49,654 bases of DNA from Candidatus Cloacimonadota bacterium. GTDB taxonomy: Bacteria > Cloacimonadota > Cloacimonadia > Cloacimonadales > TCS61. The notes under the pieces are model-generated. The model was given only the letters and a program-made list of their open reading frames with translations. It did not search any database and was not told where the DNA came from. The translations under genes were made by a program, and so were the position numbers. Location of the stretch: the NCBI GenBank assembly GCA_030620155.1, contig JAUXFF010000003.1, forward strand, positions 1 through 49,654, written 5' to 3'. This document shows, piece after piece, positions 1 through 49,654 of the stretch (its first letter is position 1; the number at the start of each line of letters is the position of its first letter).

Positions 1-1
1 A

Positions 2-190
2 AAATACCTGCATGGAAATTTTGGAAAGGGAACTTTCACATTTTACGGAGGACATGACCCTGAGGATTATCAGCACAGGATAGGAGATCCTGAAACAGTG
101 CTTGAACTTCACAAACAGTCACCTGGCTACAGGTTGATTTTAAATAATATTTTGTTTCCTGCAGCGGAAAAGAAGAAGTTGAAGACTTGA
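2..190 (+). CDS. C-terminal end of a conserved FCB-group hypothetical protein (often auto-annotated as asparagine synthetase B); 5' truncated by the window
   Basis: Frame 2 reads KYLHGNFGKGTFTFYGGHDPEDYQHRIGDPETVLELHKQSPGYRLILNNILFPAAEKKKLKT-stop. The GGHDPEDYQH and SPGYRLILNN.LFPAA motifs are recognised from that family. Confidence 0.75.
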   Translation, partial: KYLHGNFGKGTFTFYGGHDPEDYQHRIGDPETVLELHKQSPGYRLILNNILFPAAEKKKLKT

Positions 191-306
191 TTATTACTGA
201 TGTTTAACGATATGTATACCACGTTCCATTGGGGACACGTTGTTATATGATGAAATCGGGCAATGAATAAAAAATTATACAACTAAAGGAATACTTCATA
301 AATATA

Positions 307-2148
307 TTATTTTACCGAAAACCTCATTCTTTTACTTAATAAAACCATATCTCTTAAATAATGAATATCTTCAGCATTCAACCATTTTTCTTCGAAATCA
401 TCTTGTTGAACAAGAGTAGCAATAGCAGCTAAAGTTTTCAGATGAAATGCTCTATCTTCTTTTGTCCCGATAAAAGCAAATACAGCTTTTACTGAATTTT
501 CTTTTGAAGTGAACTTAATACCTTCTTTACACCTGATGAGCATTAAGAAGAAATGACCACTACCTTCGATTATTATATGAGGAATGGCAATAAAAGGTGA
601 TATGGCAGTATTGCAATCTTCCTGCCTGTTTTTTAAAAGAGTAAAGATTTCTTCTTTATCTATCTCAATTTCTTTAGAAATATTTTCAGAAATTATTTCA
701 AAAAGCTGATCCATTTCAAGAGGACCATTTAAATCCAGAATTTTTGCAGTTTTAACCAGGTTATCAAATTTATCAGGTTTTATATTATCTCGATCACATA
801 AAATATCTCTAAATTCGGATTCCAAAATATGATCTGTCAACCTGTTATCCGTTATTCTTTTCAGCAAATGTAAAAGTGCATATTCACCTGCATATTTCTT
901 TCTACCGTAAAATAGATAAAAACTTACACTTATTAAAAGAAAAGCAACACTGATCTCGATTGCTTCGAGTCCAAGATCGATAATGAAAAATGAGAAAACT
1001 ATAATTCCAAAAATTTGAAGCCAGGGATATAAAGGTGCTTTAAAACTTGGTCTGTAATTCTTCAGCTTACTTTCTCTTAATATAATTACTGCAAGATTAG
1101 TTAAAACATAAGTAGTTAAAATAACAACAGAAGCTGCTTTTACCAGCATTTCCAAAGGTAACTGTAATGCCAGAACAATAAATAAACCGGTTATGAAAAT
1201 TGAGTGAACAGGTGTTTTAAATCTTTTACTGACTGTGCTGATAGCATCTGGCAGAAGATTATCTCTGCTTAAAGCTAATGGATAGCGGGATGCTGACATT
1301 ATTCCTGCATTTGCAGTTGTGATAAAAGCTAATAAAGCAGCAATCGAGATGATGATGAAGCCGGGTGTTCCGGCAATATTCTTTGCTGCATCCGCAATCG
1401 GTGTAAGTGAACCGGAAAATGTAGATGCTGGTAAAACCCCAACTGTCACTATAAGAATTAGAGTATATAGTATTGTAACAGTAATTACAGAGACGATCAT
1501 CCCAAGAGGAATATTCTTTTTGGGATTTTTAATTTCTTCAGAAACACTTGCTACTTTCAATAATCCACCAAAAGAAATGAAAATAAAACCTGTTGTTGCA
1601 AAAATCGGATTAATTCCTTTAGGAGCAAAAGGATAAAAATGAAATGTATTTATTTTAGAAAATCCAAAGATTATGTATAAAACCATTAAAATTAATAAAA
1701 CAGATACAAGTGAGACTTGAAATTTGGCAGCTTCTTTTATTCCAATCATATTCAATAAAATGAAAAAAATACAAACAAGAATTGAAGAGATCAATACAGG
1801 AAATCCTGTAACGATAAAAATTATCCCCGATATACCAAATATGGCAAAAGCACTTTTCAATGATAATGCAAACCAGCTTAAAAAACCGGAAATAGTTCCA
1901 ATAAACGGACCTAAACTTCTATTGATAAAATAGTAATCACCACCGGCTTTGGGCATAGCAGTAGAAAGTTCTATAATACTGAAAATTCCTATCAGAGCAA
2001 AAATTCCTGCTAAAAAATATGAAATAATTACTGCCGGACCTGTTCGAGCAAAAGCAAGTCCGGGTAAAATGAAAATTCCGGAACTTATCATCGCGCCTGT
2101 TGCGATGCTGAATACATTGAAGAAATTTAATTCTTTTTTTAGTTTCAT
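307..2148 (-). CDS. APC-family amino acid permease fused to a C-terminal PTS EIIA-like domain
   Basis: GAMISSGIFILPG and ELSTAMPKAGGDY motifs, about 12 hydrophobic segments; soluble C-terminus with IAIPH and HLKTLAAIA as in PTS EIIA type 2. Confidence 0.9.
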   Translation of the reverse strand: MKLKKELNFFNVFSIATGAMISSGIFILPGLAFARTGPAVIISYFLAGIFALIGIFSIIELSTAMPKAGGDYYFINRSLGPFIGTISGFLSWFALSLKSAFAIFGISGIIFIVTGFPVLISSILVCIFFILLNMIGIKEAAKFQVSLVSVLLILMVLYIIFGFSKINTFHFYPFAPKGINPIFATTGFIFISFGGLLKVASVSEEIKNPKKNIPLGMIVSVITVTILYTLILIVTVGVLPASTFSGSLTPIADAAKNIAGTPGFIIISIAALLAFITTANAGIMSASRYPLALSRDNLLPDAISTVSKRFKTPVHSIFITGLFIVLALQLPLEMLVKAASVVILTTYVLTNLAVIILRESKLKNYRPSFKAPLYPWLQIFGIIVFSFFIIDLGLEAIEISVAFLLISVSFYLFYGRKKYAGEYALLHLLKRITDNRLTDHILESEFRDILCDRDNIKPDKFDNLVKTAKILDLNGPLEMDQLFEIISENISKEIEIDKEEIFTLLKNRQEDCNTAISPFIAIPHIIIEGSGHFFLMLIRCKEGIKFTSKENSVKAVFAFIGTKEDRAFHLKTLAAIATLVQQDDFEEKWLNAEDIHYLRDMVLLSKRMRFSVK

Positions 2149-2392
2149 TCTAATCCTTTTAAATAACCTGAAAAATAATGTCCATTACTATGATGTAATA
2201 TCTTTTATAACATAATATAATTTGCCCTATAAAATTATGTAAAATTTTTTCTTTTTGAATCCATATTCCTGTTCCTATTTTTATTTTTGCTATTTGAATT
2301 GCTTCTTTCATAAAATATGTTTCCCAAACTAAAAAAAGTATGCATTAACTCTACCTTCAACTTCTTCATTCAACTTTTTCTTCTTCGATTTT

Positions 2393-2580
2393 TTAACGTA
2401 ATAAAAACATATCCAACATGGTAAATTTTAGCATTGTCACATCAATGAGACCACCTGGTCATGTATATACGATTATCTTTATGAGTTTATCAGGGAAACT
2501 TTCTTCTGCTTTATCTTTTTTACATGAAAAAAAATTAACATTAAGATGAGACATAGAGAAAACGTTTTTTCGTTGATTTT
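2393..2580 (-). pseudogene. Remnant of a TctC/Bug-like tripartite tricarboxylate transporter substrate-binding lipoprotein (N-terminus only)
   Basis: Minus strand reads KTFSLCLILMLIF, a frameshift in a T8 run, then FSCKKDKAEESFPDKLIKIIVYT-TGA-PGGLIDVTMLKF. This resembles the TctC start (YP.KPI.IIVP..PGG..D..AR). Confidence 0.6.
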
Positions 2581-2592
2581 ATCCTTTATGAA

Positions 2593-3645
2593 TTAATGAA
2601 AAAAAACATCCTGCAAGAAAACATTCTGCATAAAGAATAAAGCAATATAGGAAATTATTGCTGAAGCAACAGGAGTGGCAACCCAACCAATGCTGATCCG
2701 CCCCAGAACCTTAAAGTTTATATTTCTGGATCCCTTTGCCAGACTGATTCCTATTACTGAACCTACTACTGCCTGTGAGCTGGAAACCGGAACAAGCGGA
2801 AAGGAAGGTAAACCATTTGAAACAAGGAAATGTTTTAAACCCTGTGAGGCAAAAAGGAACAGAACAATTGAACTTGCTAAAACAACAACAAAAGCTGTAA
2901 TTGGAGATAGCTTGAAGATACTTGAGCCAACTGTCAGCATAACCTTTTTTGAATATGTAAAAACTCCTATAGCTATGGCAATACCTCCTAAAAGAAATAA
3001 TTGTTGTACGGAGGATAATTGGATAAAATTCCCAATTTGAATGTTATTGAAGGATGATGAGTTAATAAAAACACCCATTACATTTCCAATATTATTTGCT
3101 CCCAGACTATAAGCCCCAAATGCGCCAACAAGTATTAAGGCAATTCTTGTTAAAGAATCTAATCTTATTAAGTGGATTTTTGAATGTTCTACAAGATACT
3201 TTACAATATGAAACAGGAAGAAAGCAAATATGGCAGAAAGGATTGGCGAAAACACCCATGTTCCTACTATTTTTGTTAAGGAACTAATCCCTGTTGCTGT
3301 TTTTGAGAAAAAATTCCATCCGATAATTGCTCCAACAATTGCCTGGGAAGTTGAAACCGGTAATCCGGCTTTAGTCATCCACAATACAGTTAAAGCTGCG
3401 GAAAGTGCCACAATAAAAGCTCCTGCCAGTTCGTTCACAGTACCTAATTTTTCCAATGTGTGGGAAGCTCCTGCTCCACTTACAACAGCTCCGATTATTA
3501 TGAAAACGCTGCAAATTATAGCAGCAGTTTTGAATCTGACCATTTTAGTGCCAACTGCAGTGCCAAAAATATTGGCTGCATCATTAGCACCAAGAGACCA
3601 ACCTAAAAAAAGTCCACTTGATAAAAAAAATAAAATTCTCAACAT
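2593..3645 (-). CDS. pit: PiT-family inorganic phosphate transporter
   Basis: Duplicated signature GANDAAN / GANNIGN and PVSTSQA / PVSSSQA; highly hydrophobic. Confidence 0.93.
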   Translation of the reverse strand: MLRILFFLSSGLFLGWSLGANDAANIFGTAVGTKMVRFKTAAIICSVFIIIGAVVSGAGASHTLEKLGTVNELAGAFIVALSAALTVLWMTKAGLPVSTSQAIVGAIIGWNFFSKTATGISSLTKIVGTWVFSPILSAIFAFFLFHIVKYLVEHSKIHLIRLDSLTRIALILVGAFGAYSLGANNIGNVMGVFINSSSFNNIQIGNFIQLSSVQQLFLLGGIAIAIGVFTYSKKVMLTVGSSIFKLSPITAFVVVLASSIVLFLFASQGLKHFLVSNGLPSFPLVPVSSSQAVVGSVIGISLAKGSRNINFKVLGRISIGWVATPVASAIISYIALFFMQNVFLQDVFFH

Positions 3646-3671
3646 TAATTTATACTCTTAACATCTTTTTA

Positions 3672-4322
3672 TTATATTCTTCTTTTTATTGCATATATGG
3701 ATAATCTTTCTGCCACTGATTCTGCTACGTCGGAAATAAGAGCTATTTTTTCCGCAAAATATCGCAAATGAACTTTTTTACTGAACTGTTTTGTTTCACT
3801 TTTAAAAACTTTTCGTTTTAATTGTTCTTCCACATCATCAGCTTCATGTTCATAGAAGTGGACTTTATTTACGTAGTCATTTACCATACTAGGTTCTTTG
3901 AAAAAAGCACGTGCAGCTTTCACAACTTCTTCTACAGTTTTGGATGAAAGTTCAGCCAGGTCAAGAAAATCATGTTTTAAAAAATCAGGGATCTCAGGTC
4001 TCTCAATAGAGAATTGCTCTAAAACCTTTTCCGCTACATCAACAACATCATCCATTGTTTCCAACAAACCAAGCACATCTCCCCTGGACTCTGGTATCAG
4101 CATGTATGTATATAACTTATATTTGATCTCTCTTCTTACTTTATCAGCATCTGATTCCAGTGATGTGATATTCTGATATTCTTTTTCAAATTTATCAAAT
4201 TTTCCATTTACATACGCCTTAATACCTTCAAGGAAAATAAGTCCTGAATTTCCAACTCTGTCAAGATAAGCGTCAATATTGGCTTCCAGTTCTTTCGTCC
4301 TGCCCGTAAAAAATTTTATCAT
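3672..4322 (-). CDS. DUF47 / PhoU-like phosphate transport regulator
   Basis: LESDADKVRR, YEHEADDVE and ISDVAESVAERL helical repeats; directly upstream of pit, the usual pairing. Confidence 0.9.
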   Translation of the reverse strand: MIKFFTGRTKELEANIDAYLDRVGNSGLIFLEGIKAYVNGKFDKFEKEYQNITSLESDADKVRREIKYKLYTYMLIPESRGDVLGLLETMDDVVDVAEKVLEQFSIERPEIPDFLKHDFLDLAELSSKTVEEVVKAARAFFKEPSMVNDYVNKVHFYEHEADDVEEQLKRKVFKSETKQFSKKVHLRYFAEKIALISDVAESVAERLSIYAIKRRI

Positions 4323-4436
4323 TTTTTTTCTCCCAATATAATTTTAATAAGAAATAAATCGATCATATAATAATCCGTGTCTTAATCACTAAGTCCGGGT
4401 CCGCATGCTCAAGTCCAGCCTTATTCATTCTTATGA

Positions 4437-4796
4437 TTATCCTTTGTTTTTATTTAGTTCTTCGATCTTTTTCTTAGCTTCCGCAATCTTTTCCCAATTA
4501 TCTTCCCACTTGTTATATAATATTAGCGAGCCCAATTCAAGAATGTCTTTTAGCTTTGGCTCCTTAATGGAATAATTTATGTTTCTCCAATTCTTAGATT
4601 TTGATATGTATCCACCATCGTATAAGATTTTTAAATGTGCTGATAAAGTGTTCTGTGCTATTCCAATATTTTTTGCTAATTCTGTTACAGTCATACTTTT
4701 ATTTCCCATTAATGAGTAAATAATTTTAATCCGAATTTCATTAGAAATAATCGTAAATAATTTTGATAATTTTCTAATCACAAATTCCTCAATCAT
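4437..4796 (-). CDS. ArsR/SmtB-family transcriptional regulator
   Basis: FTIISNEIRIKII...MTVTELAKNIGIAQNTLSAHLKIL...YSI winged HTH. Confidence 0.88.
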   Translation of the reverse strand: MIEEFVIRKLSKLFTIISNEIRIKIIYSLMGNKSMTVTELAKNIGIAQNTLSAHLKILYDGGYISKSKNWRNINYSIKEPKLKDILELGSLILYNKWEDNWEKIAEAKKKIEELNKNKG

Positions 4797-4809
4797 ATTC
4801 TTCTTCCTC

Positions 4810-4849
4810 TCATATGATAAAAATCTGATATGATGAGGTTATGTGTCAA
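4810..4849 (-). promoter_or_regulatory. Putative promoter (TTGACA at 4849-4844) with an imperfect palindrome, possibly the ArsR operator
   Basis: TCATATgataaaaatctgATATGA (4810-4833) lies between TTGACA and the RBS of the ArsR gene; no canonical -10 seen. Confidence 0.4.
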
Positions 4850-4981
4850 GCGATTTTTTTTATATGCCTTACTTATTTAAGTATTTTAATATATTATAGT
4901 GATTTCGGTCTAAAAATAATTCTGGACAAACAATATGAAGTTATCTTTTTGACACAAAAATTATTCGTCAGGGAGAAGCTG

Positions 4982-6781
4982 GTGGGAAAAAATGATGATA
5001 AAATTAAAATAAAAGAAGATATTTTGGAAGAACCAGATATTGAAGTTGAAGATACAGAAAAAGAAGCTGAAAAACAAGTTGAAATATCTAATTCTGAACT
5101 GAAAGAAATAGCTCAGGATCAACAGGAAAAAATTCAGGAAGAAGTAAAGCAGGAAGATGTGATTTCTGAAGAAGTTTCAAAGGAAGAAAAAGAAATCGGA
5201 AAACCTGAAGTAGTCCAATCTGAAATTGAAGAAACCGATAGTGTTGAGGACAAGAAAGTCTCTGAAGAAGCCCAAATAGAGATCAAAGAAACCGAAGGTA
5301 TTGAGGATAAGGAAAAAACTGAAGATGATCAAGTTGAATTTGAGAAACCCGGAGATGTGGACGTGGTGAATGAATTTCCCGAATCGGAAGATATGAAAAG
5401 TTCTCAATTTGAACAATTACTGGAGGAATCACTGGTTAATATCAAGAATCTGGAAATTGGTGATAAAGTTGAAGGAGAGATCATCAATATTACCGATTCC
5501 TATATTTTTGTTTCTTTAGGTGGTAAACGTGATGCTTATACTGAGAAAATAGATTATCTGGATAAAGATGGTAAATTACCTTTTAGGGTTGGAGATACTC
5601 TCTCCGGGTATGTAGTAAAATATACGGAAACAGAGACCTGTATTGCTAAAAGCCTGGTTTCAGTTAGTAAAAGAGTACTCAAAGAAGCTTTTGAAGAACA
5701 AATTCCAGTAAGTGGAAAAGTGGTTTCTTTTACAAAAGGTGGATTTATAATTAATATTTCAGGTGTGAGAGCCTTTTGCCCCAAGTCCCAGATGGACTTG
5801 AAAAGAATTCAAGATGTAAAGCAATACCAGGGGAAAAATTACGATTTCATAATTATGGAGTTCAAGAATAATGGAAGAGATATTGTAGCCTCTCGAAGAA
5901 TTATCCTGGAAGTTGAAAATGAAAAAATCAAAAAAGAAATTATAGATAAACTTGAAATTGATTCTGTTATAATGGGTAAAGTGACCCGTCTTACAAATTT
6001 TGGGGCTTTCATCGATCTGGGTGGCATTGAAGGATTACTTCATATTTCACAATTTTCCTGGGCACGTATTGATTCTCCTTCTGAAGTCCTGAATATTGGT
6101 GATATGATCAAAGCTAAAGTAATAAAAATGAGTGGCGAAAAAATTTCATTGAGTATGAAAGCATTACAGGAGAATCCATTTGATATTGCGTTAAATGAAT
6201 TAAAAGTTGGCGATATAATAAATTGCCGGGTATTAAGAAATCTTCCATTTGGTTCATTTGTCGAGATAAAACCAGGTGTTGAAGGATTGATCCCAATTTC
6301 CGAATTAACTATGGGGCGCAGAATAACTCATCCGTCTGAGATTGTGAATGAAGGTGAATTTATTGAGGCTCAAATAATGAAAATCAATCCTGAAGAAAGA
6401 AAGATATCACTCTCCCTGAAAGCTTTGCAACCAGACCCATGGGATGATATTGATGAAATTTTTACTGAAAATGATATAGTTTCCGGCACGATCGAAAATT
6501 CAGCGAATTTCGGGATTTTTATAAAATTAAAAGAAGGTCTTGTGGGGCTTATGCCATCCTCTAAAATTAAACTTGCTGGGATTAAACTTGATAAATCAAA
6601 TGTTGGTGAAGAATTCAATGTTAGAATTGTCAGAATCGATAAAGATAATAGAAGAATATCTCTGGAACCTACAAATCTACCTGAATCTGTTGTTGAAGGA
6701 AAAGATGATTGGCACAAATACAAAAGCCAAAAAAAGAAAAAGAAAGTAATAGACGAAGATAGCCCCTTTGCTAACCTCTAA
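4982..6781 (+). CDS. rpsA: 30S ribosomal protein S1-like multi-S1-domain protein with a ~140-aa acidic N-terminal extension
   Basis: Five S1 repeats (e.g. RLTNFGAFIDLGGIEGLLHIS, PFGSFVEIKPGVEGLIPISE). GTG at 4982 preceded by GGAGA is preferred over the ORF-track start at 4841. Could be a paralogue rather than the main rpsA. Confidence 0.75.
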   Translation: MGKNDDKIKIKEDILEEPDIEVEDTEKEAEKQVEISNSELKEIAQDQQEKIQEEVKQEDVISEEVSKEEKEIGKPEVVQSEIEETDSVEDKKVSEEAQIEIKETEGIEDKEKTEDDQVEFEKPGDVDVVNEFPESEDMKSSQFEQLLEESLVNIKNLEIGDKVEGEIINITDSYIFVSLGGKRDAYTEKIDYLDKDGKLPFRVGDTLSGYVVKYTETETCIAKSLVSVSKRVLKEAFEEQIPVSGKVVSFTKGGFIINISGVRAFCPKSQMDLKRIQDVKQYQGKNYDFIIMEFKNNGRDIVASRRIILEVENEKIKKEIIDKLEIDSVIMGKVTRLTNFGAFIDLGGIEGLLHISQFSWARIDSPSEVLNIGDMIKAKVIKMSGEKISLSMKALQENPFDIALNELKVGDIINCRVLRNLPFGSFVEIKPGVEGLIPISELTMGRRITHPSEIVNEGEFIEAQIMKINPEERKISLSLKALQPDPWDDIDEIFTENDIVSGTIENSANFGIFIKLKEGLVGLMPSSKIKLAGIKLDKSNVGEEFNVRIVRIDKDNRRISLEPTNLPESVVEGKDDWHKYKSQKKKKKVIDEDSPFANL

Positions 6782-6814
6782 TAATATTTTTAAAGAATTG
6801 TATTATTGAATTCG

Positions 6815-6842
6815 AAAAGCCTGCTTTATAGCAGGTTTTTTT
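6815..6842 (+). terminator. Rho-independent terminator after the S1 gene
   Basis: aaaagCCTGCT-ttat-AGCAGG followed by a T7 run. Confidence 0.85.
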
Positions 6843-7132
6843 ATTGATAAAAAGAGAAGGAAATTTCACGCTGCCCCATATATTGAAACTCTAAAAAATT
6901 AGAATGTCTTTAATCTTTTTTACCATATCTGTTTTCAATTGTTTAAATATGATATAATTTAAATATTACCTAAAAAATATCTGCTTAATTATTAGAGAAA
7001 TATAAGAGGCACTTAGCCTTTGAACTTAAAAACACATATTTGTATTATTCCTTTTGATAATAATGAAATGTATCGGTTATTTATTACTAAATTAGTAAGG
7101 GGCAGTTTTGTTCCATCTGGATGGATATATTG

Positions 7133-8626
7133 CTATTTTAGAATCAGACATTTTTTTGTTTGTGTAAAAGCACCTGCCTGAATACGATAAAAGTAAATTC
7201 CGGAAACTAGATCTTTAATATCTAATTTCGTTTGATAACTACCCGGAGAATGAAATTGTTCAACCAAAACAGCAACTTCCTCGCCAAGGATATTGTAAAC
7301 TTTTATCGTCACCATTGCAATAACAGGAATATGATAGTTAATGGTAGTGTGACAATTAAAGGGATTAGGGTAATTTTGTGATAAATAACAAGAATGGAGT
7401 CCTTGTTCATATAAGGGGAAAACTTCTGATGGAGTTAAACTCTCTCCACTTTGGATATGATAAATATCATAATTTCCTGTATTCCCTCCTGTATTACATC
7501 CTATATGACCAAAACCCTGGTTATCAACTTTGAAAGAGGGATAAAAGTAATCACCACTTATAACAGAAGACACTTGCCAGTTGCCACTTTCCTCTTTATG
7601 GGAATAGAAAATGTTACCAGTATAAAAGTTACCACTTGTCTCCATCCATATTATGTGGGGATTTCCATTAGCATCCAGAGCAATAGAAGGATTTACAGCA
7701 CTATAAGTTAAAGAACTCAGTTCATAAGGTTCCCAAATTTGTCCATCTGGTTGATATAGATAATATACTCTTCCCGGGAATCCCCACCCGTCATTACCGC
7801 TAACAGCTAAATGTAAGTCACTATCATCTTCAATAACCAAAACAGATGAAAAATCATTAATATTACCGCTTACTATGATTTCATAACTCCAATTGCTTCC
7901 ACCGTAAGAGTCATTCCATGTATGATGAATATGATAGTCCCCATAGGTGCCACCTCGATAAACTATATGAGCAATTCCTTGAGAAGAAACAGCAATGTAA
8001 GGAGATGCTCCAGTTCCGTATGGTCCTAAATTACTTCCTACTAGTGTCTGAATGTCCCAATTAGTAGTATCGCCAAAAGCATATGCGATTTTATATTCTC
8101 CGGTATCCAGATCATCGGTTATCCAGGCTAAATGTATATTTCCCAAATTATCTACAGCAATTGTGGGGGAACAGTCCAATTGGGCATTGTAGGTTACTTG
8201 TTGTCTTTGCCATATCGATTCTGACTGATAAGCAAAATAAATCTCTGATTCCTGCTCAAAAACAATAAAAGGCTGAAAGGAAATAGACGAGAAGGCTAAA
8301 GCTGGAGAAGAAGATGATTGAGTCGAATCACTTACCTCTTGAGGAGGTAACCACACTCCAGTCGGACTATTAGTTGAATAATAAATATGCCAATTGTTAT
8401 CTTCTTGCATCTGTTTCCATACTAAATGAGCATAATCATTAGAGTCCAGATCTAAAGATTGAATTACTGTTTCCTTTCGAATTTGAGTGTTGGTGATGGT
8501 CTCGATAGTAGCATTTTCCCACTGTGCCCAAACTGGAGAAGTTCCTATTAAGAAGATGATGAAAATAATAAAACTCCTTAATAATCTAAAACTATGAACA
8601 TTATTAAAAACTATCCATATTTTCAT
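7133..8626 (-). CDS. Secreted beta-propeller-like protein with a T9SS type-A-like C-terminal sorting domain
   Basis: Signal peptide ending VWA-Q; repeated P.IA.D..G..H..W blades; C-terminal QNYPNPFN...VYNILGEEV...SGIYFYRI...KKCLILK; AAGGAGG RBS. Confidence 0.85.
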   Translation of the reverse strand: MKIWIVFNNVHSFRLLRSFIIFIIFLIGTSPVWAQWENATIETITNTQIRKETVIQSLDLDSNDYAHLVWKQMQEDNNWHIYYSTNSPTGVWLPPQEVSDSTQSSSSPALAFSSISFQPFIVFEQESEIYFAYQSESIWQRQQVTYNAQLDCSPTIAVDNLGNIHLAWITDDLDTGEYKIAYAFGDTTNWDIQTLVGSNLGPYGTGASPYIAVSSQGIAHIVYRGGTYGDYHIHHTWNDSYGGSNWSYEIIVSGNINDFSSVLVIEDDSDLHLAVSGNDGWGFPGRVYYLYQPDGQIWEPYELSSLTYSAVNPSIALDANGNPHIIWMETSGNFYTGNIFYSHKEESGNWQVSSVISGDYFYPSFKVDNQGFGHIGCNTGGNTGNYDIYHIQSGESLTPSEVFPLYEQGLHSCYLSQNYPNPFNCHTTINYHIPVIAMVTIKVYNILGEEVAVLVEQFHSPGSYQTKLDIKDLVSGIYFYRIQAGAFTQTKKCLILK

Positions 8627-8644
8627 AAGGACCTCCTTTAATAT

Positions 8645-9439
8645 TTAAACATCTAGACCTTTAATTAAAGGTAACTCTATACCAACGATTTTCTTTATAC
8701 TCTCTTTCCATTTAATTTTATTATTAAGCTTGTATTTTTTATAGAGAATTAATATGTTTTCATCTTTTTGCCACTCAATTAATTGTGTAGCCCTTTTTAT
8801 TGTTTCAAAATCATTTATTCCATTCAGTTTTAATCTTCGTAATAGAAAATTTGCTTTACCCAACCATATTGCATCAGTAACAAAAGGTAATATTATTTGT
8901 ATTAAATCTTCAATGTTATTATCTAACATTGGTTCACATGAAATACTTGTATTAAAATTATTATTATAAGCGTATTTAACTGATTCGAGTCTTTCTTTAA
9001 AATCTGGTGCACCAGGTTCCCAGAATTTTAAAATTTCAGAATTACTAGAACCAATAGTAAATCTGAATAATATTTTTTGTTTATAGTTATTAAATTTTCC
9101 ACAAATTTCAGTAATGCATTCTAAGTGAGGTTTAGTAACTATTAATACTTTATTTCCGGGTTCTAAAAGATGTTCCAGATATTGAATATTTTCTTCTAAA
9201 TGTTCAGGATGAATATCATGAGATGAAGGATACATAAAAGTACCAGAATGTTTGGAGAATTTCTTCTTTAATTGAATGTTTCTTACTTCTTCTTCTTTCC
9301 AGTTTTCAGGTGTTTTCCTTTTAAAACGAATTGCCATTTCTTTGCTGTAGCAGTACTTGCAATCATGTTTACAGCCATTTATAAAATTAGCTGTTTTATC
9401 TGCCCATTCATGAGTGCCAAAAACTTTCTTATTTATCAT
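8645..9439 (-). CDS. Radical SAM protein, DUF5131 (gp37/gp68)-like
   Basis: EWADKTANFINGCKHDCKYCYS (CX3CX2C) and SISCEPML; overlaps the tcmP stop by 4 nt (ATGA). Confidence 0.8.
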   Translation of the reverse strand: MINKKVFGTHEWADKTANFINGCKHDCKYCYSKEMAIRFKRKTPENWKEEEVRNIQLKKKFSKHSGTFMYPSSHDIHPEHLEENIQYLEHLLEPGNKVLIVTKPHLECITEICGKFNNYKQKILFRFTIGSSNSEILKFWEPGAPDFKERLESVKYAYNNNFNTSISCEPMLDNNIEDLIQIILPFVTDAIWLGKANFLLRRLKLNGINDFETIKRATQLIEWQKDENILILYKKYKLNNKIKWKESIKKIVGIELPLIKGLDV

Positions 9440-10533
9440 TTTAATGATATCCTTGCATTTCCACTTACAGTAGATTTCCTTTGACGAGGCAATCTGTCAA
9501 TTTTGATTTTATTATCTTTCTCTAATTCTATCAGTTTTTGTTTTATAGTTTTTGAAACACCACATGTATTTTCATATGCCCATTCTTCGATTTCATTGTA
9601 TGTGATATTTTTAGTCAACTTAATTTTATCTAATAATAAATCTTTAAAATTTATTTCTTCAAATAAGTCAAATAAGCAAATATTATTTTCTTTTTTTCCC
9701 AATGCTTCCAATTTAAAATTTGTTGTACAAAAGTTATGCATTCTATCTTTCATTAATTTCAGCGCTATAAAATGATTTGAGAGATGAATTAAGTAAAATC
9801 TTGGTCTTGAATACATTCGTGGTGTATTTACTCTAAAAGGTAGTACATATTTAACATCAGTATATTTTTTCAGATTTTCGCAATATAATGATAGTAATTT
9901 TTCTTGTTTATTTTCTGGAATTGTATCAGTAATATCTGTAAAATTATTATCACCAAATAGTTTAGTTAAAGTATCAATCATACTTGTATTACCTGTTGCT
10001 CTTACAACATCATATATCATAAAATTTACAAATACTTCAGATATTGGATTTGTTAAAATATCTCTTATTACACTTATATCAATACTATAACCAAAAGGAT
10101 CAATAAAACAAAAAGTAGGAGGTAATTTTTTTTCATTAAGAATTTCATATATTTCATTTTCGAATAAATTCTCTCTAATATCCCAAAACTGTTTGTAAAT
10201 ATTTATATTATTAAGCTGAGGTTTTAGTAATTCTAAACATTTCGTATCTTTATCTATACAAATTATATTAAATATCCTTTCTCTATCTTCATGGATTAAT
10301 TTATTTGCTATCTTAGCAACAATTATTGGTGATCCATCAACTGTTTCAGATTTACTTTCATCTTTATAGTATATACCAGGGCCAGAAAAACCATCAATAT
10401 AAAGTAATTTCTGAGTGCATTTAATCTTTTTTGCTTGTTGAAATAGTATTGTCGCCCAGGGTGCTACATACTTTTTTAAAATATCTAGTTTCAGTTGAGT
10501 TTGTTCTTGAATTACCCATGGAATTTGTCTCAT
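9436..10533 (-). CDS. tcmP: Three-Cys-motif partner protein TcmP (methyltransferase-like fold with C-terminal wHTH)
   Basis: TQLKLDILKKY, YIDGFSGPG, DGSPII, FCFIDPFG, EVFVNFM and YLIH.SNH..ALKLMKD motifs. Confidence 0.88.
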   Translation of the reverse strand: MRQIPWVIQEQTQLKLDILKKYVAPWATILFQQAKKIKCTQKLLYIDGFSGPGIYYKDESKSETVDGSPIIVAKIANKLIHEDRERIFNIICIDKDTKCLELLKPQLNNINIYKQFWDIRENLFENEIYEILNEKKLPPTFCFIDPFGYSIDISVIRDILTNPISEVFVNFMIYDVVRATGNTSMIDTLTKLFGDNNFTDITDTIPENKQEKLLSLYCENLKKYTDVKYVLPFRVNTPRMYSRPRFYLIHLSNHFIALKLMKDRMHNFCTTNFKLEALGKKENNICLFDLFEEINFKDLLLDKIKLTKNITYNEIEEWAYENTCGVSKTIKQKLIELEKDNKIKIDRLPRQRKSTVSGNARISLK

Positions 10534-10541
10534 ATTTTCTC

Positions 10542-11090
10542 CTATTCCTTTACCTTTTCTTCCATCTTCTTCCCTAGAGCTTCCACAGTCTTCTTAAATC
10601 CAATCTCTTTCCTCTTCTTTACTGGTTTTTCCATTAATTGCTGTAAAACCTGAAAGACAATTTTGAATTGTTTATCATATTTCTTTTCTATTTTCTCTAA
10701 TTTCCTGTTTAATTCTTCATTAGTTTTCAAAAGTTCTCGTAATTTAACAAAAGCACGCATAATAGTAATATTCACTTTAATTGCACGTTCGCTGTGAAGT
10801 ACAGAGGAAAGCATGGCAATACCCTGTTCAGTAAATGCAAAAGACAAATATTTTGAATGTTCACCTCTTTTTAAGGTGCCAATTTGACTCCTTAAGAAGT
10901 TGTATTCATCTCTTGTTAATTCAAACATAAAATCTGGAGGAAATCGATCAATATTTCTTCGTACTGCTCGTTTTAGTTGTTTAGTTTCCACTCCATATAG
11001 CTGTGCCAGATCACTATCCAGCATTACTTTTTTACCTCTGATGAGCAGTATTTTATTCATTAAAGATTCTTTAGGAATATGGTCTTTCAT
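10542..11090 (-). CDS. ORF6N-domain DNA-binding protein
   Basis: IRGKKVMLDSDLAQLYGVETK, VRRNIDRFPPDFMFEL, FTEQGIAMLSSVL, IMRAFVKLR, terminal IGF. Confidence 0.93.
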   Translation of the reverse strand: MKDHIPKESLMNKILLIRGKKVMLDSDLAQLYGVETKQLKRAVRRNIDRFPPDFMFELTRDEYNFLRSQIGTLKRGEHSKYLSFAFTEQGIAMLSSVLHSERAIKVNITIMRAFVKLRELLKTNEELNRKLEKIEKKYDKQFKIVFQVLQQLMEKPVKKRKEIGFKKTVEALGKKMEEKVKE

Positions 11091-11206
11091 CTTTTCTCCA
11101 TTTTCTCATTCAAAGCTTCCACAGCTTTCTTGAAGCCAATAAAACTGATAACCGAAACAACTCCTGCAAGTATATATTGTAATGATACTTTAACTATTTT
11201 TTTCAT
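11087..11206 (-). CDS. 39-aa small ORF with a hydrophobic stretch; C-terminus homologous to the ORF6N tail
   Basis: MKKIVKVSLQYILAGVVSVISFIGFKKAVEALNEKMEKR; its stop overlaps the ORF6N ATG (ATGA). Below the ORF-track size cutoff. Confidence 0.45.
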   Translation of the reverse strand: MKKIVKVSLQYILAGVVSVISFIGFKKAVEALNEKMEKR

Positions 11207-11240
11207 CAGATCAACTCAATGGTTAATATTTACATAGTAA

Positions 11241-12075
11241 TTATAAATCAAACTTAAGTTGAGTATTCTCTTTCATTTTCGGTGGATAAAATAAACCAAT
11301 TATCATAAAAGGATTAGGAGATCTTTTATTTTGCCATTTATAATTTGTTCCAACGAAAAAATGTAAATCTTTATGAAATGCAAAATCCTCAAAGTACTTT
11401 TTTCTTACGAGTTTAAGTGCCTTTTGTTCATTATTACAAACTGATTTTAAACAGTTCCAAAATAATGCACCTATTTTCCAATCAATTATTTCAATTTTTC
11501 TGGGATTATTATCTTCTTCAGTAATAAATTTATAATAGAATTTATATGGTAGTTTTCTTACAATTGATGAAAGATTTAGTTCATTAAAGAAATCAAGTTG
11601 CTGCAATTTACCTAACCATTTTTTAGGCCATTCTCTTATAAAAATCAATAATTTTTTTAGGTTTTAAAGTTGCTAAAGATATTTTCTCTTCTCCTAAAGA
11701 AAGTTCAATTAACTCATTAAATGAAGTAAATACATCTTTGAGAACAATTTCTTTTCTTAGTTGCCAATTATTTTCAGTTCCCAATTTGCTTAATATTTTC
11801 AAGTCCTGATCAACGTCACTTTTTGGACTATAAGTCTCAGGTCTGAAATCTGTTTTTCTATGTTTCTTTAAATCAATTTCTATCCAATTATATTTTTTAA
11901 ACTTATTGTACTCAGATAGAAGCCTGAATGGAACAGGATAAATCCTTACCCATTTTCCGTTATCGAGTAACCCTGCAGTGCAGACAATTTCACCATGAAA
12001 ATCCGATGGTTGGGGATATGTCTTAACGGTAATTAGCACCTTTGCTTTTAAGATTTCTCTTGGTAAGTAATTCAT
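11241..12075 (-). pseudogene. Frameshifted conserved hypothetical gene (TVKTYP...VCTAG family, often next to DUF488), split into 11623..12075 and 11241..11648
   Basis: N-half LITVKTYP...VCTAG...WVRIYPVPFR...DFRPETY...SLATLKPK; C-half KLPYKFYYKF...DW.IGALFWNC...DLHFFVGT...NPFMIIGLFYPP. The two ORFs overlap and join with a one-base shift at GAT-TTTT-ATA near 11640. Confidence 0.75.
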
Positions 12076-12948
12076 TTATAGATGTTTAACAATAACTTTA
12101 TAATATGCTTCAAAATAATCAGATATTATGTGACGATGACAATAATTAAAATCTCTCTCAAAACAAGTTAAGGCAATTCTTTCTTTATTATTAAGTATAT
12201 CATATAGGTTTTTTAAGATATTTACATGATTTAGAAAGTTATTTTTTTGATAATGATCGAATAAATTTTTATAATCTTCTTCTGTCTCAAGTTTTGCTCT
12301 ACGATTAGATTCTATCCCAAGTTCAGGTATATGAATGTAATCAACATCAACTCTTTTAAGATGTTCCGAAAATTTCTTTTTTGCAAAATTAAATTTCATA
12401 GAGTATGGATTTTTTCTTACATCTATAATAGTATTAATACGATTTTGAATTAGTATTTGTAGATATTTATCAATTGTTTTACCTTCATAACCTATTGTAA
12501 ACATTGTTTTTTGATTTAATTTTCTATTATTGAGAATCATATTCTTTTCATCACCATCTAAAACATCATCTAAAATAATACTTTTTGAAGCATAAAATGG
12601 ATATTCAAGATAAGTTTTCCTTATTAATTGTTGATTTGTAAGTTTTTTATGTTTTGAAGAAAAATCCATTAAATTTTTACGATCTTCATTCTTAATTTTA
12701 TCAATGAATGAAATATTCTGTTTCAAGATGAAATTATTTTCAGAATCTTCTAAAAATCCTTTTTTTATTAAGATTCTTTTATCTTGATAACTTTGTAAGC
12801 TGAAACAACCATATTTGAAGGGGAAAAAATCATAATAATTATTATGTTTTTTTGAATAAAGAAAAAGTAATTTTTCAAATCTTGTATTACTTAAATTTTT
12901 ACCACAAAATTCAATTAATGATAAGAGAATTTTTCGACGATAATACAT
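12076..12948 (-). CDS. DUF488-family protein with an N-terminal wHTH (SocA/Panacea-like) extension
   Basis: C-domain TIGYEG, IDVRKNPYS, YIHIPELGI, ALTCFERDFNYCHR; N-domain KLLFL...YDFFPFKYGCFS. Confidence 0.85.
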   Translation of the reverse strand: MYYRRKILLSLIEFCGKNLSNTRFEKLLFLYSKKHNNYYDFFPFKYGCFSLQSYQDKRILIKKGFLEDSENNFILKQNISFIDKIKNEDRKNLMDFSSKHKKLTNQQLIRKTYLEYPFYASKSIILDDVLDGDEKNMILNNRKLNQKTMFTIGYEGKTIDKYLQILIQNRINTIIDVRKNPYSMKFNFAKKKFSEHLKRVDVDYIHIPELGIESNRRAKLETEEDYKNLFDHYQKNNFLNHVNILKNLYDILNNKERIALTCFERDFNYCHRHIISDYFEAYYKVIVKHL

Positions 12949-13140
12949 TTATTTTTCCTTATTAATTCTTATACTAACTTATTATTATAATATTTTTTGT
13001 AAAGTAATACATTATTTTTATGAATAGAATAACATTTTTTTATTTTTATATTGTAAAGACAGATTGGTAACCTGCCCCCACAACATATTTTCTTTTGTTC
13101 GTTTTTTATTAGTGATAGTTAGTTGCTAAATTCTTATTCT

Positions 13141-14592
13141 CTACCACTCAAATTTCACATTTAACTGTCTCACAGCAAGAGTATCATCAACTCTTTTCAC
13201 AGGTGTGTTTATCGGTGCATTTTTTAAGACATCCGGATTTTTTTCACTTTCTTTGGCTATTTCGATCATAGCAGTAATGAATTCATCCAGGGTTTCTTTA
13301 CTTTCAGTTTCTGTAGGCTCGATCATCATTGCTTCGGGAACGATCAACGGGAAATAGATAGTTGGAGCATGAAATCCTTTATCCAGGATACGTTTGGCAA
13401 TATCAAGGGTTTTTATTCCATATTTTTCTTTCTGCCATTTACCGCTGGCAATAAATTCATGCATACAATAAGTATCTTTATGCGGAATGTAATAATAATC
13501 TTCCAATTTCTTCATAATATAATTTGCATTTATCACTGCATTTTCTGCAACTCGTTTCAAACCTTTCGCACCAAGCATTTTAAGATAAATAAAAGCACGA
13601 ACATTTACAGCAAAATTTCCAAAGAAGGATTGTACTTTTCCTATCGAAGTTTCTTTAAAAGAATGATCTAAGAAGAATTTATCATCTTTTTTTGTTATCA
13701 TTGGAACAGGAAGGAATTTAACAAGGTCATCACGTACACCAATGGGACCGGAACCCGGACCGCCGCCACCATGTGGCGTAGCGAAAGTTTTATGAAGGTT
13801 AAAATGCATAATGTCAAACCCGATTTCACCTGGTTTAACAATTCCCATGATTGCATTAAAGTTTGCTCCATCCATATACATCAAGCCATCTACACCATGA
13901 ATTATCTCTGCAATTTCCTCGATCTGAGATTCAAACAACCCCAGAGTATTTGGATTTGTGAGCATAAACCCGGCAGTTTCATCATCCACATGAGCTTTCA
14001 GGTCGTCAATATCCACCATACCTTTATCATTAGATTTGATTTCTACAACTTCATATCCTGTAAGGATAACAGTGGCAGGATTAGTTCCATGAGCAGAATC
14101 AGGAAAAATTATCTTTTTCTTGTGAGTATTACCTTTTAATTTATGGTAAGCTCTGATAATCTTTAGTCCTGTAAATTCACCATGAGCCCCTGCAACAGGC
14201 TGAAGGGTCACATTGGCAAATCCTGAAATTTCAGCAAGGTCATTCTGAAGCTCATAAAGGATATCCAACGCTCCCTGCACAGTATCTTCATCCTGAAATG
14301 GATGGAGGTTCATAAAACCATCATTTCTAACAAGAGTTTCGTTTATTTTGGGATTATACTTCATTGTACAGGAACCCAGAGGATAGAATCCCTTCTCAAT
14401 ACAGTGATTCATGTGACTGAGTTCAAGGAAATGGCGCATCACATCAAGCTCACTCACTTCCGGGAATTTAATGTCTTCTTCCCTGTGAAATTTTTCCGGA
14501 ATACATTCGCCCAGAGACACTTCTACATCATTTTTGGGTAACGTGAATCCTTTTCTTCCCTGTGAATGTTTTTCAAATATTGTTTTAGCCAT
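13141..14592 (-). CDS. gcvPB: Glycine dehydrogenase (decarboxylating) subunit 2
   Basis: YPLGSCTMKYNP, SAHGTNPA, HFNLHKTFATPHGGGGPG (PLP lysine), MIEPTETE. Confidence 0.97.
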   Translation of the reverse strand: MAKTIFEKHSQGRKGFTLPKNDVEVSLGECIPEKFHREEDIKFPEVSELDVMRHFLELSHMNHCIEKGFYPLGSCTMKYNPKINETLVRNDGFMNLHPFQDEDTVQGALDILYELQNDLAEISGFANVTLQPVAGAHGEFTGLKIIRAYHKLKGNTHKKKIIFPDSAHGTNPATVILTGYEVVEIKSNDKGMVDIDDLKAHVDDETAGFMLTNPNTLGLFESQIEEIAEIIHGVDGLMYMDGANFNAIMGIVKPGEIGFDIMHFNLHKTFATPHGGGGPGSGPIGVRDDLVKFLPVPMITKKDDKFFLDHSFKETSIGKVQSFFGNFAVNVRAFIYLKMLGAKGLKRVAENAVINANYIMKKLEDYYYIPHKDTYCMHEFIASGKWQKEKYGIKTLDIAKRILDKGFHAPTIYFPLIVPEAMMIEPTETESKETLDEFITAMIEIAKESEKNPDVLKNAPINTPVKRVDDTLAVRQLNVKFEW

Positions 14593-14783
14593 TTATTCTC
14601 CTTTTATATATTTCTCGCAAAGACGCTAAGCTCGCAAAGAAATACTTATTTATAATTTTACTAAGTAATTAAAAACATTAAATAGATTCATAGTAGAGTT
14701 TCTAAGCAATATCGTTAGGTTAAGAAATTCTCTTTTAATCATATATTTGAGATCTTTGCATCCTTTGAACATTAGCGAGAGAA
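14593..14783. repeat. ~190-bp direct repeat copy 1 with imperfect inverted ends (REP/REPIN-like)
   Basis: tttctcgcaaagacgctaagctcgcaaaga ... tctttgcatcctttgaacattagcgagagaa; collinear with 15171..15360. Confidence 0.9.
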
Positions 14784-14792
14784 AAATTTTTT

Positions 14793-15170
14793 TCATAATT
14801 TATTTACGATCCTTGTGATCCCATCTTTGATTAGATTTACATTGAAATTGATTAATAAACCTAGTTTTAATTCACTTAATTTCAAATAAGTTAGTAGTTG
14901 TTTCTTATGAACAGGTAAAATATCTTTGACTGACTTTAATTCAATTATTACTTTATTCTCAACAATAATATCAACTCTAAAGCCAAAATCAATAATCTTA
15001 TCATCATATTTTATCGGGACGCCCACTTGATTTCGAATATTCAATCCCATCTTTGTTAAATCATATATCATTAATTTTTCATAAACAGATTCAAGAAGAC
15101 CAGGACCAAACCTTTTGTGAATCCTGTAAGCACAATCGACAATAATTTTTGATATTTCGTTTTCTGTCAT
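14793..15170 (-). CDS. GxxExxY protein (PD-(D/E)xK nuclease-like family)
   Basis: GPGLLESVYE, FRVDIIVENKVIIELKSV, QLLTYLK...GLLINFN. Confidence 0.95.
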   Translation of the reverse strand: MTENEISKIIVDCAYRIHKRFGPGLLESVYEKLMIYDLTKMGLNIRNQVGVPIKYDDKIIDFGFRVDIIVENKVIIELKSVKDILPVHKKQLLTYLKLSELKLGLLINFNVNLIKDGITRIVNKL

Positions 15171-15360
15171 ATTTTCCTTTTTTATATTTCTAGCAAAGAC
15201 GCGAAGCTCGCAAAGAAATACTTATTCATAATTTTACTAAGTAATTAAAAAAAAATAAGTAAATTCATAGTAGAGTTTCTAAGCAATATCGTTGGGTTAA
15301 AAAATTTTCTTTTAATCATATATTTAAAATCTTTGCGTCCTTTGCGCCTTAGCGAGAGAA
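15171..15360. repeat. ~190-bp direct repeat copy 2, overlapping the gcvPA stop codon
   Basis: tttctagcaaagacgcgaagctcgcaaaga ... tctttgcgtcctttgcgccttagcgagagaa. Confidence 0.9.
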
Positions 15361-16689
15361 TTCCTTCAGAGAATTAATTAACTCATCCAAATCCCATTTC
15401 CTCTTCTTCTCGGTTACCGCAATTAGCAGCATATTCTCATATCCGAATTGTTTTAAATCTACTCCCGGGAAAATATTCTTAGATTTTAATTTTTCAATTA
15501 TTTCTTTAGCGAGAACGGGAGTTTTAATTGCAAATTCTTTAAAGAAAGGAGCTTCAAATGCCAATGAAAATCCATTGATTTTACTTATTTTTCCTGCTAG
15601 GTAATGAGCCTTAGTTGTGCTTTGAATTGCTACTTCTTTCAGCCCCTCTTTTCCCATTAAGGTCATATAGACTGTGGCTGCCAAATTGCATAGAGCTTCA
15701 TTTGAACAAATATTGGAAGTGGATTTTGCCCGACGAATATGCTGCTCCCGTGCCTGCAGGGTCAAACAGTATGCTTTTTCCCCGTCAGCATCGAGAGTCT
15801 CTCCTACGATCCTTCCGGGTATGGTTCTGGCAAGAAAGAGTTTGCTTGCTAAAAATCCAAAGAGAGGACCACCGTAATTTTGAGCATTTCCCAATGCCTG
15901 TCCTTCACCTACAACAATATCAGCATTGTATTCAGAGGGAGAATTTAAAACTGCAAGTGAAATCGGATCGACAGCAACTATAAAAAGCGCCTTCTTGGAA
16001 GTATGAGTTATTTCCTCGACGGCAAATGCATCTTCGATATTCCCAAAGAAATTAGGAGTCTGTAGAAGAACGCAGCCTGTGTTATCATCTATAGCATCTT
16101 TTAAAGCCTCCAGATCGACCATCCCATTTTTGGAAGGAACATAAACAAGTTCAATTCCAATACCTTCCGTATAAGATTTAATAACTTCAAGATAAAGGGG
16201 ATTGATCGTTCCGGCGATTACAGCCTTAAAATTCTTGGTTTTCCTGGAAGCCATCAGGATCGCTTCTGCAGCAGCAGAGGCGCCGTCATACATACCCGCA
16301 TTTGAGATTTCCATCCCTGTCAATTCACAGATAAGAGTCTGGTATTCGTAGATATATTGCAAAGTTCCCTGACTTACTTCTGCCTGGTAGGGTGTATACG
16401 CACTGTGAAATTCAGGTCTGAGAACAATATGATCAACCGCAGCCGGGATGAAATGGTCATAGACACCGGCACCGAGAAATGAGATTGCTTTTTCAGTTGA
16501 AATATTTTTGGCAGCGAGTTCAGAGATCTTGCGTGTGATATCCAGCTCGGAATATGGTTCTTCCAAACTGCAGAGTTCTTTTAGGATGAATTTCTTCGGG
16601 ATATCGGTTAGCAAATCTTCAAATTTTTTCACACCGATTTCCGCTAACATTTCTTTCCTGTCTTTATCAGTATTGGAAATAAAAGGCAT
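15349..16689 (-). CDS. gcvPA: Glycine dehydrogenase (decarboxylating) subunit 1
   Basis: FLGAGVYDHFIP, AYTPYQAEVSQGTLQ, LTLQAREQHIRRAKSTSNICSN. Confidence 0.97.
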   Translation of the reverse strand: MPFISNTDKDRKEMLAEIGVKKFEDLLTDIPKKFILKELCSLEEPYSELDITRKISELAAKNISTEKAISFLGAGVYDHFIPAAVDHIVLRPEFHSAYTPYQAEVSQGTLQYIYEYQTLICELTGMEISNAGMYDGASAAAEAILMASRKTKNFKAVIAGTINPLYLEVIKSYTEGIGIELVYVPSKNGMVDLEALKDAIDDNTGCVLLQTPNFFGNIEDAFAVEEITHTSKKALFIVAVDPISLAVLNSPSEYNADIVVGEGQALGNAQNYGGPLFGFLASKLFLARTIPGRIVGETLDADGEKAYCLTLQAREQHIRRAKSTSNICSNEALCNLAATVYMTLMGKEGLKEVAIQSTTKAHYLAGKISKINGFSLAFEAPFFKEFAIKTPVLAKEIIEKLKSKNIFPGVDLKQFGYENMLLIAVTEKKRKWDLDELINSLKEFSR

Positions 16690-16942
16690 AAATCTCTCCT
16701 TATTCTTTTAATTCTTATTCAAATTTTTTTAATAAAATATTCTGTCAAATGAAAAGCGAATATTGGTTTGTACTTATTACGAAAATTTTAACCCGTTGAA
16801 TAACATGTCCTGTTTCGTAACATAAAAAATTCAGTTTTAAAACTTATCATTATGACATTATTTGAAACAAATCCGGTTAAAATAGTATTCAAATAGATGA
16901 GTGAATCTTACTTAGGTATTTTTTAAATTTATTAATGGATTT

Positions 16943-17686
16943 TTATATCAATCTCAACCCTGAAATAATCGAAAGTATTCCCATAATCATCAGAAGAACC
17001 AGTGTGATTTTCCTGAATGATTCTTCTTTGATCTTTTTTGATAAAATATTTCCAGCTAAAACTCCTATTAATAAAGAAGGGAAAAATTTTGCTGAATAAC
17101 TTAAAACCTGAGTTGTGATAAGCCCATTCCAAAAATAAACCGGGATAGTAAAAATATTCAGGATGAAAAAATAAACTGCTAGATTTGCTCGAAATGTTTG
17201 TTTGTTCACTCCCTGATTTGAAAGGAACAGAATTACCGGTGGACCGCCCATGGATATACTTCCACTTAATATTCCACTGAATATTCCAATCGGAATCATG
17301 GATAGTTTTTCCCGTTTGATCTCTTTTCTGAAACCTGAAAGAAGAAGAATTCCAAAAATGGTAATAAATATTCCAATTATAAGTTTTATGATGTTATCAT
17401 CTAAAACAACAAGAAAATAAGCTCCTAATGGCATTCCTATTATTCCGAAAATCATTAAAAGCCAGATTTTTTTTATTTTAAAAGCTTTTCTGGCAGAAGA
17501 GAAGACAACAATATTGATAACAAGAGAGAACAAAACAAGTATTGGAACAACGATTTTGGGGGAGATAAAGAGCGTTATCAAAGGAACTGCCAGGATTGAG
17601 AAACCAAAACCGGATAAACCCTGAAGCATTGCAGAAAAGAAGATAATCAAAGAACCGAATATTATTATATCGGAGATTAAATTCAT
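16943..17686 (-). CDS. TSUP (TauE/SafE) family membrane transporter
   Basis: QGLSGFGFSILAVP and GSISMGGPP motifs, about 8 TM segments. Confidence 0.9.
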   Translation of the reverse strand: MNLISDIIIFGSLIIFFSAMLQGLSGFGFSILAVPLITLFISPKIVVPILVLFSLVINIVVFSSARKAFKIKKIWLLMIFGIIGMPLGAYFLVVLDDNIIKLIIGIFITIFGILLLSGFRKEIKREKLSMIPIGIFSGILSGSISMGGPPVILFLSNQGVNKQTFRANLAVYFFILNIFTIPVYFWNGLITTQVLSYSAKFFPSLLIGVLAGNILSKKIKEESFRKITLVLLMIMGILSIISGLRLI

Positions 17687-19833
17687 GATTTTTGTATTGC
17701 AGGAAGAGTGAACTTCACGGTAGTTCCCTTCTTTGGCTTACTTTCAACTTGTATTTCACTTTCATGCATTTCAACGAATTCTTTGCATAAGATTAATCCC
17801 AGACCCGAGCCTTTCTCTTTTGCAGTTCCGGTCATTTTAAAATTCTCATCTATCTTGAAAAGTTTGTTTTTATCTTCATCACTTATTCCAATTCCTTCAT
17901 CAGAAACAGATATTTGGATAAATTTTCCAATATTTTCTGATCTTATTTTTACTTTACTTTTCTCATAAGAAAATTTTATGGAATTATTAATAAGACTCTG
18001 TAAAATTGAATTCAGCATATTTTCATCGGCAAGAATTAAATCTTCTTCATCTGTTTCATTTATAAGCTTTATATTTTTTTGGGAAGCCATTCCTTCCATA
18101 AGAGCAATATTGTTATCAATAATATGTTTTAAATTTAATTCTTCCGGTTTATACTCCATTCTTCCGGTTTGCACTCTTGCCCATTTAAGAAGATTATGCA
18201 GTAGATTGAAAAGTTTTTCTGATGAGATTTTTAATTCTGATGCAAGTATCTTTACCATGTCTTTATCATAATTTTGAATATCATCTGATAAAAGACTTGA
18301 ACCCGCCCTAAAAGAAGTAAAAGCATTCTTCATGTCGTGAGCAATAATGGAAAAGAATTTATTCTTGGTTGCATTCAATTCTTCAAGCTCAGTATTTACT
18401 CTTTCCAGTTCTTCTTTTTGATTAAATATCTGTTTATTGGCATCAGCTAATTGCTTATTTGCTTTAATCTTAAGCCGATATCCTCTATATATTACAAAAG
18501 CTAAGATTAAAATAAATACCAATCCCGAAATTAAAAAAGTTACATACATTTGCTGGATTTTGTTTTGAATTTTTAAGTTACTAATTTCCTTTTCCTTTTT
18601 CGTAGTTTCATATTTTATATCAAGTTCCATAAATTTCTTAATGGTTTCTTCATTAAATATTGAATCTTTAATAGCTGCAAAAAGTTTATAATATACGAGT
18701 GCTTTTTTATATTCTTTAAGTGCAGCGTAGGCCCTTGAAAATAGCTCGTAATTATACTTTAAATCTTCTTTATTGTTTAACTCTTTAACCAGGATTAAAC
18801 TATTATTAAGATATTCAATAGCTTTATTATTATTCCCAGTTAAAATATTAATCTTACCAAGGTTAAGATATGTTCTTGCAATTCCTTCCTTGTCACCAAT
18901 TTCTTTGAAGTAATCTAAAGAATTCAGAATATAATCTTTTGCCATATCATAATTTCCCAGAGCCATAAATGCTTCTCCTGCTCCCTGTATAGCTTGCCCA
19001 ATATCTTTTTTACTCCCAAATTTTTCTGAAATCTTTAAACCTTTTAAATAATGATCTAAAGCTAATTCATAATTGTCTATAGTCATATAGAGATTACCAA
19101 TATTATATAAAGGAGTAATACACCTGAATTCGTATTCTTTTTTTTCAAAATATTCCAGTATCTTAAAATAATATCCTAAAGCCTTATCATAATTGTTCCA
19201 GGAGTGATAAACAGCAGCTATATTATTCAAAGTTTTGTAATATGATTCTTCATCACCCATCTCTTCAAAGAATGCCAATGATTTAAAATAATGATCCAAA
19301 CCTTTTTCATAATCTCCCAAACTTGCATACAAAGAGGCAATATTTAACTGTATCTTTGCTAACTCTATTTTATCCCCGCGTTTCTTCACAATTTCAAGTG
19401 ATCTCAAGAAAGTTTCCAAAGCTTTTTTAGAATCACCTTTATTAATATAAAGAACAGCTATTGAATTCAGACATCCGGAAATACCTTTTTCATATTTAAT
19501 TTTTTCAGATAGAGACAGACCTTTTTTAAAATATTCCTCCAAAGCAATATCAAAATCTCCGGATAATAGATAACCATTTCCGGTAAATATTAATGCATTT
19601 GCTTCCTGTTCTTTATCTTTATATTTCCTTGCCAGTTCTAAAGCCCTGGTGCCATACTCAATTGTTTTTTTAGGTGATATATACCAGTTTTCTTGTGCTA
19701 GTTGATTTAAAATCTCAGCTTTCTTCTTTTCCGGAACTTTTTTTAATTCCGATTCCAAACTATCAATCTTCGTTTGCGAAAGAAGAATACTACTTGCTAT
19801 GAATATAATTAGGGAAAAAAGAATCTTTTTCAT
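17683..19833 (-). CDS. TPR-repeat sensor histidine kinase
   Basis: Signal peptide, TPR repeats, one TM segment, KFFSIIAHDMKN H-box, NNSIKFS, DEGIGI, GSGLGL. Confidence 0.93.
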   Translation of the reverse strand: MKKILFSLIIFIASSILLSQTKIDSLESELKKVPEKKKAEILNQLAQENWYISPKKTIEYGTRALELARKYKDKEQEANALIFTGNGYLLSGDFDIALEEYFKKGLSLSEKIKYEKGISGCLNSIAVLYINKGDSKKALETFLRSLEIVKKRGDKIELAKIQLNIASLYASLGDYEKGLDHYFKSLAFFEEMGDEESYYKTLNNIAAVYHSWNNYDKALGYYFKILEYFEKKEYEFRCITPLYNIGNLYMTIDNYELALDHYLKGLKISEKFGSKKDIGQAIQGAGEAFMALGNYDMAKDYILNSLDYFKEIGDKEGIARTYLNLGKINILTGNNNKAIEYLNNSLILVKELNNKEDLKYNYELFSRAYAALKEYKKALVYYKLFAAIKDSIFNEETIKKFMELDIKYETTKKEKEISNLKIQNKIQQMYVTFLISGLVFILILAFVIYRGYRLKIKANKQLADANKQIFNQKEELERVNTELEELNATKNKFFSIIAHDMKNAFTSFRAGSSLLSDDIQNYDKDMVKILASELKISSEKLFNLLHNLLKWARVQTGRMEYKPEELNLKHIIDNNIALMEGMASQKNIKLINETDEEDLILADENMLNSILQSLINNSIKFSYEKSKVKIRSENIGKFIQISVSDEGIGISDEDKNKLFKIDENFKMTGTAKEKGSGLGLILCKEFVEMHESEIQVESKPKKGTTVKFTLPAIQKS

Positions 19834-19975
19834 TTAAATCTCCAAGTGTACAATAAAATTTAAATTACAAAAAGATAACAATTAAATATATGTCAAATTT
19901 TAAAATGTTAACCTACATTAATTTAAAGAAGATCTCTATTATTTTAAACAATTAATAATAATTCGTGAAAATCCG

Positions 19976-20033
19976 TTTACCCCGTGAAATCCTGCGAAGC
20001 AGGAACAGCAAAGCTGTTATTTCACGGGGTAAA
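19976..20033. repeat. Branched palindromic element (15-bp outer stem enclosing two hairpins)
   Basis: tttaccccgtgaaat / atttcacggggtaaa enclosing cctgc-gaa-gcagg and acagc-aaa-gctgt. Confidence 0.85.
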
Positions 20034-20129
20034 TCTGTGTTCTATTATACCTTCCTTGAAAGCTTGCCGAATACTTAAACAGGGGAGTGAATTTTACCTT
20101 TTCTTGACACAAATCAACTTTTTTTAAAA

Positions 20130-22604
20130 ATGCAAAATATGAAAAAATCTGTTTTGCGCGGGACTACTGTAAAATTACTTTTTATTGTTTTTTGTTGTTG
20201 GAGTGTTTTAATTCATTCCAATGAAAATAACAATGAATCCCGATTTCAGGTTGAAGACAGCCTGGAAATTGATTCTTTGAAAATTGTTGAATTTGAAACA
20301 GATTCTCTTTTTTATTCTGCCGACAGTGTATTTTATTTTTCTCTGGAAGATAAAATCAAACTTACCGGGAATGCAGCAATCAAATATGAAAACTCAAATA
20401 TTAAAGCAGATACTATTTCAATAGATCTAAAAAAAGAACAGGCTTTTTCCAAAGGACAATCTTTTTTACAGGATGGAACTCAAATTTTATTAGGTAGAGA
20501 AATCTATTATGATTTTAATCAGAAAGTCGGACTAATAAAACACGGTGCAAGTAAATTCGATAAGGGTTTCTATTATGGTGATGAAATAAGGAAAGTTGGC
20601 AAAAAAACTTATGATGTTGATAATGGAAAATTCACAACGTGCAGTTCTTTGAACCCCCACTTTTATATTCATGCTTATAAATTCAGATTGTATCGTAATG
20701 ATAAAATTGTTGCAAAACCGATTATTTTTTCGGTTAATCATTTCCCTGTTTTTATATTACCATGTGGGACTTTCACTGTTAAAAGAGGAAGAGAGCGAGG
20801 AATTTTAGTCCCTTCCCCAGGTTATAATAGTGTGGATGGAAAGTTTATTGAAAATATCGCTTTTTACTATCCTTATAAAAATTATGCTGATATTATTCTG
20901 GCTTTTAATTATTATGAAAAAACCGGCTGGGAAGTAGATTTTAACGGTATCTATAAAAAACGTTACTCTTATTATGGAAATTTCGATACCCGTTTTCAGA
21001 AAAAGATCCAGGGACCTGATGTTTCTAGACAGGAATGGTATATAAAAACAAAACACCATTCTGATCTAAGTAACAGAAAAACTTTTGATGTTAACCTGGA
21101 ATTTCTGAGCAGTACAAGAGTATTCGAAGGCAGTACTGATATTGATGAAAGACTGATCGAAAAAATTACTTCAAGCCTGGCTTATAAGAAACCTTTTTTA
21201 AATAGTATACTAAATCTTTCTGCGAAATATGTTGATAATCTGGAAGAAGAGAAGAAAGATATTACCTTACCTTCAATTTCTTATTCTTTACCTTCAAAAC
21301 CGGTTTATGAACTCTTTATCTCGGATGATGACAAAATACAGGAGGATTCCTGGTTTAAAGGATTCTCATTTTCTTATAGTTTTCTAGCAACTCACATAGG
21401 AGATATTAATGATCCGGATGCTAACTTTGAAGATGTGATCTATAAAACAAAAACAGATTCCCTGGGAAATCATATCACTCAACATAACGCAGGAGTAAAA
21501 CATTATGGAAGATTATCTTATACATATAAATATAAAGGATGGTTAAATCTCTCTCAATCCATCTCCGGAAATGAAGCCTGGTTCGATAGAGATACTTCTG
21601 GAACCAGATTCGTTCGCGGTTCGGATTATAAAACCAGCACAAATCTGTCTTTTTCTTTATACGGGGCTAAAGAAATTCCCAGGTTCTATATAAAAGCCGT
21701 AAGACATATAATTACTCCTTCTTTAAGTTTTTCCTATAGACCGGATTTTACTGAAAATTCAAAATATTACAGCTTTGGAGGTATCAGCTTAAATAGAGGC
21801 TCGAAACAAAGAAGTATAAGTATTTCATTAACAAATAAATGGCAGCTGAAATTAGCTGAAACAGAAACTAAAAAGGAAAGAAAACTCAATGATTTTTTCA
21901 AAATTAGCTCAAAATTGAGCTATAACTTTGAAGCTGAAGGAAAAGGATTCAGCAATGTAAGCCATACAATTAATTTAAATCCTAAAAGTATCTCATTTGA
22001 TTTTTTTAATTTGTCAATTAGACCATGGGGAACCTTAACTCAAGATCCCTATGAACTCAAATTTAACGATTGGGATCGTTCAAAATGGGACCTGGGAATC
22101 TCTAACTGGACTTTTAACCTGAATACAAAATTAACCCTCTCCGGTGATGCTAATTATATCGATTACTTCCCGGAACCTGAAAATGAATTTGTCACCGGCA
22201 GATTTTTCCAGGATGATACTCTCACAGTTGAAGAAGAAAGAATAATTACTACTTTGAAAGAATTGGAAGAACTCTCCAGGGATAAAAAAAACTGGTCCAT
22301 ATCATTTTCCCATACCTATAAAACCAATAAAACCAATTTTGAAAATAAAAATTATACAAGCGACCTGAGAATGTCTCTTTCAGCTAAAATCTCAAAAAAC
22401 TGGTCGGTTTCCTACAATAATTATATTAACTTAAAAGATAATGAACTCGTTTCACATAATTTTACTATTACTCGGGACCTTCACTGCTGGAAAATTGTGT
22501 TTAAATATACGAAACAGGGAGACTACTGGAATTATCAATTCAAATTGTTCAATATCAAACTCCCCGATGCATTGCAATTCAGAACCTCTGATCATAAAAG
22601 TTAA
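20130..22604 (+). CDS. lptD: Putative LPS-assembly outer-membrane protein LptD
   Basis: YSADSV...GNAAIKY, GKFTTCS...PHFYI, GILVPSPG, C-terminal ITRDLHCW. The start may be the ATG at 20139. Confidence 0.88.
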   Translation: MQNMKKSVLRGTTVKLLFIVFCCWSVLIHSNENNNESRFQVEDSLEIDSLKIVEFETDSLFYSADSVFYFSLEDKIKLTGNAAIKYENSNIKADTISIDLKKEQAFSKGQSFLQDGTQILLGREIYYDFNQKVGLIKHGASKFDKGFYYGDEIRKVGKKTYDVDNGKFTTCSSLNPHFYIHAYKFRLYRNDKIVAKPIIFSVNHFPVFILPCGTFTVKRGRERGILVPSPGYNSVDGKFIENIAFYYPYKNYADIILAFNYYEKTGWEVDFNGIYKKRYSYYGNFDTRFQKKIQGPDVSRQEWYIKTKHHSDLSNRKTFDVNLEFLSSTRVFEGSTDIDERLIEKITSSLAYKKPFLNSILNLSAKYVDNLEEEKKDITLPSISYSLPSKPVYELFISDDDKIQEDSWFKGFSFSYSFLATHIGDINDPDANFEDVIYKTKTDSLGNHITQHNAGVKHYGRLSYTYKYKGWLNLSQSISGNEAWFDRDTSGTRFVRGSDYKTSTNLSFSLYGAKEIPRFYIKAVRHIITPSLSFSYRPDFTENSKYYSFGGISLNRGSKQRSISISLTNKWQLKLAETETKKERKLNDFFKISSKLSYNFEAEGKGFSNVSHTINLNPKSISFDFFNLSIRPWGTLTQDPYELKFNDWDRSKWDLGISNWTFNLNTKLTLSGDANYIDYFPEPENEFVTGRFFQDDTLTVEEERIITTLKELEELSRDKKNWSISFSHTYKTNKTNFENKNYTSDLRMSLSAKISKNWSVSYNNYINLKDNELVSHNFTITRDLHCWKIVFKYTKQGDYWNYQFKLFNIKLPDALQFRTSDHKS

Positions 22605-22655
22605 ATGCAAATTTTGGCTTTTTTAAATTTTTTCTATATAAACAGAACTTTATCT

Positions 22656-22727
22656 CTCGTTCCCACGACAGCCACAACGCTATGCACAACGCCATGTGGC
22701 ATCGCGTGGAGCCCCTGCTTGGGAATG
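22656..22727. repeat. REP-like palindrome with a nested insert
   Basis: ctcgttccca ... tgggaatg outer arms, inner gccaca/tgtggc stem and a tandem cacaacgc(t/c)atg. Confidence 0.55.
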
Positions 22728-22796
22728 TTCAATATGTTTTAAAATAAATAATTGAGAATTTAATAATTTCTCCACTTCTTTTTATTTATATAGAAA

Positions 22797-23169
22797 GCTC
22801 CTCTGGAGCAACAGTCTGAATCCTGAAGGGGTGCCCACACCACCCTTAAAGGGTGCAATAATATAACCCGATATGTTAACATCGGAATTGACATACATAT
22901 CATCACCCACACCACCCTGAAAGGGTGCAATAATATAACCCGTATGTAAATGTCGGGATTAGGAGCAAACAAAATCCCAACCACGAAGTGGTGAAATAAT
23001 TTAACCCGATGTGTCAACATTGGAATTGACATACATATCATCACCCGCTCAATCCTGGAAGGATTGAATATTAATAGCCGCAGTAGAAACCTTTGGATAA
23101 AAATAACATATCGAATACAACCCTGAATGGGTTGAAAAAAACCAACATGAGCTCAAGCTCCAGAGGAGC
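22797..23169. repeat. Tandem array of ~70-72-bp double-hairpin units bounded by a 13-bp inverted repeat
   Basis: Units start near 22834, 22906, 22977, 23045 and 23117 (caccctgaaagggtg-caataatataacccg...); gctcctctggagc at 22797 and its exact reverse complement at 23157. Confidence 0.8.
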
Positions 23170-23210
23170 GTTCCATCAACCCATAACAGCATATTAAGGG
23201 GGTTCTTCTT

Positions 23211-23378
23211 AATTCGTGAAATCCGTGTTCTATAAAAATAAAATATTAAAAAATCCTTAATAATCCGTCTAATCCGTGTCATCCGCCTGCCAAGCCGTAT
23301 CCGGCAGGTGCCGGAGAAGGCTGGTGTTCTATATTCCCTCTCTTGAAAGTTTGCTGAATATTTAAACAGATGGTGAGT
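23211..23378. repeat. Dispersed repeat (atccgtg motifs plus a tgttctat...ttgaaag...ttaaacag tail) homologous to 19960..20090
   Basis: tgttctatattccctctcttgaaagtttgctgaatatttaaacag versus tgttctattataccttccttgaaagcttgccgaatacttaaacag. Confidence 0.7.
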
Positions 23379-23629
23379 TCAAAATTTCCTGAGGAAATAT
23401 AAATTTTTAAAATGTAAAAACACCAATTTTTTTTTTTAGTAAAAGAAATTGTAGGAACAAGCAGATACTTAATCTTTCCGGCTCAAAATAAAAAGATGAA
23501 AATATACAAATATTTCTTGACGATTGTTTTTGTATTCAACAATTTTGTTATTTGTTGGATATTGTATATGTTATGGAAACACATAACTTATTGTTTTTTA
23601 TAGAATTAAAAAAACAAACAGGAGTGTCT

Positions 23630-23698
23630 ATGGGTAGTTTTTATTATGTTTTTCGTTATTTTAATCAGTTATTTTTCCTTAACAAATCGAAATTTTAA
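23630..23698 (+). CDS. Possible 22-aa leader ORF upstream of the giant gene
   Basis: AGGAG-tgtct-ATG, MGSFYYVFRYFNQLFFLNKSKF-stop. Confidence 0.3.
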   Translation: MGSFYYVFRYFNQLFFLNKSKF

Positions 23699-23796
23699 AC
23701 TTTTTATGTGAAATCTTTTAATCGAAATTGATGAATTTACGAATTTTTTTAAGAAATTAATAAAAAAAATTAGAAAATGTTAAAAAGGAGTGTTTT

Positions 23797-26700
23797 ATGA
23801 AAAACAGAATGTTATTTTTAGTAACGTTTTTGATGGTTTTATTCTCTGTTAATTTACTTTTCGCAGAAAGAGACATTACCGGAAGTACAATTACTTCATC
23901 TATTACTACTTATACTCCCGGCGCCTCTCCAACATTCGATTTTTATTTAGATGTTGTTGATCCTATGTTTACAGATGCAGTTACAGATGTATCTGTTAAT
24001 TTCCCACCCGGAGTTCAGGTTCTACCTACTGGAGAAGTTCCTTTGGTTCTAGATCCTTGGGATTTTATTGGTGCTTATGGTCCACCATTTGCATTGGATT
24101 TCACCGGGCAATTCGGATGGGGAGTTAATTTAACATGGTCTTCTTCTGTTGCTGGTTTTTTTCCTATACCTGAGTATGGTATTCCTGTACCTCCAGGTGA
24201 TGCTTCCTGTTTACCTGGAATACCGGTTTTTATTAGTCCAACTTTTACCGGGGCTTTAGTTATAGATTGGACAATAACCTCTATAGGAACAGGTGGCGGA
24301 TCCAACTATGAGACAGGTCAGATTGTTATTGGACCTCCTTATGGTTTAGATGAGATTAATATTATTGGAACAGGTGGTGCTCCTACAGGTAATGATAATG
24401 GTTTTGGTCCCACCTATATTATTGATGACTGCTTTGATATCGAGGTTATTACAATTGGTGAGGCAGATTCCATGTTCATTGACATTTCTGAATTTGGCGG
24501 ACCTGCCGCTCTACAACTTGTTAAAGATCCTTCTGACAGCCTTCGCTGGACTGGAAGCTACTGCATAGAAGATTGTACATTACCGGCGGTACCTTGTGTC
24601 GATGACAATTCTGCTACAGCGTATGCAACCGGATGGTGGCCGGGTCCCATATCAGCTAATCAAGCTGATGATAATTCCTACCCGGTTGATAATCAACCAC
24701 CATCTGTATCAGACTGGGGGTCTTTCACTGTTACAGACAGACAAACACCTCCGGACAGTAATGGTATTGCCGATTTTAACTTCGGTGATGGCATAGGTCC
24801 TGATAATGATGAAGTAACTTATAATCCCGGTGCTGAAGGTACAGGTGACGGAATTGTCTGGTTCGTCGAAGTCGGCACAGAGTTTGCCGGAGATTTTGAT
24901 TCCTCAGTTCTTCTTACACAACCAACTCTTGAAGGTACATTGAACTGGCTTTACTGGGATCCTACTATCGAGGTTTCTGATAATGCCGGTAACACTGTTT
25001 ACGGAAATGCTGTGAATCCCGATAGTCTGGCTTATCTCGATAATGATCCTCCTAACGATCCTGACACAACGTATTTCGAAGTAAATCCAACTCGAGCTAT
25101 TCAGTATGCAGGTATCGGAGATGTTATCCGTGCTGTAGTTGATATGACAAGCTTACAACCAATTGCCAGCGGGATGTTCGATTTCTCCGCTCTTGATCCT
25201 GGTCCTCCCCCGGATGCAAACTATCAGATTCCAGGAATTATCGACGGCAACCTGATCTATGCAGATTATGAAGTTCAATCTGGTGATAATGAAATATTAA
25301 CACCTCCTGGTTTGATCGTATATGCCACACTTATTGATAGTGCAAGCAACTTCTCGGATCCTCCTATTGAAATTGGGGGAACCACCGGAGACTCACTCTT
25401 CGTTGATGGTACTGCCCCAATTGTTATTTTTGATATCGAAAATACAGGCTACCTTCGTTTCTCTCCGGATACTGATACTACCTTGGCAGATTATACAGAC
25501 TTAACCAATATACCGGATACTCTATTGATGTCTATTATGCTGGAAGACTGGGGTGAGATTGGTGGACCTGATGAATTCGTTATCAGGATCGAGCAGGAAT
25601 ATCTTACCAGAGATGAACCCAATCCCCATGCTTATAAAACATATCACATCGGAGATGAAGATGTCTGGTATGAAGAAACAGAAGGACCGAGAGGATGGTA
25701 CATGGTATACTTCTGGTGGGATGGCGTTATTCCTGTAGGTTCCACTTTTGGAACTCCAGGTGAACTGGCTCCCGAAGGAATTTATGGCTTCACTCTGTGG
25801 AGTGTTACTGACGGTGCCGGCAACGAGGGTGTTCTAGAGCATGTTGTAGAACATGATCCCTGGCCCTGGACACCTGGCGAGACACAATTAAACAGAATTC
25901 ATGGTGTTATTGACAATACTCCGCCTGAATACCTTCAGGAATTAGATGTTTATGGAGTTGCTACAGATGCTCATGTAGACACCATATATAGATATATTAA
26001 TGATGTTGATTATAGTGGCACTGTTAATGCAGGTGATATATTAATGGGTGTAGATCAAGTTTACTTCCAGTTTGGTGTTACCAGAGACTTCACCGAAAAC
26101 ACAGAAGCTCTGCGCCGCGAAAATGTAACTTACTGGATAGAAGTTGCGGGACCTGATACTATGCGTATCTTCTGGGGTGATGAAGATGGTAATGCATATC
26201 CTCCAGACCCATCCACTCAGGGTGTAGATCCTGGAACTTTTGTTGAGTATGATACTGAAGATGCCGTTTTATTTGGTACTATTCTTGATGTAAACGCAAT
26301 GGTTGGTCTTGGAAAAGATATCAAATGGATTGCTGATGATACCGGTGGTATGGACGACCTGTTATTCAAAGCAGGTACATATAATGTTACTTCAATGATT
26401 CGAGATAATGCAGGTAATATCAGAGACGGTTTACCAACCAGGGCTACAGTCGAACTTGTAGACATATTGTATACAGCTCCTACTTTAAACAGACTGGAAA
26501 TTGTTTCCTTCCATGATGACGGCTTACCACCTTATGATGCTAATGGTCATCATAACTTCTATCTCGATTCATCTTACGACACTTTACGTGTAGATTATTA
26601 TTATGATACAGATGATCTCATTACTGTTGAACTTGAGCTAGCAGATATTACTTATCTTGATTCAGTAGTAGTTGAGAACTTCTGGCCTTACTGGAATAAA

Positions 26701-29700
26701 TACTTTAACCAGGTCGAGCTTCCCACATATTTCCCGGGTGATTTTGTAGGTAATGTACTTACATTTTCTTATGATGCCAGCGAAATAGATGAAACCTTTG
26801 CCTGGGATTCTCTATATATTGTTGGTGATGTTCCACCTACTACTCCTGGTCTCGCTCTGAATGTCGAGATCTATGATACTATATTTGGACTGATGCCAGG
26901 TACTGCTTTGGCTGATTCATTCAACCTGATAAGACCCGAACAACCTGTATGGCCGGATTCTTCCTCTGTAACTCTTACTCTGTCTGATGACAGAATCTCT
27001 CCGGGATGGTGGTCACATTCTTATGATGCAGAAGACAATCCCGCCAGGGATCTTGAGCAGGATGACGTTGATATAGATATAGTATTCGACTTTAATGGCG
27101 AAGCTCTAACCGTTGATTTCGACTGGTTCCTCGCCATCGATACAGAACCTATTGACGACCCGATGAGGATGGCTTTCTCAGCCGCCAGATTCTCCAGAAC
27201 GGATTCTCTGGCTGCGGGAGATTCACTGTATACGATTCCAACAATTACATTCTACGGGTTGCAGAATAATATTACCTTACCTCCATTAGTGGATGAACAC
27301 TCAACTGAGGAATTATTTGTATCCGCTTATGCAATAGCTCAGGGTTATACCGATGGCGGTTATGTGGATCCTCCGGGAATGGGTGAGACAATTGTTGTCG
27401 AACCTCTTTGGATTGATAATACTAATCCCGGATTATTACAGAGAAATGGAGATCCACTTGTTAGCTGGGAAGGTGATGATAATTACTGGGGACACCTGTA
27501 TCCAACAGATGAAGATATGGCTGTTTCCTGGCAGACTACTAGTCTGACCATTGAATTCGAATCTGATGAACCGCTCCCGGATTCTCTCTGGCGTTTAGCT
27601 GTGGTTGATCTTGATGGTGATCCGATTGATCTTGGTTCAGGAAATCTTACAGCTACAATAGATAATGTAGCTGGAAGTGAAGAAGATACCATAGATGGTA
27701 TCACAGGATATACTCACTTCGTTATTGATTGTACTATTAATAATGTTCCTCAATACTCTCAATTCCTGGATGCTGTCCTGGTTGTTGTAGCTCCTGATGA
27801 TGAAGCAGGTAACCCGGAACATGAAAACGATCCACCTTATCCATATTCACTGGATCCGTTTGCAGCCGGTGATGCTTACCGCTGGGATTCATCTGAAGCC
27901 TATGTAAGATTTATGGTTCTTGAGGAAGAACCTTACATCCAGAGAATGGAATACTGGCATGAAAATACTTATGGAAAAATAGAATTAAACGGTATTGTAA
28001 CAGACTGGGGTTACATCAGTGAAGATGGTACATTTGATTTGACTATCCAACTTCGTGATGTGGCTTACCTTCCAATTGAGATAATAAGAGATATCTCCTC
28101 AGTTATTGATGTTGATTTCTCTCAGTTGGGTACTACTGCAGTAGCTCATGAAAATGACGCAATTATCGATACCACAGGTACTCCTTACGAATACAATATA
28201 ATCTGGGATGATATTCCCTTTGATGGTATTGATCTAATGACCAGGTATGCCGAGGGTGATACAATCTATATTCCTGCCCTTTTAAGCCTTGACTTTACAA
28301 CACCTGATGAAGGGCATGTTTACGAAGATTATCTTGAATTACCTATCATTGTGGATATCGTTAATCCAGCAGTTACAATACTTGATCCAACTTATATAGG
28401 ACCATATACTTCCAGAAATGACTTACTGGAAGGCTCCGAATACCTTGTACAGGTAGAAGTAATTGATGACGGTTCCGGTATCTGGGAACCAAGAGATACT
28501 CTTTATGTAATTAATGATGAAGGCGCTGGTATAATTGTTCAACGTGCTGGTGCTCCGCCACCAAGTGATTTACCATATCTGGAAGATTTTGAATCAGCGA
28601 GAGGTTGGTCAGATTGGACAGTTGCAGAAACTCCACCTAATGGTGACACATGGACACATACAACATCCCTGCCATCTGCCTGTGATTATGGCAGTGCAAC
28701 AGGATGGTTTGCAGCTTTTGATGATGATGGTTATGGATCTTCAAGTGATAATCCACTTGAGGAGTTAATCTCACCAGTAATTAACTGTACCGGTGAAACC
28801 GGTGTCACACTTGACTTCGATGGTGATTTCGAAGATATGGCGGGATATGGTCAATTTTGGGTACATGTAACCACCAATGGAAGCACATGGTATCAGGTAT
28901 TTTACGAAACTGGTGACGTTGATCCTGGTGGATTTGATAATCATCCAGGATTACCTATTGATATTTCAGCTTATGCTGATAATGAAGCTGCTGTCCAGAT
29001 AAAGTTCACCTATAGTGATGAAGATCCGGGATATGGTTCAGGCTGGGCATGGGGATGTTTGGTCGATAATGTGTCTTTAACAGCAACTGCCCGTGAAACA
29101 GCAATCTACGACTGGTCGGTTTTCGTTCCTGAAAATTATACCGATAGAATGGTAGACTTTGTAGCAGAAGCTTATGACAACGTTAATCATCTCGGAACAG
29201 ACATCAAGAACTGGGATATTGGATTTGTACCGCAACTAGCCATTTTGGACCTTTTTAATGCTGATTATCCTTATGGTGATGTTCCTATCCCAGCACCATG
29301 GCGTCTGAAAGATGGTGATGCTGCAGCGCTTATTATTGGTGTTGTAGATTTAGAAAGAATTGATACTGTTAGAGTGAAACTGAATACTAACTTTGAATAT
29401 GGTGCACGTTATACTTATGCTGCAGATGAATGGCTTATTTTAGACCATGACGCTTTCGCTTCATTACCAGATTGGGAAGGAGGCGGTAGAGGTAGAGTAG
29501 ATCAAACGCCTGTTTTTAAATATCTGGAACTGGGCAATGTTAATAATAATCCTCATGTTTTAAATGATGGTGAGGGAATAGTAGCCACAGTTGGAATCCA
29601 TCACCAATATTATGAGGAACTGGATTATCAGGAGGTTTCAACTCCTGTTGATTGCAATGCCTGGTTAGTAATTGATAATCTTGCTCCTACTATAACAGAT

Positions 29701-32700
29701 ATTACTTATACTATTGAAGATGCAAGACATGAAGCTGATGTTACGATTACTGCTATAGTACTGGATCCCATCCTTGGTTCTTGCCCTTATGATGGAGCTG
29801 GTGTTGATATAGGTTCACTTAACTTGGATCTGACAGGACTGAATGGTGACCCTGATGTTGGATGTAGTACTTATAATCCTGGGACAGGACTTGCAGAATG
29901 GAATCTATGGTGGGATGAAGATTTTGATTCAAATCCACTGGATATAGATGGACTATTAATGGGTGATCCTATTGATGGCTGGATTACAATACATGCCGAA
30001 GATTACATTGATAATGCTTCTTCAGCTGATGCGCAGATAGACACACAACCTGTTGTAGAAGATGTCAGGTTCTATGTTAATGACATCGAATCTGATGTTA
30101 TGTTCCCGGATGATATGGGTATTGTCAGGGTAGAGGTTGATGTTACAGCAGAAGAATTCCATATGGCATATCAATTACAGGATAGGGTGCACCTGGTTTA
30201 TACAGACAATATTGGTGGAACATTTGATTCAGGTCCTCCCTTTGATTTTACAGTATACAGAGATCGTGCTACAATGCTTTATACTTATGTATTCTATCCT
30301 GTTTTCGAGGATCTGAATGACCTTGAAATCGGATTTAGTGTGGCAGATTTCGATGTGTTTGCTATTAGTATTTATAATTACAGATCGGAAACTTACGATA
30401 AGGATATGATAATTATAGATTATCCTCGTGAAGATCTGCATGGTATAGTTGAAAGTACTAGAGAGCAAGGTGTATATGATGGTAATGATCCTACAGGATG
30501 GTTCGCTCCCGAGCATAACATCCATGGTGAATTGACCTTTTTCACACCAACCGAGCTTAATACAGATATAGTTATAGCTAACTTCGATTATGTTGGTGAT
30601 TTTGTAGACCCATGGTTGAACCCTGATGAGGTTATTACAGACCTTATAACTCCTGTAGTTCTAAATGGAGGAACACCTCATGAAATAACCATAAATATGT
30701 ATACACAACGTGCTATCTGGGAAGAAGTGATCACTGATGCTCAATCCATCTGGAGTCTCTATATTCCACCGTCATTACAATACCCTGGTGAAACAGCAAT
30801 GCAGGTAATTGACGGTTATCATATTCCAATTGAGATCATTGCTTACATGTTTGGATATGAAATGCTGCTGCCAACCAAATACATCCAGGTAGATATGAAT
30901 GATCCTGCATACAGTATGGCAGACGGTTGGGGTTTCTATACAGAAGAAATGCCAAGGCGTGTAGATCCAGAGACTGATGTGTTCGATCTTACCTTAAGCT
31001 GGTTCCCGGATACTATCCTTGAACCATTTGACTGGGGTGATACAGATTGGGATGCAGCTACTATGACCTATACTATTGAAATTCCGTATGAGTATCTGCC
31101 TTTCTCAGACCCGTTAGTATTGACTACTTATGCAACTGACTGGACTCCTACGGATGAATATCCAAGTATCGGTGGTGTAGATCCTCTCAGAATTGATGAA
31201 CCGACTTCCGCTGCATTTGTTATTATTCCTTATGCAGATGATGAATTTGGTTATTATGATAATGGTGCTTCCCCCTTACCTGATGATTCACTTTATTATG
31301 CTAACTGGCTGTTAACTCCTCTTGTCCGTCAGGGATTTGAACATGGAGATTCTGTAACTATCCAGTTAGGTCAGGTTTGGGATCAAGTTGCTCATAACGA
31401 AGGTGCTGCACCTGAAATTACTTTCCGCTTTGTTGCTGATTACGACGGTGTTGATACAGATGAATTACTGATCTACCGTTATGTAGAAACAGAACCAAAG
31501 AATGCTACGGTTGCTCCTTATGTAATGGCTGGTGGTAAATTCGGTCTTCAGATCCCTGTTGATCCTTACATGAGAGATACAAGTATCTTAACTGTAGAAG
31601 CATTTACCGCTATGCTGGAGAATTTTGTAACCTCCACCGAGGAAGCTGATGCAGTTCTTGGTTACTGGTGGGTAGGGTTATCAACTGATACTCTTGATGT
31701 AGGACTCTGGTGGCTTGATCAACAATTCAGCAATAAAGTAGTTCATCCGGATTATACTGATGGAACAGAACTTTATACCAAGATCAGAATCACTTATAAC
31801 AACGGTAGTGTCCAGGAAACAGGCTGGATCACAGCAAGAACAGAGAACTATGCGATTGTTGACGGTGTAGATCCTGTAATCCATGAATATGGTATTGAAG
31901 TATGGAGTGAAACTCTCGGTTACGATGGTGAAGAGGGTTATGTAGTTCCTGAAGATATCGATGGTAGATTAAGAATTACCTTCGACGATAATATTATGTA
32001 TTACGAAGAAGCTCCTGAAGGATATCCTGAAGTTCCTTCCATCTTAGTTACAGGTTTGGAAGATATCTTCTTCTATCGTATTGAAGATGGAGTTATAACT
32101 CCTGTAAATGATTATTTGATTCCCGCACAATACTTTGATGCTCAAAGAGGAGTCTGGGTAGCTGAGATCGACAGTATGGTAGTTAGAACCGATCTTCCGG
32201 AAGATGAAGAGACTCAGGAAACTATCTGGGTAAGCTTGTGGGATCCGGCAGGTAATGCTTATTACGGCAATCCTGCATCTAAATTCGTAGAAATAACTGA
32301 AGACGGACCTATCGTTCCGGTTATCTACGGTATGGAAGTAATTGCCGGTGACGGACTTGTTCCATGGCAGGCATTCGATAATATAAATAATATTTCAGGC
32401 ACCTACTTCAGTATTGCTGAAGGTGAGAATACTGAAATTACAATTAATGTTTATGTAAGAGCTAAATATAAAGCTTATATAGAAGAAATGTGGCTTGACT
32501 TAAGTACACTTAGCGGAGATGTTCATACAACTATTCCTCCATTTGATATTGTAAGTGTATCTGATCCTGATAGTAACCTATGGAGGGGTACTTATGTAAT
32601 GGAATCTCCTCTTCTAACACGCTCTGAAGAAGTGATTATTTCAGCAAATACTTTACGCTGGCCCTTCGGTGCACATGATGTCTTCACTGATATATTCGAA

Positions 32701-35700
32701 GTCACATTATTTGTTGATACAAATGATATCGAAATTATAGATACAATGGTTAGCACCATGGGTGTTGACTGGACAATTAATCCTGATGGCACTGTAGAAA
32801 TCTGGGCTACATTCACCGATCTTCTAGGTGATTATCCGGATAGTTTACACTGGTTACCAGGTGATCTGTATCCATGGTTCTCAGTTGAAAACGGAGCTGA
32901 TAACTTCTTTACTCCTGTTGATATTGTCATTCCACCTACAAATATTACTTTAGTTGGTGATAATGCAGAATGTTATTGGAATATTCCACCTGCAATGTTA
33001 CATGAAGACCTGCAAACCGATGCTGAAAATACATGGGTAAGCATTAACTTTAATGCCAGGAATATCTATAATGAAACCTATACATGGGGTTCTGATCCTA
33101 TACTGGTAGATGACCAGGCTCCGGGATTCAATGAAGCCGGTTCTTATACTTATGGAGAATACCATCTGGATAACCGTACAATAGTACCTTTCTACACGGA
33201 TGGATTAAGGCTTGGTCCTGTCTGGGATGAGTATGCATACCTGCACCTGGTTTACACAGATGTTTCAGGTGTTCTCGAAATTATAACTGACTGGAGTCAT
33301 TTCGGTGGGTCTAGCAGTTATCCTGTCTATCCAATGCGTGCTCAGGAAGAATTTGAATTCCTGTATGATGCTCAGATATATTGGCAATGGCCCCCTGTTT
33401 CTATGAATGGTAATGTAGTTATTTCTATTACTGATAATGTTGGTAATGTTAATGATGATAACAATAATGTAAATACTACATTTGTATTTGAAGAAAATGT
33501 CACTTTCGGGACCTATATCTACCCGAATGATGACTTTATGCAAGTAGGTCCATGGTGGTATACTGATCAAGAACCGACAATAGAAATGTATATGGAACAT
33601 ATTGTTATGGGCTTCGACCTTATCGATAATAATGCTGATGTCTGGGTTGATGAAGTGGGTGAAGGTCTGTTATTTGATCCTCTTACACTTCACGTAAATA
33701 ACCATGTAGATGATGAATGGTATCCGTTCCCGCATGACCTTACAGTGGTTAATGATACAACAGTCATTACCCTGGAAGGCGCATTCGGATTCTTCAGTGA
33801 AGGTAATTATCGTATCCAATTGAATACTGATAATATATTCGGACATCATTTAACTAATTATGTTAATTTCAATGTTGATCTCACTGCTCCTATGGTTACC
33901 GGAATTCAATTTGGTAGCAGTGGTAGTGGCTGGACACCTCCAGTATTTGATATGAATGATGTGATCATTTCCTATTCGGATTGGGATCAGATAAGGATCA
34001 GATTCGAAGATCCTGCCATTATAGGCACTATGATGCCTCCTCCTCCTATGCCGGGTGTTGGGGTATTGAAAGATACATTGTTCGCTGAAACTACAGCAGC
34101 TCTTTATAGAGAAGGTGTACTTATCACTGAGATTGTTCCATTACAATGGAATGTTAACTGGCTCACAATCGGTATTGAAGATCTTCGCTGGGCTGGTGAC
34201 AACCTGCTGCCAGGTTATTATGAACTTGAAATGACCGCTACTGACTTGCTCGGTAATACTGCAAATTACACCAAGTCATTCTTCTACAATCATCAAGCTG
34301 CAGAAATTACCCTGCACGTATTCGATAATAACTATGTAGAATTAACAGGCGGTGAAATACTTCATCTTAGTGATGAAATTGCTTATCTTGGTGCTACGGT
34401 TGATGATGAATTCGGCATGGTTATAAGAGTAGACTTTGAATTATGGTTTGATGAAAATAACAATAATATACTTGATCCGGATGATGTTCAATATTCCGAT
34501 ATTGAAGGTGATGTGCCGGTTGATAATCACTTAACCAGCACTCCGGACTTTGATGTACCATTTGAATGTACATGGCACCAGTTAGACCTCGAATGGTTAT
34601 ATGTTAACGGTGGTGAGGATGCTGTAAATGATCACATGGATGCTTATAACTACCGTCATGATGAGGGTGACTTCAACACAGCAATCCGTGACTGGTTTGT
34701 TGTTACTACAGCAACCAGCAACTCCGGACAGACCGCTCGCGATACTACTGCAGTTCCGATTATTGACGACGTTGGTCCTGCTCCTACAATTGATCATCTT
34801 ACATTAGATCATCATACTGGTCAGGATTCATATATCGATACAGAGGGTGTTCATCACTTCTTCTATAACTATGATTATGATAATTATATTGAAAACACCA
34901 GTATGATCTATTCTGTTTGCCAGTATGATTCAGATGGTGATGAAGAAGTTGATCACAACTGGCCTGATGCCTGGTATATAAATTATGAGATTTACGGACC
35001 TGATGGTTCTCTCAAATATACCATCTATGATTCCTATATGCAGATACCAACTGATTATTATATCGGGTACTGGGATTGGGGTTATGATGCACTCACAGAT
35101 CCTGGTCGATATGATATCTATGCCTGGGGTTACGACCGTATAGGAAATCAAGCATACAGCTTGAATCATATGGAGGTTGATGTCTTTACAGTCGGAAATG
35201 CATGGGCTTATCTTGATATGTGGAACTTTGATGTTCCGGGTTGGGATCTAATTAATCCAATTGCGGATGGATCCGAATTTGGTCCTATCAATCCTATTGA
35301 AAACATCCTGAATCTACGCCTTGATGCAACCATCTATCATATGCATGAAGTACAATATGTTGGCTTCTTCTATAATGTATATGATAATTCGGATGGCGTT
35401 CCTGTAATGATTGAAAGCGGTCTTCCTCTTCCGAATGACTCAGCAATTAATCCTGATTTCGGAGAATGGGCAGACCTTATTTATCCACAGGAAATGGAAC
35501 TATGGACTATTGCTGAGGGTGATAGCGGCAGAGTTCGCATTGTCATACCTGAAGACCTGTATAGAGGTCCTGGATTTGATGAAAATGACTACACCTATGA
35601 ATTCTACATGATGATAACTGATTACACAGGTGTTCCGTTCATGCACACAGGACATGTGGATGATATGACAGAAGGCTTCCGTGTAGATTATGTTGCTCCC

Positions 35701-38700
35701 GAATCTTTCATGGCTGATGTTGCTGATGTTCTTTCGGGTGATTTGATTGATGATATAACAGTTGTAGTTCCTGAAGAAGGAAATGCTGCTGATGAATGGG
35801 CTGAAGGATATGACCTTGCAGGATTCGATCATGTACCAACCTTCAAGTGGAGTTATGATGGAATGAGAACCTGGAATTACTTCGAGACAAATTATCCGAA
35901 TGTATGGCCTTATGATCCTGCAGAGCAAGTATTTGAAGATGGTAATACGAGACAATACTGGTACGATGATTGGAATTCTTATATTTTGGATCAACTGGCT
36001 GTTTACAACTATGAAGGCTGGGTATATGTTACTGCTGAAGTTCAAGACCGTAGAGGAAACTGGACTGATGCTACACCGACCCAGGTTTACGTAGATAACC
36101 AGTCTCCGGATGTTCCAATTACACAGGTAGCTTATCGTTTACCTCTGGATGTTGAAGTACCTGATCCGTTAGCTTATGCACAATGGCATACACTTGGTAC
36201 ATTTATGTATGAAGAAGATAATACTATCACAGCTGCTTATAATGTGGTGAATGGAGTTGGTCAAACAGAAGATGCATTCTTACGTATGAGAGTACATCAA
36301 TCTGAAATTCTGGATCTGTCTTACTATGATATTCCTCCTGGAGAATCCAGTGACCTTCAAATGCCGATTACAGTATACCATGCCACAGGTGAACAATTAT
36401 CCTCCTGGCATTTGTATGACCACGAACCTGATCCTCAAGGATACTACAGCTTTGATATTTTACTTGCTGAAGAAAATGATTTCTGGCCTGGGACTCATTA
36501 CTTTGCATTTGTTGCCTGGGATACAAGAAATAACCTGGAAGGTGATGAAGACCACAGCTACGACATAGATTATGATGAATTTATGGATATGTGGGATCTG
36601 CAGGTTATCCTTGTTCACGGTCAACCGGTTGAAACCGCAATAATATTCCCCGATTCATCCTTTATCATCGGGGAATGGGTTAACTTTGGTGCAGAATATT
36701 ATTTACGCTCTGAAGTTAATGAAATGACCTTCCAGTATTCTGAAACAGGACATTCTGATGAATGGACAGATATCGAAACTGTTGAATTCAGTGAAGAGGA
36801 AGCTCCTTACTTCTTCCATATCTTCCGTCATGAATTATGGCAATATGATGGATTACCATTTGTTCCGGGCGTTCATGTCTTCTATGAAGAGGTTGGCGAA
36901 CGTTGTGAAGGACTTTTATACGAATATAATCAATTCGAAGATGACTACATTGGTGAACTTACCTGGAATGGAGCAGATGCCTGGACTGGCACCTTTGACT
37001 TCCCGTTATGGGATAGAGACTATACTGAATACGATGTAGTCTTCGTTGCTGACCTCAATGATGATGGTGTAATTACCGAGCTTGACTATGATGTTCCATT
37101 TATTGGTGATAACGTATGGCCAAACTTCTGGCATCCTAATGATAAATTAAACGGTACTACAGTTGAAATCGCACCATGGATGCTTGCATTTAATACTATG
37201 GATGACCGTCTGGCAACAGGACTTTATTACTTCCGTGCAGTACCGGATGGTGACCCGAGAGCAGCTATGTCTACATCATTCTTTATTGATAATGACGCAC
37301 CTATAGCAGTTATTGATATAGAAGGTAATGATGAAGAAGTACCGGTATTTGACGTCTGGGATGGCAATGAACTTTCATTAGTTCCTCTTGTTACAGATAT
37401 AGACGGATTACTGGTTGCTGATGATGACCTAGTTATAGTATTCTACATGTACTCTTCAGAAGCTCCGGGAACAGAATTCCGTCACTGGTATGATTTTGAT
37501 TGGTCAATGGAGATGGCAGGTGATTACTTTGTAGAGTTCAACGTTCCTGATCCAATGACTGATAATCTCGATAATGATGGTGATGGATTTGTAGATGAAG
37601 CAGATGAAGCAAATGCTATCATGTATCTCCGCTCATTTGGTATGGATGTTGCCGGTAACTATGGATTTTCACAGGAAGTTATGATCGAAGCTGACAATAG
37701 TTGTGCTTATATGCATATTACCACGATCAATGGTCAAGTACCGGTTGGTCCTAGCTGGATAGTGGATATTCCTGAAGATGGGATTATGGAACTTGAAGCA
37801 AATGATATTACACCTGAGATTTACGATGGTGCAGTATTTGCTGACTTCTATATTGTTGAGGAAGTTGATGAAGTTGATGTTTTACATGAAATCGAATTAG
37901 GTGTTCCTGTAGATGAATTTGGTTATGCTTATGCAACATTAGACATGAATAACTTTGGCTTTGATGAAGGTTACTACCTGTTATATGTTGTTGGTGTTGA
38001 TCGTGTAGATCATGCTTGCGAACCTAACGTTATAACTCCAGTGATATTTAATGATGTTACCGGACCTAGTGCAATAATAACCAGTGTAGGTGCATATGAC
38101 CCGGCTGATCTGCTTGGGGTTGTGTTCACTAACTACGCTGAAACCTACGTGATAGAAGTTACAGTTGCAGACACCAATGATGTAGGTACTGTAACTTTAG
38201 AATATAGTACAGATGATACAATCTGGCATAATGTTGACACTCAGGTTTATGATGATTCGGATCCGGTTGTTACATTCAACTGGTCACCACCTGTAGAAGG
38301 TGATGCAACTTATTACTTGAGAGCATTACCTGAAGATTGGCAGGCTAATGATTCATATATTCCTGTAACTGTTCATATTGATGATACTGTTCCTGTCTTG
38401 GCTGCTGATCCTATTATAACAACAATCGTAGACATTACCATCTGGGATGACACAATAGTACCTGTACTGGATTACAGAGCAGACAGTGTTAGAACTATGC
38501 TTGAATATGCAGTCGATGAATATCACGGATTATTTGACATCGCTTCTGTTGATGTTGATTTAGTTCCGATTGTTTTCACTAGAACCTCACATTATGATTT
38601 AGGTGATAATTCTTATGTTGTAACAGGTGTTACAGGTGATAACTTTGAATATGATATGAATGATGATGATGCAATTAGTGATGAATATGAACTTGTAATT

Positions 38701-41700
38701 ACGCTAACTGACTTTGCAGGCAATACTGACACGTTATCTTACTACTACATTGTAATTGATAATGATGCACCTGGATTCATACCTGGCAGCTTAGAACATA
38801 TTACCGAGATGTATCAAACCGAATGGTATGATGTATCTGATGGTGAAGTTGTTCAGTTCGTTCTTCCAATGGGAGAAGAGGGAGGAACAAGAGCTCTGAA
38901 CTGGTGGGACGATGGAGTTCAGGATGACAACAGTTACTTCCTGGGTATTGAAACAGTCGAAATGAGATTGTATGCAGACGATATGGAAGATTTCGTAGAG
39001 GGAGTTATTGATGAGAATTATGATATCTGGTTTGACTGGATACCAGACGCATTAGCAGAATATCTCTATCATGATATCGATATTGATATCACCATGACTG
39101 ACTACTATAATAATTCAACAACTCAGACATGTAATTCGATACAACTCTACGATACAGAAGTATCCAAAGCCAGAATTCTGGAAGTTGATGATAATATGGT
39201 TGACTGGCAGGCTGAAGAGTACCCGGATGTTTGGGTAACTGGACATGATGCTTTAATAGAAACTTATGTTCCGGCAAGTGTTGATTACGCAGATAATGTA
39301 ATATTTGAATGGTTCGATCCTGAACTGGAAGACTGGGTAGAACTTGATGTTGATGGAAGTGGTGTATTAGTACCACAACCACCTTATGAATATCCTACTA
39401 GTTATCTGTATGAATGTAATTGGGATATAAGTGAACTTGATAATGGTGATTACCTGATCAGGGCTATTGCAATTGATATGGCTGGCTTATGGGATGATGA
39501 TCCCTGGGTTGTTCTCGTTCACAAAGATGACAACCAGGATTACCCGGAAGTTTATGTATGGGACGGTGATGTAGCTGCAACGGAATTAGTACGAGGTAGC
39601 TATTATAACTTAACAGCTACTTCAGAATATCCTGAAGTTATTGATGGCTTATCCTTCTTGTACAGATATGTTGACGAAGAAGGTGAAGTTGTTGGCGATA
39701 CCTGGTTTGATATAGGTTTTGACGCAGACAGTGAAGTACCTTACTATCTGAATGACTGGTTGATTCACAATACTATGGTTCCTGGTCTTGAAGTTCAGAT
39801 CATTGCCTTAGCAGATTACCTGGGTAATAGATATTATCAGCCAACAGAACAGGATATCTTCGACATGGGTCTCTTTGTTCAATTACCGTTAGTTGATATT
39901 ACTCCACCTGATATTCTTGATGTAACCTTCTATGAATTCATAAGAGATTACGAAGAAGAAGCTATTCCAATGTGGATCAATAATTCCATTACAGAAATGG
40001 TAGATTTAGTTCGTTCCAATATTGCTGCTGAATATTATGAACTGGGAGATAGAGATTATATCGAAGACATGAGTGATTTACACAGAATTATTCTTTCTTA
40101 CACTGATCTGGAACTTGAAGAACATGTCTTGGAAGTTGTTTGGTTTGATGATGAAGCTGAGGCTAACCCATACGAATATAATTACACGAATTATGAAAAT
40201 GGATGGGATATCAGCGAATTTGAAAACGGTGAATACGGAATCACTTTAGAGGCTTGGGATACAGCAGACAATACTTCACAACTGAGCATACCATTCTATA
40301 TTGATACTATGGCTCCTACAAGTGCACTTGAAATTACTGATTTAGGGGGCGCTCCGGTAGATTACCTGGAAAGAGGTGAAACATATCTCTTAACAGCAAA
40401 TGCAGAAGATAACATGATGATCGCCAGTTATGCTTATGTTTATACAGTTGATGGTGGCGCAGCAATAGCAATTGACGGTGATGCCGAACAGGTTGAATTT
40501 ACAGTTCCGGAAGGTATTAATTACGGTGCTGAATTGGAGTTCACAGTAACAGTAACAGATATGGTTAACTTAACTCATGAATCATCTGTAACTAAATTAG
40601 TATTTGATAGTGATATAACTGAAATTATAATAACTACCGTTGGTGGTGTTCCTTATGTACCTGGATTACATATCAACGGTGAAGCTGTTGGATTTGATAT
40701 CCTTTTACTTGGAAATGAAGAACCTGATCTTATCACTGACGTAGCACTTAAATATCGTTATGTTGGTGATGTAGAGTGGGAACTTTGTGATGAAGATAAT
40801 CCGGTTCTTATAGTAACCGGTGGTAATAATGATGAAGCTTACGGTACATGGGATGTTTCCGAACTTGATGAAGGTGATGTAGAAGTTGGTGCTGTCCCTG
40901 TATCTGATCCTGAAAATATCTGGGAAGAACCATTATACTGGGCTACCATGTATATCGATCATACACCTCCTGAATTAGGTATTCCGGATTATGTAATTCC
41001 TTCCTGTATAAGTGATGGTTTCATGATTAGGGTTGAATTTGCAGAACTTCCTGCAGACTTAGACCACACATTAGTAAGATTCGAATATGTAATTGCTGAT
41101 CAAGCTGATATACCGGAAGCATGGACAACATGGACAATTCCTCCATTCTTTGGATATGACAGTGGCTTCTGGTTCTTCGAATTTAATCCCGGAGAAGAAG
41201 ACTGTCCGTTCATTAACAGTGAGGTCTATGACTTCAGATTACATATTGCTGATGTGGCAGTTCCTGATCCGAATACAACCAAGGTTGATGAAATTGAGGA
41301 AGTTGATGGCGGAACACTATTTGACGATGAGGCTCCAATTGTATTTGTTAGCCAGATCGATGAATATGTTGCTCCATTTGCCGAACCTGTAGAAGTAGTA
41401 CTGTCAACTTCACCTACATTTACAGCATTGGCATTTGAACATCCTGAACAATATCCGTTTGTTTGCGGTGTTGAAAGTGTTGAATTCTACATTGATGGTG
41501 AATTGATTGATGTTGTCTTCGAAGAACCATATATGACAAATGCCTGGAACACTACTGGTCTGATGGTCGGTCCATATACTCTTTCTGTAACTGCATGTGA
41601 TTTCGCAGGCAATTGTGCTGAAGATGAAGTTGAATTAATGCTTGTACCATATATGGAACCTTATGCAGTGATAGTTGGATTTGACTTCGATTTTGAAGTT

Positions 41701-44700
41701 GAAAACTGGGATAAGATATATGCTGTTTCCAGAGACTGTCAGGATAGGCCTACAGAGGAAGTACACTTCCAGTTCTATGTTGGTGAAGAGTGGATAACAT
41801 TTGCTATTGCTCAGGCTCCAATGGGAGGCGAATCAGAAAATGGTATGGATCTGTGGATGGTTGAATTCAATGCTGATAATATGATCACAACAACACTTCG
41901 TGCAATTGCATATTATAATAACGCTTTGGATGAATTAACTGAATCCAGTATTAAACCTGAATTAGCAGTTCAATACTTATATACACCTGAACAAGGTGGT
42001 ATATTCGATCTTGCTGAAGGAACTACAAATGAAGATGTACATTTCTTCTACAGAGATTTAGTAAGAGCTACTATCCAGCAGGGTGAAAGAGTACCGTTCT
42101 TCTTTGGTATGAATGAAGTTAATGATAATAATGAACAATCTACAGAAGTAGAATTGTTTACTCCACATCAATTAGCTGATGATGAATTAACATTTGAAGC
42201 ATTAACTTGTGAAACTAACCTGTTGAATTTCATGGATGATGAATTCGGTAATGTATTAACATTGTGGTCTGCTTCAGTTGATCCTATGAATGGTTATAGT
42301 ATCAATCTGAACAGAGCTATAATTGATGTACATCCGATCACTGGACAGGGCAGTTTTGGTACTATGACTTCTGAAGACGGTGTAATGGATATAACTGTAC
42401 CCGCTAATGGCGGTGGCTCAGGTTGGATTTACTTCGAACCAGTGCTTGAAGAAGATGAAATCACCTATGATTGGGATATGATTCCAATCGCACGTCAGGA
42501 AGTTGTTCGTGGTGATATAGGACAAGCTCATGCAGAAAGTGACTTCAACATGTACTTCGTAGAGGGCTTCAGAGATATTGATCCTGATGCTCCGGTATAT
42601 ATGATCTGGTCACATGGACAAGGTGGCGGTGGTTATCGTGACACATGGGAATTCGAATGGGATGAAATACTCGAAGCTGAATTTATCTTTGAAGGTGAAA
42701 CTCCTATAGGTGCAAGTTGGTCATGGGATCTGGAAAAAGGATTTTATACCCTTATTCAACTGGTAGATCCTGGTTATGAAGTTGAATTTGTAGCAGTTGA
42801 TAATCAATATACTGATCCGATGGATCTTATGTGGTCATCATTTGCTCCAACAGGTTATGGACTTGCAGGATGGCTGCAAGAAATGATATTACCTGGTTGG
42901 GATGATCTTGATTTCTACTTCCGAACCTTTATGTTCTATAATTCTGAAACAGGTGAATATGAAGTTGATGATGATGTTGATATCGATGTTTACCTGGATG
43001 ACATTAGAATAGTTAATGATAATGAAGCTGATCCTACCTGGGTTGGTCATGATCTGGATGTTGACCCTGTATCAGGTATGTTTGAAATCGAACTGCTGGA
43101 TGATAATGAGGAATATTTCTTCGATGATCCCCCAGGAGAAGTTCATACAATAACAGTCTTTATATATCAGAACGGATTCGAAACAGCAACAGTAAGTCAG
43201 GAATTTGCTATTGATCATACTCCTCCTCATGTTGATAATCTGACAGGTGGTGGATATATCAGACATAATGTAACTCTGGCTGTTGATATTACTGATCCTG
43301 AAACACAAATCAACTCAGAATCTATCCAGGTAGCACTGATTAATCCTGAAGTTATTGAACTTGAACTGTTCATACCTATTATCATTGATGTTGGAAGTAT
43401 GGATATAACAGAAATTGAAAATGGTTATCATTGTGAATATACTATTACATTGGATGACCTTGGTATGATCATGAACCAAGGGTTCGAACCCTGGAATGAT
43501 GATGTGAATGAAGTTATGGTTGTCTGGTCGGCAATGGATAATGTCGAAATATATAACTGGATGGATCTTGGATTCAATCCCGCAATATATATTGTTGACG
43601 TTGCTCCTCCACAGGTATGGGCAATTTCACCTATCGGACCTCCAATCGATAATGATGGTGACGGTCTGTTTAATGAAGACCCGATCAACGGAATCAATGA
43701 AGACCAAGACTTCGATGATTGGAATAATAATGGTGTACAAGACGGTGAGTGGGTTATTGATGATACATTAGGTTGTTGGACTTGGGTAGGTGAACCACCA
43801 ATCGTTGATGAAGATCCATTCGATTATGGTCCAGACACCTTATTATACGGAACTGAGATAGTTGTAGCTATAGGTTATGAAGATATTCCTGGTGCTACCG
43901 TTGTAGATCCATGGTATACATGGTGGTCAGGTGCATGTGGTGTTGATACTGAAAACATACTTGTAACCCTGAACGGTGAAATTCTTCCGAATGAAGATGC
44001 TATCATCACCGAAGGTGTATGGCAATACGGATTCAATAGAGATCTCCTGACACCTGGACATTACGTAGTAATTGCAAGTGTACCTGATATGGTCGGTAAT
44101 GTCGGTAGTGTTAACTGGGAGTTCGAAGTACTTGGAGCAGCTCCGACAGTATCGTTTATTGAACCGGAAGCTGGCTGGTGGTTAACAACACATACAGATA
44201 ATACTCTCGAATTTACTGTAGAAACTCTGGAAGGATGCCCGGTTGCATTCGATGGTGTTGTAGCATATGTATGGCAAGAACCTAGCAATATAATCATTCA
44301 AGGACCTATGACAATCTCTCCGGATCCTTATGGTGTATACTCAGTGATAATAAATACTGGTATTGTGGGTGAAGATGAAACTGCAGTTGCATTACAAGTA
44401 TTCGCCGCTACAATTTGGGGTGATGAATCAGAAAGCTGGCAGTCCTACGGAATTGATAATACTGATCCTACTATCGAAATCGTTTCTCCGGAAGATGGTG
44501 AACACTTCGAATTGCATGAAGCTGTTCATATAATTGCTACTTATGATGATGTTCAATATGAACCGGAAAGAGATGGTAATTCTCCTGACGAGAATGCTCT
44601 TTCAATCAAAATAGGTGATATTTCTACCAGAGAAAATGGTTCGGGTATTGATTATGCTGAAGTTGTAATTACAGATCCTTTAGGTGGTATGGAAACCTAT

Positions 44701-47055
44701 ACCGGTGGTGATAACTATGTAGAACATGTGATCCTAGCAGGTGAATTGATCGCAGGTACTTATGTGGTTACAGTCAATGCTGAAGACATGGTGGGTAACG
44801 TGGGAGTTGAAACAATTGATTTCATAGTTGATTGTCCTGCACCTACTGTTCAATTCATTGAACCGGAAGCTGGTTGGTGGTTAACAACATACATAGATAA
44901 TACTCTTGAATTTACTGTAGAGACCCATGAACAGGGTCCGCTTGCATTCGATGGTGTTGTTGCTTATGTATGGCAAGAACCTATCCATGTTGTGGTTCAA
45001 GGACCTATGACACTTTCTCCGGATGAATATGGTGTATATTCTGTACACATAAATGCCGGTGTTATAGGAGCAGATGAGACTTTTGCAGTACTGCAAGTAT
45101 TTGCAACCACAATCTGGGATGATACTTCAGAATCTAATCAGGCTTATGCTATAGATAATGCAGATCCTACAATTGAATTCCTATCACCTGATGATGAAGA
45201 GATCTTCGGTTTGAATGAAGCTGTACATATCCTTGCAACTTATGAAGATGTTCAATCTGAACCTCAAAGAGATGACGCTACAATTAATATAGGAGATAGT
45301 TCTACCAGAGATAATGGTAGTGGTATTGATCATGCTGAACTTATAATTATAGATCCTACAGGAGCTTCGGAAACCTATGCGGGTGGTGATGGCTTTGTAG
45401 AACATGATATTCTAGCCGGTGAATTGATCGCAGGTACTTATGTACTTACAGTCAATGCTACAGATATGGTAGGTAACATAGGAGTTGCATCAATTGAATT
45501 CTATGTTGATGCTCCGTCACCTACAGTAACCTTCCATCCATTCAATGGTAGCTGGTGGTTCAATCCTGCATATAACACAGTACCATTTACCTTTGAAGTT
45601 CATTCTACCGGTGAAGTTCCAATTGCTGAAGACGGAGTTGTAGTTACATTCTATGGTGTTGTACCTGGTGAAGATATTATCTTACAAGGTCCACAAACAT
45701 TAGTATATTCAGAAAGTGGATTATATGAAATATGCCTGGGTGCAAATGTACCATCAAGTTGTACGGGTATAATCCTTGGAGTTGAAGTAACTAATGTTTA
45801 CGGCGTGTCTGTAGAATGCTTCCAGACTTATGGAATTGATGATGAAGCTCCGATTATTACCTTCGTTAGCCCGGAATACGGTGAATACTTCAGCTTAGAA
45901 GCTATTGTCAATGTTCTGGCAACCTTCACTGATACACAGGAAGGTGGTAGAGCTTCAGTTAGAACCTATGGTTCAGGAATACTTTCAGCCAACTTGAAGG
46001 TTGAAGATCCTCTGGGCAATATCGTTGTTGAAGTAGATGAAGGTGAAGATGTACAGCAAATTGGAGCTGCGGTTGCAGATCTGGTTATTGGAACATATAC
46101 AGTTACTGTAACTGTTACGGATAAGGCTTATAATACAGCTATTGCAACACTTCCATTCTACGTTAATGCTGATGCTGTAGGAATTACATTCAATGAACTC
46201 GGACCTGCAGGATGGTGGTATGGACCTCAAATGAATGTTCCATTTACATTCAACATTGTGGGAGATATTGCACAAAACGGTGTAATTGTGAACTTCTACG
46301 GAGCTCCGGATGCAGTCCTGATACAAGGTCCTCAGAGTGTATATGGTTCCCAAGGGTATTATTCTGTCTGGTTAGCTGCTGATGTTGGAGATTATACTGC
46401 TGTAATCCTGGAAGTTGAAGCTACAAATATTTCTGGTCAGGTGACCTATGGTAGCCAGACTTATGGAGTAGATTTGCTAGCTCCTGCTATTACAATCGAA
46501 TCTCCATCTGACGGTGATAAATTCACTGCTGCTGATCTGGTTGATATCCGGGCTTACTATACAGATGGCCAATCCGGAGTGAACACTTATTTACTTAAAG
46601 TAGATGGTGTGATAATTCCCGATTCCATTATGACATCCGTAAGCGAAAGCGGTCTGTTGTACTCAAGCACATATGCATTAGGTGAACATACTATCCAATT
46701 GATTGTAACAGACTTTGTTATGAATATCAATTCGGTAACCTGGTGCTTCTTTGTTTTGGATAAAGACCTTGAACTTACTTTTGAAGATGTTCATGTTTAT
46801 CCTAACCCAATGGATACTGAAGCTGGAGCAACATTCGTAATAGATGTTTCCAAGACAGCAGATATCGAGATTAAGATTTATGACTTTGCAGGAAAAGAAG
46901 TATGTACTCTCACGGGAAGTGACAGAAGTGTAATTACCTGGGATGGGTGTACAAACAAGGGAACTAAACTTGGTCGTGGTGCATACTTTGCTAGAGTTTC
47001 TGCAAATGACGGTAAATCGATCGTTGAAAAGATAATCAAGATAGCGATAAAATAA
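23797..47055 (+). CDS. Giant 7752-aa secreted acidic surface protein with many Ig-like repeats, an adhesin/MAM-like domain and a T9SS/FlgD-type C-terminal domain
   Basis: Uninterrupted 23.3-kb ORF with AAGGAG RBS and signal peptide (LFA-ERD); dozens of D.(A/V)GN ... (V/I)D...P Ig-like repeats; terminal VYPNPM...IKIYDFAGKEV...WDG...GAYFARV...KIAIK. Confidence 0.93.
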   Translation: MKNRMLFLVTFLMVLFSVNLLFAERDITGSTITSSITTYTPGASPTFDFYLDVVDPMFTDAVTDVSVNFPPGVQVLPTGEVPLVLDPWDFIGAYGPPFALDFTGQFGWGVNLTWSSSVAGFFPIPEYGIPVPPGDASCLPGIPVFISPTFTGALVIDWTITSIGTGGGSNYETGQIVIGPPYGLDEINIIGTGGAPTGNDNGFGPTYIIDDCFDIEVITIGEADSMFIDISEFGGPAALQLVKDPSDSLRWTGSYCIEDCTLPAVPCVDDNSATAYATGWWPGPISANQADDNSYPVDNQPPSVSDWGSFTVTDRQTPPDSNGIADFNFGDGIGPDNDEVTYNPGAEGTGDGIVWFVEVGTEFAGDFDSSVLLTQPTLEGTLNWLYWDPTIEVSDNAGNTVYGNAVNPDSLAYLDNDPPNDPDTTYFEVNPTRAIQYAGIGDVIRAVVDMTSLQPIASGMFDFSALDPGPPPDANYQIPGIIDGNLIYADYEVQSGDNEILTPPGLIVYATLIDSASNFSDPPIEIGGTTGDSLFVDGTAPIVIFDIENTGYLRFSPDTDTTLADYTDLTNIPDTLLMSIMLEDWGEIGGPDEFVIRIEQEYLTRDEPNPHAYKTYHIGDEDVWYEETEGPRGWYMVYFWWDGVIPVGSTFGTPGELAPEGIYGFTLWSVTDGAGNEGVLEHVVEHDPWPWTPGETQLNRIHGVIDNTPPEYLQELDVYGVATDAHVDTIYRYINDVDYSGTVNAGDILMGVDQVYFQFGVTRDFTENTEALRRENVTYWIEVAGPDTMRIFWGDEDGNAYPPDPSTQGVDPGTFVEYDTEDAVLFGTILDVNAMVGLGKDIKWIADDTGGMDDLLFKAGTYNVTSMIRDNAGNIRDGLPTRATVELVDILYTAPTLNRLEIVSFHDDGLPPYDANGHHNFYLDSSYDTLRVDYYYDTDDLITVELELADITYLDSVVVENFWPYWNKYFNQVELPTYFPGDFVGNVLTFSYDASEIDETFAWDSLYIVGDVPPTTPGLALNVEIYDTIFGLMPGTALADSFNLIRPEQPVWPDSSSVTLTLSDDRISPGWWSHSYDAEDNPARDLEQDDVDIDIVFDFNGEALTVDFDWFLAIDTEPIDDPMRMAFSAARFSRTDSLAAGDSLYTIPTITFYGLQNNITLPPLVDEHSTEELFVSAYAIAQGYTDGGYVDPPGMGETIVVEPLWIDNTNPGLLQRNGDPLVSWEGDDNYWGHLYPTDEDMAVSWQTTSLTIEFESDEPLPDSLWRLAVVDLDGDPIDLGSGNLTATIDNVAGSEEDTIDGITGYTHFVIDCTINNVPQYSQFLDAVLVVVAPDDEAGNPEHENDPPYPYSLDPFAAGDAYRWDSSEAYVRFMVLEEEPYIQRMEYWHENTYGKIELNGIVTDWGYISEDGTFDLTIQLRDVAYLPIEIIRDISSVIDVDFSQLGTTAVAHENDAIIDTTGTPYEYNIIWDDIPFDGIDLMTRYAEGDTIYIPALLSLDFTTPDEGHVYEDYLELPIIVDIVNPAVTILDPTYIGPYTSRNDLLEGSEYLVQVEVIDDGSGIWEPRDTLYVINDEGAGIIVQRAGAPPPSDLPYLEDFESARGWSDWTVAETPPNGDTWTHTTSLPSACDYGSATGWFAAFDDDGYGSSSDNPLEELISPVINCTGETGVTLDFDGDFEDMAGYGQFWVHVTTNGSTWYQVFYETGDVDPGGFDNHPGLPIDISAYADNEAAVQIKFTYSDEDPGYGSGWAWGCLVDNVSLTATARETAIYDWSVFVPENYTDRMVDFVAEAYDNVNHLGTDIKNWDIGFVPQLAILDLFNADYPYGDVPIPAPWRLKDGDAAALIIGVVDLERIDTVRVKLNTNFEYGARYTYAADEWLILDHDAFASLPDWEGGGRGRVDQTPVFKYLELGNVNNNPHVLNDGEGIVATVGIHHQYYEELDYQEVSTPVDCNAWLVIDNLAPTITDITYTIEDARHEADVTITAIVLDPILGSCPYDGAGVDIGSLNLDLTGLNGDPDVGCSTYNPGTGLAEWNLWWDEDFDSNPLDIDGLLMGDPIDGWITIHAEDYIDNASSADAQIDTQPVVEDVRFYVNDIESDVMFPDDMGIVRVEVDVTAEEFHMAYQLQDRVHLVYTDNIGGTFDSGPPFDFTVYRDRATMLYTYVFYPVFEDLNDLEIGFSVADFDVFAISIYNYRSETYDKDMIIIDYPREDLHGIVESTREQGVYDGNDPTGWFAPEHNIHGELTFFTPTELNTDIVIANFDYVGDFVDPWLNPDEVITDLITPVVLNGGTPHEITINMYTQRAIWEEVITDAQSIWSLYIPPSLQYPGETAMQVIDGYHIPIEIIAYMFGYEMLLPTKYIQVDMNDPAYSMADGWGFYTEEMPRRVDPETDVFDLTLSWFPDTILEPFDWGDTDWDAATMTYTIEIPYEYLPFSDPLVLTTYATDWTPTDEYPSIGGVDPLRIDEPTSAAFVIIPYADDEFGYYDNGASPLPDDSLYYANWLLTPLVRQGFEHGDSVTIQLGQVWDQVAHNEGAAPEITFRFVADYDGVDTDELLIYRYVETEPKNATVAPYVMAGGKFGLQIPVDPYMRDTSILTVEAFTAMLENFVTSTEEADAVLGYWWVGLSTDTLDVGLWWLDQQFSNKVVHPDYTDGTELYTKIRITYNNGSVQETGWITARTENYAIVDGVDPVIHEYGIEVWSETLGYDGEEGYVVPEDIDGRLRITFDDNIMYYEEAPEGYPEVPSILVTGLEDIFFYRIEDGVITPVNDYLIPAQYFDAQRGVWVAEIDSMVVRTDLPEDEETQETIWVSLWDPAGNAYYGNPASKFVEITEDGPIVPVIYGMEVIAGDGLVPWQAFDNINNISGTYFSIAEGENTEITINVYVRAKYKAYIEEMWLDLSTLSGDVHTTIPPFDIVSVSDPDSNLWRGTYVMESPLLTRSEEVIISANTLRWPFGAHDVFTDIFEVTLFVDTNDIEIIDTMVSTMGVDWTINPDGTVEIWATFTDLLGDYPDSLHWLPGDLYPWFSVENGADNFFTPVDIVIPPTNITLVGDNAECYWNIPPAMLHEDLQTDAENTWVSINFNARNIYNETYTWGSDPILVDDQAPGFNEAGSYTYGEYHLDNRTIVPFYTDGLRLGPVWDEYAYLHLVYTDVSGVLEIITDWSHFGGSSSYPVYPMRAQEEFEFLYDAQIYWQWPPVSMNGNVVISITDNVGNVNDDNNNVNTTFVFEENVTFGTYIYPNDDFMQVGPWWYTDQEPTIEMYMEHIVMGFDLIDNNADVWVDEVGEGLLFDPLTLHVNNHVDDEWYPFPHDLTVVNDTTVITLEGAFGFFSEGNYRIQLNTDNIFGHHLTNYVNFNVDLTAPMVTGIQFGSSGSGWTPPVFDMNDVIISYSDWDQIRIRFEDPAIIGTMMPPPPMPGVGVLKDTLFAETTAALYREGVLITEIVPLQWNVNWLTIGIEDLRWAGDNLLPGYYELEMTATDLLGNTANYTKSFFYNHQAAEITLHVFDNNYVELTGGEILHLSDEIAYLGATVDDEFGMVIRVDFELWFDENNNNILDPDDVQYSDIEGDVPVDNHLTSTPDFDVPFECTWHQLDLEWLYVNGGEDAVNDHMDAYNYRHDEGDFNTAIRDWFVVTTATSNSGQTARDTTAVPIIDDVGPAPTIDHLTLDHHTGQDSYIDTEGVHHFFYNYDYDNYIENTSMIYSVCQYDSDGDEEVDHNWPDAWYINYEIYGPDGSLKYTIYDSYMQIPTDYYIGYWDWGYDALTDPGRYDIYAWGYDRIGNQAYSLNHMEVDVFTVGNAWAYLDMWNFDVPGWDLINPIADGSEFGPINPIENILNLRLDATIYHMHEVQYVGFFYNVYDNSDGVPVMIESGLPLPNDSAINPDFGEWADLIYPQEMELWTIAEGDSGRVRIVIPEDLYRGPGFDENDYTYEFYMMITDYTGVPFMHTGHVDDMTEGFRVDYVAPESFMADVADVLSGDLIDDITVVVPEEGNAADEWAEGYDLAGFDHVPTFKWSYDGMRTWNYFETNYPNVWPYDPAEQVFEDGNTRQYWYDDWNSYILDQLAVYNYEGWVYVTAEVQDRRGNWTDATPTQVYVDNQSPDVPITQVAYRLPLDVEVPDPLAYAQWHTLGTFMYEEDNTITAAYNVVNGVGQTEDAFLRMRVHQSEILDLSYYDIPPGESSDLQMPITVYHATGEQLSSWHLYDHEPDPQGYYSFDILLAEENDFWPGTHYFAFVAWDTRNNLEGDEDHSYDIDYDEFMDMWDLQVILVHGQPVETAIIFPDSSFIIGEWVNFGAEYYLRSEVNEMTFQYSETGHSDEWTDIETVEFSEEEAPYFFHIFRHELWQYDGLPFVPGVHVFYEEVGERCEGLLYEYNQFEDDYIGELTWNGADAWTGTFDFPLWDRDYTEYDVVFVADLNDDGVITELDYDVPFIGDNVWPNFWHPNDKLNGTTVEIAPWMLAFNTMDDRLATGLYYFRAVPDGDPRAAMSTSFFIDNDAPIAVIDIEGNDEEVPVFDVWDGNELSLVPLVTDIDGLLVADDDLVIVFYMYSSEAPGTEFRHWYDFDWSMEMAGDYFVEFNVPDPMTDNLDNDGDGFVDEADEANAIMYLRSFGMDVAGNYGFSQEVMIEADNSCAYMHITTINGQVPVGPSWIVDIPEDGIMELEANDITPEIYDGAVFADFYIVEEVDEVDVLHEIELGVPVDEFGYAYATLDMNNFGFDEGYYLLYVVGVDRVDHACEPNVITPVIFNDVTGPSAIITSVGAYDPADLLGVVFTNYAETYVIEVTVADTNDVGTVTLEYSTDDTIWHNVDTQVYDDSDPVVTFNWSPPVEGDATYYLRALPEDWQANDSYIPVTVHIDDTVPVLAADPIITTIVDITIWDDTIVPVLDYRADSVRTMLEYAVDEYHGLFDIASVDVDLVPIVFTRTSHYDLGDNSYVVTGVTGDNFEYDMNDDDAISDEYELVITLTDFAGNTDTLSYYYIVIDNDAPGFIPGSLEHITEMYQTEWYDVSDGEVVQFVLPMGEEGGTRALNWWDDGVQDDNSYFLGIETVEMRLYADDMEDFVEGVIDENYDIWFDWIPDALAEYLYHDIDIDITMTDYYNNSTTQTCNSIQLYDTEVSKARILEVDDNMVDWQAEEYPDVWVTGHDALIETYVPASVDYADNVIFEWFDPELEDWVELDVDGSGVLVPQPPYEYPTSYLYECNWDISELDNGDYLIRAIAIDMAGLWDDDPWVVLVHKDDNQDYPEVYVWDGDVAATELVRGSYYNLTATSEYPEVIDGLSFLYRYVDEEGEVVGDTWFDIGFDADSEVPYYLNDWLIHNTMVPGLEVQIIALADYLGNRYYQPTEQDIFDMGLFVQLPLVDITPPDILDVTFYEFIRDYEEEAIPMWINNSITEMVDLVRSNIAAEYYELGDRDYIEDMSDLHRIILSYTDLELEEHVLEVVWFDDEAEANPYEYNYTNYENGWDISEFENGEYGITLEAWDTADNTSQLSIPFYIDTMAPTSALEITDLGGAPVDYLERGETYLLTANAEDNMMIASYAYVYTVDGGAAIAIDGDAEQVEFTVPEGINYGAELEFTVTVTDMVNLTHESSVTKLVFDSDITEIIITTVGGVPYVPGLHINGEAVGFDILLLGNEEPDLITDVALKYRYVGDVEWELCDEDNPVLIVTGGNNDEAYGTWDVSELDEGDVEVGAVPVSDPENIWEEPLYWATMYIDHTPPELGIPDYVIPSCISDGFMIRVEFAELPADLDHTLVRFEYVIADQADIPEAWTTWTIPPFFGYDSGFWFFEFNPGEEDCPFINSEVYDFRLHIADVAVPDPNTTKVDEIEEVDGGTLFDDEAPIVFVSQIDEYVAPFAEPVEVVLSTSPTFTALAFEHPEQYPFVCGVESVEFYIDGELIDVVFEEPYMTNAWNTTGLMVGPYTLSVTACDFAGNCAEDEVELMLVPYMEPYAVIVGFDFDFEVENWDKIYAVSRDCQDRPTEEVHFQFYVGEEWITFAIAQAPMGGESENGMDLWMVEFNADNMITTTLRAIAYYNNALDELTESSIKPELAVQYLYTPEQGGIFDLAEGTTNEDVHFFYRDLVRATIQQGERVPFFFGMNEVNDNNEQSTEVELFTPHQLADDELTFEALTCETNLLNFMDDEFGNVLTLWSASVDPMNGYSINLNRAIIDVHPITGQGSFGTMTSEDGVMDITVPANGGGSGWIYFEPVLEEDEITYDWDMIPIARQEVVRGDIGQAHAESDFNMYFVEGFRDIDPDAPVYMIWSHGQGGGGYRDTWEFEWDEILEAEFIFEGETPIGASWSWDLEKGFYTLIQLVDPGYEVEFVAVDNQYTDPMDLMWSSFAPTGYGLAGWLQEMILPGWDDLDFYFRTFMFYNSETGEYEVDDDVDIDVYLDDIRIVNDNEADPTWVGHDLDVDPVSGMFEIELLDDNEEYFFDDPPGEVHTITVFIYQNGFETATVSQEFAIDHTPPHVDNLTGGGYIRHNVTLAVDITDPETQINSESIQVALINPEVIELELFIPIIIDVGSMDITEIENGYHCEYTITLDDLGMIMNQGFEPWNDDVNEVMVVWSAMDNVEIYNWMDLGFNPAIYIVDVAPPQVWAISPIGPPIDNDGDGLFNEDPINGINEDQDFDDWNNNGVQDGEWVIDDTLGCWTWVGEPPIVDEDPFDYGPDTLLYGTEIVVAIGYEDIPGATVVDPWYTWWSGACGVDTENILVTLNGEILPNEDAIITEGVWQYGFNRDLLTPGHYVVIASVPDMVGNVGSVNWEFEVLGAAPTVSFIEPEAGWWLTTHTDNTLEFTVETLEGCPVAFDGVVAYVWQEPSNIIIQGPMTISPDPYGVYSVIINTGIVGEDETAVALQVFAATIWGDESESWQSYGIDNTDPTIEIVSPEDGEHFELHEAVHIIATYDDVQYEPERDGNSPDENALSIKIGDISTRENGSGIDYAEVVITDPLGGMETYTGGDNYVEHVILAGELIAGTYVVTVNAEDMVGNVGVETIDFIVDCPAPTVQFIEPEAGWWLTTYIDNTLEFTVETHEQGPLAFDGVVAYVWQEPIHVVVQGPMTLSPDEYGVYSVHINAGVIGADETFAVLQVFATTIWDDTSESNQAYAIDNADPTIEFLSPDDEEIFGLNEAVHILATYEDVQSEPQRDDATINIGDSSTRDNGSGIDHAELIIIDPTGASETYAGGDGFVEHDILAGELIAGTYVLTVNATDMVGNIGVASIEFYVDAPSPTVTFHPFNGSWWFNPAYNTVPFTFEVHSTGEVPIAEDGVVVTFYGVVPGEDIILQGPQTLVYSESGLYEICLGANVPSSCTGIILGVEVTNVYGVSVECFQTYGIDDEAPIITFVSPEYGEYFSLEAIVNVLATFTDTQEGGRASVRTYGSGILSANLKVEDPLGNIVVEVDEGEDVQQIGAAVADLVIGTYTVTVTVTDKAYNTAIATLPFYVNADAVGITFNELGPAGWWYGPQMNVPFTFNIVGDIAQNGVIVNFYGAPDAVLIQGPQSVYGSQGYYSVWLAADVGDYTAVILEVEATNISGQVTYGSQTYGVDLLAPAITIESPSDGDKFTAADLVDIRAYYTDGQSGVNTYLLKVDGVIIPDSIMTSVSESGLLYSSTYALGEHTIQLIVTDFVMNINSVTWCFFVLDKDLELTFEDVHVYPNPMDTEAGATFVIDVSKTADIEIKIYDFAGKEVCTLTGSDRSVITWDGCTNKGTKLGRGAYFARVSANDGKSIVEKIIKIAIK

Positions 47056-47062
47056 ATTAATT

Positions 47063-47090
47063 CTGGGAAGGGGTTAATCCCCCTTCCCGG
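47063..47090 (+). terminator. GC-rich hairpin after the giant gene (no U tail; weak terminator or mRNA stabiliser)
   Basis: gggaagggg-ttaatc-ccccttccc. Confidence 0.55.
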
Positions 47091-47110
47091 ATCAAATTAT
47101 GGAGGAAAAA

Positions 47111-48061
47111 ATGAATAAAAAACTACTAGTTACATTGATTACCTTGATCCTGATAGGCATGTTTTCAACGGTCGCTGCTGAGAATAATCACCTTTTTCCT
47201 TGGATTAGGATGGGATTAGGTGCAAAAGCAATGGCTATGGGTGGAACAGGAACTGCATTTATGGACAATATTACAGCTACTTATTGGAATCCTGCTGCTC
47301 TTGCTAATGTAAAAAGAGCAGAATTTGCTACAATGTATACTGATATGGGATTGGACAGGATGCAAAATTATGCCGCCTTAGGAACAAGTTTTAAGTATGG
47401 ATATGTAGCCTTGAGCTGGATTAATGCCAGCGTTGTTGATTTTGAGGAGTATAGTGGAGTTGATGATTATGTAGGAGACTTTGACTACAATGCTCACAAT
47501 ATTGGCTTAAGTCTGGCTTTAGGTCCTGGTAAGTTCAAATTCGGTTTAACAGCGAAGATGTATATGGATAAAATGGCTGAGGATACTGAAAATGGATTTG
47601 GCTCTGATTTGGGAATATTATGGAACATCAATGAGTATTTAAGCATTGCTGGAATGATCAGGGATATTTATTCAGAAATGGATAAAGAAGAAGTTCCTCA
47701 TCAAGCCGTTCTTGGTCTCGCTGTACATCCGATTTACGGTCTTACTTTTGCTACAGATCTTAAAACCGTAAAACATTCAGATGAGTGGACTGTTCATATT
47801 GGAGCTGAATATTGGACAGGAATTGGGAGAGATACGGAGATTGGATCCAGTCATTCAGGTATAACTCTTGAAGAGAAGACCAAATGGGATGAAATAATTT
47901 CTAATACTCAAGCTGGAATTAGATTAGGTGTAAATAATGGTGATTTTACAGCTGGATGTGGAATCAGATTTAAGATGCTCGGATTGAACTATGCCTATAT
48001 ATCAGAATCAACACCAGGATTTGACGACTCCCATCAATTCACACTCATTTTAAAATTTTAA
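47111..48061 (+). CDS. PorV/PorQ-family outer-membrane beta-barrel
   Basis: GLGAKAMAMGG...ATYWNPAALA, alternating beta-strands, C-terminal HQFTLILKF; GGAGG RBS before the ATG at 47111. Confidence 0.88.
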   Translation: MNKKLLVTLITLILIGMFSTVAAENNHLFPWIRMGLGAKAMAMGGTGTAFMDNITATYWNPAALANVKRAEFATMYTDMGLDRMQNYAALGTSFKYGYVALSWINASVVDFEEYSGVDDYVGDFDYNAHNIGLSLALGPGKFKFGLTAKMYMDKMAEDTENGFGSDLGILWNINEYLSIAGMIRDIYSEMDKEEVPHQAVLGLAVHPIYGLTFATDLKTVKHSDEWTVHIGAEYWTGIGRDTEIGSSHSGITLEEKTKWDEIISNTQAGIRLGVNNGDFTAGCGIRFKMLGLNYAYISESTPGFDDSHQFTLILKF

Positions 48062-48065
48062 GAAG

Positions 48066-48105
48066 AATTTAGAAGGGAGGATTAAATTTCTCCCTTTAAA
48101 TTTTT
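48066..48105 (+). terminator. Hairpin with T run between the PorV-like and OmpA-like genes
   Basis: aatttagaagggag ... ctccctttaaatt followed by tttt. Confidence 0.55.
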
Positions 48106-48135
48106 CTGAGGGCGAAAAAAAATTAAGGAGACCCC

Positions 48136-49654
48136 ATGAACAAAAAATATAAACTTCTAATAATTTTGATAGTATTTGTCTCTATTTTTCTCTACAGTGA
48201 GAATGAAAGATTTTTAGTTGAAGCTAAAAAGTATTTTGTACAGGGTGATTATGATAAGGCAGAACAATGGATTAAACTGTCTATGGAAAAAAGAACAGTA
48301 TTACCCGAGGATCACTATTGGCTGGGGAAAACTTATATAGCACTTCAAAATTACGATCTAGCTTATGAACACATGAAAATCTATTCTGAGAAAAATTTGG
48401 GAGTTGATAAAGAAGAAATAGATACAATACTTGAAATTATAAGTAACCAGATTGAGATGACCAAAGCAGGGAATAATATTTATACACTGGGAAAGATCTA
48501 TGGCTATGTTAATAGCGAGTATTCTGATTTTGCCCCGATCATCTTTGATAATGGTAATAAGATGTATTTTACATCTGCAAGATTAGCTGAAAAAGGGAAA
48601 GATAATATCTGGATGGTTGAAAAAGTAGCAGGTGAGTGGGTGGATCCTGTGCTTATAAATAATCTTTCTACTAATAGAAATGAATCATTGGGTTCATTTT
48701 CAGAAGATGAAAGTGTTGGATATCTTTTCGCTAACTATCTATCAGATTCCAAAATGGGTGATATTTACATGAGTAGAAAACATGATAAAGGATGGGAAAA
48801 ACCAGGTCTTGTTTCCGGTGTTAATACTGAGAAAATCGAATTACAACCTTCTGTTTTCGAAGATAGAATAATGTTTTTTGTCAGTAATCGAGATGGAGGT
48901 TTTGGAGAATTAGACCTGTATGTTTCGGAAAAAGTCGGTGGCTCCTGGTCAAAACCTGAAAATCTTGGACCTGTAATTAATACCCAGGAATTCGAAGAAA
49001 CTCCTTTCCTCGAATGGGATGGTAAAACTTTGTATTTTGCGTCGAACGGTCATCCCGGTTTAGGTGGTTTTGATATTTTTAAGTCTGAGAAAATTGGTGA
49101 GACCTGGCAGGACTGGAGTAAACCTGAGAATCTTGGGTTAGTTATAAACTCCGTAAAAGATGAGCGTTATTTTTATCGTTCACCTCTTTCAAATATAGCA
49201 TATATCTCATCCAATCGTTTTATAGGACTGGGTCATGAGGATATTTACCGTGTAAATATTACACCACCTGAGATAATTGAGGAAGAACCCCCTGTTTTAG
49301 TAGAACCAGAAGAGGATATAGTTCTTGAGGATTTGCAGGTAGATGAAGTTATCGTAATCGATAATATATATTTCGAATTCGATAAAGCAATATTATTGGA
49401 AAAATCCTACCCTACCCTGGATTACCTGGTTGGAGAACTGCTCAAGAACCCCCATTTAACTGTTGAGATAAGCGGACATACTGACGGCATAGGTTCTAAT
49501 GAATATAATTTGAATCTATCACTTGAACGTGCTGTATCTGTTATTGACTATCTGATTGAAAAAGGTGTTCCAGCAGATAACCTTATCAGTAAAGGTTATG
49601 GTGAAGAAGATCCTATTGCTGATAATAGCACGGATGAAGGAAGATCACAAAATA
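48136..49654 (+). CDS. TPR-PD40-OmpA family protein (PorE-like); 3' truncated by the window and absent from the ORF track
   Basis: AAGGAG RBS, MNKKYKLLIILIVF signal, TPR-like helices, PD40 repeats (FVSNRDGGFGELDLY, PENLGPVINT, LYFASNGHPGLGGFDIF), OmpA domain NIYFEFDKA...ISGHTD...NLNLSLERA...GYGE. Confidence 0.92.
   Translation, partial: MNKKYKLLIILIVFVSIFLYSENERFLVEAKKYFVQGDYDKAEQWIKLSMEKRTVLPEDHYWLGKTYIALQNYDLAYEHMKIYSEKNLGVDKEEIDTILEIISNQIEMTKAGNNIYTLGKIYGYVNSEYSDFAPIIFDNGNKMYFTSARLAEKGKDNIWMVEKVAGEWVDPVLINNLSTNRNESLGSFSEDESVGYLFANYLSDSKMGDIYMSRKHDKGWEKPGLVSGVNTEKIELQPSVFEDRIMFFVSNRDGGFGELDLYVSEKVGGSWSKPENLGPVINTQEFEETPFLEWDGKTLYFASNGHPGLGGFDIFKSEKIGETWQDWSKPENLGLVINSVKDERYFYRSPLSNIAYISSNRFIGLGHEDIYRVNITPPEIIEEEPPVLVEPEEDIVLEDLQVDEVIVIDNIYFEFDKAILLEKSYPTLDYLVGELLKNPHLTVEISGHTDGIGSNEYNLNLSLERAVSVIDYLIEKGVPADNLISKGYGEEDPIADNSTDEGRSQN

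Follow-up and report, generated by a model that had tools for sequence, protein, structure and literature searches.

A small nuclease gene of the GxxExxY family, flanked by its own repeat arms, has reached the gcvPA-gcvPB junction of no fewer than five species in three genera, and did so long after the gcv genes diverged. Together the gene and its cognate arms probably form a selfish cassette that moves laterally. At this junction it turns over with empty, scarred and unrelated nuclease alleles.

A nuclease gene and two repeats lie between gcvPA and gcvPB

In the window (the whole stretch of 49,654 nucleotides that was analysed) the order on the minus strand is gcvPA, a 190-bp repeat, a gene for a 125-amino acid GxxExxY (PF13366) protein, a 191-bp repeat and gcvPB. 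The features are as follows.

15349..16689, minus strand: gcvPA (glycine dehydrogenase subunit 1), PF02347 E 1.4e-123
15171..15360, minus strand: repeat copy B, a hairpin module (L arm, 130-nt middle, R arm, ribosome binding site) in the interval between gcvPA and the nuclease gene
15330..15357, minus strand: L arm of copy B, three CGC(A/T)AAG-type words, with the gcvPA stop codon in word 1
15189..15216, minus strand: R arm of copy B, an imperfect reverse complement of the L arm
15175..15179, minus strand: ribosome binding site AAGGA of the GxxExxY gene, 5 nt ahead of the ATG (read from the sequence)
14793..15170, minus strand: GxxExxY gene, 125 amino acids, predicted PD-(D/E)xK fold, PF13366 and TIGR04256
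14593..14783, minus strand: repeat copy A, the same module as copy B, in the interval between the nuclease gene and gcvPB
14753..14780, minus strand: L arm of copy A, which repeats TTCTCTCGCTAA, the element-derived gcvPA end
14613..14640, minus strand: R arm of copy A
14598..14603, minus strand: ribosome binding site AAGGAG of gcvPB, which comes from the end of copy A
13141..14592, minus strand: gcvPB (glycine dehydrogenase subunit 2), PF21478 and PF02347

This layout agrees with the original prediction, which had described two collinear repeats with inverted ends, one of them enclosing the FSR-stop end of gcvPA and each ending in the ribosome binding site of the next gene. Specifically, the last three codons and stop of gcvPA (FSR-TAA, 15349-15360) lie inside copy B and are element-derived, and AAGGA and AAGGAG are found at the ends of copies B and A, respectively. 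Occupied alleles of gcvPA end in ...FSR-stop as opposed to ...QEV(I/T)NG-stop in empty alleles, which contain AGGAGG within the gcvPA coding end instead of the cassette-supplied gcvPB ribosome binding site. The insertion was likewise correctly foreseen to be non-disruptive, since gcvPA gains a new end and stop from the arm, and the repeats bring ribosome binding sites in place of the overlapping stop/start. An AGGA target-site duplication is readable at the insertion point and is too short to claim.

A 48-amino acid open reading frame at 14650-14796 was taken as spurious, as it matches no family and by reading is not conserved in the other copies. An Rfam search of positions 13000-17500 returned nothing beyond a plant snoRNA match below threshold, located in gcvPB (E 0.1), that we took as chance. 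Scans for promoters (seven promoter-like sites relative to 6.0 expected) and terminators (one weak terminator-like site, inside an R arm) were uninformative.

By blastn, copies A and B, which also appear in the output of a repeat search, share 90% identity over 191 nt (90.5% over ungapped columns), and they differ at approximately 18 positions. Their arms are inverted 28-nt segments, each with three CGCAAAG-type words spaced about 9-10 nt apart, and by reading the imperfect L and R arms pair at approximately 22 of 28 positions. When the repeats were folded, as the original prediction had proposed, the arms did pair in the predicted folds but the fold of the whole repeat was little steadier than that of shuffled sequences (z of -2.1 and -0.84). 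No compensatory changes were observed among the 39 predicted pairs of the repeat fold, and the inverted score of 32 in the window is not above the 34 obtained in shuffles. All three of these results count against a selfish cassette.

The cassette codes for an intact nuclease of predicted activity

The cassette protein matches a single family, PF13366 (E 1.2e-39; 135.7 bits relative to a cut-off of 22), together with the profile TIGR04256 (E 6.8e-42; 142.5 bits, cut-off 35). Residues G24, E27, Y30, D67, E77 and K79, which make up the GxxExxY motif and a D...ExK core, are invariant across 30 aligned sequences. A structure model with a pLDDT of 96.2 has as its best structural matches only PD-(D/E)xK nucleases, at the top the BpuSI nuclease domain (Z 8.2), 3ijm (8.1), CinB (8.0), Cas4 (7.6) and Hjc (6.8), with the proviso that Z values near 8 are middling. 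Foldseek matches were weak (best E 1.7e-3), a sequence search of the PDB found only a designed repeat protein that was taken as spurious, and a homodimer prediction that scored 0.00 speaks neither for nor against a dimer. The assignment of GxxExxY to the PD-(D/E)xK-like proteins thus holds on the invariant catalytic core and the fold matches, and by these residues and the modelled fold the protein is an intact nuclease whose activity is predicted.

The gcvPA-gcvPB junction turns over among four kinds of alleles

We surveyed the junction in 52 genomes, all of which are metagenome bins. In 38 of the 52 it is empty, with an overlapping stop/start and gaps of -8 to +1, which bears out insertion at an operon junction. 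A GxxExxY cassette occupies five of the 52 junctions (G000, G112, G100, G105 and G092; gaps of 653-756 nt) and six have instead a DUF559 nuclease cassette (PF04480, E 4e-28), one of the six preceded by a gene-less hairpin. The remaining three junctions are a 51-nt deletion scar, a 27-nt spacer and a contig end. The two kinds of cassette, GxxExxY and DUF559, share short ends but not their arms, which are unrelated. Gene-less hairpins at the junction comprise a compact upstream hairpin in G105 and G092 and a GC-rich hairpin in G118. In a gcvPB tree from a quick search, with SH-aLRT support only and with genus labels g12 and g17 intermixed, one clade of 11 rows with end branches of at most 0.04 holds four DUF559, three GxxExxY, two empty and one scar allele. 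Thus empty, GxxExxY, DUF559 and scar alleles replace one another at this junction.

The original prediction had also proposed that the unit could excise by recombination between its two copies, and that empty or single-repeat alleles be sought. Empty alleles are frequent, as given above, but no single-repeat allele is present in the 52 junctions or in contigs of four metagenome runs, and the excision claim thus found no support; neither a circular nor a freshly emptied same-strain allele was seen in this material. These absences count against a selfish cassette. Empty contigs from two runs share no more than 85-90% identity with the window and thus derive from relatives. Contig joints 15215->15327 and 15222->15326 were considered as strain variants and rejected, as their sides measure only 21-23 nt and may belong to other loci or to G105-like alleles. 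JGI data are uninformative on excision, as a 29-nt pattern from the repeat middle gave no matches in JGI metagenome contigs and a protein-based scan found no copy above 70% identity.

The cassette is much younger than its flanks

Comparison of G000 with the four other carriers gave dS values of 0.16-0.29 for the nuclease gene relative to 1.1-2.0 for gcvPA (computed on 200 codons) and 1.7-2.4 for gcvPB in the same pairs. This indicates that the cassette entered these junctions long after host divergence, and it upholds the predicted mobility of the unit; from these divergences the cassette is about ten times younger than its flanks. For G105 and G092 the nuclease gene has a dS of 0.00 and the flanks have values of 0.29 and 0.47. 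Along the locus the gene is the most conserved part at 90-98% identity, followed by the repeats (77-90%) and the flanks (65-88%).

The carriers also resemble each other in the last 60 nt of gcvPA, where aligned carrier pairs are 86.5% identical relative to 76.7% for carrier/non-carrier pairs. There is no such excess in the first 60 nt of gcvPB (79.2% versus 79.7%). Classical homing predicts co-conversion of the flanks, and the restriction of excess likeness to the gcvPA end counts against a selfish cassette.

The two repeats within a genome are 90.5, 90.4 and 93.6% identical, which is above the 83.8 and 87.2% observed for orthologous repeat copies of G000 and G112. This indicates that the copies exchange sequence or are duplicated repeatedly. 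For G112 and G100, which belong to one genus, the cross-genome identities of 91.3 and 92.3% are as high as those within a genome.

The protein subfamily travels with its word across phyla

Of 76 genome loci that encode relatives at 57-70% identity, the majority of them from other phyla, 70 have at least three CGCNRAG words no further than 120 nt from the gene, with a median of six words per locus versus a background of 0.26 per 240 nt. Same-order paralogues at 30-54% identity reach this number of words in just 2 of 34 cases. The pattern replicated in metagenome contigs (70 of 74 loci), so that combined, 140 of 150 loci of relatives at 56-70% identity share flanking words, with related loci being non-independent samples. 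Thus this protein subfamily travels with a CGCAAAG-type word across phyla. The outer arm end TCTCGCAAAG/TCACGCAAAG also recurs in relatives, and TCTCGC... is a conserved arm terminus in other phyla. This outer end common to the relatives' arms indicates that the SR-stop of gcvPA is element DNA.

Inverted flanks are a wider property of GxxExxY genes of the order, as 23 of 33 score above all 30 shuffles, and the median score is 32 relative to 17 for 14 control open reading frames. The genome-wide co-location of repeat and GxxExxY gene that the original prediction had proposed to test fails for the full 190-bp repeat, which is not dispersed with GxxExxY genes elsewhere in this genome. It is the 28-nt word arm that accompanies the protein subfamily, and not the 130-nt repeat middle. 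We rejected the idea that this middle is a decayed gene, as tblastn of GxxExxY and DUF559 proteins against all ten repeat copies gave no consistent match (best E 0.04 in a tiny database).

A selfish cassette and competing explanations

The cassette was inserted into the overlapping stop/start of gcvPA-gcvPB, where its arms make good the damage by providing a new gcvPA C-terminus and stop, as well as ribosome binding sites for the nuclease gene and gcvPB. In a mechanism that we think probable, the nuclease would bind the word arrays in its own arms and would cut either these arms, in hairpin or cruciform form, or a site that is still unoccupied, after which host recombination and repair may copy or replace the cassette. 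Such a process would be akin to homing by a free-standing endonuclease gene, except that the terminal repeats would be specific to the enzyme, as they are in REP/RAYT systems. The 190-bp direct repeats may be two copies of the hairpin module that arose from duplication or recombination at the arms, with gene conversion presumably keeping them alike. More tentatively, and with somewhat more doubt than belief on our part, GxxExxY genes with word arms may represent a distinct class of autonomous mobile element. In this class a nuclease of about 125 amino acids would recognise arrays of three words at either end of its own cassette of approximately 0.45-0.75 kb, need nothing else, move across phyla, settle in gene junctions with its own stop codon and ribosome binding sites, and compete there with DUF559 cassettes.

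An alternative that we regard as unlikely is that the nuclease serves the cell in defence or repair and is passive cargo, spread by uptake and homologous recombination among related Cloacimonadota under selection, with arms that merely act as insulating or stabilising hairpins. The dN/dS of the nuclease gene is approximately 0.1, which indicates that the protein is kept functional, and this alternative would also fit the lack of excision products and of a dispersed repeat population in the genome. It accounts poorly for a patchy distribution of 0-11 copies per genome (matches above the Pfam cut-off are present in 55 of 80 relatives), and for the replacement of the cassette at the same junction by a scar or by a cassette with an unrelated nuclease. 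Furthermore, transfer tracts extend no further than about 60 nt beyond the cassette, and coupling of subfamily and word across phyla at unrelated sites is what is predicted of an element with enzyme-specific ends, not of a host gene.

Less probable still is a REP/RAYT-like arrangement in which a resident, mainly vertically inherited nuclease spreads or maintains gene-less hairpins and the gene itself is immobile. The single enzyme gene between hairpin repeats that are specific to the enzyme is as this arrangement would have it, as are the gene-less hairpins at the junction in three genomes and the coverage of the arm region at 61-245x in metagenome contigs. However, the gene itself is about ten times younger than its flanks, and the enzyme is a predicted PD-(D/E)xK nuclease rather than an HUH tyrosine transposase. 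Dispersed hairpins with the arm word were also absent from this genome, which is 92.7% complete and fragmented so that repeats may be under-assembled. By blastn with both copies, the full repeat occurs at only these two places in the 2,502,753 bases of the genome, which indicates that the repeat pair is not due to chance. The arm word itself is found here and in three further copies that lie in coding sequence, and the arm word pattern has three matches, two of them at the locus. The lack of dispersed hairpins with the arm word in this genome also counts against a selfish cassette.

We see very little chance that the 190-bp self-complementary repeats are attC-like sites at which a recombinase encoded elsewhere inserts, swaps or excises cassettes, as in integrons. 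A promoterless open reading frame between direct copies of an imperfect palindrome, and the swapping at one site of cassettes that have short ends in common, are what would be expected of such a system. However, the only two tyrosine recombinases of the genome (PF00589 matches) are located on other contigs, C41 and C61, and with no transposase nearby the unit is transposase-free as the original prediction had stated. Additionally, the arms of the two kinds of cassette are unrelated, a core-site motif was not seen in the arms when these were inspected by eye, and 69 of 72 relatives have no direct repeats of at least 100 nt around the gene. Finally, although the source is a fragmented metagenome bin of 243 contigs, a chance repeat or assembly artefact is hardly credible since the copies differ from each other, independent contigs from other public runs tile the same arrangement and four other genomes share it.

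Relation to known systems

Compared with integron cassettes, the cassette is similar in being a promoterless open reading frame bounded by direct imperfect palindromes with exchange at one site. It differs in that no integrase or attI is found near it, its arms are specific to the nuclease family, and there is usually one cassette and not an array.

Free-standing homing endonuclease genes, as described in passages on intronless homing by the phage T4 mobE and seg genes (PMC2790892, PMC2988022), offer a closer parallel. As with these genes, a small nuclease gene lies between two conserved genes, is polymorphic for presence or absence at one homologous site and is much younger than its flanks. 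The predicted fold of the cassette nuclease is also already known among homing enzymes, whose six families include PD-(D/E)XK and EDxHD according to a section of PMC6083498. Unlike homing endonuclease genes, the cassette bears enzyme-specific inverted word arms, has relatives at unrelated sites in other phyla and resides in a bacterial chromosome rather than in a phage or intron. Any co-conversion would span no more than about 60 nt and be confined to one side.

REP/REPIN elements with RAYT transposases, for which excerpts of PMC3116915 and PMC3337134 describe mostly vertical inheritance, are similar in having one small enzyme gene between hairpin-forming repeats, a repeat for each enzyme lineage and gene-less hairpins. 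The cassette differs from them in its enzyme, PD-(D/E)xK as opposed to the HUH tyrosine transposase of RAYT, in arms composed of arrays of three 7-9-nt words, in the absence of dispersed gene-less copies from this genome, and in lateral mobility of the gene itself, RAYT genes being mostly vertical in those excerpts. An open reading frame is also carried by 23S rRNA intervening sequences, such as a 428-nt element with an S23p open reading frame in a portion of PMC4990558. These are of similar size and likewise enclose the reading frame by pairable sequences inside a transcription unit that is not destroyed. The cassette differs in residing in a protein-coding operon, in having another family of open reading frame and in a stem that lacks covariation. 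Among the runs that contain the locus, none is on record as RNA.

Significance of the locus

GxxExxY proteins are very common. The portions of published accounts in which a full-text search located GxxExxY or PDDEXK_3 contain nothing on function or mobility, and in the literature searched we found no description of such nuclease/hairpin-repeat mobile DNA. The locus provides unusually clean natural-history evidence that a GxxExxY gene and its repeat arms behave as mobile DNA, as one clade contains empty, occupied, replaced and scarred versions of a single junction. It also shows how a translationally coupled gene pair can be split without harm, and it turns an annotation of 'function unknown' into a testable claim, namely binding or cutting of CGCAAAG word arrays by the protein. 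If the proposed mechanism is true, a minimal nuclease-based element would be added to the known bacterial mobile DNA and sequence-programmable nuclease/repeat pairs would be on offer. If GxxExxY genes with word arms do form an autonomous class, then there would be an undescribed ecology of minimal nuclease elements that share gene junctions.

Results

Layout of the gcvPA-gcvPB locus

The original prediction described two collinear repeats with inverted ends that flank a GxxExxY gene. The coordinates, blastn and profile matches bear this out, with every gene of the gcvPA-gcvPB region carried by the minus strand:

15349-16689, minus strand: gcvPA
15171-15360, minus strand: repeat copy B
14793-15170, minus strand: 125-aa GxxExxY ORF, full-length (PF13366, E 1.2e-39; TIGR04256, E 6.8e-42)
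14593-14783, minus strand: repeat copy A
13141-14592, minus strand: gcvPB

Blastn aligns copies A and B over 191 nt at 90% identity (90.5% on ungapped columns). Each starts with a 28-nt purine-rich arm containing three CGC(A/T)AAG-type words, continues through a 130-nt AT-rich middle to an imperfect reverse complement of the arm, and closes with a ribosome-binding site (AAGGA ahead of the nuclease gene, AAGGAG ahead of gcvPB). A blastn search of the whole 2.5-Mb genome with both copies confirms the repeats: the full repeat is restricted to this locus, and three further places match the arm only. Single-sequence and consensus folds of the repeats both show the arms paired, which is little guide to function: these folds are barely better than shuffles (z -2.1 and -0.84), and a comparison of eight repeat copies gave no compensatory changes in 39 predicted pairs. 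That the arms pair follows from their being an inverted repeat and is not evidence for a selected RNA structure.

Directly downstream of gcvPB, also on the minus strand, there is a run of small genes (10542-12948) coding for an ORF6N-domain protein (PF10543), two family-less ORFs and a DUF488 protein (PF04343). This run may be another inserted block.

Allele states of the junction in relatives

We compared this junction in the 52 genomes whose locus was retrieved: the window's own and 51 relatives from the same family or order. Empty alleles, which the original prediction proposed to seek, are present in 38 of the 52. In the empty allele gcvPA ends ...QEV(I/T)NG-stop; the stop overlaps codons 2 and 3 of gcvPB, whose ribosome-binding site, AGGAGG, is found within the coding end of gcvPA. 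The GxxExxY cassette is found in five genomes (the window's genome G000, G112 and G100, labeled genus g17; G105 and G092, labeled g12), with gcvPA-gcvPB gaps of 653-756 nt. In five others the cassette is of another kind, 474-483 nt long and built on a second nuclease fold: a DUF559 (Vsr-like) ORF (PF04480, E 4e-28) is flanked by GC-rich inverted arms. At the G118 junction a GC-rich hairpin without a gene precedes a DUF559 gene and one arm, and that of G116 has a 51-nt remnant that corresponds to the DUF559 cassette of its nearest neighbor, G114, deleted between short repeats in both arms. G018 has a 27-nt spacer, and the G016 contig stops one base ahead of the gcvPB ATG. A gene-less allele with a single repeat was seen at none of the 52 junctions.

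In a gcvPB tree (a quick IQ-TREE search with support by SH-aLRT alone) every occupied allele falls within a single subclade of 28 rows. A clade of 11 rows, none with an end branch above 0.04, holds four DUF559 alleles, three GxxExxY alleles, two empty alleles and one scar. Such mixed states inside one tight clade indicate that the junction is a turnover site rather than a fixed feature.

We also observed that the gcv genes of G100 are nearer to those of G105 and G092 (dS 0.5-0.6) than its genus label implies; relative to G112, which shares this label, the dS of gcvPA/gcvPB is 2.1-2.9. The explanation is exchange of the entire gcv locus or a mis-binned contig. In the first 110 nt of the G118 junction, two DUF559-type arms surround ~35 nt directly upstream of the DUF559 cassette. 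The single DUF559 gene of the window's genome (contig C106, 440-990) is flanked by direct copies of a ~55-nt self-complementary GC-rich module, a layout with a hairpin module on either side of a gene that the window shows too.

Origin of the gcvPA end

All GxxExxY alleles and the scar have a gcvPA that ends ...(F/L)SR-stop and not in the ancestral ...VxNG-stop. The same is true for four of the five DUF559 alleles in which the gcvPA end can be read; G079 and G008 have other endings. The (F/L)SR-stop alleles, all except G099, share the sequence TTCTCTCGCTAA. In-frame translation of the arm gives S-R-stop-G-A-K-D-A-K, and the gcvPA stop is arm word 1 with one base altered. The outer end, TCTCGCAAAG or TCACGCAAAG, also closes the arms of the protein's relatives in other phyla, which shows that these terminal gcvPA codons are element DNA and that the repeat provides the gcvPA stop, as had been predicted. 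Four DUF559 alleles (G011, G099, G114 and G116) retain TCTCGCTAA with a second CGCTAA word 10 nt on, which we read as the remnant of a CGCAAAG-type arm; on this reading the word-armed element would have come first and the DUF559 cassette would later have replaced most of it.

Age and exchange of the cassette

Synonymous divergence was estimated by the Nei-Gojobori method, using the last 200 codons of gcvPA. Between the window's genome and the other four carriers, the nuclease gene has a dS of 0.16-0.29 relative to 1.1-2.0 for gcvPA and 1.7-2.4 for gcvPB, a roughly tenfold contrast; between G105 and G092 the values are 0.00 for the nuclease gene versus 0.29 and 0.47 for the flanks. This indicates that the cassette arrived at these junctions well after divergence of the host genes, having moved laterally into one and the same site. 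The nuclease gene has a dN/dS of ~0.1, and identity across the locus is 90-98% for the gene, 77-90% for the repeats and 65-88% for the flanks. By our own arithmetic, a repeat identity of 84-87% is about that expected for neutral DNA of the gene's age. The DUF559 cassettes of the tight clade have a dS of 0.35-0.84, near the gcvPB dS of 0.43-0.70, and so look like older residents of the junction.

The only flank stretch with raised identity among carriers is the last 60 nt of gcvPA (86.5 versus 76.7%); gcvPB shows no such rise (79.2 versus 79.7% over its first 60 nt). This limited extent suggests that the exchanged tract stops near the cassette ends.

Probable exchange or duplication of the repeat copies, and structural variants

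Copies A and B of one genome are 90.5% (G000), 90.4% (G112) and 93.6% (G100) identical, versus 83.8% and 87.2% for orthologous copies of G000 and G112, and a stretch common to both G000 copies differs from every other copy. Together these features suggest that the copies convert one another or have been duplicated more than once. G105 and G092 have a full-length copy downstream only; their upstream copy is reduced to a compact hairpin made of one arm, ~30 nt and a partial arm.

Four public cold-seep metagenome runs were surveyed as contigs, which drop rare variants. The arrangement is tiled by three contig pieces in run X1, and cassette-bearing variants of 95-97% identity are present in X2 and X6, with one X2 variant lacking the L arm of copy A. 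Runs X2 and X5 contain a joint from 14593 to 15368 with 13 other letters between the sides, an empty junction that is a relative's allele, as its flank is only ~85-90% like the window. Structural variants map to 14705-14787 and 15215-15327 (X2, X1 and X6), and short-sided joints bring both arms of copy B together, comparable to the compact hairpin of G105 and G092. Coverage of the arm region is 61-245x versus 4-30x typical of other bins; the arm is therefore a common repeat in these sediments.

Coupling of the GxxExxY family to its arm words

The window's genome has five PF13366 genes, each flanked by its own word family. The words around the four others, which are of GCAGAGA, CACTGAC and CACGAAA types, flank these genes:

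contig C149, 16400-16870: GxxExxY gene, wedged in one apparent operon between genes we read as acyl-CoA-synthetase-like and carrier-protein-like
contig C122, 18960-19900: GxxExxY gene
contig C106, 4600-4859: GxxExxY gene
contig C210, 7780-8640: GxxExxY gene

Several arm copies in tandem flank the C210 and C122 genes on each side. Matches above the Pfam cut-off occur in 55 of 80 relatives of the order (0-11 per genome). For 23 of the 33 GxxExxY genes examined, the inverted match between upstream and downstream flanks scored higher than each of 30 shuffles; the window's own gene fell short of this (32 versus 34). Once gene ends were refined, 32 genes had a median inverted score of 32, versus 17 for 14 control ORFs from the same loci (Mann-Whitney p 4e-5, a value that overstates the difference because related loci are not independent).

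Same-order paralogues of the window's protein are at most 54% identical to it. Beyond the five orthologous cassettes, its nearest relatives (57-70% identity) are mostly in other phyla, with record titles naming Bacteroidota, Nitrospirota, Ignavibacteria, Brocadiaceae, Acidobacteriota, Chlorobiota and Verrucomicrobiota. Among loci picked on protein similarity alone, at least three CGCNRAG words lie within 120 nt of the gene in 70 of 76 loci of these relatives (median 6, versus a background of 0.26 per 240 nt) and in just 2 of 34 same-order paralogues. An independent set of metagenome contigs gave 70 of 74, after 6 of 80 loci with too short flanks were dropped. Enzyme subfamily and arm word are thus inherited together across phyla, at unrelated sites, which is the expectation if the arms serve as recognition sites for the enzyme itself. 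Few relatives (3 of 72) have direct repeats of at least 100 nt around the gene; one of the three, L130, has a hairpin module on each side as in the window.

Fourteen residues are invariant in 30 aligned sequences (G22, G24, E27, Y30, Y55, D67, E77, K79, Q91, Y95, G104, N108, F109 and R120). The AlphaFold model is confident (pLDDT 96.2), and its best structural matches are all PD-(D/E)xK nucleases: the BpuSI nuclease domain (Z 8.2), 3ijm (8.1) and CinB (8.0), followed by Cas4 (Z 7.6) and Hjc (Z 6.8), where a Z near 8 is middling. Foldseek matches are weak (best E 1.7e-3). These matches support a predicted PD-(D/E)xK fold and no specific function.

The same three-word CGCAAAG arm as in the cassette is also seen in frame inside coding sequences of the window's genome (contigs C90, 2892-2930; C69, 3135-3172; C219, 1494-1533) and at three loci in relatives (L070, L071 and L075). 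These coding arms have ~10 nt of matching flank, are 83-90% identical over ~40 nt and read ...FNISRKDAKNAKIEI(F/Y)NIKGQKV, which we take to resemble a C-terminal sorting tail of T9SS type. Since cassettes of other phyla have this arm sequence too, such sorting-like tails may have absorbed a solo arm.

Discussion

The cassette is inserted into a translationally coupled junction, for which it provides a stop codon and two ribosome-binding sites. Lateral movement into this one junction, turnover there, and coupling of enzyme subfamily to arm word are likewise established by our comparisons. The original interpretation is supported in part: non-disruptive insertion, the supply of stop codon and ribosome-binding sites, and lateral mobility stand.

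We consider it very probable that this is a laterally mobile selfish cassette. In the mechanism we propose, the nuclease would bind the three-word arrays at both cassette ends, cutting at arrays or unoccupied sites would provoke recombination or repair and so have the cassette copied or swapped, and the hairpin modules would duplicate and convert one another. Taken whole, a mobile cassette with a nuclease acting at word arrays is the account we favor as reasonably probable; the specific role predicted for the nuclease falls somewhat short of an even bet.

That the cassette is instead beneficial passive cargo is unlikely. A resident enzyme of REP/RAYT type serving gene-less hairpins is more doubtful still: the layout resembles REP/RAYT units (PMC3116915 and PMC3337134), but the enzyme is no RAYT and the genome has no dispersed repeat population. 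An integron-like system with its recombinase encoded elsewhere is very improbable, as only two tyrosine recombinases were found in the genome, both on other contigs, and an artefact is scarcely credible.

In mode of working, a free-standing homing endonuclease gene comes closest. PMC2790892 and PMC6083498 define homing and place PD-(D/E)XK and EDxHD among the six known homing endonuclease families. The cassette differs from such genes in that co-conversion is minimal. Its layout also resembles ORF-bearing 23S rRNA intervening sequences (PMC4990558), but no rRNA is involved. Because of these differences and those from REP/RAYT units, the cassette belongs to none of the three. Passages from papers matched by full-text search give no function or mobility for GxxExxY/PDDEXK_3, and for DUF559 the titles and abstracts among the matches listed describe no such cassettes. 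As a tentative suggestion, a GxxExxY gene with its word-bearing arms may represent a distinct class of minimal mobile element.

Follow-up and report, generated by a model that had tools for sequence, protein, structure and literature searches.

A giant secreted protein of Candidatus Cloacimonadota with its own PorV/PorQ-family barrel and a PorE-like protein: a probable accessory module of a T9SS-like apparatus

Surface proteins held by an outer-membrane barrel through their C-terminal sorting domain (CTD) have precedents in PorE-PorP-PG1035 and SprF-SprB, as presented in the available part of PMC9143113. Cognate shuttles of the PorP/SprF type have been described, and recognition of all type A CTDs is ascribed to PorV in the accessible sections of a 2025 paper (PMC12618676). 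In the solved SprA-PorV-CTD complexes, a conserved CTD lysine bonds to the PorV main chain (PMC10994853, accessible text), and barrels of the PorV/PorQ family hold CTD proteins from which the CTD is not removed (PMC11285876, in the portion available). A scaffoldin-like protein of 3755 aa is said to bear a CTD in the accessible text of PMC8542988, which contains no giant-barrel-OmpA module. Our literature searches found no earlier description of a module such as the one considered below; supplements could list such genes.

The host of this locus is an uncultured marine-sediment bacterium, Candidatus Cloacimonadota, represented by a metagenome bin in 243 contigs with a genome GC of ~32%; the window, i.e. 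the whole stretch of DNA that was analysed (49,654 nt), is one entire contig (C112). On its + strand the ORF list gives, in order, the gene for a giant secreted protein (23797..47055; 7752 aa, ATG start), then, after a gap of 43 nt, that for a PorV/PorQ-family outer-membrane barrel (47099..48061; 320 aa), and, after a further 74 nt, that for a PorE-like TPR-PD40-OmpA protein (48136..49654, ORF 48136..49653; 506 aa), whose reading frame runs off the contig at the 3' end. We consider it probable that these three genes constitute a self-contained accessory module of a T9SS-like apparatus, a module that secretes a single very long fibre and anchors it on the cell.

The logic of a surface CTD protein combined with a barrel and a TPR/beta-propeller/OmpA peptidoglycan binder is common to this locus and to PorE-PorP-PG1035 of P. 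gingivalis (PMC9143113, available part), but here the barrel is of the PorV/PorQ family and not PorP, the CTD is type-A-like and not type B, the cargo has 7752 aa, and the host belongs to another phylum; gldKLMN were not found by profile search of its genome and three single-contig relatives. In the SprB-SprF system of Flavobacterium johnsoniae and the type B CTD-PorP/SprF pairs, a giant fibre or adhesin gene adjoins its own barrel gene just as it does here, and in F. johnsoniae the cargo depends on the SprF-type barrel to be secreted and placed (PMC9143113, PMC12618676, in the sections available). Those pairs, as described there, employ type B CTDs, PorP/SprF barrels and a GldLM-driven track, in contrast to the type-A-like CTD, the private PorV/PorQ-family barrel and the putative wall tether of the present locus. 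With PorZ-PorQ and PorU-PorV of the attachment complex it shares a PorV/PorQ-family barrel with a CTD partner, PorQ being the nearer by score; here, however, the partner is a structural giant rather than a sortase or an LPS-delivery protein, and the genes are adjacent, with an OmpA tether or fusion.

Before considering the proteins we need to ask whether the 23-kb frame could be an artefact of assembly or annotation, a chimera pieced together from several genes or strains. Such a suspicion might draw on the fragmentation of the source bin, on the repeats in the C-terminal part of the giant, and on strain variants in other runs, some of whose indels are not multiples of three. Yet no stop interrupts 23,256 nt of this frame in a genome of such low GC, contigs from three DNA runs of three studies cover 30 of 30 bins of 29655-49654, and the giant-to-barrel junction is bridged by contig pieces of these runs spanning 44803-47724 and 46678-48111. 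Furthermore, 14 giants of other assemblies are colinear with the window giant over nearly its full length at 25-47% identity, colinear homologs measure 5023-7098 aa as well as 7996 aa and 7380 aa, colinear giants are also present in single-contig genomes, and the GC3 of the giant gene is that of the adjacent genes. The artefact explanation is already largely refuted and we give it almost no credence; the frame is real, as the preliminary description had taken it to be.

The N-terminus of the giant (aa 1-23, 23797..23865, + strand), read by eye from the translation, shows the n-h-c pattern of a putative Sec signal, MKNRMLFLVTFLMVLFSVNLLFA/ER, and AF2 places a helix at residues 2-21; this stretch would be the signal peptide first claimed for the giant. 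The protein is acidic (D+E 18.5%) and poor in lysine (50 K, 0.6%). Its description as an array of Ig-like domains is only partly borne out. The Pfam Ig-type families (Big_7, Big_13, Big_3_3 and PKD-like) are found from aa 5465 onward only; Pfam and NCBIfam searches of aa 1-5100 gave nothing at E<=0.01 save one 17-bit repeat match, which did not come from Pfam, and a relaxed Pfam search of aa 1-1200 gave no match. With the ESM Atlas, the best value for aa 1-2000 was 0.78 (Reelin subrepeat-B, CARDB and Cleaved_Adhesin clusters), which lies under the informative level of the tool. On the other side, AF2 models of aa 1-1200 (mean pLDDT 52.6) and aa 3340-4300 (mean pLDDT 64.1) are almost wholly beta, with domains of ~105 aa where a stretch was modelled, and fold searches with both segments lead to strings of Ig/FN3/MG domains, matches that are to be read as generic Ig-like arrays, with TM-scores of ~0.1-0.2 and Z of ~7-8 at low to moderate AF2 confidence. 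In this sense the modelled segments match SiiE, the Ig-like domains of PrgB and the neck of GhpA as strings of beta-sandwich domains, but there is no sequence relationship to these proteins, and the giant differs from them in being nearly repeat-free, in having orthologs colinear domain by domain, and in its T9SS-like export.

That the domains are mostly non-identical, as had been noticed at the outset, holds for the whole protein except aa 6739-7665 (44011..46791, + strand), to which self-similarity is confined: windowed self-comparison resolves this part into approximately four units of ~230 aa with 33-68% identity, and Pfam finds Big_7 (68.9 bits) and Big_13 (65 bits) there, the BLAST comparison of the whole giant against itself giving the diagonal only. 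A lineage-specific insertion at ~aa 1564-1772 (28486..29112, + strand), which appears as a gap in the alignment to the closest homolog (P0004), possibly has a MAM/jelly-roll-like fold; the relaxed Pfam search of aa 1551-1820 had InhA-like_MAM as its sole match, at a non-significant E=0.088.

The giant ends, with ...GRGAYFARVSANDGKSIVEKIIKIAIK, in the CTD noticed at the outset (46795..47052, + strand), which is of T9SS type A: TIGR04183 scores 34.7 bits against a cut-off of 23 over aa 7667-7748, and Por_Secre_tail (26.4 bits) and CHU_C (23.0 bits) fall just below the Pfam cut-off of 27. This CTD is nevertheless atypical for its genome, whose generic CTD profile ranks it 144 of 152. An HMM of the "giant-type" CTD, built without the window giant's own sequence, gives the giant 121.7 bits against 57.3 for the runner-up among 149 tails of the genome, which thus has one giant-type CTD and ~150 canonical CTDs. 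In the alignment the giant-type tail has invariant columns and high conservation across families. Comparison of these tails makes it well supported that the giant's CTD represents a special subclass found once per genome.

The barrel had been called PorV-like, an assignment that needs to be loosened. The PorV/PorQ family model NF033709 aligns with it over full length (model positions 4-326 of 326), but the 70.6 bits remain under the cut-off of 90, and the barrel is nearer to PorQ (48.7 bits) than to PorV proper (23.3 bits). A profile of 11 barrel orthologs finds PorV in the PDB (6h3i_F, E=6.2e-8) through the first 100 residues only. The last residue of the barrel is F, which resembles an outer-membrane beta-signal. 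The housekeeping PorV of the genome is a separate gene on another contig (C123; NF033709 238.9 bits), and four more PorV-family barrels in the genome adjoin CTD proteins with atypical tails. In the tree, 19 giant-linked barrels lie on one side of a branch with support 92/90 and five same-genome paralogs on the other. The pair does not qualify as a type B CTD/PorP pair: CHU_C stays under its cut-off, and the PorP-family model TIGR03519 has no match in the whole genome, a profile that was silent in the control genomes too.

A contact between this barrel and the giant's CTD, anticipated in the preliminary description, was indeed predicted by co-folding, with ipSAE of 0.89, 0.86 and 0.89 against 0.01 for the best control; these scores may be carried over by the model from solved PorV-CTD complexes (PMC10994853; PDB 8gl6 and others) to which the pair is alike, and they speak neither to specificity for the own barrel nor to transient versus permanent binding. 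Of 80 solved complexes, 58 attain the mark of the tool, as do 2 of 110 mismatched pairs. The partners reached a pLDDT of 87 or more and the barrel chain in the CTD co-fold one of 84-85, and at least 97% of contacts agreed between runs. The predicted contacts involve invariant CTD motifs, K111 included. In combining barrel loops with a conserved lysine close to the end of the CTD, the predicted interface is like that of PorV carrying type A CTDs (PMC10994853, accessible text). Unlike that general carrier, the barrel here belongs to a separate, patchy clade, and housekeeping PorV is another, near-universal gene. We take the barrel to be the predicted cognate partner of the giant's CTD.

Even a cognate barrel might act as a dedicated shuttle only, i.e. 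a private carrier that moves the big cargo from SprA, after which PorU would cut the CTD, the giant would be released or LPS-linked, and the PorE-like protein would steady the loaded translocon. The giant's CTD passes the type-A model TIGR04183, the PorU of the genome is above its cut-off (427 bits versus 420), PorV passes on the type-A cargo of Bacteroidota, most of which is cleaved, as the available parts of PMC11285876 and PMC10994853 describe, and all this, like the blindness of co-folding to transient versus permanent binding, would suit such a carrier. However, at four loci the barrel is secured to the wall by its fusion with OmpA domains, an arrangement more in keeping with a static anchor than with a mobile carrier, the strong conservation of the CTD tail across families is as expected for a lasting interface, and CTD proteins with their own barrel (PorZ-PorQ, PorU-PorV, type B with PorP) retain the CTD (PMC11285876, PMC9143113, within the text available). 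We therefore find a mere shuttle unlikely; by analogy with these pairs the giant's CTD would be retained on the barrel rather than cleaved by PorU.

The TPR-PD40-OmpA character attributed to the third gene is sustained for two of its parts: OmpA (82 bits) and PD40 (64.2 bits) are both above their cut-offs, but the TPR match is sub-threshold, and the PorE model NF052230 gives 215.8 bits against a cut-off of 600 for a gene without its last ~14 aa, a loss at the contig end judged by a 520-aa ortholog (G009) with 64% identity. The layout comprises TPR at aa 21-80, PD40 beta-propeller repeats at ~aa 129-375, an acidic Pro/Glu linker, and an OmpA-type peptidoglycan-binding domain from aa 408. Compared with PorE, the protein matches NF052230 positions 93-434 and 509-599 and leaves 435-508 unmatched, a segment that would correspond to the CRD, and its N-terminal signal region contains no cysteine, so that the lipoprotein cysteine of PorE is missing. 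The best PDB match of its OmpA domain is 6top (1.7e-17), which we take to be the C-terminal domain of PorE. Since the genome has no second gene of this type, and since PorE belongs to the general T9SS apparatus of P. gingivalis, the PorE-like protein may have a wider role in the genomes that carry it.

How constant is the association of the three genes? Of 158 genomes of the phylum, 68 have a barrel ortholog, nearly always in single copy, as do 13 of 41 relatives. At all 21 loci with enough flanking sequence, a large CTD protein with a giant-type CTD lies directly upstream of it (2559 to 7752 aa or more; one of them in two pieces and four truncated where the sequence ends). A separate TPR-PD40-OmpA gene follows the barrel at 17 of these loci, and in the other four (G001, G005, G017 and G023) a single protein combines the barrel with 1 or 3 OmpA domains, so that the triad, or the cargo with a barrel-OmpA fusion, is kept throughout. 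Among the 41 relatives, the TPR/PD40 part of PorE-like proteins is limited to genomes with the barrel ortholog, bar one 309-aa PD40-only ORF in G034. These comparisons give good support to the giant as a genuine, conserved, colinear gene family, with the barrel always following and an OmpA module always attached, separate or fused; the fusions provide independent genomic support for a connection between barrel and cell wall such as has been proposed for PorP-PorE. Stops break the barrel frame in G009.

The same distribution bears on whether the barrel and the PorE-like protein are instead the Cloacimonadota counterparts of PorP and PorE for all T9SS cargo, their place beside the giant reflecting operon history. 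A genome without a PorP-family match or a second PorE-like gene would agree with such a general role, as would the report, in the accessible part of PMC12773672, that PorE is essential for gingipain secretion in P. gingivalis. However, of 151 high-quality genomes of the phylum, 86 yielded no such pair in the search, and it is missing from relatives having SprA (35 of 35 high-quality relatives) and a PorV-type barrel (33 of 35). Nor was the pair ever apart from a giant-type CTD gene at the 21 loci, and a single giant-type CTD faces the ~150 canonical ones in the genome. We regard a general role as very unlikely. Because SprA and housekeeping PorV are near-universal, the giant-barrel-PorE-like module is accessory and not core T9SS.

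These results support the cargo-dedicated export and anchoring module put forward in the preliminary description. For the accessory anchoring module we favour, the following course may be considered. The giant would leave via Sec, and its own barrel, not the housekeeping PorV, would then take its CTD at the SprA translocon. The CTD would remain on this barrel, a non-covalent outer-membrane anchoring like that of PorZ-PorQ, SprB-SprF and PG1035-PorP, and the PorE-like protein would tie the barrel to the cell wall, such that pull on the fibre does not rip the anchor from the membrane. The exposed part would be a chain of ~70 Ig-like beta-sandwich domains, some hundreds of nanometres long, perhaps a filament, an adhesin or a coat, and probably serving attachment to particles or partner cells or forming a loose covering. 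If so, the "one cargo, one carrier barrel" rule would extend from type B CTD/PorP to a type-A-like CTD with a PorV/PorQ-family barrel, outside Bacteroidota, and the largest surface protein would be named for a widespread anaerobic sediment/digester group, a target for studying the attachment of these uncultured cells to particles or partners.

The proposed survey for sprA, porU and porKLMN had a divided outcome. SprA (a 2037-aa frame, 498 bits in total), PorU and a PorV-type barrel are present in the genome, but none of GldK/L/M/N (PorK/L/M/N) passed any cut-off in a profile search of this genome and three single-contig relatives, a search that gave 551.8, 209.7, 481.8 and 252.2 bits in the Flavobacterium control; GldK-like matches in relatives are partial and sub-threshold, covering model positions 218-406 only. 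One might speculate that Cloacimonadota export this ~0.8 MDa (7752-residue) protein via SprA without the GldKLMN motor, the tethered private barrel being part of a motor-independent device that is T9SS-like but works on another energy principle. The barrel would then be a fixed dock, and outside folding of the ~70 acidic Ig-like domains, perhaps cation-driven, would pull the chain through. We consider this quite unlikely. With ~150 CTD proteins and no detectable gldKLMN, the energy source of T9SS-like export becomes a testable question.

Lastly, a few observations concern the expression and composition of the giant gene. A promoter and terminator scan of 22500-23900 gave 8 promoter-like sites against 6.9 expected, i.e. 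no signal, and none of the entries listed for the stretch is recorded as RNA. Three short contigs from one metatranscriptome run fall within the giant gene; transcription is not thereby shown. The T/A-ending codons pointed out in the preliminary description are there but are not distinctive, the GC3 of 0.28 lying within the 0.22-0.36 of nine other window genes. GC over the giant gene rises to ~0.40 against ~0.32; horizontal transfer is ruled out as the source, GC3 being the same as that of the neighbours, and the rise follows from a GC1 of 0.56, i.e. from amino-acid composition.

The giant is encoded on the plus strand by a single ATG-started frame of 7752 aa (23797..47055), which opens with a signal-peptide-like stretch, as read from the translation, and closes with a C-terminal sorting domain (CTD) passing the NCBIfam type-A T9SS sorting-domain model (34.7 bits vs a cut-off of 23), as the preliminary description had held. 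The barrel gene lies 43 nt downstream on the same strand (47099..48061); its 320-aa product matches the whole length of the PorV/PorQ family model, at 70.6 bits, under the cut-off of 90, and scores 48.7, 45.9 and 23.3 bits against PorQ, PorV2 and PorV proper. The plus-strand ORF starting 74 nt further on (48136..49653), which remains open at the contig end, carries PD40 and OmpA domains above cut-offs and a weak TPR match, and reaches about one-third of the cut-off scores of the PorE and CHU_0125 models; we refer to it as PorE-like. The window spans an entire contig (C112) of the source genome, a metagenome bin of 2.5 Mb in 243 contigs, 92.7% complete.

Three DNA runs, each from a different study of cold-seep sediment and one of them possibly the source sample, yield Logan contigs that give depth in 30/30 bins of 29655-49654, and individual pieces span 44803-47724 and 46678-48111. 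Among the 12 indel variants listed against these runs, seven have lengths divisible by three and a pair of single-base changes 3 nt apart offset each other; frame-incompatible are three short insertions, 4 nt in total, all in one run. A word-indexed search returned 14 related proteins of 5023-7098 aa, which BLAST aligns colinearly with most of the giant, at 25-47% identity. This coverage and these colinear giants elsewhere argue for a genuine ORF, so that the possibility of a chimera, raised earlier, is essentially refuted. The giant also reads as a native gene: its GC3 (0.28) lies among the 0.22-0.36 of neighbouring genes, and the excess in overall GC is due to first codon positions (0.56) and so reflects composition. 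An exhaustive HMMER search with aa 1-1200 against 1.84 billion representatives found only 17 relatives, including giants of 7996 and 7380 aa. These searches mark the giant family as rare, confined to its lineage and conserved at the level of individual domains. Internal repeats are confined to aa 6739-7665 and, judged by its sequence, the giant is not a shuffling repeat protein.

Two smaller observations concern the same gene. The closest homolog, P0004, lacks a stretch of ~210 aa (aa 1564-1772, window 28486-29112), which opens with a DFE...W motif and has a non-significant MAM-like match (E=0.088); this insertion could be an added binding module. Three short metatranscriptome contigs from a cold-seep sample fall within the giant gene with 0-1 mismatches (32151-32309, 37482-37521 and 42327-42660), which does not show transcription.

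The barrel allowed the distribution of the locus to be followed. Its close relatives, at all 11 loci, are assigned to Candidatus Cloacimonadota or one of its genera, and the next matches, in Zixiibacteriota and Bacteroidota, have 24-29% identity. An ortholog is present in 13 of 41 relatives, the source genome counted (40-78% identity, E<=1e-57), the remaining matches there being paralogs with E>=1e-19, and in 68 of 158 genomes of a phylum sample (65 of the 151 high-quality ones), single-copy throughout except for two copies in G093. Its occurrence varies by family: it is common in f4 (48/69 genomes) and in f12 (8/10) and patchy in f1 (8/32), with no ortholog found in f2, f7, f14 and f16 of that sample. 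We read the gene context at 21 loci (that of the source genome, and ten plus ten others). At every one, the barrel is immediately preceded by the end of a CTD protein; complete examples have 2559-7752 aa, and four run into the end of a contig or of the stretch read. A TPR-PD40-OmpA gene coding for 520-911 aa then follows at 17 loci, and at the other four the barrel is itself fused to OmpA-like domains, three of them in G005, G017 and G023 and one in G001. Thus cargo, barrel and OmpA tether, separate or fused, occur together at 21/21 loci, in agreement with the triad proposed from the window, while the genes outside it vary. Among the 41 relatives, the TPR/PD40 part of the PorE-like proteins is found only in genomes with the barrel ortholog, bar one PD40-only ORF of 309 aa in G034. 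Two loci may reflect either decay or sequencing error: in G108 (C1, L135) the giant is split into frames of 4068 and 1741 aa, and in G009 (C34, L028/L060) stops break the barrel ortholog into pieces of 99 and 167 aa.

The fusions constitute Rosetta-stone evidence that the barrel and the peptidoglycan binder work together. The patchy distribution of the triad makes a general PorP/PorE-like role for the barrel and the PorE-like protein quite improbable. SprA is encoded in 35/35 high-quality relatives and a PorV-type barrel in 33/35; against this near-universal background, the patchy triad is thus an accessory unit rather than core machinery.

The unit has a sorting signal of its own. The giants all end in ...ARG.YFAR(V/I)...EK(I/V)VK(I/V)A(I/V)K, and 15 columns are invariant across 11 sequences; most other CTDs of the source genome end in ...SSGIYFYKLK...KKMLLLK. 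A profile made from the CTDs of 19 orthologous giants, that of the source genome left out, gives the latter 121.7 bits and the runner-up among 149 tails of the genome 57.3, and the giant's tail ranks 144/152 against the generic CTD profile of the same genome. In a maximum-likelihood tree, built without the rows of G001, G009, G014 and G006, the 19 barrels linked to giants cluster together (support 92/90) and five paralogs of the source genome stand apart, with placements that are unsure because their branches are long. When the mature barrel was co-folded with the giant's C-terminal 96 residues, with alignments of 11 rows for each partner, the interaction that the preliminary description had anticipated was predicted: ipSAE was 0.89, 0.86 and 0.89 vs 0.01 for the best control, partner pLDDT did not fall below 87, and contacts agreed between runs to at least 97%. 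Of solved complexes, 58 of 80 pass the mark applied, as do 2 of 110 mismatched pairs; since similar complexes have already been solved, this result signifies likeness, not proof, and is silent on specificity. The predicted contacts involve four invariant stretches, YPNP, IYDFAGKEV, GRGAYFARV and, at the C-terminus, IKIAIK, and include K111, echoing the conserved type-A CTD lysine that bonds to PorV in solved translocon complexes (PMC10994853).

Two published cases lie closest to the triad: the PorE-PorP-PG1035 complex of P. gingivalis, along with SprB-SprF of F. johnsoniae (PMC9143113), and the cognate PorP/SprF shuttles for type B CTDs (PMC12618676). By analogy with them, we propose that the giant's CTD is most likely received at SprA by its own barrel and not by the housekeeping PorV, encoded on a separate contig (C123) of the source genome. 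PorZ and PorU keep their CTDs (PMC11285876) and, likewise, the giant's CTD probably remains bound to the barrel, which the PorE-like protein or the fused OmpA domains would tie to the wall. That the barrel is only a shuttle and the CTD is cleaved afterwards appears unlikely to us. Our literature search found no earlier description of the triad; four features set it apart, namely the pairing of a type-A-like CTD subclass with its own barrel of the PorV/PorQ family, the wall tether, either separate or fused, the occurrence outside Bacteroidota, and host genomes without detectable gldKLMN.

The source genome encodes SprA, PorU above cut-off, six full-length PorV-family barrels and, by our own iterated profile, CTD-like tails in 152 of 2615 ORFs of at least 90 aa, the giant being four times longer than the next-longest CTD protein (1928 aa). 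GldK, GldL, GldM, GldN and PorP were not found there at profile cut-offs, nor GldK/L/M/N in the single-contig Cloacimonadota genomes G026, G027 and G111; Flavobacterium, as positive control, gave all four Gld families (209.7-551.8 bits). SprA, PorU, PorV-type barrels and ~150 CTD proteins are thus present despite no detected GldK/L/M/N. The boldest reading, in which export of the giant needs no T9SS motor and the tethered barrel is part of a pulling device, is a doubtful one. In the closed genome G026, 55 partial GldK matches on C1 (e.g. 2908419-2917565) cover the C-terminal half of the family, which we read as an FGE-sulfatase-like domain; nine of them fall in one 3333-aa frame.

Four more barrels of the source genome (C123, C209, C29, C191; L125-L133) are immediate neighbours of CTD proteins with atypical tails: a PorQ-like barrel between M6-like (inactive metalloprotease) and subtilisin-like (protease) CTD proteins, a barrel downstream of an ExeM-like nuclease, a PorV2-like barrel downstream of a PorU2-like protein, and a PorV-type barrel upstream of an M6-like protein. 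The pairing of cargo with barrel seems to be customary in this lineage.

As for the body of the giant, Ig-type Pfam domains are recognized only from aa 5465 onward. AF2 models of aa 1-1200 (mean pLDDT 52.6; 16 alignment rows, mostly fragments) and aa 3340-4300 (64.1; 11 rows) are nearly all beta-strand, and Foldseek matched them to arrays of Ig, FN3 or macroglobulin domains with E-values down to 1e-12, including alpha-2-macroglobulins, mastigoneme, SiiE, PrgB, PirB, contactin, SbsB and the GhpA neck; TM-scores are only ~0.1-0.2 because domain arrangements differ. In VIA-align, residues 180-300 and 505-706 match individual Ig-like domains with Z of ~7-8, a common value. We hold with moderate confidence that the sampled parts would form a string of beta-sandwich modules. 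With one domain for every ~105 aa where the giant was modelled, there might be ~70 domains, suggesting a fibre of a few hundred nanometres, which may serve adhesion to particles or partners, or as a coat. Its composition is extreme, with 50 lysines in 7752 residues (0.6%) and D+E of 18.5%; family f4 giants are milder (K ~2.2%, D+E 9-11%). The CTD secretome as a whole is low in both lysine and arginine: median K and R are 1.97% and 1.75% in 144 CTD ORFs of the source genome and 8.93% and 3.55% in 1314 other ORFs of at least 200 aa. CTD-bearing C25 (gingipain-family) peptidases are also encoded. Candidate reasons might be protection against the cell's own proteases specific for Lys/Arg, or a saving of nitrogen in proteins that are exported.

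Elsewhere in the window, an LptD-like gene (20130-22604, plus strand; LptD_2 182.7 bits) precedes the giant and is not kept beside the triad in other genomes; the 1.2-kb non-coding gap between them (22605-23796) shows no excess of promoter-like sites over chance. A second T9SS cargo of 497 aa (7133-8626, minus strand) has a Por_Secre_tail match of 46.1 bits and a weak BNR-like match. The GC minimum of the window (0.285-0.294) falls at ~8000-14000, with several small minus-strand ORFs at 8645-12948.
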